A DNA stretch of 64,000 nucleotides, taken from contig CAXXGI010000003.1 in the NCBI GenBank assembly GCA_963674695.2, forward strand, positions 736,001 through 800,000, in the 5' to 3' direction. Under the pieces are notes generated by a model. It saw nothing but the letters and a program-made list of their open reading frames with translations, was not told where the DNA came from and made no database searches. Source of the stretch: a bacterium (GTDB lineage Bacteria; UBA10199; 2-02-FULL-44-16; JAAZCA01). Of the stretch, positions 1 to 64,000 are shown piece by piece. The first letter of the stretch is position 1, and the number at the start of each line of letters is the position of its first letter. Position numbers and translations under genes: made by a program.

Positions 1-234
1 AATGCGCGCACGATGGTTGATGCGCCGCTTGCCCTTCAGTTCGAGGCAGCCATCGAGACGCCGACGCCAGCGGATGACGCCAAAGACGATATCGGAGACG
101 ATGCGCCTCTCGCGAGCACCGAGCTCGCGATGCCGGCGCAGATAACCTGCCAACAACCGGTCCAGCGCCTTGGGCTCTATATCCAAAGCCCGCAAAATTG
201 ATTCGGCATGTGTGATCACATCCATCCAGGACAT
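1..234 (-). CDS. 5' part of RsmB/NOP-family RNA methyltransferase (runs off window start)
   Basis: Manual translation from ATG 234: MSWMDVITHAESILRALDIEPKALDRLLAGYLRRHRELGARERRIVSDIVFGVIRWRRRLD, matching the NusB-like N-terminus of RsmB/Sun proteins. Not in the ORF track because it is incomplete. Confidence 0.65.
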   Translation of the reverse strand, partial: MSWMDVITHAESILRALDIEPKALDRLLAGYLRRHRELGARERRIVSDIVFGVIRWRRRLDGCLELKGKRRINHRARI

Positions 235-374
235 CCTTTCGCCTTGTGCCAACGGGGGCAGCATGATAGCAGAGCGCACGCTGATGTCGAGTGCGCACAC
301 AGCGCATCGCATCAAAAATATGTTTTTTTTGCGGTATCGGCGTTCAACCCGAGACCTGCGACCTGTGACCCGTC

Positions 375-1112
375 ATGCACCATGCCTTTTTCGACCGCTA
401 TAGCGATGGATTAAGTCCCCTCCACCGATTCGATGTGCGACTCAAGCTCATCGTCGCCTTTGTCCTGGTTTTGGCCATCGCTTCGATGCCGCCAGAGGAA
501 ACGGGGCGCATCATCATCTGCCTCCCCGTACTGCTCATCCTCTGGATTGCCGCCCAATTGCCGCTCACCTACCTCCTCAAACGACTGGCGCTCCTACTGC
601 CCTTCGTCCTGATCATGTCCGCGGCACTGATCTGGGCCCGCCGTTCGGTCGACCCGGTCGGCGCCTATCACTTTGCGCTGCACGTGCTGCTCAAGGCGGG
701 GACCGCCATCATCGCACTAACGCTGGTCACCTCCACCACACCCTTTCCACGCCTGCTTTCTGGCCTGCGCTGGTTTCGCGTGCCGGGCATCCTCACCGCT
801 CTGCTCGCCTTTCTCTATCGCTTTCTCTATATCCTCATCGACGAATTCGAACGCCTCTCCATTGGCCGCCGAAGCCGCGCCTTCGGACATGGCCTGGCGC
901 TGGCCTGGCGCTCGCGTGCCTGGATGCTGGGCACCTTCCTCATCCGATCGATCGAACGCTCGGAGCGCATCTATCAAGCCATGTGTGCGCGTGGATGGAT
1001 CGGACAACTCGAGACACCGGACCACTTCACGAGGCCGTGCGTGCCTCAGATCGTGGCGGCGGTTCTGGCCGTTGCTGCGGCCATCGCCCTGCGATGGGGA
1101 GTTTACCCATGA
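375..1112 (+). CDS. cbiQ: Cobalt/nickel ECF transporter T component
   Basis: SPLHRFDVRLKL N-terminus, multiple TM helices, YRFLYILIDE and RSERIYQAMCARG motifs. Confidence 0.9.
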   Translation: MHHAFFDRYSDGLSPLHRFDVRLKLIVAFVLVLAIASMPPEETGRIIICLPVLLILWIAAQLPLTYLLKRLALLLPFVLIMSAALIWARRSVDPVGAYHFALHVLLKAGTAIIALTLVTSTTPFPRLLSGLRWFRVPGILTALLAFLYRFLYILIDEFERLSIGRRSRAFGHGLALAWRSRAWMLGTFLIRSIERSERIYQAMCARGWIGQLETPDHFTRPCVPQIVAAVLAVAAAIALRWGVYP

Positions 1113-1810
1113 ATACGGCCATCATTCTCACCGACATCCGCTTCGCCTACGGCGATGGAAGTCATGCCCTCGAAAGCATCACGCTCGGTATCGAGCGCGG
1201 AGAACGCGTCGCCCTGATCGGCCCCAATGGCGCCGGCAAATCGACGCTTCTGCTCCATCTCAACGGAATCCTGCGAGGCCAGGGCCGCATCACGATCGAA
1301 GATCTCCCCCTGTGCGATGAACACCTGTATGAAATTCGCCGACGCGTTGGGCTGATCTTTCAGGAACCGAACGATCAGCTCTTCTGCCCGACCGTCCGCG
1401 AGGATATCGCCTTCGGACCCATGCACTTCCACCTCGACCGCGATGCCCTCGACGAAACGGTCGAGAAGGTCCTGCGCGACATGGATCTGCTCGACGTCGC
1501 CGATCGTGCCGCCCATCACCTGAGCGTAGGCGAGCGCCGACGCGTGAGCATTGCAGCGGTACTCGCCTGCAAACCACACATCCTGGCGCTGGACGAACCG
1601 GCCGCAGCACTCGATCCGAAACGACGCCGTTGGCTCGTCGACTTCCTGCTCGCCGACACGCGCACGATCATCCTGGCCACGCACGACCTCGCCTTTGCCC
1701 GCTCGGTTTGCCAGCGCGCCATTCTCATGAATGCCGGCCGCATCGTCGCCGATGGCCCGATCGACACGATCCTCGAAGATCGCGCGCTGCTCGAAAAAAA
1801 CGACTTGTAG
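1109..1810 (+). CDS. cbiO: ECF transporter ATP-binding protein
   Basis: Walker A GPNGAGKST, FQEPNDQLFCPTV, LSVGE signature, LALDEP; ATGA overlap with cbiQ stop. Confidence 0.9.
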   Translation: MNTAIILTDIRFAYGDGSHALESITLGIERGERVALIGPNGAGKSTLLLHLNGILRGQGRITIEDLPLCDEHLYEIRRRVGLIFQEPNDQLFCPTVREDIAFGPMHFHLDRDALDETVEKVLRDMDLLDVADRAAHHLSVGERRRVSIAAVLACKPHILALDEPAAALDPKRRRWLVDFLLADTRTIILATHDLAFARSVCQRAILMNAGRIVADGPIDTILEDRALLEKNDL

Positions 1811-1850
1811 CTAAGGAAAGAAGAAGAACCCGAAAGAGGCAACGCCCCCA

Positions 1851-4074
<2,224 letters not shown>

Positions 4075-4098
4075 AACGGTTCTCCTTTGTGTTTCTCA

Positions 4099-4143
4099 CC
4101 TGACTGGCCTGACTGGCCTGACTGGCCTGACTGGCCTGACTGG
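4099..4143. repeat. Tandem 9-mer (CCTGACTGG)x5 between hslU and argF
   Basis: Five perfect copies abutting the hslU stop codon. Confidence 0.95.
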
Positions 4144-5529
4144 CTAGAGTATATACTTCCGCAAATCCCGATCGCGCACAATCTCGGAGAGATGTTTGAC
4201 GACATAGTCACGATCGACCTTGAGTTTTTCCCCCACACGCTCGGGCGCATGAAACGAAATCTCTTCGAGGAGTTTTTCCATGACCGTATGCAAGCGTCGC
4301 GCACCGATGTCTTCGGTCTGCCCGTTAACCTCGGCGGCCACCGCACAGATCTCCTCGATGGCGTCCTCTCCAAAATCAAGATGAACCCCTTCCGTCTTCA
4401 TGAGGGCGCGATACTGTTTGATGAGCGAATTCTCCGGTTCCGTCAGAATGCGGATAAAATCCTCGCGCGTGAGCGAATCGAGTTCGACGCGGATAGGAAA
4501 ACGCCCCTGCAGTTCGGGGATGAGGTCGCTGGGTTTGGCGATGTGAAACGCCCCCGCAGCGATGAAGAGCACATGGTCGGTCCGAACCAAACCGTATTTG
4601 GTCATCACCGAGGACCCCTCGATGATCGGAAGGATGTCGCGCTGCACGCCCTCGCGGGAGACATCCGGCCCGTGACCGCGGCCCTCGCCACGCGGGGCAG
4701 CGACCTTGTCGATCTCGTCGAGAAAGACAATGCCGTTCTGTTCGACACGCTCGATCGCCTGAGCGGTGACCGACTCCATGTCGACCAGACGCGCGGACTC
4801 CTCGGCGATGAGATATTCACGCGCTTCCGAAACCTTCATCTTCCGATCCTTCTTGCCACCCGGCTGCATAAAACCACCGAGCATATCGCGCAGGTTCGAG
4901 CTCATCTCCTCGAGGCTCGTCGCCGCAACCACTTCAATGGAGGGCATGGCCGGCGGACGCGACTGCGCTTCGATCTCGATCATGCGATCTTCGAGTTTCC
5001 CATCGCGCAAGAGTTTGCGCAGCCGTTTGCGCGTATCGGGCTTACTGGTCTCGACCGGAGCTTCAGACGCATCGGCCTGCTCCGGAGAAACCGTCGGCGT
5101 TTCATCCGAACCGGGTAAGAGCAGATCCAGCAGGCGCTCTTCGGCTAACTCCTGCGCCTTGACCTTCACACGCGCCGTCTCCTCCTCGCGCACGAGCTTA
5201 ATGGCCACCTCGGCCAGCTCGCGAATCATCGATTCGACATCCTTGCCGATATAGCCGACCTCGGTGAATTTCGAGGCCTCCACCTTGATGAACGGCGCCT
5301 GAGCTAACCGTGCGAGCCGACGGGCGATCTCGGTCTTGCCCACACCAGTCGGCCCGATCATAATGATGTTCTTGGGAACGATTTCGTCGCGCAGATGATC
5401 GTCCACCTTGCGACGCCGCCAACGATTGCGCAGCGCGATGGCGACGCTTTTCTTGGCTTTGTCCTGGCCGATGATAAATCGATCGAGTTCGGAGACGATC
5501 TCGCGGGGAGTAAAATTCGTTTCGTTCAT
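4144..5529 (-). CDS. hslU: ATP-dependent protease ATPase subunit HslU
   Basis: [33 protein letters not shown]. Confidence 0.97.
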
Positions 5530-5560
5530 CGTTGCAGAGCACTCCTCTCAAAAATACCGT

Positions 5561-6094
5561 TCATCGCTTCAATATTTCGACGCTCAACGAGTCGTTCGTA
5601 TAGATACAGATGTCGGCTGCGATCGCCATCGACGCGCGGGCGATCTCCTCGGCCTCGAGCTTCGAGTGCCGCACGAGCGCACGCGCTGCCGCCGCCGCAT
5701 ACGGTCCGCCCGAACCGATAGCGGCCACGTCGTCGTCGGGTTCGAGCACATCGCCACTGCCGCTGATCGTGAAGGTCTTCTCCCCATCGGCGACGATCAT
5801 CATCGCCTCAAGCTTGCGCAGGATGCGATCGGTGCGCCATTCCTTAGCCAACTCCACCGCCGCACGCGTGAGATTTCCCCGGAACTCGCCGAGCTTTGCC
5901 TCGAAGCGCTCAAAGAGCGTGAAGGCATCGGCGCTCGATCCGGCAAAACCCGCCAGGATCTTTCCGTCGAGCATCGTTCGAATCTTTCGCGCGCCGCGCT
6001 TCATGATGGTATTGCCGAAGCTCACCTGCCCATCTCCGGCGATGGCCACGCTGCCTTTACGCCGCACACACAGAATCGTCGTTGCATGAAACAT
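5561..6094 (-). CDS. hslV: ATP-dependent protease peptidase subunit HslV
   Basis: HATTIL N-terminal Thr, [20 protein letters not shown]. Confidence 0.97.
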
Positions 6095-6121
6095 ATGAGC
6101 CCTCGTTTTTTGCTGGCATTT

Positions 6122-6191
6122 GTCATTCCCGCGAAGGCGGGAATCTCGGTTTTTTCACGTACTTCGAGATTCCCGCCTTCGCGGGAATGAC
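6122..6191. repeat. REP/REPIN-like palindrome copy 1
   Basis: GTCATTCCCGCGAAGGCGGGAATCTCG-spacer-CGAGATTCCCGCCTTCGCGGGAATGAC. Confidence 0.92.
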
Positions 6192-6299
6192 GACAAAAAA
6201 CCTTTCCCCGATAGGCGCGACCTCAGCCGCACGTTTATACAGAGCTGTTTTTGGATAGCAAGTTTTTTGACACAGGACGTTCGATAAACAACGCGCATT

Positions 6300-7205
6300 T
6301 TAGGCCTTGGGGTGGGCCTCATCATACGCTTCCATCAATTTTTCGATGCCGACGTGGGTGTATTTCTGCGTGGTGGAGAGGCTGGCATGCCCGAGCAGCT
6401 CCTGGATGCCACGCATATCGGCGCCCGCGCCCAAGAGGTGCGTGGCGAAGGTATGGCGCAGAACGTGCGGGGTGACCGTCTTCTGCATGCCGCACTGCTT
6501 GATATATTTGGCCAGCATCCGCTCGACCGAACGCGCGGTGAGGCGCCCTCCCTGCCGGTTGACGAACATGGCTCGCTGCGCCACCTCATCGGAGACAAGC
6601 GTAGGACGAAACTCGAGATAGCCGGCCAGCGACGCGACGGCCTTCTCGCCCATGGGCACGATGCGCTCCTTGCGCCCTTTTCCCATGACCCGTACCGACG
6701 GCGCGGTCAGATCGACATCTTCAACGTTCAGCGCCACCAGCTCGCCCACGCGCAGACCGGAGGCATAGAGCAACTCCATGATCGCCCGATCGCGGGACCC
6801 GAGCGGATCAGCCGTGGTCGGTGAACCCAGGAGCGTGAAAACCTCATCGACCGTCAGGAACTTCGGCACGCGCTTCGGAATTTTCGGCGTGGCCACTTCT
6901 TTGGCCGGATTGTTGAGGATGAGCCCCTGTCGCAAGCAGTAGCTAAAAAACGTTCGCAGTGAGGCCAGTTTTCGCGCCATCGAGGAGGGACTCATGCGAT
7001 CGAACATCTGTCCGAGATATTCGCGCACCACATTGGCATCGACTTCGCCGATGCGTTCGATGCCGCTGGCACCGATGCCCGGATTACGTTTTTCCAAAAA
7101 ATTGAAGAATTGGGTAATATCGACGAGATAATTCTTGTGCGTATGCAGCGATGCACCCTTTTCAAATCGCAGGTATGTCGAAAATCGCTCGATCAGTCGT
7201 CTCAT
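6300..7205 (-). CDS. xerC: Tyrosine recombinase XerC
   Basis: LYASGLRVGE, GKGRKER, HVLRHTFATHLL, LLGHASLSTTQKYTH; conserved topA-xerC-hslVU context. Confidence 0.92.
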   Translation of the reverse strand: MRRLIERFSTYLRFEKGASLHTHKNYLVDITQFFNFLEKRNPGIGASGIERIGEVDANVVREYLGQMFDRMSPSSMARKLASLRTFFSYCLRQGLILNNPAKEVATPKIPKRVPKFLTVDEVFTLLGSPTTADPLGSRDRAIMELLYASGLRVGELVALNVEDVDLTAPSVRVMGKGRKERIVPMGEKAVASLAGYLEFRPTLVSDEVAQRAMFVNRQGGRLTARSVERMLAKYIKQCGMQKTVTPHVLRHTFATHLLGAGADMRGIQELLGHASLSTTQKYTHVGIEKLMEAYDEAHPKA

Positions 7206-7338
7206 GGATCCCTCCCCCCGGAAGAATGAAGTTTCTAAAGTATAAAAAGTATCGGGAGTGTACAGACGACGACGGATAAACGCAACCACTTTTTCGTCGT
7301 ATAAGGGGGGATATTTCGAAGAGTCAGAAACCCTCTCT

Positions 7339-8949
7339 CTACCGATATCGAGCGGACGCCCGCAGAATTCCCAAAAACCCAATGGTTATCAACAGAATAC
7401 CACCAATCGCCATTCCGCCACCGGGGATCTCAGATGCATGCAACGAGCAGGCACCGCCATCGCTGCCGTCGGCCCCATAGAGCGAGGGAAGCGCCTGGGC
7501 CTCTTCCTCCGGATCGACCGAGCCGCCGGGACTGCCCCCGCCACCCCCGGAGACGACCTCCTCCGGGCAAAGGCGCGCTTCACCGTCATAGACGTCGGGC
7601 ACCTCGTCGGCATTCATGTCGAGCCATCCGCCCTCCTGGGCGTCCGGACATCCATCCTCATCGGAATCATCATCGCGAAAATTCGGAACACCGTCGCAAT
7701 CGATGTCGGCGATCTCAGCCGGCGGATTACATCCCTTCCCGCCATGGACCAATCGCAGATCGAAGTCGGCGATGCCATCGCCGTCGAAATCTCCGAGCGC
7801 CTCACAGCCGTCGCTCAATCCATCGCCATCGGTATCGGAGATCGAGGGGTCGGCATCCTCCGGATCGACCCAGCCATTGCCGTTGATATCCTCCTCGCCG
7901 TCGGTGAGGCCGTCGCCATCCGAATCGGGATTGAGCGGATCCATCGCGTTCGGCTTGCGGTAGTTCGTCCCCGCCGCCTGCAGGCCATGGCATCCGTTGC
8001 GTTCCTCCGGCTGAATGCGTCCCATTTCGACGCCGTCACTCAACCCATCGCCATCGGTATCGCAGACGTTGCGATTCGTTCCCGCGCGGTCTTCATCGCC
8101 GTCGCTCACGCCGTCACCATCGGTATCGCCGAGCAGCGGATCGGATTCATCCGCGCCCAGTTCGTCGTCATCATTGCGATCACCCTCCTCCCCATCGATG
8201 AGGCCATCGCCATCGGAGTCGGGAAGGTTCGGGTCGGTCTCCACCCAGACGACGAGTTCGTCATCGAAGGTCTCGTCATCGCCCTCGTCGGCACGCCCGC
8301 GCTGACCGTCGAAATCGACATCCTCGAGGCCATCGATCAAGCCATCGCCGTCGCTGTCGTCATTGGTCGGATCGGTACGCGTGGTCGGATCGCTGTCGAA
8401 GAGCATCGCCATGTTCGTGAGCCGCTCGCGCTCATCGGCATCGTAAGGAATGGCATTGTCCATACGGGCGACGCTGTTCTCCGCCAGGATCGCCTCACAC
8501 CGCGCCGTCAGTTTAACGCGCGGACGGCGACGGATGCGCTTGAGCAGGCGCGTCGTTTCCGCCTTGGTGATCCCCACCTCGACGCCATCGGGAATGCAAT
8601 CGCCGTCGGAATCCGGATTCATCGGATCGAGCATCCCCAACGCCTTGAAGGAAAACTCCCCTGCTTCGAGGATCTCATCGATGCGACCGATATGCAGGCG
8701 CTCCTCTCCATCGGTGAGCCCATCCGCATCGCTGTCGGGATTTTTGGAATCGGTCTCCCCCGCTTCGACGTCCACATGACCATCGCCATCGAAGTCCTCA
8801 CGGTCATCGGTGAGGCCATCGCAATCGAAGTCGTTTTCGCAGCCGGTCGTCTGCGCCGCATAGAGCTGCACGCCGACACCCGCACTCCAGAGCAGAGATA
8901 CGAATCCCATCACCACCAACATGCCGATCATAATGCGCGACTGTCTCAT
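7339..8949 (-). CDS. Secreted surface protein with Ca-binding DxDxDG (TSP3-like) repeats and C-terminal GGxC+TM sorting signal
   Basis: Sec signal; many DSDGDGLxDGxE repeats; C-terminus DGGACSL..TM helix..RASARYR (MYXO-CTERM/GlyGly-CTERM-like). Confidence 0.8.
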   Translation of the reverse strand: MRQSRIMIGMLVVMGFVSLLWSAGVGVQLYAAQTTGCENDFDCDGLTDDREDFDGDGHVDVEAGETDSKNPDSDADGLTDGEERLHIGRIDEILEAGEFSFKALGMLDPMNPDSDGDCIPDGVEVGITKAETTRLLKRIRRRPRVKLTARCEAILAENSVARMDNAIPYDADERERLTNMAMLFDSDPTTRTDPTNDDSDGDGLIDGLEDVDFDGQRGRADEGDDETFDDELVVWVETDPNLPDSDGDGLIDGEEGDRNDDDELGADESDPLLGDTDGDGVSDGDEDRAGTNRNVCDTDGDGLSDGVEMGRIQPEERNGCHGLQAAGTNYRKPNAMDPLNPDSDGDGLTDGEEDINGNGWVDPEDADPSISDTDGDGLSDGCEALGDFDGDGIADFDLRLVHGGKGCNPPAEIADIDCDGVPNFRDDDSDEDGCPDAQEGGWLDMNADEVPDVYDGEARLCPEEVVSGGGGGSPGGSVDPEEEAQALPSLYGADGSDGGACSLHASEIPGGGMAIGGILLITIGFLGILRASARYR

Positions 8950-8983
8950 CGTCCCTCATGCCAAAATCGTCCCTGGCTTCCCC

Positions 8984-9011
8984 TTTTCGGCCAACGCCGC
9001 CGGAAGTTGTG
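8984..9011 (-). promoter_or_regulatory. Sigma-28-like promoter motif M1
   Basis: Minus strand CACAAC-ttccggcggcgttgg-CCGAAAA upstream of ATG 8949. Confidence 0.55.
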
Positions 9012-9087
9012 TGCTTTTTAGGGGGAAACGGCTTTTTTTCACCAGGCGCGATGCGTCAGAAATCTGACGCGCTGTGCGTTGAAAGGA

Positions 9088-9115
9088 CGCAACTTTTCAG
9101 GACATCCTCCGATAA
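9088..9115 (+). promoter_or_regulatory. Sigma-28-like promoter motif M2
   Basis: CGCAAC-ttttcaggacatcct-CCGATAA upstream of ATG 9151. Confidence 0.65.
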
Positions 9116-9150
9116 CGTCTCGAAGGCCCCGCACGGGCAGGAGTTTGCGT

Positions 9151-10218
9151 ATGTCGGAAAGCCAAAACACGATCGCCATCCGCTGCGACCAGATCCGGCA
9201 ATCGGATCAACGCGAGAGCTGTGCCTATTATGTGGAGAGCTGTTTCGAACAGCGCGAACAGATCGCATCGGGCGGCGAGGAGGCACCGGACGGGTATCAA
9301 CTGCTGCAACCGGACGGACGATCGACCTCGCTGAGCAGCTTCAATCGGTGTCTCGATGCCGCGTCATTCATGCCGACCTATTACGGTCCGCTCCCGGAAT
9401 CTGTGCTCGCCACCAGAGAGATAGCGAAAGAAACACCGAAGGCGGATGATGACGTCGTCGAGGAGGAAGTCGTCGAGGAACCTGATGATGTCGAAGAAGA
9501 GGTCATCGATGAGACGGATGATACGATCGAAGAAGCGGATGATGCGATTGATGAGGATGAGGATGCAATCGACGATGACGAAGAGGATGAAGAGGAGACC
9601 GAGTATCCCCACTGCGCCTCCTTCGATGCCGGCAGCGCGGCGTTTACCCGTTGCACGGAAGTCAGCGACATCTGCATGGACGAAGAACCGCCCTATTCCC
9701 TCCCCGTCGGAGAACAGACCTTAACGGTCCACTCCGAAGAGAACTGTCTGAAGTGGGCCCAGCGTATCGCCCGAAGCACGCCGAGCAAGAAGGGCAGGAC
9801 GCGGAAGAAAAAAACGCGGAAGAGACCGGCGCACCACAAATCGACCGAGTTCGCCCTCTGGCGTTCCGACGGCAAGACGCGATTCCATGTTCCGCTCGAC
9901 GAGGTCTCCGGTACGGATGGCACACGACTGGCCCTACGGGTGGGGAAACATCAGCGCGAAACATTTCGCCTGCGCTTCTATAAGGACGGGCAGATCTATG
10001 GCCCTGAGGTCAACTTCAACTACTCGCTCGAATCGACCGGCGGCGGGCGCTACCGCCTGACCTATACGATCTCCAACCGCAACGGCGGCGGCTCGGGCAA
10101 AAAACGCAGCATCACCATATCCGCCGACAAACGCGGCATCCGCGATACGCTGGTCTTTGGCATCAAAACACAGGAAAAGAACGCAACGGTCACATCGATC
10201 CAACTCGTAAAGATGTAG
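9151..10218 (+). CDS. Hypothetical protein with Asp/Glu-rich tract and basic patch
   Basis: CAGGAG RBS; long ORF; acidic tract, Cys pairs, KKGRTRKKKTRKR. Confidence 0.75.
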   Translation: MSESQNTIAIRCDQIRQSDQRESCAYYVESCFEQREQIASGGEEAPDGYQLLQPDGRSTSLSSFNRCLDAASFMPTYYGPLPESVLATREIAKETPKADDDVVEEEVVEEPDDVEEEVIDETDDTIEEADDAIDEDEDAIDDDEEDEEETEYPHCASFDAGSAAFTRCTEVSDICMDEEPPYSLPVGEQTLTVHSEENCLKWAQRIARSTPSKKGRTRKKKTRKRPAHHKSTEFALWRSDGKTRFHVPLDEVSGTDGTRLALRVGKHQRETFRLRFYKDGQIYGPEVNFNYSLESTGGGRYRLTYTISNRNGGGSGKKRSITISADKRGIRDTLVFGIKTQEKNATVTSIQLVKM

Positions 10219-10256
10219 AGAGAACCTGCAGGAAAATAACGATTTCGCCGATTGGT

Positions 10257-10325
10257 GTCATTCCCGCGAAAGCGGGAATCTCGACTTTTCACGTACTTCG
10301 AGATTCCCGCTTTCGCGGGAATGAC
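10257..10325. repeat. REP/REPIN-like palindrome copy 2
   Basis: GTCATTCCCGCGAAAGCGGGAATCTCG...CGAGATTCCCGCTTTCGCGGGAATGAC between convergent genes. Confidence 0.92.
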
Positions 10326-10374
10326 ACCAAAAGTCCTTTCCCCGCCAGACTCTTCGTGCCCCCCCGACCGATCA

Positions 10375-12648
10375 CTATCCCTTCGTCTTTTTGTAGGAAC
10401 AGCCCTTCTGCGGGCAGGCGACGCTCGTCTCGCCTGTGCGTTTGGAATACTTCTCCACGAGAATGGCAAAACCACAATCGGGACAGGGACCGGCGACGGG
10501 CTTGTCCCAGCTGGCATACTTGCAATTCGGATAGCGGCTGCAACCGTAGAAGATACGGCCGCGGCGACTGCTCTTCTGGACGAGTTCGCCCTCTTTGCAT
10601 TCCGGACAGGCAACGCCGGTTCCGATAGAACGCGTCGTCTTGCATTCGGGATAGCGCGAGCAAGCGAGGAACTCCCCATAGCGACCGCGCCGCTTGATCA
10701 TGGGCGCACCGCAGGTCTCACAGACCTCATCCGTGCCCTCGACCTCCTGCACGACGATCTTCCCCTCGGCATCGTGCGTGAATTCCTTCGTATTGCGACA
10801 CTCCGGATATTGCGAACAGGCCAGGAATTCGCCGTGACGCCCCCAACGGATGACCATTTTATTTTTGCACTTCTCACAGACGATGTCGGTCTCAACGACC
10901 TCTTGCTTCACGTTGCGCATGCGATCGCGCGCCTCGGCCAAACGCTTCTCGAACGGCTTATAGAAATCGCTCAGGGCCTTGACCCACGCCACCTTTCCCT
11001 CCCCGACATCATCGAGCTCGCGCTCCATCTGCGCGGTGAAACCAATATCGAAGGTATCGGGAAAACTATCGATGAGCAGCTCGTTGACGAGCCTTCCCAA
11101 ATGCGTGGGGAAAAAGCGTTTCTCGATCTTATTCACATAATCCTTGTCCTGAATCGTGCTCATGATCGTGGCATAGGTGGAGGGACGTCCGATCCCCTTT
11201 TCTTCGAGCTCCTTGACCAAGGATGCCTCGGTGAAACGCGGGGGCGGCTGCGTGAAGTGCTGATGCGGATCGATCGCGTGCACGGTGAGCGTCTCCCCCT
11301 CGCTCAAATCCGGGAGCGTGGGATTTTCTTCCTCATCGCGCTCGGCCACCTCATCCACGCCCTCGAGATAGACGGAGATAAAACCCGGAAAACGCATCAC
11401 CTGGCCCGTCGCACGCAACAGAAACCGGCCCGCCTCGACGGTGAACTGCGTCTGATCGAAGACGGCGGGATTCATCTGGGATGCGACGAAGCGCTTCCAG
11501 ATCAGGTCGTAGAGCTTAAAAGCCGCCGGCTCCAAGAATTCCTTCACCCGCTCGGGGGGATGGTCCATGGACGTCGGGCGAATCGCCTCGTGCGCCTCCT
11601 GTGCCCCCTTCTTGCTGCGATATTGAACGGGTTTGCTGGGAAGATACTCCTTGCCATAACGCTCGCCGATGAAGGTGCGAACGGCTTCGATCGCGACGTC
11701 GGCGACGCGTGTGGAATCGGTGCGCATATAGGTGATGAGACCGATAGAACCTTCATCGCCGATCTCGATGCCCTCGTAGAGCATCTGTGCCAGCGCCATG
11801 GTGCGCTTGGCGGTAAACCCCAATTTTCGCGCCGCCTCCTGCTGCAACTTCGACGTGATGAACGGGGGCGCCGGGCGCCGTTTGCGCTCGGAGCGTTTGA
11901 TCGTCGATAGCGTAAAGGTGGAGCGCTTCAGTTCATCGACGACATCGGTCGCGGCACCCTCTTGCCCCAGCTCAAAGTTCTCGTTATCGATTTTGACGAG
12001 CTTGGCCTCAAACGGCGGTGCCTTGCTCCCCTCGAGATTGGCGACGATGGACCAATATTCCTTTGAGTCGAAGGCCTCGATCTCATCCTCGCGCTCGCAG
12101 ACGATGCGCACCGCAACCGTCTGCACGCGCCCGGCGGAGAGCCCCCGCCGCACCTTCTCCCACAGGATGGGACTCACCTTATAACCGACGAGTCGATCGA
12201 GGACGCGCCGAGCCTGCTGCGCTTCGAACAGATGCGTATCGATCTCGGTGGGGGATGCGATGGCTTCCTGGATCGCCCCTTTGGTGATCTCATTGAAACG
12301 CGCGCGACAGATCCTCGGGCCGGAGTCCCCCTTCTTCGACTTCGTCGCTTTGCGAATGCGATCGGCGATGTGCCAGGCGATGGCCTCCCCCTCACGATCG
12401 GGATCGGGGGCCAGATAGACCACGTCTGACTTCTTCGCGGCATCGGTGATCTGCTTGAGGACCTTCGTCTTTCCGCGGATGACGACATACTTCGGCGCAA
12501 ACCCATCCTCGACATCGACCCCCAGTTCGCGCGGGGGGAGATCGACCACATGGCCGACGCTGGCCATGACGGAATAGCCCTTGCCCAGATATTTTTTGAT
12601 CGTTTTGGCCTTGGCCGGAGATTCGACGATGACGAGTGCTTTTTCCAT
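10375..12648 (-). CDS. topA: DNA topoisomerase I
   Basis: VIVESPAKAK, DPDREGE, SAGRVQ, ITYMRTD, C-terminal C4 zinc ribbons. Confidence 0.97.
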   Translation of the reverse strand: MEKALVIVESPAKAKTIKKYLGKGYSVMASVGHVVDLPPRELGVDVEDGFAPKYVVIRGKTKVLKQITDAAKKSDVVYLAPDPDREGEAIAWHIADRIRKATKSKKGDSGPRICRARFNEITKGAIQEAIASPTEIDTHLFEAQQARRVLDRLVGYKVSPILWEKVRRGLSAGRVQTVAVRIVCEREDEIEAFDSKEYWSIVANLEGSKAPPFEAKLVKIDNENFELGQEGAATDVVDELKRSTFTLSTIKRSERKRRPAPPFITSKLQQEAARKLGFTAKRTMALAQMLYEGIEIGDEGSIGLITYMRTDSTRVADVAIEAVRTFIGERYGKEYLPSKPVQYRSKKGAQEAHEAIRPTSMDHPPERVKEFLEPAAFKLYDLIWKRFVASQMNPAVFDQTQFTVEAGRFLLRATGQVMRFPGFISVYLEGVDEVAERDEEENPTLPDLSEGETLTVHAIDPHQHFTQPPPRFTEASLVKELEEKGIGRPSTYATIMSTIQDKDYVNKIEKRFFPTHLGRLVNELLIDSFPDTFDIGFTAQMERELDDVGEGKVAWVKALSDFYKPFEKRLAEARDRMRNVKQEVVETDIVCEKCKNKMVIRWGRHGEFLACSQYPECRNTKEFTHDAEGKIVVQEVEGTDEVCETCGAPMIKRRGRYGEFLACSRYPECKTTRSIGTGVACPECKEGELVQKSSRRGRIFYGCSRYPNCKYASWDKPVAGPCPDCGFAILVEKYSKRTGETSVACPQKGCSYKKTKG

Positions 12649-12664
12649 GGATCTCCTAAGGACG

Positions 12665-12691
12665 GTGACTCGTGACTCGTAACTCGTGACT
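12665..12691. repeat. Short heptamer (CTCGTRA) tandem upstream of topA
   Basis: gtgactcgtgactcgtaactcgtgact. Confidence 0.8.
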
Positions 12692-12712
12692 GGTAGAGGC
12701 ACAATCGAATCA

Positions 12713-13822
12713 CTAATCACCGTTCAATCGATACCGCCGACCGGACAGTTCCTCCACATCCCCTTCAATGACCAGGCGCGAGAGTGTTGCCATCACTTCC
12801 GACGCCTCGAGATCCGTTCGAACGATGATCTCATCGATCGTACGTCCCTTCCGCTTTCCGAGCGCATTCAAAATCGGGCAGTGCTTACCCACATCAACCT
12901 GACATTGTCCAGGGCTTTTGGAAAAACGGTAACGAAGAAGAGGACTTGCGATCAATTCGCGAACATCGCGACCGCATTCGACCAATGCCGCTCCATCGCG
13001 CAGAAGGCTGTTGACCCCCCGTGCCGCAGCGGTGCCCCCCTGGCCGGGGACGGCACCGACTTCACGCCCCTGCTCGAGAGCCAGCCGCGCCGTGATGAGA
13101 CTGCCGCTGCGCTCGGCCGCCTCGATGACGATCGTCGCTATGGCAAGCCCGCTGATGATGCGATTACGTTGCGGAAAGAAGGATCGTTCCGGCTCGCGCC
13201 CCAGCGGAAACTCGGAGAGGAGCAATCCCGCCTGCAGGATCTCGTGCGCCAGATCCCTGTTGCTCGCGGGATAGAGGATGTCGGGACCGCACCCAAAGAC
13301 GGCGACCGTCTGACCCATGCCCGCCAGCGCCCCCCTATGAGCGGCTGCATCGATGCCATAGGCCATGCCGCTGACGACGATGACCCCCGCCTCGGCCAAC
13401 TCACCGGCGATCTGAGCGGTAACGTTGCATCCATGCCTCGTCGCTCGACGCGACCCGACGATGGCCACACAGGGGCCAGACAAGGCATCGCGTAACGCTC
13501 CGCGCACCACCAGCACCGGCGGCGGATCGACGATCTCAGCCAGGAGCGGTGGATAAGCCTCATCGCCGAGGGCAATGATCTGGGCCCCCATCGCATCGAC
13601 CGCGCGGCAGCGTCGCTGCATCTCGTCCCAGCGATCGAAGTGGGAAAAGCGATCGAAGAGGGCACGGCGATTGCCAAACCGTTCCCGAAGACGGCGACGG
13701 GGCTCTTGAAAGATGCAACGCGCCGATCCCGCCTCAGCGAGCAGGCCTCGTGCAATCGTGGGTGCCTGAAAAAAGAGTTCCTGCAGGGCGAGCAAAAAAA
13801 TCCGCTCGTCTCGGTCGGACAT
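12713..13822 (-). CDS. dprA: DNA-processing protein DprA
   Basis: AIVGSR, VSGMAYGIDAAAH, FPQRNRIISG, SGSLITA; C-terminal winged helix. Confidence 0.95.
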   Translation of the reverse strand: MSDRDERIFLLALQELFFQAPTIARGLLAEAGSARCIFQEPRRRLRERFGNRRALFDRFSHFDRWDEMQRRCRAVDAMGAQIIALGDEAYPPLLAEIVDPPPVLVVRGALRDALSGPCVAIVGSRRATRHGCNVTAQIAGELAEAGVIVVSGMAYGIDAAAHRGALAGMGQTVAVFGCGPDILYPASNRDLAHEILQAGLLLSEFPLGREPERSFFPQRNRIISGLAIATIVIEAAERSGSLITARLALEQGREVGAVPGQGGTAAARGVNSLLRDGAALVECGRDVRELIASPLLRYRFSKSPGQCQVDVGKHCPILNALGKRKGRTIDEIIVRTDLEASEVMATLSRLVIEGDVEELSGRRYRLNGD

Positions 13823-13903
13823 GGGAACCTCCCTAGATCCCCCGCTTGACCTGGCACGAGCGGAAAAACATTCAAGAACAGTACCTTACTTCATATGTCT
13901 AAA

Positions 13904-14263
13904 CTAAGAGTTGAAGCCCTCTTCCCCCGAAGGCGCCGTCTGCGGTGGAACCGGCGGTGCCCCGGTTGGGGATGCCGCTACGGCCTGCCCCTCATCCACC
14001 CGCTCCTTGAGCTCCTTGCCCACCTTGAAAAAGGGAAGCCGCTTCGGCTTGACCTGGATAGACTGCCCGGTGCGCGGATTTCGGCCGGTATAGGCGCCGT
14101 ATTCCTTGACGACGAAGCTCCCTAACCCCCTGATTTCGATGCGATCGCCACGTTTCATGGCCTCGATCATCGAATCGAAGATGAGGTTGACCACGTCCTC
14201 CGCACGTTTCTTCGTGATTTTCGACTTCTCGGAGACTACCTCGATGAGTTCTGACTTGTTCAT
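13904..14263 (-). CDS. ihfB: Integration host factor beta / HU-family protein
   Basis: MNKSELI, RIEIRGLGSF, GRNPRTG, PFFKVGKEL. Confidence 0.88.
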   Translation of the reverse strand: MNKSELIEVVSEKSKITKKRAEDVVNLIFDSMIEAMKRGDRIEIRGLGSFVVKEYGAYTGRNPRTGQSIQVKPKRLPFFKVGKELKERVDEGQAVAASPTGAPPVPPQTAPSGEEGFNS

Positions 14264-14303
14264 CACTCACCTCATTTCGTGTAATTCGTGGATATCACTG
14301 ACA

Positions 14304-14332
14304 AAATTAGCAGTATGCCCCGCGACTGTCAA
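14304..14332 (-). promoter_or_regulatory. Sigma-70 promoter of ihfB
   Basis: TTGACA-17 nt-TAATTT with TG extended -10. Confidence 0.65.
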
Positions 14333-14449
14333 GGGTCAATTTTGAGAATTTACCGGGAATTCTAAGGGGTTACCTGATCCGCTCGAAACCGCGCCCTGCG
14401 GGCATTTCTCGGTGGTAGCTGTGGATAAGTATCGCGTGCGGCGGCGACA

Positions 14450-15094
14450 TCAGGATGATCGGCGAACCGCCAGGAGGTTGCGCTCACGTTCGGTCGGATA
14501 GGCCCAGGCCTTCTCGAAGCGCTCGATCGAGACGCAGAGATCGGGCTTTGGCGGCAGACCCGGATCGTGCAGCCGGACGGTATCATCATTCACATCGACG
14601 ACGACGACGAAGTGCCCGGAGTATCCCTCTCGCCCGTGCAGGAGAGCCGCGTTCAGATTGACGATGACCACCGCCCCCGCATCGATCTGTTCGCGCAGAT
14701 CCACGAGCGTCGGCAGGCGATACGTGAGCGGCGCATGCGCCATGAAACGTCGCGCAATCTCGACCTCCTGCACCAGGTCGCTCTGCGCGATCTGTGCCTG
14801 CCCCACTTCTTCGCCAAAGCGTTCGATCAGATAGTCGCCGCCCCGATCGACGAAGGCAGCGTAGTCGAACTCCTCGATGAGCAGGAGGTCGAGCCCCTCA
14901 TCGAGCATCCAGAGCATCGCCGCTGTGGGCCAGGTCCATTTTCCTGGGAGCTTGCGCGAAATAGAGTCGAGTTCGTCGTAGGTGAAGGAGCGCTCCGGCA
15001 TCAGCTCGCCCAGGGCCATCATGAGTGCGGCCTGCCAGCAGTGCGTTCCGTCACCCGTATTGGAATGAAAGGGAATGGTTCTGTCCGCTGTCAC
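14450..15094 (-). CDS. Peptidase C39-like (papain-fold) protein
   Basis: HCWQAALMM (Cys), SGHFVVV (His), LHDPG (Asp); start taken at GTG just after purF stop. Confidence 0.7.
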   Translation of the reverse strand: MTADRTIPFHSNTGDGTHCWQAALMMALGELMPERSFTYDELDSISRKLPGKWTWPTAAMLWMLDEGLDLLLIEEFDYAAFVDRGGDYLIERFGEEVGQAQIAQSDLVQEVEIARRFMAHAPLTYRLPTLVDLREQIDAGAVVIVNLNAALLHGREGYSGHFVVVVDVNDDTVRLHDPGLPPKPDLCVSIERFEKAWAYPTERERNLLAVRRSS

Positions 15095-15098
15095 GACC

Positions 15099-16487
15099 CT
15101 ACTCCCCCGTCCAGCAGTAGAGGCAAAGACGGTCGCGCGGCAGGCCAATCGCCTCGACCATGTCGTCGATGGTCTGATACATGAGGGTGGTCACGCCGAT
15201 ATCGGAGGTGATCCAGTCGATCATCTTTCCGTACTTCTCGGTCGTATGATCGAGGTAGGCCTCGACCCCCTCGATGTCGCGTCCCTCGATCGCACGAATG
15301 GCGCGACGAGCGACCAGCTCTTTGCGCGTGCGCGTGGAGATGTTGAACTTGCACGGAAACATGAGCGGCGGACAAGCCGGTCGCACATGGATCTCTTTGG
15401 CGCCACACTGATTGAGTTTTTCCACCGTAAAGCTCTTCAGCTGCGTGCCGCGCACGATCGAGTCCTCGCAGATGAGCACGCTCTTGCCCTCGATGAGCTC
15501 CCGCACGGGGATAAGCTTCATCTTCGCCACGCGATCACGCTCGGCCTGCGTGGGCGGCGTGTAGCTGCGACCATACCCCGGCGTATACTTCACCAACGGT
15601 CGACGGTAGGGCACGCCCGATTCCATGGCATAGCCGATGGCATGCGCCACACCCGACTCCGGCACGCCGCCGACGATGTCCGGCTTGACCGTGTCTCGGC
15701 GTGCCAGACATGCCCCGCAGCGCTCGCGCACGAGCTCGGCGTTGATTCCCTCGTAGTCGGAAGCGGGAAACCCCGTGTAGATCCAGAGGAAGGAGCAAAT
15801 CTTGCAATCTTTTTCCGCATCGCGCACGGTTCGTGGCCCCTCCTCATCGATGAAGACGATCTCCCCCGGGCCCAGATATTTCTGAATGTCATACCCCAAA
15901 TTCACCAGCGCCCCGGATTCGGTCGTCACCGTCCAACCCTTTTCCCCCTTGCCCAGAATCAGCGGCGAACATCCGCGCCGATCGCGCGCGGCGAACATCC
16001 CCTTCTCGGTGAGAATAAGCATCGAGCAGGAACCCTCGATTCGGTCGAAGACCTTCTCGATGCCCGACTCCACGCTGTCGCCCTCGTTGATGAGCTTGGC
16101 CACCAACTCCACCTGGTTGATCTTGCCACGCCGCACCTCGGTAAAGGAATGCCCACGGTCGAAGAGCTCTTTGGCAATATCCTCGGCGTTGTCGATCCAG
16201 CCGTTCATGACGAGGGCGAAGCGGCCGAATCGCGTATTCATCGTGATGGGCTGCTCCTGCTTGGCGCTCACCGCACCGATGCCGCGCTGTCCCTTGAGAA
16301 ATGCACGTTCGTCGTGAAATTTCCCTTTGAACTGCGTGGAGCGCAGCGAATGGATCTTGCGCACGAGTTCGTCGCCCCAGACCGCCACGCCGCCATAGGC
16401 CGTACCCAAATGGGAATGATAGTCGGTTCCGTAATACAGGGTTTCCGTGCAGTCATTTTTTTCCACCACGCCGAAGATGCCGCTCAT
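15099..16487 (-). CDS. purF: Amidophosphoribosyltransferase, variant with N-terminal Ser instead of Cys
   Basis: AGGAGG RBS, MSGIFG start, VPESG, EDSIVRGTQ PRPP loop, Fe-S Cys (CSFLWIY, PCKF, CLYC). Confidence 0.88.
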   Translation of the reverse strand: MSGIFGVVEKNDCTETLYYGTDYHSHLGTAYGGVAVWGDELVRKIHSLRSTQFKGKFHDERAFLKGQRGIGAVSAKQEQPITMNTRFGRFALVMNGWIDNAEDIAKELFDRGHSFTEVRRGKINQVELVAKLINEGDSVESGIEKVFDRIEGSCSMLILTEKGMFAARDRRGCSPLILGKGEKGWTVTTESGALVNLGYDIQKYLGPGEIVFIDEEGPRTVRDAEKDCKICSFLWIYTGFPASDYEGINAELVRERCGACLARRDTVKPDIVGGVPESGVAHAIGYAMESGVPYRRPLVKYTPGYGRSYTPPTQAERDRVAKMKLIPVRELIEGKSVLICEDSIVRGTQLKSFTVEKLNQCGAKEIHVRPACPPLMFPCKFNISTRTRKELVARRAIRAIEGRDIEGVEAYLDHTTEKYGKMIDWITSDIGVTTLMYQTIDDMVEAIGLPRDRLCLYCWTGE

Positions 16488-16551
16488 GTTCGTCCTCCTG
16501 AAAAAGTTGAGGTGGTGGCGTAACAATGATCTGCGGTGAAGACAAGCCCAT

Positions 16552-16581
16552 AAAAAAACGGCATCGCTTGTGCGATGCCGA
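16552..16581 (-). terminator. Intrinsic terminator, copy A of 30-bp direct repeat
   Basis: Minus strand CGGCATCGC-acaa-GCGATGCCG-TTTTTTT. Confidence 0.85.
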
Positions 16582-16611
16582 CATGACGCCCACAAATAAT
16601 TTCCCCGCGGC

Positions 16612-18099
16612 TTATTCATACGGATCGGTCAGCAGGAGTCCGTCGGCAATCTGGGTGATCGTCGTGCTCGCCTCCCAATCGTTGAGCGGCGTAAAATCCA
16701 TGTTCATCCCCCAGAGAAAATAGGAATCCGGAAACGCATTGATCCGCGCGCGCGCGATCGCATAGGCATCCGGGTCGCCCTCCCATCGATATTCCATGAG
16801 GATGCCCGCGATGACGTTATCATAATAGGGGTTCCCATCCTGACCCGTCGTCTCCTCGGCCGGGAGCAGATAGCCCGCCCAGGAGATGCTCGTGTTATAG
16901 GTGGGCGCCTGCACCCCGCCGGTGAAGGCGTTATAGAAATCGTAGACCTCATTCACCAGGGCGGTGGCCCCCTCATATTTATAGAGTCCATTGAGCGCAT
17001 AGGCGACCGAATCGCCATAGACATGTTTATCCCCGATGCGACTCCAATCGTTTTCGCCATCGCCGTAACAGCCGTACGGCGTGAAGGTCTCATAGCCATC
17101 GCGCAGTCCGTCGATCAGGACGGAATCGCGTAGCTCCTGCGCCCATTGCGCATAGTCCGCGTTCCCCGTCACCTGGCCCAGCATCTTGAGCGGATGCAAC
17201 GCCATGAGCATCTTCATCTTGAGCGAATTATCGAATGCCGTCGATGCCGGATAGATGATGTAGCGCTCCGAGATCCCGCCCTGATAAAGGGGAGTCACCA
17301 GGTTGAGATTCGGGCAGCCATCCTTCGATTCCAACTGAAACGCCTTCCAGAGGGAATCGTTCGGCGTCTGCATTCCTCGGATAAACGCCGCGGCCTCCTC
17401 GGCTGAGGTCAGATAGCGAGCATCGCCCGTGATCGCATAGATATCGAGGAGCGCCTCAATGCAGAAGCCCGCGCCGATCGGATAGAAGTACTGCGTCTGC
17501 CCTTCGGCCATCGATGCCTGCGAGGAGTAAAAAGCACCGTCGAGGAGCTGTTGGCGTTTCTCCACATAGAAGTTCCCGCCGTATTCGCCATCGTCATGAT
17601 ACTGCTGCGTCAGGATAAACTCGGCCAGCGTTATCATCTTATCGTAGACCTGCGCATCCTCCTCAATGATCTCATAATAATGCGAGAGAAACGTCAGCGG
17701 AATGCAGGCCGACTGAACGCGAATCGGGCCCTCCTCCGGACCGTACTCTCCGGTCACGACATTGCGTTTGAGGTTCGGCGCGTGATCTAGAATCCAATCC
17801 TTGGCATCGGTGATGAAGGGCAAAACAACCGGTCCATCGACCTCCTCGCCATCATCATCATCGCCTGCAACAACATCGTCATCGTCGCCTGTAACAACAT
17901 CATCAGCATCATCGTCATCCCCGGCAAGCTCCTCGACCGATGCCGGGCCTTCACCCTGTTCATCCGCGGCATTGATCCCTTCACCCAAACTGCCCTCGCC
18001 AACGTTCACCCGTGCCGTGCACCCAAACGCGATGAAGAGAAAGAGAGACGCAATGAGCACTCCCAGCCTGATGATCTGTTTTCGGTTCCACGCGAGCAT
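16612..18099 (-). CDS. Lipoprotein, probable (alpha/alpha)6-barrel glycosidase-like domain
   Basis: Lipobox IAFGC, acidic linker, ALLDIYAITGDARYLTSAEEAA six-hairpin-type helix motif. Confidence 0.65.
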   Translation of the reverse strand: MLAWNRKQIIRLGVLIASLFLFIAFGCTARVNVGEGSLGEGINAADEQGEGPASVEELAGDDDDADDVVTGDDDDVVAGDDDDGEEVDGPVVLPFITDAKDWILDHAPNLKRNVVTGEYGPEEGPIRVQSACIPLTFLSHYYEIIEEDAQVYDKMITLAEFILTQQYHDDGEYGGNFYVEKRQQLLDGAFYSSQASMAEGQTQYFYPIGAGFCIEALLDIYAITGDARYLTSAEEAAAFIRGMQTPNDSLWKAFQLESKDGCPNLNLVTPLYQGGISERYIIYPASTAFDNSLKMKMLMALHPLKMLGQVTGNADYAQWAQELRDSVLIDGLRDGYETFTPYGCYGDGENDWSRIGDKHVYGDSVAYALNGLYKYEGATALVNEVYDFYNAFTGGVQAPTYNTSISWAGYLLPAEETTGQDGNPYYDNVIAGILMEYRWEGDPDAYAIARARINAFPDSYFLWGMNMDFTPLNDWEASTTITQIADGLLLTDPYE

Positions 18100-18295
18100 A
18101 GATCTCCTCACCACACACAGGGACACACATCCGCCCAAGCGCACGTCGTATAATGATAGCATGCCAATGGACGGATAGTCCAGGGGCAGTTCGCGTAACT
18201 TCTTGTTTTTATAACTTTTTATTTTGTCGCGGAGGTGATTGCAGGACAATTTTGCTTCATCTCATGGTGCCCTTCGTCTGAAGCTTCACGAAACA

Positions 18296-18325
18296 AAAAA
18301 AACGGCATCGCTTGTGCGATGCCGA
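18296..18325 (-). terminator. Intrinsic terminator after tRNA-Arg, copy B of 30-bp direct repeat
   Basis: Identical to 16552-16581. Confidence 0.85.
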
Positions 18326-18329
18326 TGGG

Positions 18330-18402
18330 TGGGCCTGGCAGGATTCGAACCTGCGACCCTCTGCTTAGGAGGCAGATGCTCTATCCCCTGAGCTACAAGC
18401 CC
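18330..18402 (-). tRNA. tRNA-Arg (anticodon CCT)
   Basis: GGGCTTG/CAGGCCC acceptor, TAGCTCAGGGGATAGAGC D-arm, TCTGC-CTCCTAA-GCAGA anticodon arm, GGTTCGAATCC T-loop; followed by ACCCA, so CCA is not exactly encoded. Confidence 0.95.
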
Positions 18403-18408
18403 TGGTGA

Positions 18409-18930
18409 TTATGTGTAGCTGATCAATGAATGGACGGGGGTGTTGGGCATCTTGTCGCGTCCACTCAGGAAGGCGAGTTCCACGACGAACGCGCACTCGA
18501 CGACCTGGCCCCCCTGCTGCTCGATGAGCGTACAGGCGGCACCGGCCGTACCGCCGGTGGCGAGCAAGTCATCCACGATGACCACGCGCTGACCCTTGGC
18601 GATGGCGTCGGTGTGCACCTCGATCGTCGCCGAACCGTATTCGAGATCGTAGGAGACATCGACGGTTTCATACGGCAACTTCCCCTTCTTGCGCACCGGC
18701 ACGAAAGCCGCACCCAGCTGATGGGCGATCGGCGTTCCAAAGAGAAACCCGCGCGACTCGATGCCGACGATCACATCGATCTTCTGAGCGGCATAGCGAT
18801 CGGTGAAGGTCTTAATCGTGCGCGTGAATGCCTCGGAATTCTGCAAGAGCGGCGTGATGTCTTTGAAGATGATGCCGGGTTTCGGAAAATCCGGAATATC
18901 GCGAATGTGCTCTTTCAGGTAATTCTGCAT
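18409..18930 (-). CDS. apt: Adenine phosphoribosyltransferase
   Basis: DFPKPGIIFKDIT, ESRGF, LEYG, VDDLLATGGT. Confidence 0.97.
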   Translation of the reverse strand: MQNYLKEHIRDIPDFPKPGIIFKDITPLLQNSEAFTRTIKTFTDRYAAQKIDVIVGIESRGFLFGTPIAHQLGAAFVPVRKKGKLPYETVDVSYDLEYGSATIEVHTDAIAKGQRVVIVDDLLATGGTAGAACTLIEQQGGQVVECAFVVELAFLSGRDKMPNTPVHSLISYT

Positions 18931-18958
18931 GATTCCTCCTCATATGCGTTGATGATGT

Positions 18959-19744
18959 TCAACCCTTCTTTCGGCGCTCGGGCAGGAAAAATAGGGGATT
19001 GCGGGCGGTTTGTCCATGCCGAATTTCAAAATGCAGGTGCGAGCCCGTCGCCCGCCCCGTACGCCCAACATCGCCGATGACCTGTCCCTGCTTGACCTCT
19101 TGCCCCTTCTTGACGCGATTTCGGTTATTATGCGCATAGGCGCTAAAAAAATCGTCACTATGACGCACGAGAATAATATTCCCATATCCGCGCATCTTCC
19201 CCGAAAAGACCACCTTGCCTTTGGCCGCCGCCTTGATCGGCGTGCCGGTCCTACCGCGAATATCGATGCCGTCGTGCCGCCGCCCATTGCGCATGCCGAA
19301 TGGGGATGAGAGCTGACCATCGACCGGCCAGATGAAGCGACCGCGGTAGGTCTTGATCGGCTTGGAATATTTATTTCCGCGACGTCCTGCATACCGCCCT
19401 CGCTTCCCCGGGGGCGCGGCGACATCCTGCCCAAAGGGGAGCTTCTTGTAGCCCCCCTTCTTGCCTTTGTCGGGCATGTAGATGCGCATCCCCGGCTGGA
19501 CATCGGCCGGATGCAGGATGTTGTTGAACTCAGCGAGCTCCTGCACATCGACGCGATAGGACTTGGCGATGCGCCAGATCGAATCGCCGTGACGCACGCG
19601 ATGATAGCGCCCGCGTTTGTCAAACGAGGTCGCACAACCATTCAACAGCAACGACGCACCCACCAAGACGATCAGCACGAGCACTGACAGCCCCATGCGC
19701 CTGCGCAGCAAATATCTCATTATTTTCGATCGATGCATAAACAT
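18959..19744 (-). CDS. nlpD: LysM / M23 peptidase lipoprotein (NlpD-like)
   Basis: Lipobox LNGC, LysM, HDGID, YAH, HLHFE; surE-pcm-nlpD context. Confidence 0.85.
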   Translation of the reverse strand: MFMHRSKIMRYLLRRRMGLSVLVLIVLVGASLLLNGCATSFDKRGRYHRVRHGDSIWRIAKSYRVDVQELAEFNNILHPADVQPGMRIYMPDKGKKGGYKKLPFGQDVAAPPGKRGRYAGRRGNKYSKPIKTYRGRFIWPVDGQLSSPFGMRNGRRHDGIDIRGRTGTPIKAAAKGKVVFSGKMRGYGNIILVRHSDDFFSAYAHNNRNRVKKGQEVKQGQVIGDVGRTGRATGSHLHFEIRHGQTARNPLFFLPERRKKG

Positions 19745-19754
19745 CGTTTTCCCT

Positions 19755-19803
19755 GTTCACGATTTACGGTTCACCGTTCACGGTTTACCGTTCACCGCCT
19801 CAC
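19755..19803. repeat. Degenerate heptamer tandem (GTTCACS)
   Basis: gttcacgatttacggttcaccgttcacggtttaccgttcaccgcctcac. Confidence 0.75.
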
Positions 19804-20528
19804 CCATCGTCGCGCCACCCCTTCGCACCGATGAGCTGTACAAACCGACAGGCCGTGAGCGAGCGCTGCGTCGTCTGGATCCCATGGCCGGTTCGTTGAA
19901 TCACTTCCAGGTATTGCACATCCTTGTTGCCCACGGGAATGACCAACCGCCCCTTCGGCGCGAGCTGTTCAATGAGATCTTCCGGAACCACCGGCGCACC
20001 GGCCGTAACAACGATCCCGTCGAACGGCGCATCCTCCGGCCAGCCGAGCGTCCCATCGCCGATACGAAGGTTGATGTTGGTATATCCGAGTCGATTGAGC
20101 ACCTTGCGCGCCCGATCGGAGAGGTCGGCCAGGCGCTCGATGGAGAAGACCTCTGTGACCAATCGAGACAAGACCGCCGCCTGATATCCGGAACCGGTCC
20201 CGATCTCCAGGATACGCTCGCTCCCCGTCAGCTCGAGCGCCTCGGTCTGCAGCGCCACCATCAACGGCTGTGAGATCGTCTGCCCCATACCGATGGGAAG
20301 CGGACGATCTTCATAGGCCTGGCTCTCCATCCCCTGCCCCACGAACGCGTGGCGCGGAACATCGCGCATGACCTGCAAAACGCGTTCATCCCGAACGCCA
20401 CCCCGCTCGATCTGGTCTGAGACCATGCGTCGCCGCGCCACTTCATAGCGACAGCGCAGCCGTCCCTGTTTGTTCAAATCCACCGCCGCTCGCTGCTGAC
20501 GCGGAGTTTTCTGTGTGTATCCGTGCAT
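19800..20528 (-). CDS. pcm: Protein-L-isoaspartate O-methyltransferase
   Basis: VPRHAF, GQTISQP, LEIGTGSGYQ, APFDGIVVTA. Confidence 0.95.
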   Translation of the reverse strand: MHGYTQKTPRQQRAAVDLNKQGRLRCRYEVARRRMVSDQIERGGVRDERVLQVMRDVPRHAFVGQGMESQAYEDRPLPIGMGQTISQPLMVALQTEALELTGSERILEIGTGSGYQAAVLSRLVTEVFSIERLADLSDRARKVLNRLGYTNINLRIGDGTLGWPEDAPFDGIVVTAGAPVVPEDLIEQLAPKGRLVIPVGNKDVQYLEVIQRTGHGIQTTQRSLTACRFVQLIGAKGWRDDG

Positions 20529-20533
20529 GGTAC

Positions 20534-20773
20534 CTCGTGACTCGTGACTCGTGACTCGTAACTCGTGACTCGTAACTCGTGACTCGTGACTCGTGACTCG
20601 TGACTCGTGACTCGTGACTCGTGACTCGTGACTCGTAACACGTGACTCGTGACTCGTAACTCGTGACTCGTAACTCGTAACTCGTGACTCGTAACTCGTG
20701 ACTCGTGACTCGTGACTCGTAACTCGTGACTCGTGACTCGTGACTCGATACGAGTAACGAGTTACGAGTGACG
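20534..20773. repeat. Heptamer tandem array (CTCGTGA/CTCGTAA)x30 plus about 3 inverted copies
   Basis: 210 bp (20534-20743) of 7-mers, then cgagtaacgagttacgagtgacg in opposite orientation containing the surE stop. Confidence 0.97.
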
Positions 20774-21577
20774 CCCTTGAAACATCTTCCACGTCTTGAG
20801 TTCTTCGAGCATCTTCGCGTCGGTCATGTTCACGCGCAGGGGAGTCACCGAGATGTGGTCGGAGAAGGCAGCGTTGCAATCGGAATGGGGACGATCCTCG
20901 AACCCCGCTTCGTCCCCCCCGATCCAGTAGTAGATGCGACCCTTCGGATCGACCTTCTCGACGATGATGTCGCCGTAATCGCGTTTGCCCTGATGGGTGA
21001 CCACGGCGCCCTTGATCTGCGAAGCGGACGTGTCGGGGACATTGACGTTGAGGAGTACGCCGCGGGGAAGGCCGCTGGCCAAAATCTGCCGTGCAAGCTT
21101 TGCCGCAAAGCGCGCCGCAACGGGAAAACCAACGCCTCCGCCACCGTTACTCACCAACGAGACCGCCACAGCCGGAATGCCGATGATCGCCCCCTCCATC
21201 GCTACGGAGACCGTGCCCGAATAGTGGACGTCGTCGCCCAGGTTCGGCCCATGGTTGATGCCCGAAACAACGAGGTCCGGATGGCGATCCAGCAGCTCAT
21301 GGACGGCCAGCATCACGCAGTCGGTCGGCGTTCCATCGACGGCATAGACGTCCGTATCCATTTTTTTGACCCGCAGCGGCCGATGCAAGGTGATCGAATG
21401 ACTCGCCGCCGAACGCTGCCCGTCGGGGGCCACCACGACCACATGCCCGACACGGCGCAACGCTCGCTGCAGATGGATGATCCCGTCCGCGCGAACACCA
21501 TCATCATTGGAAACGAGGATCAGCGGACGCGGAGACTTCTTCATCCGAGCTGAATGCGATTTCGTTTTGGGGGACAC
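20762..21577 (-). CDS. surE: 5'/3'-nucleotidase SurE
   Basis: LVSNDDG, GTPTDC, SGINHGPNLG, YSGTV. Confidence 0.96.
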   Translation of the reverse strand: MSPKTKSHSARMKKSPRPLILVSNDDGVRADGIIHLQRALRRVGHVVVVAPDGQRSAASHSITLHRPLRVKKMDTDVYAVDGTPTDCVMLAVHELLDRHPDLVVSGINHGPNLGDDVHYSGTVSVAMEGAIIGIPAVAVSLVSNGGGGVGFPVAARFAAKLARQILASGLPRGVLLNVNVPDTSASQIKGAVVTHQGKRDYGDIIVEKVDPKGRIYYWIGGDEAGFEDRPHSDCNAAFSDHISVTPLRVNMTDAKMLEELKTWKMFQGRHS

Positions 21578-21661
21578 CGATGCTCCGGAATCTGAATTCG
21601 TGTGTATTTATAGGTACTTATCTCACACCCCTTTGGGGAGTGTCAAGGAAAAGATCCGGCT

Positions 21662-21745
21662 CGTGAACCGTAAACCGTAAACGGTGAACAGCAATCCTCG
21701 TCACAGAACAGAATTCTGTTCACCGCTCACGGTTCACCGTTCACG
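21662..21745. repeat. Inverted pair of heptamer tandems between surE and purM
   Basis: cgtgaaccgtaaaccgtaaacggtgaac ... gttcaccgctcacggttcaccgttcacg. Confidence 0.8.
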
Positions 21746-21787
21746 CCCCTTGCATTTCCCCCCATCACTTGTTATCCGCCCGCCACC

Positions 21788-22822
21788 ATGAGCGACGCAT
21801 ACAAGAAAGCCGGTGTCGATATCGATGCGGGCAACGCCTTTGTCGACCGCATCAAAGGGCATATCCGTTCGACCCACCGTCGAGGGGTGGTCTCGGAGCT
21901 CGGCGGCTATGGGGGTATGTTTGCCCCCGATCTGCACGAGATGCGCGAGCCCATCCTCGTGTCCGGCACCGATGGCGTGGGCACCAAACTCAAGCTCGCC
22001 ATCGAGATGGGCAAACTCGACACGGTCGGCATCGACCTGGTCGCCATGTGCGTAAACGACATCATCTGTAGCGGTGCCGAACCCCTCTTCTTTCTCGATT
22101 ATTTTGCGACGCCGAAACTCGATCTGGAAAAACACGAGGCGATCGTGGCCGGCATCGCTGACGGATGTCGGCAGGCGCGCTGTGCGCTCCTCGGCGGAGA
22201 GACGGCGGAGATGCCGGATCTCTATGCAGCGGGTGACTTCGACCTAGCCGGATTCGCCGTGGGTGTGGTCGATCGCGAGAAGATCATCGACGGCAGCGAC
22301 ATCGGCACCGGGTGGGCGATCGTGGGGCTGGCCTCCTCCGGCTTTCACAGCAACGGCTATTCGCTGGTTCGCCACATCGTCCGCGAAAAGAAGCTCGACC
22401 TGAACATCGTCCATGACGGCCTTGAAAAACCGCTCGGGGAGATGCTGCTCGCACCGACCACCATCTATACGCCGCTCGTGGCCAACCTCTCGCGCACGTT
22501 CCGCATCCGCGGCATCGCCCATATCACCGGCGGAGGCTTCTGGGACAATATCCCGCGCATCCTGCCCGCCGGCGTCACCGCCGTCATCGACCGACAGAGC
22601 TGGATCATTCCGCCGCTCATCCGATTCATCCAGCATCAGGGCAACGTCACCGAGGACGAGCTGCTGCGCGTCTTCAACTGCGGCATCGGCATGGTGCTCG
22701 TCGTACCCAGCGACGAAGCCGACGACCTGGCCCAAACCGCCACCACCCACGGGGTGCACGCCTACCGCATCGGCCAAACCCGTCGACGCAAAAAAGATGA
22801 ACCCTCTGTGGTCATCGCGTAG
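21788..22822 (+). CDS. purM: Phosphoribosylformylglycinamidine cyclo-ligase
   Basis: YKKAGVDI, TDGVGTK, GGETAEMP, HSNGYSL, HITGGG. Confidence 0.97.
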   Translation: MSDAYKKAGVDIDAGNAFVDRIKGHIRSTHRRGVVSELGGYGGMFAPDLHEMREPILVSGTDGVGTKLKLAIEMGKLDTVGIDLVAMCVNDIICSGAEPLFFLDYFATPKLDLEKHEAIVAGIADGCRQARCALLGGETAEMPDLYAAGDFDLAGFAVGVVDREKIIDGSDIGTGWAIVGLASSGFHSNGYSLVRHIVREKKLDLNIVHDGLEKPLGEMLLAPTTIYTPLVANLSRTFRIRGIAHITGGGFWDNIPRILPAGVTAVIDRQSWIIPPLIRFIQHQGNVTEDELLRVFNCGIGMVLVVPSDEADDLAQTATTHGVHAYRIGQTRRRKKDEPSVVIA

Positions 22823-22869
22823 ATCGCCCCTTGCGTTGTCGAACATTTTCGGTAAGATCGCGCGCACTT

Positions 22870-23520
22870 ATGCCTCGAACAACTCCCCTCAGCATCGGCG
22901 TCCTGGCCTCCGGCAGCGGGACAAACCTTCAGTCGATCATCGATGCCTGCAAGCAGGGCCAGATCCCCGCACGCGTTGCCGTGGTCATCAGCGACAACCG
23001 CAACGCCTATGCGCTGGAGCGCGCGCGCAAAGCGAATATTCCGGCACTCGTCTTCGAGCGAGGAGCGTTCGCCGACCGTCATGCCTTCGAGGGGGCCATC
23101 GTCGAAGCGCTGCAGAGCGCCGATGTCGAGCTCGTCTGTCTTGCGGGCTTTATGCGCATCATCGGAAAGACGATCCTCAATGCCTTTGTGGAGCGCATCC
23201 TCAACATCCATCCTGCGCTGCTCCCCGCTTTTCCGGGGTTGGAGGGGCAACGACAAGCCTTTGAATACGGCACCAAGATCGCCGGATGTACGGTGCACTT
23301 CGTCGATGCCAAGACCGACCATGGGCCGATCGTGCTCCAGGCCGCCGTTCCGGTGCTCGACAGCGATACGGTCGACAAACTCGCGGCGCGTATCCTGAGG
23401 GAGGAGCACGCGCTCTTTCCGGAGGCCATCCGGCTCTTCGCCGAGGGGGCGCTTCATATCGAGGGAAGACGAGTCGTTATCGACCCGCAACCACAACCCA
23501 TTCAAGATCAATCATTATGA
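22870..23520 (+). CDS. purN: Phosphoribosylglycinamide formyltransferase
   Basis: ASGSGTNLQ, LAGFMRI, NIHPALLP, GCTVHFV. Confidence 0.96.
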   Translation: MPRTTPLSIGVLASGSGTNLQSIIDACKQGQIPARVAVVISDNRNAYALERARKANIPALVFERGAFADRHAFEGAIVEALQSADVELVCLAGFMRIIGKTILNAFVERILNIHPALLPAFPGLEGQRQAFEYGTKIAGCTVHFVDAKTDHGPIVLQAAVPVLDSDTVDKLAARILREEHALFPEAIRLFAEGALHIEGRRVVIDPQPQPIQDQSL

Positions 23521-23533
23521 GGGGGGACTGACG

Positions 23534-24115
23534 ATGAAAAAGGGATTGCTTATATTGTGTGCTGTCATCAGCATCGCGACATTCAGTCACACCGCCATGG
23601 CCGAATCGGCGGCGGGCAATTTCACCGTGGGACTCGGCCCGGTCGGCAACATCTACGTGGTCGACTCGCGTCCACAACTCGACCCGGGCGTGGGCGGCTA
23701 TGTCTTCTTCGACTACCGATGGTCGCCGCAGTTCTCCACCCAGTTCAGCGTCATCGTCACCACGCAGGATGGCACCGGCATTTCGAACGGGGATAACGGC
23801 ATCGAATTCCTGGGCATCCCCACCTTCGACCTCAAGTTCTACCTCCTCTCAACCCCGTCACGATGGGATCCCTACGGCCTCATCGGTATGGGTGTCTATG
23901 CCGTGACAGAGGGAACCGCCAAGAACGGGACGACGGCCGTCGGCATCGGTGCCAACTTAGGGCTGGGCACTGACTTCTATATCACCGAGCGTTTCTCTGT
24001 GGGACTCTCAGCCATCTTCCGTTCCATCGGTCTCATCGACTCGGTCAGTGGGAACAATAACGGTACCGCGCTCTTCCCCTTCTCACTCATGGGGAATGTC
24101 GCCTACCACTTCTAG
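23534..24115 (+). CDS. Outer-membrane beta-barrel protein
   Basis: Signal peptide, alternating beta strands, C-terminal VAYHF. Confidence 0.8.
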   Translation: MKKGLLILCAVISIATFSHTAMAESAAGNFTVGLGPVGNIYVVDSRPQLDPGVGGYVFFDYRWSPQFSTQFSVIVTTQDGTGISNGDNGIEFLGIPTFDLKFYLLSTPSRWDPYGLIGMGVYAVTEGTAKNGTTAVGIGANLGLGTDFYITERFSVGLSAIFRSIGLIDSVSGNNNGTALFPFSLMGNVAYHF

Positions 24116-24124
24116 TGAAGGCAC

Positions 24125-24841
24125 ATGAACCATCGCCCCATCGCCATCATCCTGTTCTTTTTTTTCGCCCTCACACAGGGCTGTTCCGGACGCGCGCCTG
24201 ATTCAGCCGAGCAACGCGCACAGATGGTTCGCACGCAGATCACAGCTCGCGGCATCACCGACCAAAAGGTGATCGCTGCATTTCGCATGATGCCGCGCGA
24301 AGAATTCGTGCTGCCGCAATATCGCACGCATGCCTATGATGATAACGAGGTCCCGATCGGCTTCGGACAGACGCTCGACCGCCCCATTGAAAATGCCACG
24401 ATGATGCAGGCGCTCGATATCGATGCGAACGAACGCGTGCTGGAGGTGGGCACGGGCGTGGGACTTTTGGCCTCGCTTCTCGGACAGGTGGCCAAAGAGG
24501 TCTATACGATTGAAATCGATCCCAAGACCGCCGCGAAGGCACGGGAGAACATCACCCGGCTGGGGTTTTCCAATATCCGCGTCAAGACCGGCGACGGCTT
24601 TGTGGGCTGGGCTGAGCATGCGCCCTTCGACGCGATCGTCATGACCTGCAGCCCCAACCGCATTCCCGATCCGATCGCGGCGCAACTCGCCGAAGGCGGG
24701 CGTTTGATCATCCCCCTAGGAAGCGACGAACGTTTTCAGGATTTGATTCTCTTTGAAAAACAGAATGGAAAACTCATCGAACTCTCAAAACTCATTCCCG
24801 CCCAATTCGTACCGATGAAGGGAAAGATCCGTGACTCGTAA
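24125..24841 (+). CDS. Second, lipoprotein-type L-isoaspartyl methyltransferase-like protein
   Basis: Lipobox LTQGC; PREEF, GQTLDRP, LEVGTGVG, APFDAI. Confidence 0.85.
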   Translation: MNHRPIAIILFFFFALTQGCSGRAPDSAEQRAQMVRTQITARGITDQKVIAAFRMMPREEFVLPQYRTHAYDDNEVPIGFGQTLDRPIENATMMQALDIDANERVLEVGTGVGLLASLLGQVAKEVYTIEIDPKTAAKARENITRLGFSNIRVKTGDGFVGWAEHAPFDAIVMTCSPNRIPDPIAAQLAEGGRLIIPLGSDERFQDLILFEKQNGKLIELSKLIPAQFVPMKGKIRDS

Positions 24842-24863
24842 CTCGTGACTCGTGACTCGTGAC
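24830..24863. repeat. Heptamer (CTCGTRA) tandem supplying the stop of the second pcm
   Basis: cgtgactcgtaactcgtgactcgtgactcgtgac. Confidence 0.85.
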
Positions 24864-24898
24864 ACCGAATATCGTGTCGCCGCGAACCTCCATCGACT

Positions 24899-24967
24899 GT
24901 CATTCCCGCGAAGGCGGGAATCTCGAAGTACTCGAAAAATCGAGATTCCCGCCTTCGCGGGAATGAC
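24899..24967. repeat. REP/REPIN-like palindrome copy 3
   Basis: Same 27-bp arms as copy 1, between convergent genes. Confidence 0.92.
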
Positions 24968-25005
24968 AAAAAACGGAATAATCAGCATTCCCCGATAGGC
25001 ACTCG

Positions 25006-26082
25006 TTAGTTCTCCTGACCTTCCCGCTCTTGCTTCAACTTGTAAACAAAGACCAAAATCTCGGCCACCGCCTGATAGAGCTCCTCCGGAATCTCATCGC
25101 CGACATCCAGTTCGATGAGCGTCCAGGCCAGCGGCGGGTTCTGCACGATGGGGATGCGCATCTCCTCGGCCAGCTCGCGAATGGTATTCGCGAAGAGACG
25201 CTGCCCCTTCGCTACCACATGGGGTGCGGCCATATCGGAGTCTTCGTACTTGATCGCCACCGCCAGCTCCACGGGGTTGGTCACCACCGCATCCGCCGTC
25301 GACACCGCCTGCCGCACGTCGCCCATTGCCAGCTCCTGGTGCAACTGTCGACGAGCGCTCTTGATGAGGGGGTCCCCCTCGTCCTGCTTGTACTCGCGCT
25401 TGACCTCATCCTTGCTCATGCGCATCTGCTTCTTATATTGCCAGCGCTGCACGAAGACATCGATGATGGCGATGATGATAAAGATAATGAAGACACGGAT
25501 GAGAAACATCACCATAAGTCTGGCCGCCAGACCAGTGGATTGATCGGGCGTGGCCTGCACCGTGAGGACGATCTCTCGAATGCTGTCGCTGATGACGAAA
25601 TAGGCCATCAGAAAGATGAGAAAGAGCTTGGCGATATTCTTCAGGAGTTCGACGAACGTCGTCATCTTGAACATGTTTTTGATATTCTGAATCGCATTGA
25701 GCCGCTTCATCTGTGGCTTCATCGGCTCACCGGTAAAGATCGGACCGATCTGGATAAACCCCACGCCGATCGCGATGGCGACGATGACCAGCGCAAAGGG
25801 ACCGACGATGCGCACCCAGGTCATGAAGTTCGAGCGAGCCATGAGGGCAAGCTCCTCAAAGGAAAGGTTCCCGCGAGCGACCATATCGAAGTTGGAAACG
25901 AGCAGGCTGCGCAACTGGTCGCCAATGTAGCCGCGCATGAAGACGATGAGACCGAAGGCGGCGATGAGAATAACGATGGTGTTCATGTCGCGAGACTTCG
26001 CGATCTGACCCTTTTTGCGTGCATCCCGCAGCCGTTTTGGCGTTGCTTCTTCAGTCTTTTCCTGGCTGGATGATTCGAACAT
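25006..26082 (-). CDS. Type III export switch protein FlhB/SctU family
   Basis: EKTEEATPKR..GQIAKS, four TM helices, MSKDEVKREYKQDEGDP, VVTNPVE (NPTH site), PxVVAKG, IPEELYQAVA. Confidence 0.92.
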   Translation of the reverse strand: MFESSSQEKTEEATPKRLRDARKKGQIAKSRDMNTIVILIAAFGLIVFMRGYIGDQLRSLLVSNFDMVARGNLSFEELALMARSNFMTWVRIVGPFALVIVAIAIGVGFIQIGPIFTGEPMKPQMKRLNAIQNIKNMFKMTTFVELLKNIAKLFLIFLMAYFVISDSIREIVLTVQATPDQSTGLAARLMVMFLIRVFIIFIIIAIIDVFVQRWQYKKQMRMSKDEVKREYKQDEGDPLIKSARRQLHQELAMGDVRQAVSTADAVVTNPVELAVAIKYEDSDMAAPHVVAKGQRLFANTIRELAEEMRIPIVQNPPLAWTLIELDVGDEIPEELYQAVAEILVFVYKLKQEREGQEN

Positions 26083-26204
26083 CGCTCATTCCCCCTTAAG
26101 GGGCGACCCTAACAGAATCACGGCTCCCCCACAACCGCTTCTCGCTCGCTCCGAGCCTCCTCCGTGATTGATTCTCTCACACAATTGGGCTATCGTGGTC
26201 GTCT

Positions 26205-28298
26205 ATGGCGGACACCCCCTCCCAGCAACAGACCATCGGCCAATACTACCTCATGGAGAAGATCGCCCAGGGGGGAATGGCCGAAATCTTCAAGGGGCTC
26301 TCCTACGATGTCCATGGGTTGAAGAAGACCGTCTGCATCAAGCGCATCCTCCCGCGGCTGGCCGAAGACAAGGAATTCATCGACTCGCTCATCGACGAGG
26401 CCAAGATCGCCGTTCGCCTCGTGCACGGCAACATCGCCCAGACCTTCGACCTGGGAAAGGTGGGCGACGACTACTTCATGGTCATGGAATTCGTCGACGG
26501 CAAAAGCCTGTCGCAGATCCATAAGAAGTGTCTGGCCAAGGGCACGATGATCCCGATCCCCTTCCTGCTCTATTTCATCACGGAGTCCCTCGGCGGCCTG
26601 GACTATATCCACCGGCGCACCGATCAGGAGGGCACGCCGCTGAACATCGTCCACCGCGACATCAGTCCACAGAACATCATGGTCTCCTTTTCGGGGACCG
26701 TGAAGATCATCGATTTCGGCATTGCCAAGTCGCGCTTCAAGGCCGGCTCCACCGACTCGGGGCTGCTCAAGGGCAAGTTCGCCTACATGTCGCCCGAACA
26801 GGCCTACGGTGAACAGCTCGACCACCGCTCCGACCTCTTCTCGCTGGCCGTCATCCTGCACGAAATGCTCACGGGCAAACGCCTGTTCAAGGCCGAGGAC
26901 AACCGACAGACCATCCGCAACGTCCGGCGCACCAAGGTCGACCCGCCGTCGAGCTTTCGCGGCGACATCCCCGAAGAACTCGACCGCATCGTGCTGCACG
27001 GGCTGGCCAAGGACCGTCGGCATCGCTATGGCTTCGCTTCAGAGATGCGCGATGACCTGACGAAGTTTTTTCACCGCACCTATCCGGAGTTCCAGTCCTC
27101 CGATGCCGCAGCGTTCGTGCGAGAACTCTTTGCCGACGACATCGCCACCCAGTCCGAAGAGGATGCCGACGGAAAGACGCCCCACCTCATCATCGATCAC
27201 ACCAACTCGGCACTGGCCGACGATAGCCAGTTCGAGGCGACCGGCGTGGCCCGCGCGCCGGTCGACATGCGCGAATACATGCTCGACGAGCATACCGGCC
27301 CGCGTCGTCCGGAGCCGAGAGCGGAGCAGGCCGATGAGGAGGAGAGCCAATCGACCGCTCGCCGCCAACTCGAAGATTTCGCCCCATCGGACGAGGAAGA
27401 CGAACATTATGACGAAGCGGAAGAAGCGCTTGAGGCGGGTGATGAGGGCGAAGCGGAGGAGCAGGAACGGACGCGTCGCCGCTGGGTCCCCTGGGTCGCG
27501 GGCATCCTCGGATTTGGCATCGCCGCCACCATCGGGGCCGTGCTGCTCACCCGCGCAAAGACTGCCCCTCCTCATCCGGGACTGATATCCACCTTCGGCG
27601 AGATCATGGTCGTGACCGACCCCTCCGATGCGCGCGTCCTGCTCGACGGCGAACTCATGGGGAGCGGCTCGCCCGTCACGCTGCGCGACGTGAGGCCTGA
27701 AACCGATCACGTGCTGGCCGTCCAGAAGGAGGGCTTCACGCCGCACGAACGCAAACTCCGCCTGCGTGCCGGTGATTTCCTGAGCTTTCAGGTAACGCTC
27801 ACGCCGGCCATGCTGCCGACGGGGACCATCCTTCTCGAGACCACGCCCAAGGGGGCGACCGTCTTTCTCGACGACCGCGAGACCAGCCACCGCACCCCGG
27901 CCACGCTCGATGAGCTGAAGGCGGGAAAACGCTACCGGCTGGGCCTCTACCTGGATGGCCATCGTTTCTGGTCGAAACAGATCGAGCTCAAGGGGGGCGA
28001 AACCAAGACCTTCGACGTCCAGATGACGCCCGACTACGGTTCGGTGCGCGTCGAATCCGAGCCCACCGGGGCGCTCGTCGTGATGGGCGGCGTGCCCGTG
28101 GGACAGACGCCGCTCAAACGCGACAACCTCGAACCGGGGCGCATCTACCAGATCGAAGTCTGGCATGAGGGTTTCGAACACGCCAAGCGCGAGTTCAAGA
28201 CGATCGCCGGCCGCGAGGAGACCATCCGTATCCTTCTGGAACGCGAGGATACCCCCGCTCAGCGAGAGTTCCTCAAACGCACGAAGAAAAGACCTTGA
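26205..28298 (+). CDS. Membrane Hanks-type Ser/Thr kinase with C-terminal PEGA domains
   Basis: AQGGMAEI, VCIK, HRDISPQN, DFG, GKFAYMSPE, TM helix, three SxPxGAxV PEGA repeats. Confidence 0.93.
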   Translation: MADTPSQQQTIGQYYLMEKIAQGGMAEIFKGLSYDVHGLKKTVCIKRILPRLAEDKEFIDSLIDEAKIAVRLVHGNIAQTFDLGKVGDDYFMVMEFVDGKSLSQIHKKCLAKGTMIPIPFLLYFITESLGGLDYIHRRTDQEGTPLNIVHRDISPQNIMVSFSGTVKIIDFGIAKSRFKAGSTDSGLLKGKFAYMSPEQAYGEQLDHRSDLFSLAVILHEMLTGKRLFKAEDNRQTIRNVRRTKVDPPSSFRGDIPEELDRIVLHGLAKDRRHRYGFASEMRDDLTKFFHRTYPEFQSSDAAAFVRELFADDIATQSEEDADGKTPHLIIDHTNSALADDSQFEATGVARAPVDMREYMLDEHTGPRRPEPRAEQADEEESQSTARRQLEDFAPSDEEDEHYDEAEEALEAGDEGEAEEQERTRRRWVPWVAGILGFGIAATIGAVLLTRAKTAPPHPGLISTFGEIMVVTDPSDARVLLDGELMGSGSPVTLRDVRPETDHVLAVQKEGFTPHERKLRLRAGDFLSFQVTLTPAMLPTGTILLETTPKGATVFLDDRETSHRTPATLDELKAGKRYRLGLYLDGHRFWSKQIELKGGETKTFDVQMTPDYGSVRVESEPTGALVVMGGVPVGQTPLKRDNLEPGRIYQIEVWHEGFEHAKREFKTIAGREETIRILLEREDTPAQREFLKRTKKRP

Positions 28299-28334
28299 AC
28301 AATCGAGGCAAGCCGGTACACTCCGCGAACTCTT

Positions 28335-29249
28335 ATGACCGCCAAACGCAAAAAACCCGACAACACCGAGGACGCTTTCGAGCGGACCGTCGTGACCTCG
28401 ATCGAAAAGGTCGCCTGTCCGAAGGATGAACGCGCTTATATCCTCTTCATCGCCGGACCGCTCATCGGAAAGATGTACCTGCTCGAACGCGCGGAGACGA
28501 CCATCGGGCGTGCGGACGATGCCGATATCACCATCCGCGACCCGCGCATCTCTCGCGAACACGTCTGCATCAACGTCACGCCGGGACGAATCAGCATCAT
28601 CGATCTCGACTCGACCAACGGCACGTTCGTCAACGGGGAACGGGTCACTAAGGTAATCCTCGAAAACGGCGACAAGATCCATCTCTCGAGCGACACCCTC
28701 TTCAAGTTTGCCGTGGGCGATGAAGCCGAAGGCCTCTTCTATAAAGAGATGGAGCAGATGGCCAACTACGACGCCGTCACGGGCATTGCCAACAAGCACG
28801 TCTTCAGCCGTCGTATGAAGGAGGAGTTCAGCTTCGCCAAGCGCACGAAGTGGCCGCTTTCCTTCCTCATGATCGACATCGACTTCTTCAAGAAGGTCAA
28901 CGACACCTACGGCCACATGGCTGGCGATTACGTCCTCACCGGCGTGGCCCAGCGCATTCAAGAAGCGGTTCGCGACGAAGACATTCTGGCGCGCCTCGGC
29001 GGCGAGGAGTTCGGCGTGATCCTGCGCGGCATCGACAAACCCGGTGCGGTCACGCTTGCCGAGCGCATCTGCCAATCGATCGAGGCCAAACCCTTTCGTT
29101 TCGAAAACCAGAAAATCTCCGTCACCATCTCCATCGGCGTGGCCACCCTCGCCGGAGACAATTTCGCCAAAGCCAAGGAACTGCTCGCGCACGCCGATGA
29201 ATGCCTCTATGTCTCGAAGGAGAACGGCCGCAACCGCGTCACCGCCTGA
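28335..29249 (+). CDS. FHA-GGDEF diguanylate cyclase (DgcB-like architecture)
   Basis: FHA residues GR, SREH, NGT; DIDFFKKVNDTYGH; RDED I-site; GGEEF. Confidence 0.92.
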   Translation: MTAKRKKPDNTEDAFERTVVTSIEKVACPKDERAYILFIAGPLIGKMYLLERAETTIGRADDADITIRDPRISREHVCINVTPGRISIIDLDSTNGTFVNGERVTKVILENGDKIHLSSDTLFKFAVGDEAEGLFYKEMEQMANYDAVTGIANKHVFSRRMKEEFSFAKRTKWPLSFLMIDIDFFKKVNDTYGHMAGDYVLTGVAQRIQEAVRDEDILARLGGEEFGVILRGIDKPGAVTLAERICQSIEAKPFRFENQKISVTISIGVATLAGDNFAKAKELLAHADECLYVSKENGRNRVTA

Positions 29250-29271
29250 CCCTGGTCAATTCTAGTCTGTG

Positions 29272-29299
29272 CGCAACTTTTTCATCATCGTGTCGATAA
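29272..29299 (+). promoter_or_regulatory. Sigma-28-like promoter motif M3
   Basis: CGCAAC-tttttcatcatcgtg-TCGATAA, 7 nt before ATG 29307. Confidence 0.62.
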
Positions 29300-29306
29300 T
29301 TGAACC

Positions 29307-30404
29307 ATGAGTGACCCCATTACGGCATTCACAAAACAAGCGGCGATTGATGATGAAGGAGCGATTGCTCGCGCCGAGAGACATCTCAATATGCTCGACG
29401 GTTCGGACGAGATTCATGTTGGCTCCAGCATCAACATCTCCTGCAACCCCGCCCGCGACATATACAAACGCTGCTCTATCAACACCCATCAAAGTTACAA
29501 CGCCATTGATTCTACGCTGGAGAGCACACCCGAGCACCTCCACAAACGGTTTTTCGATCTCCTGCAACCGCTCTCCTCCGACTCGTATGGAACCAATCCG
29601 GCCAAGACCCGTGACGCCTTGTTCGGGCGCCTGCTTTTCTTCAATGAATTTAAAAAACGCAGATACCACGCAGCCGACATGGCCCACGAACCCTATCCGA
29701 AATTCATGACCGGAAGCTTCGCTGAACTCGCGGAGTACCAAGCTCGACTCGAACAGAGCATCCGCATCTATATCGCCGGCAGCGACCTCGACAAGACTGC
29801 TGTGCGCGCGGAATACGACCGCCTCTGGGCACCCATCCGGGAGATGAATCAGCAAATCGAAGAACGCACGCGCATGAGCGTTCCCACCGATCTGCGCGAT
29901 GAGATGGGTCTGCTTCTCAAAGAGATCGCGCGGATCGATTTCGCGGATCAGTCGCCGGAGGGGATCGAGCGCCTGCGCAGCCTCTCGATGGCGATCGAGC
30001 AGTGGGACGACCTGCGCCAGGCGCGAGCGATCGTTCTCCTCGAAGCATTCGCCCCGAATGCCGCCGTGCACGTGTACAGCCAGATCCGCGCGTCGAGTTG
30101 GGAGATCGTCGATGAACTGGGCGCCGCGCGTTTCTCGTGGACGGACCACGTCCCCAATAACGCACGCACGCTGGCACTTGCGAAGTTCTTCCTCCTCGGT
30201 TCGCCGATGAACAGCGACGGTGAACTTCGTATCGTCGGCGAACACGAAAACGGCTGGCTGCGCATCGAGGGAGCCTTCAAGAACGCCTCCGACCGATTCC
30301 CCCCCGTCATCGACGCCCGCCTCGATGTCCTCAAGACGCAGTCGTTCCTGCAGAGCCTCTCGAAGGAGCTCGGCGTAACCGACCTCCTCAGACAACGATT
30401 CTGA
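29307..30404 (+). CDS. Hypothetical helical protein
   Basis: 365-aa ORF filling the gap between the cyclase and folD; no motif recognised. Confidence 0.7.
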   Translation: MSDPITAFTKQAAIDDEGAIARAERHLNMLDGSDEIHVGSSINISCNPARDIYKRCSINTHQSYNAIDSTLESTPEHLHKRFFDLLQPLSSDSYGTNPAKTRDALFGRLLFFNEFKKRRYHAADMAHEPYPKFMTGSFAELAEYQARLEQSIRIYIAGSDLDKTAVRAEYDRLWAPIREMNQQIEERTRMSVPTDLRDEMGLLLKEIARIDFADQSPEGIERLRSLSMAIEQWDDLRQARAIVLLEAFAPNAAVHVYSQIRASSWEIVDELGAARFSWTDHVPNNARTLALAKFFLLGSPMNSDGELRIVGEHENGWLRIEGAFKNASDRFPPVIDARLDVLKTQSFLQSLSKELGVTDLLRQRF

Positions 30405-30425
30405 CGCCCGAGCGACCCGACTTCA

Positions 30426-30526
30426 CAAAAGTGGTCAAAACCCTACCACTACGAATGGCCTTCGGAGTGGTCAATTTGCTACCAGTACGAACGGCTTCTG
30501 TAGTGGTAGGGTTTTGACCACTTTTG
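30426..30526. repeat. AGTGGT..ACCACT element: 27-bp perfect terminal inverted repeat with internal 36-bp period
   Basis: caaaagtggtcaaaaccctaccactac ... gtagtggtagggttttgaccacttttg; AGTGGT at 30430, 30466, 30502. Confidence 0.9.
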
Positions 30527-30614
30527 CCCCTTCACCCCGCGCCCAACCGTTGACATTTCGTCCCGCGAGGAATAGGTCGTAGTCCTTCTTTTCCCCCTAT
30601 TATCGGGAGGTTCG

Positions 30615-31466
30615 ATGGCTCAGATCCTGGACGGCAAGGCACTGGCGGCGGAGATCCGTGAGGGGCTGGGGCGCGAAGCCAGCGCACTGGCGCAAAACGG
30701 TATCACGCCTGGGCTTGCGGTCGTCCTCGTCGGCCAAAATCCGGCCAGCCAGGTCTATGTGCGGATGAAGCGCAAGGCCTGCGCCAAGGCGGGAATTGCC
30801 GCCATCGACCATGACCTCCCCGCCGAGACGAGCGAGGACACGCTCCTCCAACTCATCGACCAGCTCAACGCCGACCCGAAGATCCACGGCATCCTGGTAC
30901 AGCTGCCGCTGCCGAAGCAGATCGACGAGGCGCGCGTGATCGAGCGGATCGATCCAGCCAAGGATGTCGACGGTTTTCATCCGGTCAACGTCGGACTCCT
31001 CGCGACGGGAAAGCCCTGTTTCGTCTCCTGCACGCCGGCGGGCATCATGGAACTGATCGACCTGGCAGGGATCGACATCGTGGGCAAGCGCGCCGTCGTG
31101 CTCGGGCGCAGCAACATCGTGGGCAAACCGGTCGCGGCACTCCTGCTCGCGCGCCATGCGACGGTCACGATCTGTCATTCGCGCACCGAAGACCTCGCGG
31201 GAGAGATCGCCCGCGCCGACATCGTTGTGGCCGCCATCGGCCAACCGGAGTTCGTCAAGGGTTCCTGGATCAAACCGGGCGCCACTGTCATCGATGTCGG
31301 CATCAACCGCTTGGACGATGGCCGTCTCGTCGGCGATGTCGAATTCGACGCGGCAGCCGAACGCGCCGACGCCATCACCCCGGTTCCCGGCGGCGTCGGA
31401 CCGATGACGATTGCAATGCTGTTGAAAAATACGGTTGAGGCGGCAAAGCGTACAACAGTTCGATAG
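30615..31466 (+). CDS. folD: Methylenetetrahydrofolate dehydrogenase/cyclohydrolase
   Basis: [35 protein letters not shown]. Confidence 0.97.
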
Positions 31467-31502
31467 TTCGTCAGTCGAACCATCGAACCAAAGGAGACAA
31501 TC

Positions 31503-32591
31503 GTGTCCAGAAAAACACCCCTCTACGACGAACATGTACGACTCGGCGGAAAAATCGTCGACTTCGCGGGATGGGAGATGCCCGTGCAATACTCGGGCGT
31601 CATCGATGAGCACAAGGCCGTGCGTGAGGCCGCGGGGCTCTTCGACGTCTCCCACATGGGCGAGCTGGAGTTCAAGGGCCCGGACGCCGAGGCCGCCCTC
31701 CAGTATCTCACCACCAACGATGTAACGAAGATGACCGACGGGCGCGCGCAGTATTCGATCCTCTGCAACGAGCGCGGAACGGTGGTCGATGACATCATCG
31801 TCTATCGCTTCAACCCGCATCATTATATGCTCGTCGTCAACGCCTCGAACGCCGAGAAGGATTTCCAGTGGTGCAAAGCCCATCTCAAAGGGGACGTCAC
31901 GCTGACCGACCGCAGCGACGCATTCGCGTTGATTGCCTTTCAGGGACCGAAAGCGCCGGAAATTTTGGCCACGCTCACCGATCTCCCGGTCGCTGACATG
32001 CCCCCCTATCACTTCCTCCTGGGAGAAGTCGCCGGCCATCCCGATGGCATCGTCGCCAGCACCGGCTATACGGGCGAGAGCGGCTTCGAGATCTTTTCCA
32101 AACCCGCGGACGCACCCGCCATCTGGCAGGCGCTCATCGAACGCGGAAACGCCGTCGGCGTCAAACCCGCGGGACTCGGTGCACGCGACACGCTGCGCCT
32201 GGAGATGAAGTATTCGCTCTACGGCCATGAGATTACCGATGAGACCACGCCACTGGAAGCCGGCCTAGCCTGGGTCGTGAAGCTGGACACGCCCGATGAC
32301 TTCATCGGAAAAGCGGCGCTCGTGAAGGCAAAGGAGAACGGGTTGCCGCGCAAGCTCGTCGGGTTTCGAATGCTCGAACCAGGCATCCCGCGTCAAGGCT
32401 ATCCGATCCTCGTCGATGGCAGCCCCTCCGGCATCGTCACCAGCGGTACGATGTCGCCGTCGCTGGGCGAAGCGATCGGCATCGGCTTCGTGCCGAAAGA
32501 ATCGGCAACGCTCGGCACCGAAATTTCAATTGACATCCGGGGCCGCGCGCGCAAAGCAGAGGTCGTCAAAACGCCGTTTTACAAACGATAA
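31503..32591 (+). CDS. gcvT: Glycine cleavage aminomethyltransferase
   Basis: [37 protein letters not shown]. Confidence 0.97.
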
Positions 32592-32633
32592 CAGAGGGTT
32601 GCCGAGACATCGCCGCAACACATGGAGGAGTCA

Positions 32634-33023
32634 ATGAACATACCGGATGATGTGATGTACACCAGGGAACACGAATGGGTCCGCATCGAAGGAGATGAGG
32701 TCACGGTGGGAATCACCGACTACGCCCAGGAACAGCTCGGCGATATCGTCTATGTGGAACTGCCGACCGTCGGCGATAGCGTTGCCCGCGAAAGCACCTT
32801 CGGCGTCCTCGAGTCGGTCAAGGCCGTGAGCGACTGCTTCGCCCCCATCTCCGGCGAAGTCACCGAAGCCAATGGCATGTTGGACGACCACCCGGAGACC
32901 GTCAACACGGATCCCTACGGCGAGGGATGGATCATCAAAGTCAATTTGAGCGAGAAGACCGAGCTGGAAGACCTCTTGACGCCGGAGCAATATGAGGCGT
33001 TTGTGAATGAAGTGACAGCCTGA
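32634..33023 (+). CDS. gcvH: Glycine cleavage H protein
   Basis: HEWV, GITDYAQ, ESVKA lipoyl-Lys, DPYGEGW. Confidence 0.97.
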   Translation: MNIPDDVMYTREHEWVRIEGDEVTVGITDYAQEQLGDIVYVELPTVGDSVARESTFGVLESVKAVSDCFAPISGEVTEANGMLDDHPETVNTDPYGEGWIIKVNLSEKTELEDLLTPEQYEAFVNEVTA

Positions 33024-33117
33024 TCTCCGTTTTTTTCTTCGTTATTCGTCATCCGCCATGCGTGCCGTGGAAACCCCTCCGTGTCACGCGTCACGAGTCA
33101 CGAGTCACGGGTTTGTC

Positions 33118-34467
33118 ATGCGCTACCTCCCCCACACCAATGACGATATCAACCAGATGCTCTCCACCATCGGCACTGCCGACGTCGAGGAGCTCTTTGC
33201 GAGCATCCCCAAGGCGATGCGCTGCAATCCGGAACTGGATCTTCCCAGCGGCATGAGCGAGATGGAACTGGGTCGCCACTTGTCGCGTCTGGCGCAGCGC
33301 AACACGACGCTGGATGAAGCGGCCTCCTTTCTCGGCGCGGGCACCTACCGCCATTATGTCCCCGCAGCGGTTTCCGAACTCGCCTCCCGATCGGAGTTCG
33401 TCACGCCCTACACCCCCTATCAGCCGGAGGTCAGCCAGGGCACGCTGCAAGCGATGTTCGAGTACCAATCGCAAATCTGCCGCCTCTTCGGCATGGATGT
33501 CTCCAACGCCTCCCACTACAGCGGCCCGACCGCACTCGCCGATGCCGCGCTCTTGGCCCGACGCGTGGGACGCAAGCGGACGAAGATCGTCATCCCCGAG
33601 AACATCCATCCCGACTACCGTCACGTCGTGCAGACCGTCCTCGCGGGCGATGATGACATCCGTACCGTACGCCAAGCCGAGGGGCGCATCGATCGCGCAC
33701 ACCTTGAGGAGGCCCTCGACGAAGAGACGGCAGCGGTCTGTGTCGCCTTCCCGAACTTCTTCGGCGTCGTAGAGGATCTGCGGGACATCGCCACCCTCGC
33801 CCATGACGCGGGAGCCCTGCTCATCGCCGTGGTGCCCGAACCCCTCGCGCTAGGCATTCTCTCTCCCCCTGGGGACTGGGGTGCGGACATCGCCGTCGGC
33901 GAAGGCATCGGGCTGGGGCTTCCGACGAGCTTCGGCGGCCCAACGTTAGGGATCTTCACGGTGACCAAGGCCCTCATGCGACAGATGCCCGGACGTGTCA
34001 GCGGACGAACGATCGACGCCGAGGGTCGACGCTCCTACACGCTCACGCTGGCAACCCGCGAGCAACATATTCGCCGCGAGAAGGCGACCTCCAACATCTG
34101 TTCGAACCAGGCACTCTGTGCGACGACCGCGGCGATCAACCTCTCGCTCTTGGGCAAAGAAGGCATACGCGAGCTGGCCATCATCAATGCCTCGAAGGCC
34201 GCTGCGCTCTGCCGCATGCTCACCGCCATTCCGAATGTCGAACAGGCCTTTTTCACCCCCTTCTTCAACGAGTTCGTCCTCGAGACGCCGAAGCCGGCCG
34301 CCGAGGTCCTCAAGGCCCTCGCCGACGACGGCATTTTTGGCGGCGTCGATCTGGGTCGATTCATCCCCGGGCGCGAAAACGCCCTCCTCGTCTGCGCGAC
34401 GGAGATGAACACGAAAGAAGAGATGGAGCGGTATGCCGAAAAGCTCGGCGAGATAGTGAGATCGTAA
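33118..34467 (+). CDS. gcvPA: Glycine dehydrogenase subunit 1
   Basis: YTPYQPEVSQG, TREQHIRREKATSNIC. Confidence 0.96.
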   Translation: MRYLPHTNDDINQMLSTIGTADVEELFASIPKAMRCNPELDLPSGMSEMELGRHLSRLAQRNTTLDEAASFLGAGTYRHYVPAAVSELASRSEFVTPYTPYQPEVSQGTLQAMFEYQSQICRLFGMDVSNASHYSGPTALADAALLARRVGRKRTKIVIPENIHPDYRHVVQTVLAGDDDIRTVRQAEGRIDRAHLEEALDEETAAVCVAFPNFFGVVEDLRDIATLAHDAGALLIAVVPEPLALGILSPPGDWGADIAVGEGIGLGLPTSFGGPTLGIFTVTKALMRQMPGRVSGRTIDAEGRRSYTLTLATREQHIRREKATSNICSNQALCATTAAINLSLLGKEGIRELAIINASKAAALCRMLTAIPNVEQAFFTPFFNEFVLETPKPAAEVLKALADDGIFGGVDLGRFIPGRENALLVCATEMNTKEEMERYAEKLGEIVRS

Positions 34468-34567
34468 GATAGTGAGATGGCTTAATCGTGATATGGCGTG
34501 ACGGCCAGGAAGACGTTTGCTTGAGGCTATCTCACCATCACGCCATTGAGCTATCTCACCATCTCAC
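34450..34567. repeat. Inverted pair of degenerate 8-mer tandems between gcvPA and gcvPB
   Basis: gagatagtgagatcgtaagatagtgagatgg ... ctatctcaccatcac..ctatctcaccatctcac. Confidence 0.7.
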
Positions 34568-34583
34568 AAAACAGGGAGTCACG

Positions 34584-36077
34584 ATGAACAGTCATTCCGA
34601 AACGACCGATCGCACGGGCATTGGCACCACAGGGCTTGTCTTTGAAGAACCGACCGCGATCGAACAGAGCGTTCCTGGACGCCGCGGCCTCTCCTTCAGC
34701 AAACTCGATGTCGACCGAACCGATATCGGTGAAGCGTTCGGCGCGATCGTACGCGACGCCGCCCCGGAACTTCCCGAGCTTTCCGAAGGAGATGTGAGCC
34801 GGCACTACACACGACTCGGGCTGATGAACTTCAGCAAGGACCTGGGCTTTTATCCGCTCGGATCCTGCACGATGAAGTACAATCCCAAGATCGCCAACCG
34901 TACCGCGGCGCTCCCCGGATTTGCCGACACCCATCCGCTGCAGCCGATTGAGACCGTGCAGGGCAATCTCGAGCTCTGTTTTGAGCTGGAAGAGATGCTG
35001 GCCCAGATCAGCGGCATGCGAGCGGTCACACTCTGGCCCGCTGCCGGCAGCCATGGCGAACTCACCGGCATGCTCATGATCCGCGCCTATCATACCGAAC
35101 ACGGAAATCCGCGCACGAAGGTGCTCATCCCGGACTCGGCCCACGGCACGAACCCCGCTTCTGCGGCCACCTGTCACTACTCCGTGGTCACACTCAAGTC
35201 GGGCCCCGATGGCTTGCTCGACCCCGCGACGGTCGAAGCCGCCATGGACGAGGATGTCGCGGCGATCATGATCACCAACCCGAATACGCTGGGACTCTTC
35301 GAACCCCACTTCCGTGAGATCGCCGACATCGTGCACGCCAAGGGGGGGCTGGTCTATCTCGACGGCGCGAACCTCAATGCCCTGATGGGATATGTGAAAC
35401 CGGGAGCAATCGGCGCCGATGTCATGCACTTCAACCTGCACAAGACGTTTGCCACGCCACACGGCGGCGGCGGCCCGGGTGCGGGGCCGGTCGGGGTGGG
35501 AAAAGCACTCGAACCCTTTCTTCCCACACCGCGCATTCGAAAGACCGACACGGGCTATACGCTCGATCACCACACGCCGCTGTCGATAGGGCGCATCAAC
35601 GCCGCCTTCGGAAACTTCGGTGTGCTCGTGCGCGCCTATACCTATCTGCGCGAACTGGGCGCGGAGGGCGTCATCGGCGTCACGCGCATGGCCGTGCTGA
35701 GTGCGAACTATGTCTGTGCACGATTGAAGGGCGCCTTTGAGCTCCCCTATGACCGACCCGGACTGCATGAATGCGTCTTCTCCGACGCCCTTCAGAACGC
35801 CCATGGGGTGAAGACGATGGATATCGCCAAGAGGCTTATGGACTATGGCTTCCATCCGCCGACCGTCTACTTTCCGCTGATCGTCTCAGGCGCGATGATG
35901 ATCGAGCCGACCGAGACCGAACCCAAGGCGCTGCTCGATGGCTTCTGCGACGCGATGCTCGCCATCGCCAAGGAGTGCGAGACCGATCCGGAACTCGTCA
36001 AGCACGCGCCCTACCTCCCCTTCCGCCGCCGCCTCGACGAAGTCCGCGCCGCGAAGGAAGCGATCCTGAAAGAATAG
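34584..36077 (+). CDS. gcvPB: Glycine dehydrogenase subunit 2
   Basis: PLGSCTMKYN, SAHGTNPAS, NLHKTF (PLP Lys), PHGGGGPG, EPTETE. Confidence 0.96.
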   Translation: MNSHSETTDRTGIGTTGLVFEEPTAIEQSVPGRRGLSFSKLDVDRTDIGEAFGAIVRDAAPELPELSEGDVSRHYTRLGLMNFSKDLGFYPLGSCTMKYNPKIANRTAALPGFADTHPLQPIETVQGNLELCFELEEMLAQISGMRAVTLWPAAGSHGELTGMLMIRAYHTEHGNPRTKVLIPDSAHGTNPASAATCHYSVVTLKSGPDGLLDPATVEAAMDEDVAAIMITNPNTLGLFEPHFREIADIVHAKGGLVYLDGANLNALMGYVKPGAIGADVMHFNLHKTFATPHGGGGPGAGPVGVGKALEPFLPTPRIRKTDTGYTLDHHTPLSIGRINAAFGNFGVLVRAYTYLRELGAEGVIGVTRMAVLSANYVCARLKGAFELPYDRPGLHECVFSDALQNAHGVKTMDIAKRLMDYGFHPPTVYFPLIVSGAMMIEPTETEPKALLDGFCDAMLAIAKECETDPELVKHAPYLPFRRRLDEVRAAKEAILKE

Positions 36078-36204
36078 CTCCGCACGAGGGACGACTGCTC
36101 ACTTCGTTCGCGTGGACGTGGGACGAAGGACGAATAAGCTCTTGCGTCCATCGTCCCAGCGAGCACAAGCTCGCGATCGTCCATCGTCCTTCGTAAGACT
36201 TTGT

Positions 36205-37065
36205 TCAGAGGTAGACCGAGAACGTCCAGGACATGCGCAACACCCCATCATCATCGAGAAACTTCTCAGGCGGTTTGGCAAAGGGGGCGGAGACGCGCAC
36301 CGTGCGCAGCGCCTCCTCATCATAGGCCGCAATCCCCGAGCTGCGAAAGATGAAGAGTTCGGCCAACTCCCCCGTCGAACCCACCGTTACCCCCATCACC
36401 ACATCGACCGATCCGCGTGTCACCCGATTGAAGGCAAAGTGTGAACGCAGCGCCGGCTCCGGATTGAACGCGATCTTGAAGGCGCGCTTCATCCGCACAA
36501 AATACGTGACCCCGGGATAACGCAGGACGTTCAAGTACGTGTTTGGACCACGGCGAAAGTCGGGATAGAAATCATCGAGCGCTCCACCCGACTCACTCTT
36601 GGGGGTGACCTCTTTCTGATCGAAGATACTCTTGTCGAACGCCATCAGCCGATCCTTGCCCTTCTTCTTTACGACGCGCCCGCGTGGCTGAGGCTTTGGC
36701 TTCGATTTCTTCGCGACCTTCGACTTCGTCTTTTTCCCCTGTACCTGTTTATCGCCCCGCGTCGGACCGCCGGCAGTCCCGGTTCGCCCGGTGCCGACCA
36801 TCTCCTGTTTGACCGCACTATCGTACATGCCCAGGAACTTCGGGTTGTCCGGCTTCCGCTCCTGGGCGGGTTTGGCGATATCGGCAATGCGATAGGGATG
36901 TTTGGTCTCCGGCTCGATCACCTGAAAGACCTCGACGAGATCGTCTTCTTGAAAGCGCGGCGCCTTCATCAGGAGCATCAGGGCAACCGCAAGCCCCGCA
37001 TGGAGGATGAGCGAGATGAGGATAAACGGCCAGACCTCTTGTTTTTCACGAATGATGCGCATCAC
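36205..37065 (-). CDS. TonB/TolA-family energy transducer
   Basis: N-terminal SLILH TM anchor, Lys/Pro-rich linker, RSSG..YDEEALR..APF TonB C-domain. Confidence 0.82.
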   Translation of the reverse strand: MMRIIREKQEVWPFILISLILHAGLAVALMLLMKAPRFQEDDLVEVFQVIEPETKHPYRIADIAKPAQERKPDNPKFLGMYDSAVKQEMVGTGRTGTAGGPTRGDKQVQGKKTKSKVAKKSKPKPQPRGRVVKKKGKDRLMAFDKSIFDQKEVTPKSESGGALDDFYPDFRRGPNTYLNVLRYPGVTYFVRMKRAFKIAFNPEPALRSHFAFNRVTRGSVDVVMGVTVGSTGELAELFIFRSSGIAAYDEEALRTVRVSAPFAKPPEKFLDDDGVLRMSWTFSVYL

Positions 37066-37104
37066 AAATCTTCCACGAAAGATAACTGTTCAGGTATCAC
37101 TTAT

Positions 37105-37214
37105 GTCATTCCCGAGTGATTCTCCGCCAAAGGCGGATCAGCCTCTGGCTGATATCGGGAATCCATCACTGCATTGCCCAGACTGGATCCCCGATTTAAA
37201 CACTCGGGGATGAC
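37105..37214. repeat. Divergent REP-like palindrome with nested small hairpins
   Basis: gtcattcccgagtg...gggaatcc...ggatccccg...cactcggggatgac with inserted tccgccaaaggcggatcagcctctggctga. Confidence 0.75.
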
Positions 37215-37269
37215 AAACAAGAAAGGGTTTCTATAGTTGCCCACATGTCATATTGAGACTTTTCACGCT

Positions 37270-38001
37270 TCAAAAACAACTCTCATACGAAAGGGTCGTG
37301 CGCAGGGGTTTTCCCAGGACATGACCGATATACTGTTCCAGCACCTGCTCGGCCTCGCTGGCATGCATCACATCGGCATTGAAAACATTGCGCGCATGCG
37401 CCTCAAAGCCCTTTTGGGCGCGTTTGCTCAGGGGCAGGCGCCCCGAACCACCCATGGCACAGCTTCCACAGATCACCCCGCCCTGCTCATAGTCGAAAAA
37501 CCAACGGGAATGTTCTCCCAACTCCCGGCTGCAACTGACACAACAATGCAACTGCGGTGCATATCCGGAGTGCGAAAGCCACGAAAACTCGAACTGCAAC
37601 ACCTGCACCGGTGTTGGATCCCACTCGCCCAACTGCGCAATCCATGTATCGAGCAGGTCAAACTTCTCCGGCGCGGGTTGGCGCTCCTGGAGAAATAGAT
37701 TGGCCAGTTCGAGCGAACGAGCCAGGCCATGAATACGATCGAGCGACTTCATGATGCCGAAACGGCTTCGCAGTTCACGCGTGGCATCGATGCGCACGAG
37801 GTTTGAGCCCCGCCGGTCGGTATAACGTATTTCTACGAGCGAGCCGGGCTCGAGCGCTCCGCCGAAGCGCCGTTTCGAAGCGCGAGCTGAGCGGGCCAAG
37901 CCGGAAATCCGCCCCAGATCGCGGGTCAAAAAGGAGACGATCCAGTCGGCATCGCCGTAGGCTACGCGTTTGAGAATGATCGCTAACGCCTTCTGCTGCA
38001 T
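37270..38001 (-). CDS. recO: DNA repair protein RecO
   Basis: YGDADWIV, ARASKRRFGGALEP, CxxC..CxxC zinc finger. Confidence 0.92.
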   Translation of the reverse strand: MQQKALAIILKRVAYGDADWIVSFLTRDLGRISGLARSARASKRRFGGALEPGSLVEIRYTDRRGSNLVRIDATRELRSRFGIMKSLDRIHGLARSLELANLFLQERQPAPEKFDLLDTWIAQLGEWDPTPVQVLQFEFSWLSHSGYAPQLHCCVSCSRELGEHSRWFFDYEQGGVICGSCAMGGSGRLPLSKRAQKGFEAHARNVFNADVMHASEAEQVLEQYIGHVLGKPLRTTLSYESCF

Positions 38002-38134
38002 CGCGCCCCCCTTGTGATGACGCATTATACGGCATTTCATGTCCCCCCGGCAAGGGGCGTCCCAAAGAAAAAGGGAGCGGATATCACATCCGCCCCCATC
38101 GGATCTTACTCTCGCTCGCAACACCAGCGCATCC

Positions 38135-39295
38135 TCATCCCTTAGCCTTCTTCTTCCACTTCACTTTCTCTGATTCCGGCGCGGCCTCACGCACAGGGGG
38201 TCGCAACGAATTCCCCTCCGCATCGAAGACATGTACGCGTCCGACGCGGATAACGATATCGATTTTATCCCCTCGGGCGACCTCGGTGTCGGCCGGACAC
38301 CGCACGATCAGCCGGCCACCAGCGGATGAGACGATCATATTGACGAAGCTCCCCATCTGCTCGGTCATCTCGACCCGCACACCGATGGGCACGCTCACGC
38401 GATGCCGCATCTCCTGCGAGGCGAGCTGAACGCGATGCGGACGCACCCCCAGGGTCACTTGCATGCCGTCATGCGCCCGGGCATAATCCAGACGATCCTT
38501 CGGAATTCGGAAACGAATGCCGTCCATCTGGAACTGATACTCCTTCTCCTGCTTAACGATCCTTCCTTTCAAAAAGTTCATCGAGGGCGTTCCGATAAAA
38601 CCCGCCACGAAGAGATTTGCCGGACGATGGTAAACATCCAGCGGCGTTCCGATCTGCTGGATGGCTCCCTTGTCCATGACCGCGATCCGATCGGCGAGCG
38701 TCATCGCTTCGACCTGGTCATGCGTCACATAGACGATCGTATTCCTGATGTCCTGATGCAGACGACCGATCTCCAAACGCATCTCCTCGCGCAGCTTCGC
38801 ATCGAGGTTGGACAGCGGCTCATCGAAGAGAAAGACGCCCGGCTTGCGCACGATGGCACGCCCAATCGCCACACGCTGACGCTGGCCGCCGGAGAGCTGG
38901 CGAGGACGTCGCTCCATCAGCTCCCCAATCCCGAGAAGTTCAGCCGCTTTGTTCACCCGCTGATCCCAGTCCTCCTTGGGCACCTTGCGCAGCTTGAGAC
39001 CGAAGAGCATATTCTCGCGCACATTCATATGCGGATAGAGCGCATAATCCTGGAAGACCATGGCGATATTGCGATGCTTCGGGGCGAGGTGATTCACCAA
39101 CCGACCGTCGATGAAGATCTCACCGCTCGTGATCGTCTCCAAACCGGAGATGAGACGCAGCGCGGTCGACTTGCCACAGCCCGACGGACCGACGAGAACG
39201 AGGAATTCACGATCCCGAACCTCAAGGTCGATCGATTTGAGCACGGTATTATCATCAAAATCTTTTCGCAGCGCTTTGAGCGTTACATTTGCCAT
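38135..39295 (-). CDS. malK: Maltose/maltodextrin ABC ATPase
   Basis: GPSGCGKST, LSGGQRQR, FLFDEPLSNLD, YVTHDQ, TOBE C-terminus. Confidence 0.9.
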   Translation of the reverse strand: MANVTLKALRKDFDDNTVLKSIDLEVRDREFLVLVGPSGCGKSTALRLISGLETITSGEIFIDGRLVNHLAPKHRNIAMVFQDYALYPHMNVRENMLFGLKLRKVPKEDWDQRVNKAAELLGIGELMERRPRQLSGGQRQRVAIGRAIVRKPGVFLFDEPLSNLDAKLREEMRLEIGRLHQDIRNTIVYVTHDQVEAMTLADRIAVMDKGAIQQIGTPLDVYHRPANLFVAGFIGTPSMNFLKGRIVKQEKEYQFQMDGIRFRIPKDRLDYARAHDGMQVTLGVRPHRVQLASQEMRHRVSVPIGVRVEMTEQMGSFVNMIVSSAGGRLIVRCPADTEVARGDKIDIVIRVGRVHVFDAEGNSLRPPVREAAPESEKVKWKKKAKG

Positions 39296-39299
39296 ACGC

Positions 39300-40136
39300 C
39301 TACCCTTTCACACCACCGAGCGTTAAGCCGGACAGGAGCCATTTGGACGAGTACAGAAACAGCGCCATCACCGGCAACGTCACCATGATCGATGCCGCGC
39401 AGAACATGCCCCACTGCGTTGTATACTGCCCCTGCAGCTCAAAGACACCCAACGTCCAGGTGTAGAGTTCCGGACGCTGCAAGACAACGCGGGCAACGAT
39501 ATACTCGTTCCAGGCCATCGTAAAATTAAAGAGAAACGCGATTGCGAGCGACGGCGTCGACAGCGGCAAAATGATGCGCCAGAAGGCGCCGATCTGCGAT
39601 GTGCCATCGACCATCGCCGCCTCTTCGAGCGAGCGCGGGACCGTATCGTAATAGCCCTTCAGAATCCAGATGGAGAACGCCACCGACGAGACCGAGTAGG
39701 CGATCACCAGACCCAGATAGCTGTTGGTGAGTTTGAGTTTGACCAGCATGATGAAGAGCGGCAGAAGCAACATGCCCGCGGGAATCATCTGCGTCCCCAA
39801 AAGGGCCATCATGCCGAGCCGCGACCCCGGAAAGCGAAAGCGCGAAAAAGCATAGCCCGCGGCTGATGCAATGGTCAGCCCAATGAGCGATGTCACGATC
39901 GTGATCAGCAAGCTGTTGTAGAGCCACATAAAGAAATTCGTATCGGTGAGCACATTCCAGTAGGCGGCAAAGGTGGCATCCGCCGGGATAAGCGACAGAT
40001 CCGTGGACATCAGCCGATCGCCCGGCCGCAAGGAAACGCTGAAGATGCGCAACAGCGGATAGACCGCAACGACGCACCAGGCGATGAGGCCCAGGTGAAT
40101 CGCGATCGTTCGAATCCAGAATTTCCTTGGCTCCAT
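39300..40136 (-). CDS. malG: Maltodextrin ABC permease
   Basis: KGYYDTVPRSLEEAAMVDG EAA loop. Confidence 0.87.
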   Translation of the reverse strand: MEPRKFWIRTIAIHLGLIAWCVVAVYPLLRIFSVSLRPGDRLMSTDLSLIPADATFAAYWNVLTDTNFFMWLYNSLLITIVTSLIGLTIASAAGYAFSRFRFPGSRLGMMALLGTQMIPAGMLLLPLFIMLVKLKLTNSYLGLVIAYSVSSVAFSIWILKGYYDTVPRSLEEAAMVDGTSQIGAFWRIILPLSTPSLAIAFLFNFTMAWNEYIVARVVLQRPELYTWTLGVFELQGQYTTQWGMFCAASIMVTLPVMALFLYSSKWLLSGLTLGGVKG

Positions 40137-40169
40137 AGTGCCGCCACCCTTCCCTGCGCATCGTCCGAA

Positions 40170-41213
40170 TCAGTAGACCTCTTCGTATGCCTTCGAAAGC
40201 TTCATCCAGACCAAAGAAAAGGCCATCAGCAGGATGAAGATGACGAAGGCAAAGGCCGCTGCATATCCATACCGGAAGAAATTAAATGCCGCCTTGTAGA
40301 GCGCGGAGACCAGAATGTCCGCCCGTTCCGTACCGCCGCCCTGCCCGGTGAGCAAGTAGATCACCGTAATATTATTGAAGGTCCAGATCGTTCCCATGGT
40401 GATCGCTGGCGCCACCACCGGCTTGAGGAGCGGAATCGTGATATACCGAAAACGCTGCCAGGCACCGGCGCCATCGATCTTGGCCGCTGCATAGAATGAG
40501 GGGGAGATACTCTGCAAACCTCCCAGAATGATGACCGCCATAAAGGGAATACCCAGCCAGATATTGACGATACAGCACATGGCGAAGGCATGCTCGCTCA
40601 TCCAGTTGAGCGGACCCACCCCGAGGGATGCCAGAAACGGAAAGACGTCGGCGACGTGACCGAGCATGATATTGATGAAGCCGAACTGGCTGTGGAACTC
40701 ACCGCGCCAGGCCAGCACCGCCACCACCTGCGGCATCGCCCAGGGGATGATGATCAGCATGCGGTAGAATCCGCGCATACGGATCTTATTGTTGAGCAGG
40801 AGCGCGATGATCAGGCCGCCGATGAGGTGGAAGAAGACGTTGACGAAGGTCCATAAGAGCGTGCGGCCAAGCAGGCCGAAAAACCCCGTCTCCTGCATGG
40901 GGGGCTCGGTAAAGACATCGATGAAGTTCTTCAGCCCCACAAACTGGAGCGATCCGCCCCGCGCCCATTCGCCGATCGTAGCGAGGTTCAAATTTGTGAA
41001 GGCGATATAGGCCTCGAAAATGATCGGATATCCGATAAGCAGCAGCAGACCGACAAACGCCGGCGTCACCATCATGATCGGCAAGCGATTCCTACTGCGA
41101 GGGGCAAAGAGCTGAAACGACCCAAAGATCGCCAACTCGATCACCGCCACGCCTGCGAGAACGAGCACGACAAAGGATAACACTTCGATCAATGAGTTGA
41201 TGATCTGCATCAT
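40170..41213 (-). CDS. malF: Maltodextrin ABC permease
   Basis: IIPWAMP, NIWLGIPF, GLQSI..AAKIDGA, FNN. Confidence 0.87.
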   Translation of the reverse strand: MMQIINSLIEVLSFVVLVLAGVAVIELAIFGSFQLFAPRSRNRLPIMMVTPAFVGLLLLIGYPIIFEAYIAFTNLNLATIGEWARGGSLQFVGLKNFIDVFTEPPMQETGFFGLLGRTLLWTFVNVFFHLIGGLIIALLLNNKIRMRGFYRMLIIIPWAMPQVVAVLAWRGEFHSQFGFINIMLGHVADVFPFLASLGVGPLNWMSEHAFAMCCIVNIWLGIPFMAVIILGGLQSISPSFYAAAKIDGAGAWQRFRYITIPLLKPVVAPAITMGTIWTFNNITVIYLLTGQGGGTERADILVSALYKAAFNFFRYGYAAAFAFVIFILLMAFSLVWMKLSKAYEEVY

Positions 41214-42475
41214 CGTAATCGCATCTCCTTTGCCTTGCGCAACGCATCCGATTCCATGAGTGTCACCGCCTGGTCGAGCGTCTTACGCCCACCGAAATAT
41301 GCCCCCATCTGCGACCGCATGGCATCCCAGACCGCGCGCATCTCGACCTGCATCGGCATCGGTTTTCCCAGCGTCAGCTCATCGAACGACCCCTTGATAA
41401 AATCAGGCGCCTTTTTCTTGGCTGCCACAAAGGCCTTTTTCAGGCCCGGAAGGCGCCCGAGGCGATCGAACTGCTTGAGCTGATTTTCATAGCTCGTCAT
41501 AAACCGAACGAAGGCGAGCGCCCGTTCGAGCTGCTCGCCTTTGAGACGTGAATTGAGCATGAGGTATTTTCCGCCCACCATCGGGCGCATCGGGATGCCG
41601 GTCGCACTAATTTTTGGCAAGACCGCCGTCTGAAAAGCCTCGCCGAGGCGTTCCCGGTAGGCTTCGATCGCCCAATCGCCGTTGATAGCGAACGCCAGAC
41701 GGCCCTCTTTAAAAAGCCCATCCATGCAATTGTAATCGCATTCCGGAGGCATGACCCGACCGTCATTGAGCATCTCTTCGAAGAACATGAGTGCTGCGCG
41801 CATCGGCGGCGTATCCAGCGACGGCGTCGTTCCCACGATCGGCCAGCCGTCGAACCCGGTCAGCCACGGCATGAAGAAGAAGGGCTCGCCGTTGTTGCTG
41901 GCCAAACAATACGCCTTTTCATCCTTGTCCAGGATGCCCTTGCAGATCTTCAGGAGATCATCCGTATTTTCCGGAATGGCCTTGGCAAGATTGCGGTTGA
42001 CGAAGAGCATGAGGTGATTTCCGGCACTGACCGGAATGCCCCATATATGCCCGCCATCGGTCACCGCCTCGATGGCCACCGGGAGATACTCTTTGGTGTC
42101 GATATATTGCTCGACCGGATGAATGAATTTACCGATGGAAAAGATGCCCGCCTTGTCACTGGCCCCGAGAACGACGTCCGGGCCCGCACCGGCGATCGCT
42201 GCGGTGAGATACTGCTGATGAAGATCCTCCGGATCGTAGTGGACCTGCTCGACCTCGATACTGCCACCCTGCTCGCGAACGAACTGGGCGATCAACTCCT
42301 CCATGAAGGGCATGATGCGTGCATCCTCCATGTGCCAGAGGACAAGCTTCGGTCCCGAACCGGAATACCGCCGTTTACAACCGGCCGTCACCAGCAGACA
42401 CGCGATCAGTGCCATCAAACCGATGGCCTGCATCCATCGCCGCCCATTGAAACTATGAGGTAAGAGCTTTTTCAT
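41210..42475 (-). CDS. malE: Maltodextrin-binding lipoprotein
   Basis: Lipobox TAGC, GPDV, INGDW, PMP..EMRAVW. Confidence 0.85.
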   Translation of the reverse strand: MKKLLPHSFNGRRWMQAIGLMALIACLLVTAGCKRRYSGSGPKLVLWHMEDARIMPFMEELIAQFVREQGGSIEVEQVHYDPEDLHQQYLTAAIAGAGPDVVLGASDKAGIFSIGKFIHPVEQYIDTKEYLPVAIEAVTDGGHIWGIPVSAGNHLMLFVNRNLAKAIPENTDDLLKICKGILDKDEKAYCLASNNGEPFFFMPWLTGFDGWPIVGTTPSLDTPPMRAALMFFEEMLNDGRVMPPECDYNCMDGLFKEGRLAFAINGDWAIEAYRERLGEAFQTAVLPKISATGIPMRPMVGGKYLMLNSRLKGEQLERALAFVRFMTSYENQLKQFDRLGRLPGLKKAFVAAKKKAPDFIKGSFDELTLGKPMPMQVEMRAVWDAMRSQMGAYFGGRKTLDQAVTLMESDALRKAKEMRLR

Positions 42476-44537
42476 AATAGCGTTCAAAATATTCCTTGAG
42501 CATACGACGTGTCGTGAACTCGGGCGAGAGCGAAACGATGGCCTGTTTCATCTGCTGGGTCCATCCCCGCGGCACATCATCAGCATCGCGTTCGGAATAG
42601 AGCGGCGCCACCTCTTTTTCCAGAAGCGTATAGATGCGCTCAGCCACATCCTTCTCCGAATCCTTGGCCCGCTCCTCGATCCCCCAGCCATGCGACGGCT
42701 CGCAGCCTTCGTCCCACCATCCATCGAGGACGCTCAGGTTGAGCACACCGTTGATGGCGGCCTTCTGCCCTGATGTTCCCGATGCCTCGAGCGGCTTGAT
42801 CGGGTTATTGAGCCAGACATCGACCCCCTGCACCAGATACGACGCGAGATCCATATCGTATCCTTCGACGAGATAAACCCGCCCCGCGAATGCCTTCTTC
42901 TGCGCAATCTCGTTGACGCGCGCGATAAACTTCTGCCCCTCGCGATCGGCCGGATGGCTCTTCCCCGCCATGATGATCTGGACGGGACAACGGGCATTCC
43001 CCAGGATACGCGCCAGGCGCTTCAGATCACGGAAGACGAGCGTCGCGCGCTTATATCCGGTGAAGCGTCGCGCAAAGCCGATGGTCAGCGCATTTGGATC
43101 GAGAAACCCATCCACCTGCTCGATCACCGCGCGCGGCGCGCCTTCGCGCATGAGCCATTGGCGCCGACGACGCCGCAGCTCATCGATGAGACGCTTTTTC
43201 AGCTGCGTATGAATCGACCAGAGCTTGGCATCGTCGATGCGGCTGGCATCCCAGCGAGCGCCATCGTCGAGATGCTCTTCGATGTCCGCGCCAAACGCCT
43301 CGCGATTGGCGGCACGAAGTTCACGGGCCACCCAGGTGGGATAGTGCACGCCGTTGGTCACGTATCCGATCGGCACGTCGTTCTGTTTTAATTTTGGATA
43401 GAGCTTCTTCCACATCTTCCGGGAGACCTCCCCATGCAGGCGGGAGACGCCATTGGCAGCGCCCGAAAGGGCCAGTGCCACGATGGAGAGACAAAATCCC
43501 GAGACCTCTTTCGGTCCGCCCGCGCCCAACTTCAAAAACGCCTCCGGCGTCATGCCGAGTGCATCGATGAGTTCGCGCAGATGCGTCGCGACGAGCTTGG
43601 GATCGAACGCCTCGTTCCCGGCCGGGACCGGCGTATGGGTCGTAAAGAGGATGTGGGGCTTGAGCGCAGCCATCGCCTTGGCGCAATCGATGCCTTCTGC
43701 CGCCATGGTCTGGCGCGCCCATTCGAGGGCGGCGAAGACGCAGTGCCCTTCATTGAGATGCAGGGCCCGCACATCATGCCCCAACTCCTGCAACAAGCGC
43801 CATCCGCCGACGCCGAGGAGCATCTCCTGTTCCAGGCGCATCGTCCGATCGGCACAATAGAGGCGCGCGGTGAGTCGCCGGTCGATTTCGTCATTTTCGG
43901 GAATGTCCGCATCGAGCAGATACATCTGCACATTGCCGACGAGCGCCTTCCACGCACAGGCCGAAATGGTGCGCCCTCCGACATCGACGGAGACGATCAG
44001 CGGCGATCCATCCGGACGCGCCACCCGCTCCAGCGGACGCTTGCTCGCGTTCATGTGGGGAAAATCGGCGACCTGCTCGCCGAAGGCATTGATGCGCTGC
44101 TGAAAATATCCTTCAGGATAATAGAGGCCGACCGCGACGAACGGCAGCCCCATGTCGGAGGCTTCTTTGACATGATCGCCGGCGAGCACGCCCAGCCCCC
44201 CGGAATAGATCGGAAGGCTCGTATCGACCCCAAACTCAGCGCAGAAATAGGCGATCTCGCCGGGGGCCTTGGAGGCGCGTTTGCCAAACCAGCGCGGGGC
44301 GCTCTTGTAGGACTCGAGCAGCCCAAAGGCCTTCTCGAGGCGGGCAGCCAGGGCAGGATCTGCCTGAACCCGCTTGGCCTCCTGCTCGGTCAAACCCTCG
44401 CGAAGGGCAACGCCGCCGGATCCATCGCCCTTGTCCAGCAGGGCATCGATATCCGCGAAGAGCGTGCGTCCATCCATCGGGAGCCAACACCAGACAAAAT
44501 TTGATCGGAGCTCATCGAATTGATCTCGAAATTCCAC
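42453..44537 (-). CDS. glgP: Alpha-glucan phosphorylase
   Basis: YSGGLGVLAGDH, HLNEGH, GFARRFTGYKR, EASGTSGQK (PLP Lys). Confidence 0.95.
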   Translation of the reverse strand: MEFRDQFDELRSNFVWCWLPMDGRTLFADIDALLDKGDGSGGVALREGLTEQEAKRVQADPALAARLEKAFGLLESYKSAPRWFGKRASKAPGEIAYFCAEFGVDTSLPIYSGGLGVLAGDHVKEASDMGLPFVAVGLYYPEGYFQQRINAFGEQVADFPHMNASKRPLERVARPDGSPLIVSVDVGGRTISACAWKALVGNVQMYLLDADIPENDEIDRRLTARLYCADRTMRLEQEMLLGVGGWRLLQELGHDVRALHLNEGHCVFAALEWARQTMAAEGIDCAKAMAALKPHILFTTHTPVPAGNEAFDPKLVATHLRELIDALGMTPEAFLKLGAGGPKEVSGFCLSIVALALSGAANGVSRLHGEVSRKMWKKLYPKLKQNDVPIGYVTNGVHYPTWVARELRAANREAFGADIEEHLDDGARWDASRIDDAKLWSIHTQLKKRLIDELRRRRRQWLMREGAPRAVIEQVDGFLDPNALTIGFARRFTGYKRATLVFRDLKRLARILGNARCPVQIIMAGKSHPADREGQKFIARVNEIAQKKAFAGRVYLVEGYDMDLASYLVQGVDVWLNNPIKPLEASGTSGQKAAINGVLNLSVLDGWWDEGCEPSHGWGIEERAKDSEKDVAERIYTLLEKEVAPLYSERDADDVPRGWTQQMKQAIVSLSPEFTTRRMLKEYFERYYEKALTS

Positions 44538-44657
44538 CGCGAATTCCCCTTATCCCCTTGAAATTAAAGGATTTTTTTAGTTCTTTCGGCAAAGTAGGCG
44601 ATGTATATCGGAAAGCGCGTGTGATATCAAGCACCTTGTCAGAATATCGCCGCAGGC

Positions 44658-46154
44658 TCAGTCGACGCGTCCGGTAGCCGCGCTCAACCGGCGCAAACGT
44701 CGTGCCAGTGAGGCTGTCATCAATCCTGATCGTACGCGCCAGGCCCAGTTCCCCTTCGCACTCCCGGGAAGATTCATGCGATCGGAGGCACCGAGCGAGA
44801 GGACATCCTGCATGGGGACGATCACCCGCTCGGCAACGGACTGCATGCCGAGATGGATGAGCGTCCAACTCACATCGCGTGACGTGACGGCGCGTCCACA
44901 ATAGCGGTCGAGTCGGCCACGTTCAGCGGCCTTGGCCTCTCGATCGAACCATCCGCGAACGGTGTTGGTATCGTGTGTCCCGGCATAGGCGACCGTCCGC
45001 GGAGAAAAAGCGTGCGGCGCATAGGGGTTGGTACGCGCATCCCCACCGAAGCCGAAGAGGATCGGCCGCATGCCGGGAAGATGAAGTCGTTCCATCGCAT
45101 CGCGCACATCGTCGGTGATCACACCCAGATCTTCAGCGATGAGATTGAGCTTCGGAAAACGTTTCTGCACGCGCGTGAAGAAATCGAGCGCAGGTGCCTT
45201 TACCCATCTTCCACGCAGGGCCGTCTTGTGCGTGGCGGGCACCGACCAGTAGCCGACAAACCCTCGAAAGTGATCGATGCGCAACACGTCGCAACAGGCC
45301 GCATTGCGCTCGATGCGCTGCATCCACCAACGGTAGTTGCGCGCGCGCATCACGTCCCACCGGTAGAGCGGATTGCCCCAGAGCTGACCGGTCTTGCTGA
45401 AATAATCCGGAGGCACGCCGGACACCGCACGCGGCCAGCCATCCTTTCGCAGTTGAAAGAGATCGCGATGACACCAGACATCGCTGCTATCGTGATTCAC
45501 ATAGATGGGCAGATCGCCAACGATCTGGATGCCACGCTTGGCACAGGCACGCCGCAGGTCCGTCCACTGGCGCTCGACCAGAAACTGGCAGAAGGCGTGA
45601 AAGTCGATCACATCCCGAAACTCCCGGCGCGCCTCGGTGAGCGCCTTCGGCTCACGATCGCGCAGGGGCTTGGGCCAATCCACCCAGGAACGCCCCTGAT
45701 GGAATTCACGCAGCGCCATAAAGAGGGCATAATCCTCCAACCACGCACGCTGTTTCCGACGATAGCGATCGAAGGAGACGCTGCGCGAACGGTTCTGAAA
45801 GGCCCGCTCGAGCAATGCGCGTTTCACCTTCACCGCACGCGCAAAATCGATGCGACTCTTCTCCGGAAGGCGACAGGCCGCCAGATCACGCCGGGTCAAG
45901 AGGCCTTCATCGACAAGACGCTCCGGACTGATGATGAGCGGATTGATGGCAAAGGCCGACGGCGAGCTATACGGAGAATTCCCCCAGGCCATCTCGGTGG
46001 GGGTGAGCGGCAGGATCTGCCAAAGATGCTGGCCGGCTTTTTGCATCCAATCGATAAAACGATAGGCCCCCGGCCCCAGGTCGCCGATGCCGAACGGCGA
46101 AGGGAGCGAGGTGACGTGCATAAGGATTCCGCTGGTGCGTTTGTTGTTCATCAT
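44658..46154 (-). CDS. malQ: 4-alpha-glucanotransferase (GH77)
   Basis: SGILMHVTSLP, WQILPL, GDLPIYV, RIDHFRG, AEDLG, GTHD. Confidence 0.96.
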   Translation of the reverse strand: MMNNKRTSGILMHVTSLPSPFGIGDLGPGAYRFIDWMQKAGQHLWQILPLTPTEMAWGNSPYSSPSAFAINPLIISPERLVDEGLLTRRDLAACRLPEKSRIDFARAVKVKRALLERAFQNRSRSVSFDRYRRKQRAWLEDYALFMALREFHQGRSWVDWPKPLRDREPKALTEARREFRDVIDFHAFCQFLVERQWTDLRRACAKRGIQIVGDLPIYVNHDSSDVWCHRDLFQLRKDGWPRAVSGVPPDYFSKTGQLWGNPLYRWDVMRARNYRWWMQRIERNAACCDVLRIDHFRGFVGYWSVPATHKTALRGRWVKAPALDFFTRVQKRFPKLNLIAEDLGVITDDVRDAMERLHLPGMRPILFGFGGDARTNPYAPHAFSPRTVAYAGTHDTNTVRGWFDREAKAAERGRLDRYCGRAVTSRDVSWTLIHLGMQSVAERVIVPMQDVLSLGASDRMNLPGSAKGNWAWRVRSGLMTASLARRLRRLSAATGRVD

Positions 46155-46238
46155 GAGCTGCCTCTTTCTTGTCTCATCGTCCGGTAGGGTGTCTTGAGGG
46201 GATCTCTTCTTTCATCGCGATCGAAGCCTCAAGACACC

Positions 46239-48149
46239 CTACCGGACGATGAGATCATGGGTCTTTGTTGCACACTCCGACACGACAAACACGCCCGTGG
46301 CATATGGGGCGATCTGCCATTTTGTCTTCGCCGATGTCCCCTGCTCGCCCGCGATGATCCGGCCATCGCGCACGGTAATCGCCTCGATACCTGCACCTCC
46401 GGGGATGTCGTTCAATATATTCTGATACGTCCCATCCGGAAGCGAGGTCGCGATCGCGTTGCGGATCGTGGCCTCGCGGCCCGAGGCATTTACAACAATG
46501 AGCACGCGCGCGTCATCGAAGGCGCGCTCGGCGATCACAACGCCCCAGTCGCGGCGGCGCCCATCTTTGCCGACGACGAGCGGCGCGTAGCTCCCTTTCC
46601 AGATCGCTGGGTTTGCACGACGCAGGCGCGCGAGTTTCGCAATCGTCGCGTACTCGGGGGTCGTGCGGGCCGCCTGCATGCGCTCCGCTCCCATGAAGGC
46701 GCGCGTCTTGTCGAGCCAGCCCGCATCGTGCATGTTCTCGAGGCGTCCGCCCTCGTCACCATAGAAGACGAGCGGCACGCGAGGACCGGTCATGAGCAGC
46801 GTGAGCAGCACACGTTTAAGCGGCGGGTTGCCGTCGGCCAAACGATCGAAATCGTGGCTGCCGATGAATCCGATCAGGATGGAGCGATCCTCATTCGGAG
46901 GCGCCCTCCACCAATCGGCGAGATCCCCGAACCCCTTGCGCTTCTTCACGCCATTAGCGACGGAAGCAAAGTGGCGATAGGTATTGTAGTCATAGTTCGT
47001 GAGCCGCCGTGCGTGAAAGGCCTTCGAAAAACCAACGGTTCGCTTCTCCTTCCAGCCGCGCATGCTCGGGTCATCGGCCTGCTCCGGATCGAAGACGTGG
47101 GGTGCAGTCGTGATGATCTCGGGGAGAAATCCCGTGTGATAGAGCCCATGTCCCGCCTCGAGCGCGTCCATCACCTGCAACGTGAACTGCGGCGGCACCA
47201 TGGTCGTCGCGTCGAAGCGAATCATGCGGATGGCACCGCCGGAGGCGCGCATCCAGTATTGGGCCGCGCGAATGATATAGGCGCCAATCGATCGCTGATC
47301 GCGGTTCCAGTTCGTGTCGGCCAGGTTGAAGTCGGCCAGACCGCTGGGCTGAGAGATCCCATCCACCACACAGGGCGGCGGCGGCCAGCTCTTGCCGTCG
47401 TTAGCGGGAAAGACCACGCGATGTCCATCGATGCCCTCCACCGTCTCACCTGTACTCGTATACCCCACGCCCCAGAGGGCATCGGGCTGGTCGTTTTCAA
47501 AGCTATAGAACCCCTTTGTCGGTGCCGTGAAGTTCCTGCCCCCACGCGGTTCGTCGAGCATCGCAAAGCGCATGCGCCCGCGCTCGAGCACGCGACCCAG
47601 CCCCGCTGGATTACAGCGCGCGCTCGAATGATTGTAGACCAGGTCCATGATCAGGCCGATGTTCTGGCGTTTGAGCAAGCGACTGGCGCGCCAGAAATCG
47701 GCCATCGTTCCGAAGCGCGGATCGAGGCGAAACCAGTCTTCGGGATGATAGCCGTGATAGGCCGATGCCGGAAAGATGTCCGGATCGTAATAGGTGTTCT
47801 GTTGGAAGGGGGTCAGGTGCAGCGCCCCGATGCCGAGATCGCGTAGAAAGTCCTCGTCGAGCGCGTCGGCGATCCCTTTGAAATCACCGCCCCAGAAGCG
47901 ATAGGGATCGGTGTGTGCGGGATCGTGCTCACTCTTCGACGATGAAGAGGATACGTACCGTCGTCGCGTCTCATCATAGATGCGATCATAGGGGGTGGTG
48001 CGACCATCGCGAAAGCGATCGACCATGACCGAATAGATCGTGCGACGACGAATGTCGTCCGGCGCGCGCGTGGCGGCAACACTTGCGCCTGAAACAGAGA
48101 GAACCACCAGCAAAGTGATCAGCGCCGCCCCCCTCTTCCTCCAACCCAT
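46239..48149 (-). CDS. Secreted GH13 alpha-amylase/CGTase-like enzyme
   Basis: Signal peptide, DRFRDG, GGDFKGI, YHGY, DLVYNH, RFDA, PEI, SHD catalytic residues. Confidence 0.88.
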   Translation of the reverse strand: MGWRKRGAALITLLVVLSVSGASVAATRAPDDIRRRTIYSVMVDRFRDGRTTPYDRIYDETRRRYVSSSSSKSEHDPAHTDPYRFWGGDFKGIADALDEDFLRDLGIGALHLTPFQQNTYYDPDIFPASAYHGYHPEDWFRLDPRFGTMADFWRASRLLKRQNIGLIMDLVYNHSSARCNPAGLGRVLERGRMRFAMLDEPRGGRNFTAPTKGFYSFENDQPDALWGVGYTSTGETVEGIDGHRVVFPANDGKSWPPPPCVVDGISQPSGLADFNLADTNWNRDQRSIGAYIIRAAQYWMRASGGAIRMIRFDATTMVPPQFTLQVMDALEAGHGLYHTGFLPEIITTAPHVFDPEQADDPSMRGWKEKRTVGFSKAFHARRLTNYDYNTYRHFASVANGVKKRKGFGDLADWWRAPPNEDRSILIGFIGSHDFDRLADGNPPLKRVLLTLLMTGPRVPLVFYGDEGGRLENMHDAGWLDKTRAFMGAERMQAARTTPEYATIAKLARLRRANPAIWKGSYAPLVVGKDGRRRDWGVVIAERAFDDARVLIVVNASGREATIRNAIATSLPDGTYQNILNDIPGGAGIEAITVRDGRIIAGEQGTSAKTKWQIAPYATGVFVVSECATKTHDLIVR

Positions 48150-48190
48150 CGTTCCTCCTCTGTTGCATCACGCGGGAATGACACGCGCAT

Positions 48191-48227
48191 AAAAAAACCG
48201 CTGATCCGATAGGCATCGAATCAGCGG
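48191..48227 (-). terminator. Intrinsic terminator after glgA-like gene
   Basis: Minus strand CCGCTGAT..loop..ATCAGCGG-TTTTTTT. Confidence 0.75.
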
Positions 48228-48254
48228 CTCTCTTCTCTATTTTTTGCTCTGCCG

Positions 48255-49979
48255 TCAACGAGGAATCTCTATCGCCGAACTGGCCAACAGGCGTTCGTAG
48301 TTCTTCAAATAGTCCCGCGCGCTGCGATCCCAGCTCATGTCCTTGGTCATCATATTGTGCATGATCCGCGCCCGGTGCTGGGGATCCTTCCAGACCCTGA
48401 GGCCCGAAGCGATGGCCGCCAGCAAACCCGCCGGCTTCATCTCCGGCATCAGGAACCCACGCCCTTTTCCCGTGCGGCGACTGAAGGGACTGACGGTATC
48501 GACATGCCCCCCGCGTGCAGAGACGATCGGGATCGCCCCGTACTTCAGCGCATAGAGCACGGTGATCTCGCAGGGCGCCCACCGGGCGGGATTGGCAAAG
48601 AGATCCGCACCAGCGAAGAGCTCGTGCCGCCGCGTCGTATCGAAGGTGATTGCCGGATTCGTTTCGACACCCACCATACCGCGGCCTTTCTTCACCCACT
48701 TGGCCACCATGTCTTTATGGTCCTCATCCGGCGCACCCAGGGTGATGACGGCGATATTGCGTCGAACGATCTCGGGCAGCGCCGCGTCGATCAGGTCGAT
48801 CCCCTTCTGTTCGGTCAGCCTCGCATGGACGGCGAGGATCGGCGTGTCCGCCCCGATCTTCAATCCGTACCGCTCGATGAGCATCCGGCGACACTCGGAT
48901 TTTCCCGCCATATCCGCTGCCGAATAGTTCCGGGCGATGAAGGGATCAGTCGAGGGATCCCACTCGGCACCCAATCCGTTGACGACACCGGAGAGACGTC
49001 CCTTATTGTTGAGTCGCTCATACTCCGCTTCGAGTCCATTACCAAACTGAGCGGTCAGCAACTCCTTGGCATAATGAAGGCTCACGGCCGAGGCATAGTC
49101 CGTATGATGCACGCCCGCCCGCAGATAGTTCGCATTGCCGTGATTATCGAGAAAGCTGGTGACATCGATACGGTCTCCATCCAGATGGAGCTGTTTGATG
49201 ATGTGCGCCGGGTGGATACCCTGGTAGGCCGCGTTGTGAACGGAGAGATACGTCCGCGCGCCCTCGAAGACCCCCCACCCCTTCTTGACGACCGGAACGA
49301 GCCCGCCGGTCCAGTCGTGGGCATGGATGATGTGTGGGTTCATGCCCAAGGCCCCCATCGTGGTGAGCGCAGCGGCCGCCAGGAAGGCGAACCGCTCGCC
49401 GGCGGCATAGTGGTTGTCCCATCCCGTGTCTTGCGGTTTCGGCTTCACCATTCTCCGGAACATCGCACGAATGCCCTTTGCCGAAGGCGGCGTCATGGGC
49501 GTGTCATAAACGCTGTAGATATCCTTGCCCTTGAAATAGCGATCCGCCTCGATGAAGATCGTCCGAACATCGGGGCCGTTTTCAACAGGAAGGATCTTTT
49601 CCCAAAGCTGGGCCTCGACCGTTCCCCCATCGAAACCAAAGGGAACTGTAACGGTCTCGTCCATCTGCCGAAGACCATGTTTTTCAACGTCGATCTCGCC
49701 GCTTTCCGCTTTATAGAGCGGCATGATCACCGTATTCTTCACACCGCCGACACGAGCCAGCGCCGGAGGAAGATTGCACGCCACATCTCCAAGTCCGCCG
49801 CGAAAGACGAAGGGATCCATCTCCGGAACAACATGCACGACCTCGAGCGGATCGGCGCCGTACTCGACGCCCCCACCATCCAGGGCCCCCATGCCACCGC
49901 CGCCATCGAGACCGCCTGGGGTTCCACCAGGACTCAAAAACATCCCTGGACCTGCACCTGTTCCGAGGATTCCACTCAT
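48255..49979 (-). CDS. glgA: Glycogen synthase-like GT5 protein with altered catalytic motifs
   Basis: GGLGDV, HAHDW, HNAAYQG, VNG, RLTEQKG, GGHVDTV; KTGGL is FRGGL and FEPCGL is WAPCEI. Confidence 0.85.
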   Translation of the reverse strand: MSGILGTGAGPGMFLSPGGTPGGLDGGGGMGALDGGGVEYGADPLEVVHVVPEMDPFVFRGGLGDVACNLPPALARVGGVKNTVIMPLYKAESGEIDVEKHGLRQMDETVTVPFGFDGGTVEAQLWEKILPVENGPDVRTIFIEADRYFKGKDIYSVYDTPMTPPSAKGIRAMFRRMVKPKPQDTGWDNHYAAGERFAFLAAAALTTMGALGMNPHIIHAHDWTGGLVPVVKKGWGVFEGARTYLSVHNAAYQGIHPAHIIKQLHLDGDRIDVTSFLDNHGNANYLRAGVHHTDYASAVSLHYAKELLTAQFGNGLEAEYERLNNKGRLSGVVNGLGAEWDPSTDPFIARNYSAADMAGKSECRRMLIERYGLKIGADTPILAVHARLTEQKGIDLIDAALPEIVRRNIAVITLGAPDEDHKDMVAKWVKKGRGMVGVETNPAITFDTTRRHELFAGADLFANPARWAPCEITVLYALKYGAIPIVSARGGHVDTVSPFSRRTGKGRGFLMPEMKPAGLLAAIASGLRVWKDPQHRARIMHNMMTKDMSWDRSARDYLKNYERLLASSAIEIPR

Positions 49980-50099
49980 AATGCGTCTCCCTTCGTGTCG
50001 TTTGAGATCCCGGTATTCCAGGATCTCCCGTCGCCGTCAATAGATTCGCCCGACCATCGTGCTCAATGCAGCAACAGATGTTTTCACTGCTCGCCCCCT

Positions 50100-50127
50100 G
50101 TTTCGGCGATCTGCAAAATTAGTTGCG
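50100..50127 (-). promoter_or_regulatory. Sigma-28-like promoter motif M4
   Basis: Minus strand CGCAAC-taattttgcagatcg-CCGAAAC upstream of glgA-like gene. Confidence 0.58.
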
Positions 50128-50164
50128 TGAAAAATTATGCAGATAGACTTGTCTCTTGAATAAT

Positions 50165-50191
50165 CGAGATTCCCGCCTTCGCGGGAATGAC
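50165..50191. repeat. Single arm of REP-like palindrome
   Basis: cgagattcccgccttcgcgggaatgac. Confidence 0.88.
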
Positions 50192-50310
50192 AAAAACCAG
50201 CAAAGCCAGCATTTCACGACAGGTTCTCTGTATCGAGCAAAGACGCCATCCTATTGATAGTATTGCACTATTTTACCCCCCCTTGAACAGCTTATGCCTT
50301 GAAAATACCG

Positions 50311-50338
50311 CGAAACATTTTCCCCATCCTGCCGATAG
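50311..50338 (+). promoter_or_regulatory. Sigma-28-like promoter motif M5
   Basis: CGAAAC-attttccccatcctg-CCGATAG upstream of ATG 50363. Confidence 0.58.
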
Positions 50339-50362
50339 TCTTAATAGGAGGCCTCCATCTCC

Positions 50363-52834
50363 ATGGGCGAGAGTGCGCAGACATGCCGTTGGGCGGATTC
50401 GAATCGCGTCGTTTCGATGGTTGAATCGCTGCACGCGGAGCTCGTCTGCGTCAACCGTCTCATCCGCGATCCAAGCGGGATCGAAGCCGACTCGCGCGCG
50501 GAGGAACTCGAAGGCTTGCGTCAGCGTTCCGAAGAATTGCGCGATGCTTTAGACGACCTCGACTTTCACTCCCTCACGACCGCCGACCTTCCCACATCGA
50601 GTTCCGTCTGGTCCGATTCGCTGGGCAGTTACATTCGCCTCATTCAACAGTTCACGACCGATGAACAATCACCGAACGCAATCGATTCCGAGGAGATGCA
50701 GATCCTCTCGAATGCCGCCGCACGCTCATCGGATTTTGGCGTCCGCTTCCTCTTCTTCTCGATGATCGTGGAGGATCGAGACCAGAACCCAGGCACATTC
50801 GTCACGCGTTACGGTGGCAACACAAGTTTCATTGACGACTACGAAGCCAGCGCCATCGGCGGCGTGAACCTCTGCCTCAACCTTCAGGACAAACCGCTCA
50901 TGCTCCCCTGCATCGAACGAGGGATATGGGATCACAACTATGCGATCGATGAAAACGCGCTCGTCTCCGTTGCGCCCTCAGTCTTCCCGACGATCGCGCC
51001 AGAGCTCAAAAAAGCATTTTCAACAAAAGCGATCGAACAGCTTCGAGCCCCCTCCGACCCGGTCGCCATCATAAAAACGATGCGCGAGCAGATCACCAAT
51101 ACGACGATCTTCTCCCTGCTCACCTACACGCTCTTCGAGAAGCTTCGTACGCCCGCGGCGGCCACCGTCTTTCAAACCACGCTCGCAAACATCGTCTCGC
51201 TCGAACCGGCCTTGGATCGCAAGACCAAGCAGATCTACGGCACGATCATCGACAAGGCAGCGCGTTCCTGGTTTCCGAAACAGGCCGAGGACTTCGCCGC
51301 GAAGACGCTCGCGCATCTGACCCATCGCCAGCATATCCCTGCTGGCTCCGTCGTCGGAGCAGATGGAAACACCAACCGCGCCGCATCGACGATGACGAGC
51401 TTTCACCCGGAGATCGCCGCGGATCTGCTCAAGGGGATGCAAAAAGAGATTCGCGCCACACTTCAAGTGATCGAATCGGTGGGCGACTTCATGGCCGCGC
51501 ACGTCGCACAACCACAGCAGTGCATCGAAGGACCACGCTCACCCTGGGAGAAAACGCCGGCCAATCTCGTACTGATCGATGCCTGGCGCACAAGTTTTTC
51601 CGACGACCTGAGCGAGTTGACCGGGCTGTCCGATGCCGACGGATCGATCGAACACTTCCTCGATATGCCAATCGATTTGACTGACGCCGAGGGCTACACT
51701 TTTCTCTCAAAAGTACTCACCAAGACCGAAATCTCCTGGAATGACGCGATGATCACCTACAGCGAGCGCCGCGATACGCTCTCGCGCCTCTTCTTCGACC
51801 GCAACCGCGATGTGGATGAGGCCTTCGCTGCCGCGCGGGCGGATCAGGATGTGCAGTACCTCTCCGGTGGCGCGGGAGCATTGGCGGGACTGCGTGCACA
51901 GACGATGCTCGGCCAGATGGGTTCGGCGATCGTTCCCTTCTTCATCGCCTCGATGGCCGGCGGCTATTGGAACAAGACCTCGCAGGCGATCGAGAGTCAG
52001 GAACAGGATCTGCCCATTCCGGTTCCACGCCCTCGCTCGGGGTTTCCGAAATCAGCCGAGGGCATGGGTGAGACGGGGGCGCTCGAACGCTATCAGATCG
52101 AAGCCCAGGAATGGAACCGGTTCATCCAGGCACTTCCGAATGAGGAGCAATTCGCCTTCCAGGTCGATGAACCGGTCCGAATCGATTGCACGTCGGATGC
52201 CGATCTCTGTTCGTTGGAGACGGGTTTCGCCGGAATGCCGATCGCCGCAGCGGTCGATCGGAAGGCGATCGGGGATGCGCTGCGCGGCATCAAGGATCGC
52301 ATCGGAACGCATCTGCCCAAGGCCCGCCGACTCATCCCGGGACAATGCGAAGTCTTCGGACTCTCGGCTGCCGTCTTCGATCTGGCAGCATGGCGACGAT
52401 TTCAGTTCAGCGCCGAAACCAGCGTGCGCCCGTTCGTGACGGGCATCGATGCGGATGGGGAATTCATTCGACAGACACCCGTTCAGATCGGCGGACATCT
52501 CTGGCCCGCACTCGGCGCACTGGCCGTCGCCGCGGGTTACGGTGTCTGCCGCACCTACGCCATCCGTCATGGAGGAAAGAAGGATCCGCCCAAGGAACCG
52601 AAGACCGCTGATCGCGCTCCCAAACCAGTCGTCGATGCAAAGAAGCTCGTCGAACCGGCTGCCTACACGATAGCGACGCTCTTTGCCGCCTACATGGCCA
52701 AACGCGCCGCCGCCGCTGCGGCGATTGCCATGGCCGACGGGCCGGAACCGTTCGTCGCCGATGCACTGGCCGGCGGATTCCTCATCGGCTCCGTCCTCAC
52801 CTTTCCGTTCTATTATAATGAAGGGATTGAATAG
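50363..52834 (+). CDS. Large hypothetical protein with C-terminal hydrophobic helices
   Basis: AGGAGG RBS, 823 aa, no signal peptide, several Gly/Ala-rich hydrophobic segments. Confidence 0.8.
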   Translation: MGESAQTCRWADSNRVVSMVESLHAELVCVNRLIRDPSGIEADSRAEELEGLRQRSEELRDALDDLDFHSLTTADLPTSSSVWSDSLGSYIRLIQQFTTDEQSPNAIDSEEMQILSNAAARSSDFGVRFLFFSMIVEDRDQNPGTFVTRYGGNTSFIDDYEASAIGGVNLCLNLQDKPLMLPCIERGIWDHNYAIDENALVSVAPSVFPTIAPELKKAFSTKAIEQLRAPSDPVAIIKTMREQITNTTIFSLLTYTLFEKLRTPAAATVFQTTLANIVSLEPALDRKTKQIYGTIIDKAARSWFPKQAEDFAAKTLAHLTHRQHIPAGSVVGADGNTNRAASTMTSFHPEIAADLLKGMQKEIRATLQVIESVGDFMAAHVAQPQQCIEGPRSPWEKTPANLVLIDAWRTSFSDDLSELTGLSDADGSIEHFLDMPIDLTDAEGYTFLSKVLTKTEISWNDAMITYSERRDTLSRLFFDRNRDVDEAFAAARADQDVQYLSGGAGALAGLRAQTMLGQMGSAIVPFFIASMAGGYWNKTSQAIESQEQDLPIPVPRPRSGFPKSAEGMGETGALERYQIEAQEWNRFIQALPNEEQFAFQVDEPVRIDCTSDADLCSLETGFAGMPIAAAVDRKAIGDALRGIKDRIGTHLPKARRLIPGQCEVFGLSAAVFDLAAWRRFQFSAETSVRPFVTGIDADGEFIRQTPVQIGGHLWPALGALAVAAGYGVCRTYAIRHGGKKDPPKEPKTADRAPKPVVDAKKLVEPAAYTIATLFAAYMAKRAAAAAAIAMADGPEPFVADALAGGFLIGSVLTFPFYYNEGIE

Positions 52835-52847
52835 GTTTCTGCACGCT

Positions 52848-52916
52848 GTCATTCCCGCGAAGGCGGGAATCTCGAAGTACGTGAACAATCGAGATTCCCG
52901 CCTTCGCGGGAATGAC
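52848..52916. repeat. REP/REPIN-like palindrome copy 4
   Basis: Same arms as copy 1, between convergent genes. Confidence 0.92.
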
Positions 52917-52952
52917 CCCTTTAAGAATACGACCTTTTGTATTGTACTCCGA

Positions 52953-54818
52953 CTACTCCTCTTTCGCTTCCGGCAGATCGACCTCGTAGAGACTGGTATC
53001 GATGTCGTTGCGATAGACGGCGGGAATGGCATCCTCGTAGAAGAACTTCTCGAGCATGTAGTTGGTGAGAAAGATGGCAGCGACGTTTCCCGCGATGTCG
53101 AAGGCATAGCGCGCGACGTTCTTGCCCTGAAGACCCTTGGCGACCCAGCGACAGCCCTTGTTGACCCAGCTCTTGATGCGACTCGTGCTCTTGTACCCCT
53201 CATGCCAGATGCGTTTGGGACCTGTGGGGACAACGGAAACCTTCGGTTTGAGCACGACGCCGATTTCCTCGGCCTGCGCGCGCAGATCACGCGACATCGC
53301 CTTGAAGCGCTCGCCGAATTTCGACGCATCCGCCGCATTCTCCGGACGGTATTTGATGAAATCCTCTTCGGCGGCCGCCATCATCTCGCCGGCGAGCTGT
53401 CCCAACTCCTGCTGGGCCTGGCGCGCAGATGCCGCGAGCCCCTTCACCTGGGCGCGAGATCCGCCGGCCTCTGCAATCCCTTTCATCTCACGCAGGGTAT
53501 CGCCCGCCTTCTTCGCGGTTGCGGCGACCTCATCCACGCGCGCCACGCCCTGCTCCATCGTCCGGGCCCATTTCAGCGCGCCCTCGCCTCCATCCTGAAG
53601 CATCCGCGGGCGTTCGACCGCATAGAGCCCTTTGAGCTGTCGACCGATGTCGTCGATGCTCGCTTCGAAGGAGAGCCCCAGACCGGCCTTTGATGCCTTC
53701 GTCCCCGAGGCAAAGAAGGTCTCGGGCGGCTGTCGCAAGAGGCGCAGCGCATCGGTCCGCTCGCGCATCCGGTTTGCCATCCAGTCAAACGGCTTGCGCC
53801 CGCGCCCCTCGACGAGAAAGTCGAAGGCGAGTTCGCCCGCATTGCCGCCGATGTGACCGGCGTTGGTAAACATCGCCAGCGTCGGACCCATGTCGCCCGT
53901 GGGACCGTAGAGCCACATCGTGTGACCCAGGCGTTCGAAGAAACTCCCTTCAAGATCATCCCACTTGTCCTGATTGACGAGCATCAGCCCCATGTCGAAC
54001 GCGGTCCACCCGAGAAAGGTCCCCGCATTGATCGCGAAGAACTTGCCCGCGATCTGCGCGCGCGTGGCGGGCATGACGTTGGGCCCCACCCAGTTCTTGC
54101 CGTAGAGCAGACGTCCCCCCATCGATGACGCGCGCTCCTGCAGAAAGGCCGATCGCTCGAGCATCGGCACGAGGCGGTTTTGGAGATTATACTGCACGCC
54201 CGTCTGCGCCAAGGCATAGGCGCCGGTCGTGGCAAAAGCACCGAGATAGAGGTTCTCTTCCGACGCGCCAACTTTTTCCGAAAGCCAGGTATTCCAGGAC
54301 GTCGGATAGCCGTCATTGGGTACACCGAGAGAATCCGACTGGAGCTGTTTGGACAACCCCCACCCGCCATCGAGCGCCAGGCGAAAAGCGAAATGCGCTC
54401 CGACCTCGCCGAAGAATTTGCGCATGCCCAACCGCTGACCAACAGCAAAGCCACGCGGCGGCAGAAAGCGCTGAAAAAAGCGGGACGCCTCAAAATCACC
54501 GGTGTTGCCGAACTTGCCACTGTCGGCGAAGAAAAGCGGTTTCAAGAAAAAGGAATTGCGCGGCCAGATATGATCGCCCCAATCGAAGGAGGGTTCCTGC
54601 CCGTCGACCGCATCGACTTCGAGCACAGAGCCGTCGGCTCCCATCGTCACCGCGGCCGTCTCGCCATCATCGATCTGTTGCTTCAGTTCACGCGTCTTGG
54701 CGCCGTCGAGCAGGAGCGTTCCGTTCGCTCCGACCGAAAGCGTCGGAACCCCCTCCCAAGGATCGGAGGAGACGCGCCCATCCGAAAAATCGCGCTGAGG
54801 AATTCGCGTTTCGCTCAT
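52953..54818 (-). CDS. Hypothetical protein with hydrophobic segments and coiled coil
   Basis: AGGAG RBS, 621 aa, start overlaps GH13 stop; Ala/Gln/Lys-rich heptad region. Confidence 0.8.
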   Translation of the reverse strand: MSETRIPQRDFSDGRVSSDPWEGVPTLSVGANGTLLLDGAKTRELKQQIDDGETAAVTMGADGSVLEVDAVDGQEPSFDWGDHIWPRNSFFLKPLFFADSGKFGNTGDFEASRFFQRFLPPRGFAVGQRLGMRKFFGEVGAHFAFRLALDGGWGLSKQLQSDSLGVPNDGYPTSWNTWLSEKVGASEENLYLGAFATTGAYALAQTGVQYNLQNRLVPMLERSAFLQERASSMGGRLLYGKNWVGPNVMPATRAQIAGKFFAINAGTFLGWTAFDMGLMLVNQDKWDDLEGSFFERLGHTMWLYGPTGDMGPTLAMFTNAGHIGGNAGELAFDFLVEGRGRKPFDWMANRMRERTDALRLLRQPPETFFASGTKASKAGLGLSFEASIDDIGRQLKGLYAVERPRMLQDGGEGALKWARTMEQGVARVDEVAATAKKAGDTLREMKGIAEAGGSRAQVKGLAASARQAQQELGQLAGEMMAAAEEDFIKYRPENAADASKFGERFKAMSRDLRAQAEEIGVVLKPKVSVVPTGPKRIWHEGYKSTSRIKSWVNKGCRWVAKGLQGKNVARYAFDIAGNVAAIFLTNYMLEKFFYEDAIPAVYRNDIDTSLYEVDLPEAKEE

Positions 54819-57295
54819 AAACTCCTCCTTTTCTGCGAAACGCCGAGATAGTCGGCGGGGATGCCGGCTTCATCGCTTCCGCGCCGCTCCAAAATCACGG
54901 TGCGCCACTCGGGCTTGATGAGAACACGTCCGTCGCGAATATCGATGATCTCTTCCTCTTTCCCCGCGTTGCGAAGCCGATACCGTCCGTCGGCCGGGTA
55001 GAGGGCGCCCTTGACCTTCTTGACGCGCTCCGACGTCATGCGCTTGGGATCGGGCGCATGCGGCAGCAGTTCACCCTGTGGAATGGCGGCCGTTCCGTTT
55101 TCAATCTGATAGGTGATCCCCGTGGCGCTGTTCGTCCAGACCTGATCGGGAAACGTGATGCGCCCATTGGCACCGACTTCCATGTAGCGCTCCCAGACCG
55201 GGTCGAAGTAGGTGCCGGGAACGGGCTTGATGTGCCCCTCATCCGTTACCTGGTAATTGATCGTGGTGATCGGATCCTCATAGAACCCCGCCGGGAACTT
55301 GACCTTGAGTTCTGAGAGCACCGAATCGGCATCCTCGTCGATCGCATCCCCTTCAGGGCGGACATGCACATAGAGCATTTCATCGATATCCCGGAAGGAG
55401 CGGTGGATGACGAGCCGATTTTCATCCCCCTCCGTCTCCATCGTGCCGTAGCGCAGCGCAAGCATATTGTTGCGCGTCATCGCATTGAGCCGAACGCCCA
55501 GGCGCTCCATTGGATAGCGTTGAGTCCCATCGGTCGGAATGTCGAGCATCGGACGGTTATAGGGATCTCCGCCGCGACCGAACAGACCGCTGTGCCATCC
55601 GGCGTCGATCTTGCGCTGCAGGTCCGGTGCATAGACGTAGGGCATTCCGGGCAAGATGTACGAGGAGATCACCGCCTGCTCGTGTTCGACGTCGGAGGGC
55701 CATCCCCCGCCGTTCAAGAAGAGCGGCACGTCGTGGTTGCTCGTGATCGGGCAGAGCTGCTGCTGCCAGGAAAGCGGATAGTGTGACAAACGATCGAGAT
55801 GTTTGTGCATTGCCTCGAGCGACCGATCACGACCACCGAAGGACGTGCGCACACTGTGCATAAAGCCGAAATCGAAGAGGTCGACCATCTTCTCGACATC
55901 GGTCTGTCCGCCCAGATAGGCGTGCATCCCCGCGTCGAACATATCCATCGGATGGAGCAGGTCGAACCATTCACCGACGATCGGAGAATATCCGTCCTTG
56001 GCCGCGCGCATACGACCGGCGGAATTGAAGATGACGTTCTCCCAATACTGCGGATAGCGATTGCACTCCTCGGGATTGAGGACATAGAGCAGCGTGTCGA
56101 AGCGCGCACCGCCGGCATGCTCGGCCCAACGATCGGCCGTACGCAGGATGAGATCGTAGGCCTTGGAATTGCCGTAGACATTGAGATCGACAAGCCCCAT
56201 AAGCGATTGTGTTTCGAGCTTTCGCCAGTGGGCGCAGCGGTCGAGCGGAAAAAAGCCCCAGTGTTTGATATAGCGCGTATGATGGAACGCGGCGCGATCA
56301 AAGCCGGAGGCGAACGGGTCGCCGTTGACTTCCGTCTTTTCGAGCCCCAATTTCTCATGCTCTTTCCAATAGTCGAAGACCAGCTGATCCCGAAAAAACA
56401 CCTTTCCGCCATCCATCACATCGCCACACTCTTTGCGATAGGCTTCATACACCTCAGGACAGTCGCGAAAGTTTTCGTCGCCCACCGGTCCACAGCGCTC
56501 GAGCACTTCCGGCGTTGCCGCCTTCTCGATGATATTGAGCGTCTGTTCGAGCCCACAGTTCGTCCCCAATCGTCCCGCATGGTTCATGATGAGATCGACC
56601 TGAACCGTCATCCCCGCCGCACGCAGGGCCGACATCGTCTGTATGAAAAGCTCCTCATCCTTCGCGCGTGAAACACCGGAGCCGTAGTGCGGATCCAGCC
56701 AACCGAAGTTTCGCCCCCAGTATCCGTGCGGACCCGAGGCCCGCACCTGTTCGCCAGCATCGTTATAATAGGTCACATATCCGACCGTATTCTCCCAGAG
56801 GGGACTCATCCAGAGAACGTCGAAGCCCAACCCCTGCAAATAGGGAATGCCCTGCTCGACGCCTTCGAGGTCACCGCCGAAGAAGAGCCCGGGGCTCTCC
56901 TTTGTTTCATCATAGGTCGCCTCCATGATGAACCGGCAGCGCTCGCGTTCTGTTTCGGTCGTGCCGACATCATCACAGGCATAGGTGGGAACATTGTTAT
57001 CGGGGTTGCCATCGCGAAAGCGGTCGATGTTCCCCATCTGCAGGCCATGCGCGGGAAGCCCCATGGCGGCGATGCGATAGAACTCGATGGCAAATTGGTC
57101 GGTGAAGTTTCCAGCGTTATCGATATAACGAGAAGTCTCGGTTCCCTCTGCGAAGTCGATCTCATGGGGTTCCGGAACACCGGGGTGCGTGCCGTCGCGC
57201 ATCCACTTCCAGGGGACGCTCTGTCCGAACTTTTCCTCGACCAGGCGTTGGTAGTACGCGAACATCCTCGGCGTCATCTTGGTAAATGGTGTCAT
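54815..57295 (-). CDS. Large divergent GH13 alpha-amylase-family protein without signal peptide
   Basis: DRFRDG, GGDLEGV..YLQGLG..LWMSP, HGYW, DLIMNH, RFDT, GEW, NHD. Confidence 0.85.
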   Translation of the reverse strand: MTPFTKMTPRMFAYYQRLVEEKFGQSVPWKWMRDGTHPGVPEPHEIDFAEGTETSRYIDNAGNFTDQFAIEFYRIAAMGLPAHGLQMGNIDRFRDGNPDNNVPTYACDDVGTTETERERCRFIMEATYDETKESPGLFFGGDLEGVEQGIPYLQGLGFDVLWMSPLWENTVGYVTYYNDAGEQVRASGPHGYWGRNFGWLDPHYGSGVSRAKDEELFIQTMSALRAAGMTVQVDLIMNHAGRLGTNCGLEQTLNIIEKAATPEVLERCGPVGDENFRDCPEVYEAYRKECGDVMDGGKVFFRDQLVFDYWKEHEKLGLEKTEVNGDPFASGFDRAAFHHTRYIKHWGFFPLDRCAHWRKLETQSLMGLVDLNVYGNSKAYDLILRTADRWAEHAGGARFDTLLYVLNPEECNRYPQYWENVIFNSAGRMRAAKDGYSPIVGEWFDLLHPMDMFDAGMHAYLGGQTDVEKMVDLFDFGFMHSVRTSFGGRDRSLEAMHKHLDRLSHYPLSWQQQLCPITSNHDVPLFLNGGGWPSDVEHEQAVISSYILPGMPYVYAPDLQRKIDAGWHSGLFGRGGDPYNRPMLDIPTDGTQRYPMERLGVRLNAMTRNNMLALRYGTMETEGDENRLVIHRSFRDIDEMLYVHVRPEGDAIDEDADSVLSELKVKFPAGFYEDPITTINYQVTDEGHIKPVPGTYFDPVWERYMEVGANGRITFPDQVWTNSATGITYQIENGTAAIPQGELLPHAPDPKRMTSERVKKVKGALYPADGRYRLRNAGKEEEIIDIRDGRVLIKPEWRTVILERRGSDEAGIPADYLGVSQKRRSL

Positions 57296-57309
57296 AAGTC
57301 CCCTTATCC

Positions 57310-58308
57310 CTATTGACGCATGCTATTCGCCGCTTCGGCCTCTCGGCGTACCACGGCATCGGAATCCTTGCGCAACTGCTCGATCACGGGATCGGCACGC
57401 TCGGCAAAGAGCTTGATCAACATCCAGGCAAACGTCTTTTCCTGGCTATCGCTGCTTGTCACCATTCCGTTGCGTATCAGATACGCGATCGCCTTTGGAC
57501 CGATCTTGATCAGCGCCTCGACGATGGCGGTCTTCAACATGCGCGAACGCGGGAAACGATCGACGTACGCCTCCCCCTCCTCACTCAGGGCCAGTTTGAT
57601 CAGCTGCGGCACCAGCGCTGAGGCCTTTTGACCGTATTCGCCCGCGGCCCAGACGGTGGTAAAGAGCACCCGCGAGCTCTTGAGAAAGAGATGTTGGTGC
57701 AGCACCGGCAGCACCTCTTCGGGAAGCGCGCGATGCGCGCCAAGTGTGGAGAGCGCGGCAACCTGAAGAGGAAAATCCTCCGGGTGTTTATCCTTCTGCC
57801 ACATCAGGATCGGTTCATCCTCGAGGACCTCGAGCATCCCCTCGGCGATCTCATCGCGCAGTTCCACGTTGGCCACCGGCGTATAGCGCAGTTCCCAGAT
57901 CGCCGCCTCGCGCCGTGCGTCATTCTTGAACCAGCCGCTCTGCGCGGCATCGATGAGCCAGCGCACGCGATCGTGCTGAACCAGCTCGCCATTTTTGCCC
58001 GCCACAAGGCACAAAAAAGACCGGGGGATACCGGCCGTGCTCGCATCATCAAATTCCTCGGGGGTCACCTGCGCCGTTCGCGTAAGGCTCGGATCATCGC
58101 TCAAGGTAAAATTGAGCGCATTCTGGAGCGGGGCACAGAATTCGGAGAGCCCCAGTTTCGCGCACTCGGTCTGGCCGAAGCCTTCCGGGCCTTCCGCCGC
58201 CGCCTGCCGTACCGCTTGAGCCAACGGTGCATTCCACGCGATGGACATCATCGCCTCCTTTGTCATTCCAGCGTCCATCTCCTCCCGCAAGATGCGCTCA
58301 TCGTTCAA
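57310..58308 (-). CDS. HEAT/PBS-repeat protein
   Basis: AALSTLG, WAAGEYG..ASALVPQL, EALIKIGPKAI, DSDAVVRREA. Confidence 0.7.
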   Translation of the reverse strand: MNDERILREEMDAGMTKEAMMSIAWNAPLAQAVRQAAAEGPEGFGQTECAKLGLSEFCAPLQNALNFTLSDDPSLTRTAQVTPEEFDDASTAGIPRSFLCLVAGKNGELVQHDRVRWLIDAAQSGWFKNDARREAAIWELRYTPVANVELRDEIAEGMLEVLEDEPILMWQKDKHPEDFPLQVAALSTLGAHRALPEEVLPVLHQHLFLKSSRVLFTTVWAAGEYGQKASALVPQLIKLALSEEGEAYVDRFPRSRMLKTAIVEALIKIGPKAIAYLIRNGMVTSSDSQEKTFAWMLIKLFAERADPVIEQLRKDSDAVVRREAEAANSMRQ

Positions 58309-58810
58309 GCTTCTTGCGACACATGAACGTGCAATTCAAATCGTCGTTGAACCAGATCTCGATATCGATCCCGGTCATCGCCTTGATCGCTGAGGCCACA
58401 ACCACCAGATCCTTGCGCAGCTCCGGACGGTCGGTGATATCAGCACTAAAAGATCCGCAGCCGTTGTCCAGCTCGCGGATCACATTCCCCTTCGCATCGT
58501 TGAGTTCGATCCAATAGAAGGTCTTGCTCTGACCTAACCGGCGAAAATGGTAGGAGAAGTGCACCGTGTGATCGCCATCGCGCACGTCAAACGCATACGA
58601 CTCCTGTGCCGAATTTCCCGTTTGATAGGCGGACTTGCGCATGGAGGGCTCTGCACAGCTCTTGACCATCTCCACAGAGTAGGCATCCATGTCGAATGCC
58701 GTTTCGGGTTGGGCGCAGGTCTTCTTAAAATAGGACCGCAGCTGACTGAGTATTTTTTCTTCGGTGCGATAGGACGCGCAGTAGCGTTCACTTGCATTGA
58801 AATCCGGCAT
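58298..58810 (-). CDS. Hypothetical protein, first gene of four-gene operon
   Basis: AAGGAGG RBS before ATG 58810; stop overlaps next start. Confidence 0.7.
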   Translation of the reverse strand: MPDFNASERYCASYRTEEKILSQLRSYFKKTCAQPETAFDMDAYSVEMVKSCAEPSMRKSAYQTGNSAQESYAFDVRDGDHTVHFSYHFRRLGQSKTFYWIELNDAKGNVIRELDNGCGSFSADITDRPELRKDLVVVASAIKAMTGIDIEIWFNDDLNCTFMCRKKLER

Positions 58811-58830
58811 GACCCCCTCCTTCCATCCCC

Positions 58831-58858
58831 TTATCGCGGTTTCAGCGAAAAAGTTGCG
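58831..58858 (-). promoter_or_regulatory. Sigma-28-like promoter motif M6
   Basis: Minus strand CGCAAC-tttttcgctgaaacc-GCGATAA upstream of ATG 58810. Confidence 0.65.
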
Positions 58859-59165
58859 CCCTTTTTCCTCCTCCACCAGGCCCGGCACGACAAACCAAAA
58901 TTGCACCAAAATCAGGCCGTTAGGGCATTTGCGCCCAGAGGTGTGGCATGCACCCGTTTGTATTGTCAAGGGGGCAAACGAGGGACTGTCTCTTGCATGA
59001 ACAGATCTTCAGTTCCGATCAATGCCAGCACGATCAAACCACGCCCAAGCAAACCGCTCGCACCACACGACCATTGTAAAAAACGCGTGACATTTCAGCG
59101 CTCTTTGAGTACTTCGCGTGCAACATCGAACAACACACTCGCTGCCGAGGAGAACCATCCCGACC

Positions 59166-60347
59166 ATGACGCTTTTTTCGCGAATCCTCTGCACCCTCCT
59201 CGTCCTCCTTGCATCGTGCCTCATCACGACCCGAGCAGCTCATGCCTCGCACGTCGGCTACGACTGGGGCTTGTATCTGGCCAGCGACGACTGGAACTAC
59301 AAGCTCACCTTCAGCGGCGGCGTGTTGCCCCGCTTTCAATACCGCAAACAGAACGACGCGCTCTGGCAACCGACGCTCGTCACCTTCATGGAATCGGCCT
59401 ATATCGTCGTGAAGTTCGATTCGGCCAAGGGGTTCAAGTCGGAGTTCACCTTCGGACACGGAACGGGTGCACCGGAATATGCAACCGTCAACATCGGTAA
59501 TGCCTGGGTTCAATACTGGGTCAACAAATACCTCGAAATTCGAATGGGCACACTCTCGCTGCCGCTCAGCTTCGGGGTCGACGGTGGATGGATGCTGCTC
59601 AACGATCCGCCCATCACCTTCACCCAATGGGACGGCATCAACAACTACGTCCCCTATCAGATCGTAACTCCGCTGCGTTCGAGCTTCGGTTCCCCCTGGG
59701 CCTTGGGGCTGCGCCTCACCGGAAAAGTCTGGAAGATGCTCTACCAGTTTGCCGTCATCAACGGAAACGAGAGCAACTTCATCGACAACCCGAACAAGCG
59801 CATGAACTTCGGCGGACGGGTGCGCTTCGATATCCTGGGCGACACCGACATGGAGAAGGAGACCGACTACAGCTACAGCGAAACGCCGCAGCTCTCGGTC
59901 AACCTCGGCTCCATCTATGAAGGGAAACGCACCGATCCCTACACCGGAGCCGATGTCAGATACTGGTGGACCTCGACGCTGGGCGTTGGCCTTCGCTGGA
60001 AGGGATTTGCGCTCACCAGCGAGGGCTACTATCGGAGAACGCGCTTCAATACGCTCGGCACCGCCACCTGGGCGCGCTACAAGCTGACCGATATCGGGTA
60101 CTATGTGGGGTTGGGATACTATATCATCCCGAAGAAACTGGAGCTGGCCGCCCTCGGCGCACAGATCATCCGGCAGGGACCCGACAACGACTCCCACCAG
60201 CTCGGCGGAAGCGTCAACTGGTACATCCACGGCTACAACCTCAAAATCCAGACCTCCTACAACTGGAAAGAAGACTTCGACGACGTCGCCGGCACGGAGA
60301 ACAACCACATCCATACCGTCGACATCTGCCTGCAAGCGCGATTCTGA
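59166..60347 (+). CDS. Outer-membrane porin (OprO/OprP-like)
   Basis: Signal peptide AAHA, amphipathic beta strands, NWYIHGYNLKIQ, C-terminal QARF. Confidence 0.8.
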   Translation: MTLFSRILCTLLVLLASCLITTRAAHASHVGYDWGLYLASDDWNYKLTFSGGVLPRFQYRKQNDALWQPTLVTFMESAYIVVKFDSAKGFKSEFTFGHGTGAPEYATVNIGNAWVQYWVNKYLEIRMGTLSLPLSFGVDGGWMLLNDPPITFTQWDGINNYVPYQIVTPLRSSFGSPWALGLRLTGKVWKMLYQFAVINGNESNFIDNPNKRMNFGGRVRFDILGDTDMEKETDYSYSETPQLSVNLGSIYEGKRTDPYTGADVRYWWTSTLGVGLRWKGFALTSEGYYRRTRFNTLGTATWARYKLTDIGYYVGLGYYIIPKKLELAALGAQIIRQGPDNDSHQLGGSVNWYIHGYNLKIQTSYNWKEDFDDVAGTENNHIHTVDICLQARF

Positions 60348-60473
60348 ATTCTACTGCTCACCATTTGATCTGATCACATCATAATAACGTTATTATTCCC
60401 TCTGGCATCTAAGACCGAAACGGAAAACCGATAACCGATTGGGAGAATCCGATATACCGATAACGGAACCGGA

Positions 60474-60701
60474 TCAGGAGAGTCTCCTGATCCGGTTGTA
60501 TGCTGCTCGCAGAATCGCTTTATTCTCCTCCTGTACTCTTGCCGGAATCAAGGAGAATGCGGCGGCCAGATCCAGGCCCGCTGCCACCTCCGCGATAGAC
60601 CCCATCGAGATCTGAAAGAAGCGCTTTCGTTCACGTGGTTGCCCCCGCTTGCCGTTGCCCTCCGCCAAGTTGAGCACAGCAGACGATATGGCCCTTCTGA
60701 G
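60474..60701 (-). pseudogene. 5'-truncated four-helix-bundle (23S rRNA IVS/bAvd-like) gene
   Basis: LRRAISSAVLNLAEG..ERKRFFQISMGSIAEV; in-frame TGA a few codons upstream. Confidence 0.75.
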
Positions 60702-60893
60702 ACGACGGTGTTTTCACCTACAGCCCATTCAGAATATCTCTCACGCCGATCTATCGGACAGGGCCCACCTGATGATGATGTTGATGCCGATGCTGATCGG
60801 ATTCGATCATCCGTTTTTCCGTTTCGGTGTCTCTGTTATCCCAATCGGTTCTCCAAATCGGTAAATCTCGATGATCCATGAGCAATGATGTCG

Positions 60894-60954
60894 AAAAGTG
60901 GTCATAGGCGACCACCACAAAGGCCGTTCGTGGTGGTCAGATTTTACCACTTTG
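60894..60954. repeat. Second copy of AGTGGT..ACCACT element (inverted)
   Basis: Reverse complement agtggtaaaatctgaccaccacgaacggcctttgtggtggtcgcctatgaccactttt aligns with 30466-30525. Confidence 0.75.
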
Positions 60955-60970
60955 GCGCACCACTTCAGTC

Positions 60971-61216
60971 GATGGCTATCTCGTCGATCAGCTCAGAAGG
61001 GCCATGGCTTCCGTCGTGCTCAACTTGGCGGAGGGCAATGCTCGGATGGGCAAAGGGGAACGAAAGCGCTTCTTTCAGATATCCAGGGCATCGTTGGCGG
61101 AGGTGTCGGCCTGTATCGATCTGGCCGCCGCATTCTCCTTGATTCCGGCACGATGTGAAATGGAGAACAAGGAGAGAGCCGATCGGATCAGCCGAATGCT
61201 CTACCGGCTCAGGTGA
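60971..61216 (+). pseudogene. 5'-truncated four-helix-bundle gene
   Basis: GYLVDQLRRAMASVVLNLAEG..ERKRFFQISRASLAEV; upstream frame unrelated and closed by TAG. Confidence 0.75.
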
Positions 61217-61385
61217 GCCGGTAATCAGAAATCAACAATCAACATCAGGATCAACATCATCATCACGATCAGAAGACAATCATGCGATACTATCGTAACA
61301 TCTCATGAATCCTGCACGGTCTCATCCCGACTACACCTGAATAAGATCAACGATAACCTCATCCCCCTCCTTCTTGCATGCCCCC

Positions 61386-64000
61386 TTACAACTGGCGGAG
61401 TTGAATGACGGGCATCATCTGAGGCAATCCCAGCAGATCGAGCGACCCCTGGTGGTCGACCTGAAATTCCAGCCCGGTAAAGACATCTTCATAGACATCG
61501 TTCGGTTCCAATCCTTCGACCACCATTGGACGCGACTCGATGTTCGGATGGAGAAAAACGACAGAGATATGCCGTTTTTTTCCGACACGCTGATAGGCGA
61601 TCGCCTCCTCAGCCTTGACCCCATCGAGTGTGAGCGGCACGTAGGGTCCTTCCACAAACGCCTCCGGATCGCCATTTCGCTCCTGCAACAATGTCGACAT
61701 GATCGCCATCTTGATGCGCCCATCGGTCCAGTGCGTCATCATTTCCTGATAGAGCGCCGCGCGTTTAGCGGAATCATTCGCCTTCTCGAGGGACACCTGC
61801 GTCGATTCCCACAACGCTTCGATATCCGCATAATCGACCGGCCGACGGTTGTCGGGATCGACGAGCGACGTATTCCACGCAAACCCGCCCTGGTAGACAT
61901 CCGGCACACCGGGGGCGGTCAGCTGAAGCGCGACCTGCCCCAAACTCAGCGGCATAGCGACTTCGGCCACAGACGCAGAGAACGCATGCAGCTCCTTGAG
62001 AAATGCCGGGTCCTGAAAGATCGCCTCGATATATCGGGAGACGCCCTGTTCATATGCTTCACACTCCTTGCCCAGACGCGCCAGACGCGCCTGCTCCTCG
62101 GGCGTTTTCCCGTCGGCCGCATCGGGCTTGACCCAGAAGGTACGCTCCTTGGCCTCGCGCAGCGCCTTCATCATGTACGCCTCGATGCGCTTCCGATAGG
62201 CCTGCACCTGATCAACTGATGGCGCTTTCCCCCCGAGAAACTCCGATGGATAGGCCGCCACCATCGTCTGAAACAGAAGCCAGGCATCGCTCTTCTGAAG
62301 CGGAGAGACCGCATCCAGATGCCGCTCGTTTTGCGACCACATCTTCCCCATCCACGCTGACCAGTCCTGTGACATATGGGTGAGCGCGGAAATACGCATG
62401 CGCGCATCGATGCCGCGCTTGGTATCATGTGTACTCTGCGTCGCGATCGAATACGGCAGAATGCGTGAACGACGCTCCATCGCTTCATGGTAACCATGCA
62501 CGGAACCAAGCGTCATCGGTTCACCGCCCACCTCGTTGAGCGTACCGATCACGACATTGCGATAGAGGGCGGTATCCTCGAACCCCTTGGCTTTCAGCGG
62601 CCCGGTCAGGCGCTGAAAGAGCATGACGAATTCAATGCCCCCCGCGACTGCCCGCGGATCCAAAAGAAGCGCACGAAGGCGCTCGATCTCCGGCTTCAGC
62701 TCCTTGCAATGCGCAATGGCGGCATCGCACGCTGTATCGATGTGACGACGATCGATTGCAGAAACCTTCCCACTGCGAGGGGTATAGGTCCGATAGACGG
62801 GAAAGTGCGCCATCACCTCCGTGAGCGCCTCGGCGAGTTGCATACACGTCTGCGTCTCACTTGCTTTAAACACCTCGAGAAGCTTCCGACGACAACGATC
62901 GAATTCCGGATGGAGTTCAAACGGTGAATGCATCACGGTGAGATTGGATTCATACAACAGCTCGGAAAATGACTTCGGCGTTTCGCCGAGAAATCGCTCG
63001 AAATCGGAATGAATCGCCTCCATGCCACCGCGATCAATGCTCAGATCATTCATCTGTTTGATAAAATCATATCCGGTCGTTCCCATGACGCCAGAACGCA
63101 CCCAGGATGCGGGAAGCTGCTCATCCACCCCCAAAATCTTCTCCGCCAGTATAACCGTCCCGGCGCCGCGTTCCAATTCCAGCGCCTGCGAAATCCATTG
63201 AAAATACTGTGTGGGATTGTCCAGGCCATCGGGATGATCGATGCGCCAGGCCACCGGAACCCCACGGTCACTCAGCATCTTGGTCCACCGCAACACGCCC
63301 GCGTGAACCGCATTGAAAACCGGCTTGGATTCGACGCGCACACGAGCGAGCTCCTTGATCGCAAAAAACCGCGCGTAGTTGAGCCCGTCGATCCGCCTCC
63401 AATAATCGAGACGATAATGCTGCTTCTCATGCAGACGCTTCAAAAATGTAGGATCCGCATTGAGTTTCTCGAGCACTCGGTCCATGCCGATCTTGCCGAG
63501 GAAATGCATGCACTCGCGCTCGAGAGCCGCCGCACTCCCCTTCAAACCCGCATTCACATCCACCGCATCCAGGCGACTGCGCAACGAGCGCGCCTGCTCG
63601 ATGACCGCGCGCTTTGACGAACCCAGGAGACCTCGCTTGATGATCGCATCGAGAACAACGACAAGGCTCTCGGGCGCGACCGGATAGGGATTGACGCCAT
63701 AGCAGACGAGCGAGAGCCCCTCCCCCTCGCGATCGACAAGCTGAGCCTGCCCGGCAGCCGCCAGCTCTTCGAACGGGGCCCCCAGAAAATAGAGATTGAT
63801 GCGACCGGCGCCCTCATCCCATTGGATATCAAAGTGATTTGCATAGGCGGATCGCTCCCCCCACCTCAGGACATCCTGCCACCAGGCATTCTCACCGCGC
63901 TCGATCCCCATATGATTGGGAACGAAGTCGATGATCAGACCCATGCGACGCTGAGCGAGGTGCTCGACGAGTTTCTGAAAACCGGCCTCGCCACCGACCT
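61386..64000 (-). CDS. treY: Malto-oligosyltrehalose synthase (5' end outside window)
   Basis: DFVPNHM, NYARFF, RIDHPDGL, EKIL, GTTGYD, AKGFEDTA, STHDTKR, PGVPDVYQG, SLVDPDNRRPVD. Confidence 0.93.
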   Translation of the reverse strand, partial: VGGEAGFQKLVEHLAQRRMGLIIDFVPNHMGIERGENAWWQDVLRWGERSAYANHFDIQWDEGAGRINLYFLGAPFEELAAAGQAQLVDREGEGLSLVCYGVNPYPVAPESLVVVLDAIIKRGLLGSSKRAVIEQARSLRSRLDAVDVNAGLKGSAAALERECMHFLGKIGMDRVLEKLNADPTFLKRLHEKQHYRLDYWRRIDGLNYARFFAIKELARVRVESKPVFNAVHAGVLRWTKMLSDRGVPVAWRIDHPDGLDNPTQYFQWISQALELERGAGTVILAEKILGVDEQLPASWVRSGVMGTTGYDFIKQMNDLSIDRGGMEAIHSDFERFLGETPKSFSELLYESNLTVMHSPFELHPEFDRCRRKLLEVFKASETQTCMQLAEALTEVMAHFPVYRTYTPRSGKVSAIDRRHIDTACDAAIAHCKELKPEIERLRALLLDPRAVAGGIEFVMLFQRLTGPLKAKGFEDTALYRNVVIGTLNEVGGEPMTLGSVHGYHEAMERRSRILPYSIATQSTHDTKRGIDARMRISALTHMSQDWSAWMGKMWSQNERHLDAVSPLQKSDAWLLFQTMVAAYPSEFLGGKAPSVDQVQAYRKRIEAYMMKALREAKERTFWVKPDAADGKTPEEQARLARLGKECEAYEQGVSRYIEAIFQDPAFLKELHAFSASVAEVAMPLSLGQVALQLTAPGVPDVYQGGFAWNTSLVDPDNRRPVDYADIEALWESTQVSLEKANDSAKRAALYQEMMTHWTDGRIKMAIMSTLLQERNGDPEAFVEGPYVPLTLDGVKAEEAIAYQRVGKKRHISVVFLHPNIESRPMVVEGLEPNDVYEDVFTGLEFQVDHQGSLDLLGLPQMMPVIQLRQL

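Follow-up and report, generated by a model that had tools for sequence, protein, structure and literature searches.

A 28-nt bipartite motif upstream of six transcription units as a candidate promoter class of an alternative sigma factor in an uncultivated bacterial lineage

The six sites and the genes that follow them

The window, by which is meant the whole 64-kb stretch of DNA that was analysed, comes from an uncultivated lineage labelled Deltaproteobacteria. Six copies of a bipartite motif lie in it, each upstream of a transcription unit, with a first half ending in AAC and a second half containing CGA. The interval of each copy is given below together with the part covered by the search pattern C[AG][AC]AAC-N16-CGA[AT]A.

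Site 1 (8984–9011, minus strand; pattern 8985–9011) reads CACAAC-N15-CCGAAAA and is the weakest copy, with a leave-one-out score of 5.2 in the weight matrix described below. It is placed 34 nt from the ATG at 8949 of a gene (7339–8949, minus strand) for an acidic protein of 536 residues, which contains TSP3 calcium-binding repeats (Pfam PF18884), has a hydrophobic leader at the N-terminus and a hydrophobic anchor at the C-terminus, and matches the CglD model partially (120 bits, cut-off 400).

Site 2 (9088–9115, plus strand; pattern 9088–9114), CGCAAC-N15-CCGATAA, has a leave-one-out score of 15.3 and is outscored only by the five training sites. The start codon, an ATG at 9151 behind an AGGAG, is 35 nt away. 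The product (9151–10218, plus strand) is an orphan of 355 residues that is acidic in its middle part and also has a basic patch; its codon statistics are native, and no Pfam or NCBIfam family was found at E≤0.001.

Site 3 (29272–29299, plus strand; pattern 29272–29298), CGCAAC-N15-TCGATAA, has the best score and is separated by only 7 nt from the ATG at 29307, with no ribosome-binding stretch between them, and the mRNA is probably leaderless. If the A of this ATG is taken as +1, CGATAA occupies positions -13 to -8 and the ATG starts at the eighth base past the box, which is the sigma-28 geometry given in the accessible part of PMC12784957. The gene (29307–30404, plus strand) encodes a 365-residue orphan and has a coding score of 0.284 versus 0.157 for the opposite-strand ORF. 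A word-seeded search of 5.77 billion cluster representatives returned only the protein itself, Pfam and NCBIfam gave no match, and the single-sequence structure model (pLDDT 37.7) is unusable.

Site 4 (50100–50127, minus strand; pattern 50101–50127), CGCAAC-N15-CCGAAAC, is the most distant from its gene, with 120 nt to the glgA-like ATG at 49979. The encoded protein (48255–49979, minus strand) is a glycogen/starch synthase of the GlgA family whose N-terminus is extended by a glycine-rich stretch, and its score against TIGR02095 (337.9 bits) is above the NCBIfam cut-off of 328.45. Directly past the stop codon there is a predicted hairpin (-30 kcal/mol, z -5.1) with U7 behind it, and the gene is probably monocistronic. 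A structured leader was considered for this gene and rejected, as the region contains one 10-bp hairpin with an unremarkable z of -1.9; an Rfam scan returned a tRNA alone. About 25 nt upstream of site 4 there is a half copy of a palindromic repeat.

Site 5 (50311–50338, plus strand; pattern 50311–50337), CGAAAC-N15-CCGATAG, lies 24 nt from the ATG at 50363, with AGGAGG in between. The gene (50363–52834, plus strand) encodes an orphan of 823 residues with hydrophobic C-terminal segments. A word-seeded search found only the protein itself, no family was found in Pfam or NCBIfam, and there was no match in the Atlas, while among 1.84 billion representatives seven distant relatives were found, the best with 32% identity. 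The model built from these seven sequences has a mean pLDDT of 53, and none of the 500 fold matches listed for it reached E≤0.001.

Site 6 (58831–58858, minus strand; pattern 58832–58858), CGCAAC-N15-GCGATAA, is 20 nt from the ATG at 58810, with GGAAGGAGG in between. This ATG is the likelier start, because the longer TTG-started ORF, which extends to 58969, would contain the site. The unit that follows (52953–58810, minus strand) comprises a 170-residue orphan, a HEAT-repeat protein, an 826-residue GH13 enzyme and a 621-residue orphan, whose ORFs overlap or abut. The GH13 enzyme matches chains of cyclodextrin glucanotransferase and α-amylase over residues 125–250 only. Together with the GlgA-family synthase it is found inside a large α-glucan cluster.

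The orphan targets gave no functional match in Pfam and NCBIfam even with relaxed thresholds, and an all-against-all BLASTP of 12 window proteins showed no paralogy among them; the sole match was between the two GH13 enzymes. The original prediction described the targets as simply accessory or exported genes, which does not suit a set that contains a GlgA-family synthase above the family cut-off and, in the sixth unit, a GH13 enzyme.

A weak seventh candidate, CACAAC-N15-CCGAGCC (26130–26157, plus strand), lies 47 nt upstream of a kinase gene and lacks the [AT]A of the second half. It may have arisen by chance, as the shorter pattern [CA]AAC-N16-CGA has 44 matches in the window.

Frequency and placement of the motif

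The search pattern has six matches in the window, all at the places originally predicted and none elsewhere, and the 15-nt spacer is invariant in all six. The expected count is 0.32 (sd 0.58, maximum 2; 100 dinucleotide-preserving shuffles) and none of the 100 shuffles gave six matches, the test being post hoc in that the pattern was derived from the same six sites. Control DNA of 333,588 bp contains no match; it consists of 23 unrelated loci (GC 0.40–0.70) obtained in a contig search with the GlgA-like protein, with at most 34% identity and from unrelated phyla.

The frequency of the motif in coding DNA had been proposed as a check, and all six sites proved to be intergenic in the gene map of this analysis, where intergenic DNA makes up 7.9% of the window. 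The motif is carried by six of the 23 upstream regions defined as heads of transcription units, and it is missing upstream of the housekeeping genes of the window, as had been claimed. The distances to the start codons likewise agree with the predicted 7–120 nt, and at five of the six sites the second half is within 7–35 nt of the start codon. A purine-rich ribosome-binding stretch is present at five sites, site 3 being the exception. The T-run noted after the first half is also present, with at least three T in the five bases past AAC at five of the six sites (2, 4, 5, 3, 4 and 5 in sites 1–6). Orientation is a weak test, since five of the sites are in divergent intergenic regions, where a gene is faced either way.

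In leave-one-out weight matrices scanned over about 128,000 positions, four held-out sites are outscored by only five or six positions, five of which are the training sites, while site 4 is outscored by nine. Site 1 is clearly the weakest, with 40 positions above it. A motif-blind seed scan of the 23 upstream regions gave scores of 72 and 71 to seeds from site 3; the single higher seed (73) stems from a tandem repeat, and 20 shuffles had maxima of 67–70. The exact 4-mer dyad count is not significant: four of the 23 regions contain the top dyad, CAAC-N15-CCGA, a count that 21 of 100 shuffles attained as well.

A mobile or dispersed repeat was rejected as the origin of the copies, as the sequences around them are unrelated to one another and none of the repeat families listed (20 of 35 direct and 25 of 74 inverted pairs) includes a site. 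It is also very unlikely that the motif is bound by a transcription regulator or belongs to some further sigma class, its resemblance to sigma-28 and ECF sites being fortuitous, or that the copies are a chance cluster. Such a reading could draw on the small number of sites, the post hoc pattern, the dyad test and the uninformative orientation at five sites. It is opposed by the counts in shuffled and control DNA, the confinement of all six sites to the small non-coding share and the short, promoter-like gap to the start codon. Moreover, the two halves form neither an inverted nor a direct repeat, and the spacer, fixed at 15 nt, is more in keeping with a sigma factor than with a dimeric regulator. 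No description of the motif was found in the literature searched by motif words, which is not proof of its absence.

Likeness to sigma-28 and ECF promoters

The six sites most likely mark genes transcribed with the help of one alternative sigma factor. That the housekeeping sigma reads the motif is excluded by the canonical promoter of the HU gene in the window, TTGACA-N17-TAATTT.

The consensus of sigma-28 promoters is TAAAGTTT-n11-GCCGATAA (PMC2859248). The -10 octamer GCCGATAA of the class 3 promoters of E. coli and Pseudomonas (PMC2859248 and the accessible part of PMC12784957) is matched by the six sites at 40 of 48 positions, and the C, G, A and second A of this half are invariant. The spacing of 11 nt between the octamers is identical at all six sites. 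The -35 octamer agrees at 27 of 48 positions in total, the agreement consisting of AA and the T-run after the -35 element. In its core, where sigma-28 has TAAAG and the sites here have GCAAC, positions 1, 2 and 5 agree in none, one and none of the six sites, and single changes at such -35 positions lower activity 4- to 10-fold in E. coli (PMC2859248). The proposed likeness to sigma-28 therefore stands for the -10 half and the spacing, but not for the -35 core.

The -35 element is known to vary within the sigma-28 family. In the available text of PMC12871210 and PMC3627812, the central CGA is the most conserved part across clades, while the -35 is T(A/C)AA or CTCA in the former and TTAAG in the latter. 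None of these variants, as given there and in the accessible part of PMC12784957, is present at the six sites, and none contains AAC. Canonical TAAA-N15-GCCGA sites do not occur in the window, none of the six units has flagellar or chemotaxis genes downstream of the motif, and the sigma factor gene whose presence had been suggested as a check was not found among the 56 window ORFs scanned.

The -35 half resembles instead the promoters of ECF sigma factors, which, in the portion of PMC5758882 available, have AAC in the -35, a proximal T-tract (tgaAACntttt), a -10 of CGTA, CGTC, CGAC or CGwC, and a spacer of 14–17 bp; the T-tract next to the -35 is a feature of an ECF subset there. In the sites here AAC is invariant, it is mostly followed by the T-run, and CG stands 16 nt past it in all six. 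The third base of this CG-type -10 is A, as in the autoregulatory site of sigma-X (PMC5758882) and in the Caulobacter sigma-F site, GTAACC-N16-CGAA (PMC3511200), as far as the available text of these sources goes. The -35 AAC, the adjacent T-tract, the CG that opens the -10 and the spacer of about 16 are shared with B. subtilis sigma-W, X, M and V and with Caulobacter sigma-F, as these are described in the same portions; the -10 as a whole agrees with theirs only in part, being longer here, CGA[AT]AA, as in sigma-28.

It is possible, and only slightly less probable than the sigma-28 reading given below, that the motif marks promoters of an ECF (group 4) sigma factor, such as one for general stress or the envelope, whose regulon is uncommonly large or concentrated in this region. 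Domain 4 would then read AAC, with the spacer bent by the T-tract and CGA serving as a short -10 element. ECF genes are often numerous in genomes of this type. For a single ECF factor, however, six sites in 64 kb would be a high density compared with the usual size of such regulons, and the window holds no ECF gene with the motif upstream. The -10 conservation also takes in [AT]-A-(A) on the downstream side and (G)C on the upstream side, with the 40 of 48 matches to the sigma-28 octamer, and is longer than the element of 3–4 nt quoted for ECF promoters.

The preferred reading, held tentatively and with somewhat less than even confidence, is that the sites form one promoter class of one alternative sigma factor of the sigma-70 superfamily, and that this factor is a sigma-28 (FliA/WhiG) member with a shifted -35 specificity. 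Domain 4 of the sigma factor would recognise cGCAAC and then the T-run, and domain 2, at a distance of 15 nt, (G)CCGA[AT]A. The predicted transcription start is about 7 nt past the second box, and the resulting leaders would be about 13–28 nt long at four units and 113 nt at the glgA-like gene, with none at 29307.

Type III secretion and the putative regulon

The original prediction had connected the motif with type III secretion through an FlhB/SctU gene in the window. The protein encoded at 25006–26082 scores 351.8 bits against SctU and 345.7 bits against FlhB, both just below the cut-off. Its best solved matches are full-length flagellar FlhB chains, with 200 bits versus 110 for SpaS. Relatives with 60–77% identity come from genomes labelled Deltaproteobacteria and are named EscU/YscU/HrcU by the NCBI pipeline and FlhB-like by JGI. 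The usual cleavage motif is absent from the protein. The gene, the only one for an export gate seen in the window, is isolated, has no copy of the motif and adjoins none of the targets.

It appears very unlikely that the products are type III substrates or effectors whose joint expression is driven by a FliA/WhiG-like sigma, with the SctU of the window as a sign of the secretion system. Five of the nine products have neither an N-terminal signal peptide (judged by eye) nor a detectable family, two products are strict or near-strict orphans, and the EscU/YscU/HrcU names given to the close relatives would fit this view. The FlhB/SctU protein, however, is equally FlhB-like, and its gene stands alone and free of the motif. 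Among the targets, one carries a leader peptide and two, found in two of the six units, are glucan enzymes of cytoplasmic type; the orphans gave no functional match. The Atlas leads for the 621-residue orphan are all below noise, and the single effector-like one, a feature score of 0.78 to a cluster named AvrPphD, is exceeded by a third of shuffled proteins. The proposal of type III effectors is accordingly not borne out by this set of genes. Literature searched for the name of the candidate phylum together with type III secretion gave nothing relevant.

Chlamydia trachomatis offers a precedent that points both ways: in the accessible part of PMC12282069, its sigma-28 is kept in the absence of flagella and beside type III secretion and serves a late stage of the life cycle, but, unlike a factor with a broad regulon, it bound two promoters only (hctB and tsp), neither of which is described there as an effector gene.

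Other members of the family are closer to the arrangement seen here. FliA of Bdellovibrio bacteriovorus is associated, in the available text of PMC3627812, with TTAAG-N16-CCGATA in 92 of 140 mapped attack-phase promoters, including those of cell-surface and uncharacterised genes. A sigma-28-type -10 before many non-flagellar genes and the deltaproteobacterial label are points in common, as a global life-phase role would be; the -35 is different, the 92 promoters are spread over a genome as opposed to the denser six per 64 kb here, and they are mapped whereas the present ones are predicted. WhiG1 and WhiG2 of Actinomycetota, as presented in the portion of PMC12871210 available, are likewise sigma-28 factors with roles outside motility, and their -35 elements differ by clade (CTCA versus T(A/C)AA) while GCCGA is kept, although they belong to another phylum and AAC is found in neither -35. 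The repurposing of sigma-28, put forward in the original prediction, is already described in these three sources in the parts accessible, and it is established that alternative sigma factors, sigma-28 included, run non-flagellar programmes.

For the preferred sigma-28 member with a shifted -35 specificity, the genes of the window suggest that it would co-express lineage-specific orphans, a calcium-binding surface protein and storage-glucan enzymes. Such a regulon would represent a life-phase or stress programme as opposed to a flagellar or effector programme.

A broader version, in which a sigma factor reading a sigma-28-type -10 and an ECF-type -35 is the master switch of a genome-wide regulon for lineage-specific orphans and storage-glucan metabolism, some of the orphans possibly being type III substrates, is unlikely, though less remote than the effector programme itself. 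This factor would have arisen either from a sigma-28 member, by re-specification of domain 4, or from an ECF factor, by convergence on the sigma-28 -10. Were the whole contig of at least 1.09 Mb as densely occupied as the window, with six sites per 64 kb, promoters of the order of a hundred would be expected.

Since alternative sigma factors in non-flagellar programmes are already established, the gain would be incremental unless the regulon is very large or linked to secretion. If confirmed, the 28-nt pattern would offer a way to study how genes are regulated in a lineage that is uncultivated, picking out a co-regulated set that consists mostly of proteins without relatives and is tied to glycogen-type storage metabolism. 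It would also represent a natural promoter class that joins a sigma-28 -10 to an ECF-like -35, which would bear on the evolution of sigma specificity and on orthogonal sigma–promoter pairs.

Occurrence of the two-part motif

The pattern C[AG][AC]AAC-N16-CGA[AT]A, whose first box is the -35 half and second box the -10 half, matches the window only within six sites: 8984–9011 (−), 9088–9115 (+), 29272–29299 (+), 50100–50127 (−), 50311–50338 (+) and 58831–58858 (−), hereafter sites 1 to 6. The expected mean is 0.32 matches, and none of 100 shuffles reached six. All six sites fall within non-coding DNA, which constitutes 7.9% of the window in the gene map of this analysis, and 333,588 bp of 23 unrelated loci contain no match. 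The promoter-like motif of the original prediction is thus real and statistically well supported.

The pattern was derived from the six sites themselves, and motif-independent support was therefore sought. With leave-one-out weight matrices built from five sites each, four of the held-out sites were outscored by only 5–6 of ~128,000 positions, five of which were the training sites; 9 positions outscored the site at 50100 and 40 outscored that at 8984, clearly the weakest member. A motif-blind seed scan of 23 upstream regions gave scores of 72 and 71 for seeds of the 29272 site and 70 for those of the sites at 50311, 58831 and 9088; the sole higher seed (73) was a tandem repeat, and the best scores of 20 shuffled sets were 67–70. 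An exact 4-mer pair count ranked CAAC-N15-CCGA first, in 4 of the 23 regions, a result equalled by 21 of 100 shuffles and not significant alone.

Surrounding genes and repeats

The window, part of a contig of 1,091,657 bp, has a GC content of 0.56–0.61 and contains the housekeeping genes purA, argF, hslUV, xerC, topA, dprA, HU, surE-pcm-nlpD, purMN, folD and gcvTHP. A mobile-element origin of the motif was considered and rejected, because the six flanks are unrelated, sharing nothing, and none of the listed repeat families includes a site.

Near-perfect palindromic elements of ~70–80 nt, each made of two inverted copies of a ~33-nt hairpin, occupy intergenic positions, mostly past gene ends (6109–6196, 10252–10330, 24897–24970, 50152–50210 and 52837–52927), and a half copy is located ~25 nt upstream of site 4. 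Tandem arrays are found at gene boundaries, with 7-nt units at 20480–20801, 12664–12697, 24830–24863, 33078–33112, 19753–19796 and 21716–21745, and with 9-nt units at 4102–4143. The largest, of ~320 nt (20480–20801), lies within the first pcm ORF (19800–20879), in its long N-terminal extension, which may therefore be non-coding.

Two truncated four-helix-bundle genes (TIGR02436, model positions ~36–104 of 109), at 60474–60677 (−) and 61004–61216 (+), are in inverted orientation and form a 118-nt inverted repeat with 78% complementarity, in a gene-poor 1-kb stretch that has many CCGATAA-like words. A 30-nt A-run plus hairpin is present in two 100% identical copies 1.7 kb apart (16552–16581 and 18296–18325), one adjoining tRNA-Arg(CCT) and the other inside a coding region or at its end.

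Site anatomy and the sigma factor family

The motif has an invariant spacer and no internal symmetry. The second box is separated from the start codon by 34, 35, 7, 120, 24 and 20 nt at sites 1 to 6, respectively, with a purine-rich ribosome-binding stretch in between at five of the six. The site at 29272, where the gap to the ATG is 7 nt, is devoid of this stretch. If transcription begins at the A of this ATG, the mRNA of the gene starting at 29307 would be leaderless and CGATAA would occupy -13 to -8, the same geometry as (-15)GCCGATAA(-8) described for the sigma-28 open complex in PMC12784957. Little can be drawn from orientation: five of the six sites are in three divergent intergenic regions, where a gene is faced either way. 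The promoter of the HU gene, read directly from the sequence, is canonical (TTGACA-N17-TAATTT), so that the main sigma is conventional and is not the one to which the motif belongs. Very probably, a single alternative sigma factor uses the six sites as a single class of promoters; the motif most likely marks the local share of its regulon.

The sites were aligned to the E. coli sigma-28 consensus TAAAGTTT-n11-GCCGATAA of Table 1 in PMC2859248. The -10 octamer agrees with GCCGATAA at 40 of 48 positions over the six sites, with the C, G, A and second A invariant, and the octamer-to-octamer spacing is identical to n11 in all six. The -35 octamer agrees with TAAAGTTT at 27 of 48 positions, and agreement at positions 1, 2 and 5 of TAAAG is found in 0, 1 and 0 of the six sites. 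Single changes at these three positions are described in PMC2859248 as cutting the activity of an E. coli sigma-28 promoter 4- to 10-fold, and therefore an enterobacterial-type FliA would not be expected to use the sites well. The canonical sigma-28 form TAAA-N15-GCCGA does not occur in the window, and the 56 window ORFs scanned yielded no sigma gene.

The -35 half favours an ECF sigma. ECF promoters are described in PMC5758882 as tgaAACntttt, with -10 elements CGTA, CGTC, CGAC or CGwC and spacers of 14–17 bp; the six sites fit this description in their invariant AAC, the T-run that follows at once and the CG-initiated -10 element ~16 nt on. The ECF sigma-F of Caulobacter is reported to recognize GTAACC-N16-CGAA (PMC3511200). 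That an ECF sigma reads the motif is accordingly a serious possibility, if some way below an even chance. The -10 half, however, favours sigma-28, since it exceeds the usual ECF element in length and matches the sigma-28 consensus base for base.

The central CGA is given as the most conserved feature of the sigma-28 family, the -35 element varying between clades (PMC12871210, PMC3627812): it is T(A/C)AA in WhiG2 and CTCA in WhiG1 (PMC12871210), and TTAAG in Bdellovibrio (PMC3627812). Repeated takeovers of non-flagellar programmes by members of this family are also described (PMC12871210, PMC3627812, PMC12282069). A clade-variable -35 with a conserved CGA, together with these takeovers, keeps the sigma-28 reading alive, and a sigma-28 family member reading the motif is judged only a little short of an even chance. 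The sigma-28-like label of the original prediction thus holds for the -10 half and the n11 spacing and fails at the -35 core; it is plausible, with an ECF sigma nearly as likely.

The FlhB/SctU gene and the putatively regulated genes

The six units had been proposed to encode exported or type III effector proteins, on account of missing Sec signals in most of them and of an FlhB/SctU gene in the window. This gene (25006–26082, −) is isolated, with a methyltransferase gene on one side and a kinase gene on the other; no motif copy is found at it, and no other flagellar or injectisome genes are near it. A weak look-alike, CACAAC-N15-CCGAGCC at 26130–26157, points at the kinase gene and not at the FlhB/SctU gene. 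Against the SctU and FlhB models the protein reaches 351.8 and 345.7 bits, respectively, slightly below the cut-off in each case; among solved structures it best matches full-length flagellar FlhB chains, with 200 bits versus 110 for SpaS. Its close relatives (60–77% identity) are encoded in metagenome-assembled genomes that bear the labels Deltaproteobacteria, Proteobacteria or "bacterium", and different pipelines assign them both names. N-P-x-H is absent from the entire protein; N-P-V-E is found near residue 268, roughly where the family's NPTH self-cleavage motif would be expected. Among the targets there is one effector-like lead, with an Atlas score of 0.78, below noise. The effector reading of the target set is not supported.

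The 536-aa product of unit 1 (7339–8949, −) is acidic, carries TSP3 repeats, begins with a leader peptide and has a hydrophobic anchor at its C-terminus. This C-terminal part runs from a Gly-rich stretch through a Cys and a hydrophobic helix to an Arg-rich tail, an arrangement reminiscent of MYXO-CTERM-type sorting signals; none of the NCBIfam models reported such a signal. Unit 2 (9151–10218, +) is a 355-aa orphan. Unit 3 (29307–30404, +) encodes a 365-aa protein; a word-seeded search found no relative of it among 5.77 billion representatives. For the 823-aa protein of unit 5 (50363–52834, +), 1.84 billion representatives include no more than 7 relatives, all distant. Unit 6 (52953–58810, −) comprises four genes, for a 170-aa orphan, a HEAT-repeat protein, a GH13 enzyme and a 621-aa orphan. 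The codon statistics of the orphans are native (0.28–0.44 bits per codon versus 0.12–0.55 for 30 of 31 known genes, the 31st, entered out of frame, having been dropped) and indicate genuine genes that were not recently imported. No paralogy was found among them. Opposite site 6, across a divergent region, the true gene at 59166–60347 (+) encodes a beta-barrel-like protein of 393 aa, which has a leader peptide and ends in Phe; the coding score is 0.41, versus -0.06 for a longer opposite-strand ORF.

Unit 4 (48255–49979, −) is a GlgA-family synthase, above the curated cut-off; a genome scan with it retrieved distant GlgA relatives only. A strong intrinsic terminator occupies 48172–48245 (−), immediately past the stop codon of this gene. 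It consists of a 20-bp hairpin (-30 kcal/mol, z -5.1) and a U7 tract, and the gene is therefore probably transcribed alone. The terminator interrupts an apparent long same-strand row of glucan genes. A large alpha-glucan cluster extends from ~38 to 64 kb of the window, with a maltodextrin-type ABC transporter, alpha-glucan phosphorylase, MalQ, two GH13 enzymes, the GlgA-family synthase and TreY. TreY (malto-oligosyltrehalose synthase; 61386–64000, −; 587.7 bits) aligns from model position 79 in a frame open to the window's end, so that its start and promoter are beyond the window, and this promoter could bear another site.

The alpha-glucan cluster has three of the six sites within it or next to it, and glucan enzymes are encoded by two of the units. 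This suggests that the regulated genes would serve a life-phase programme, or one of stress and storage, rather than being a set of effectors.
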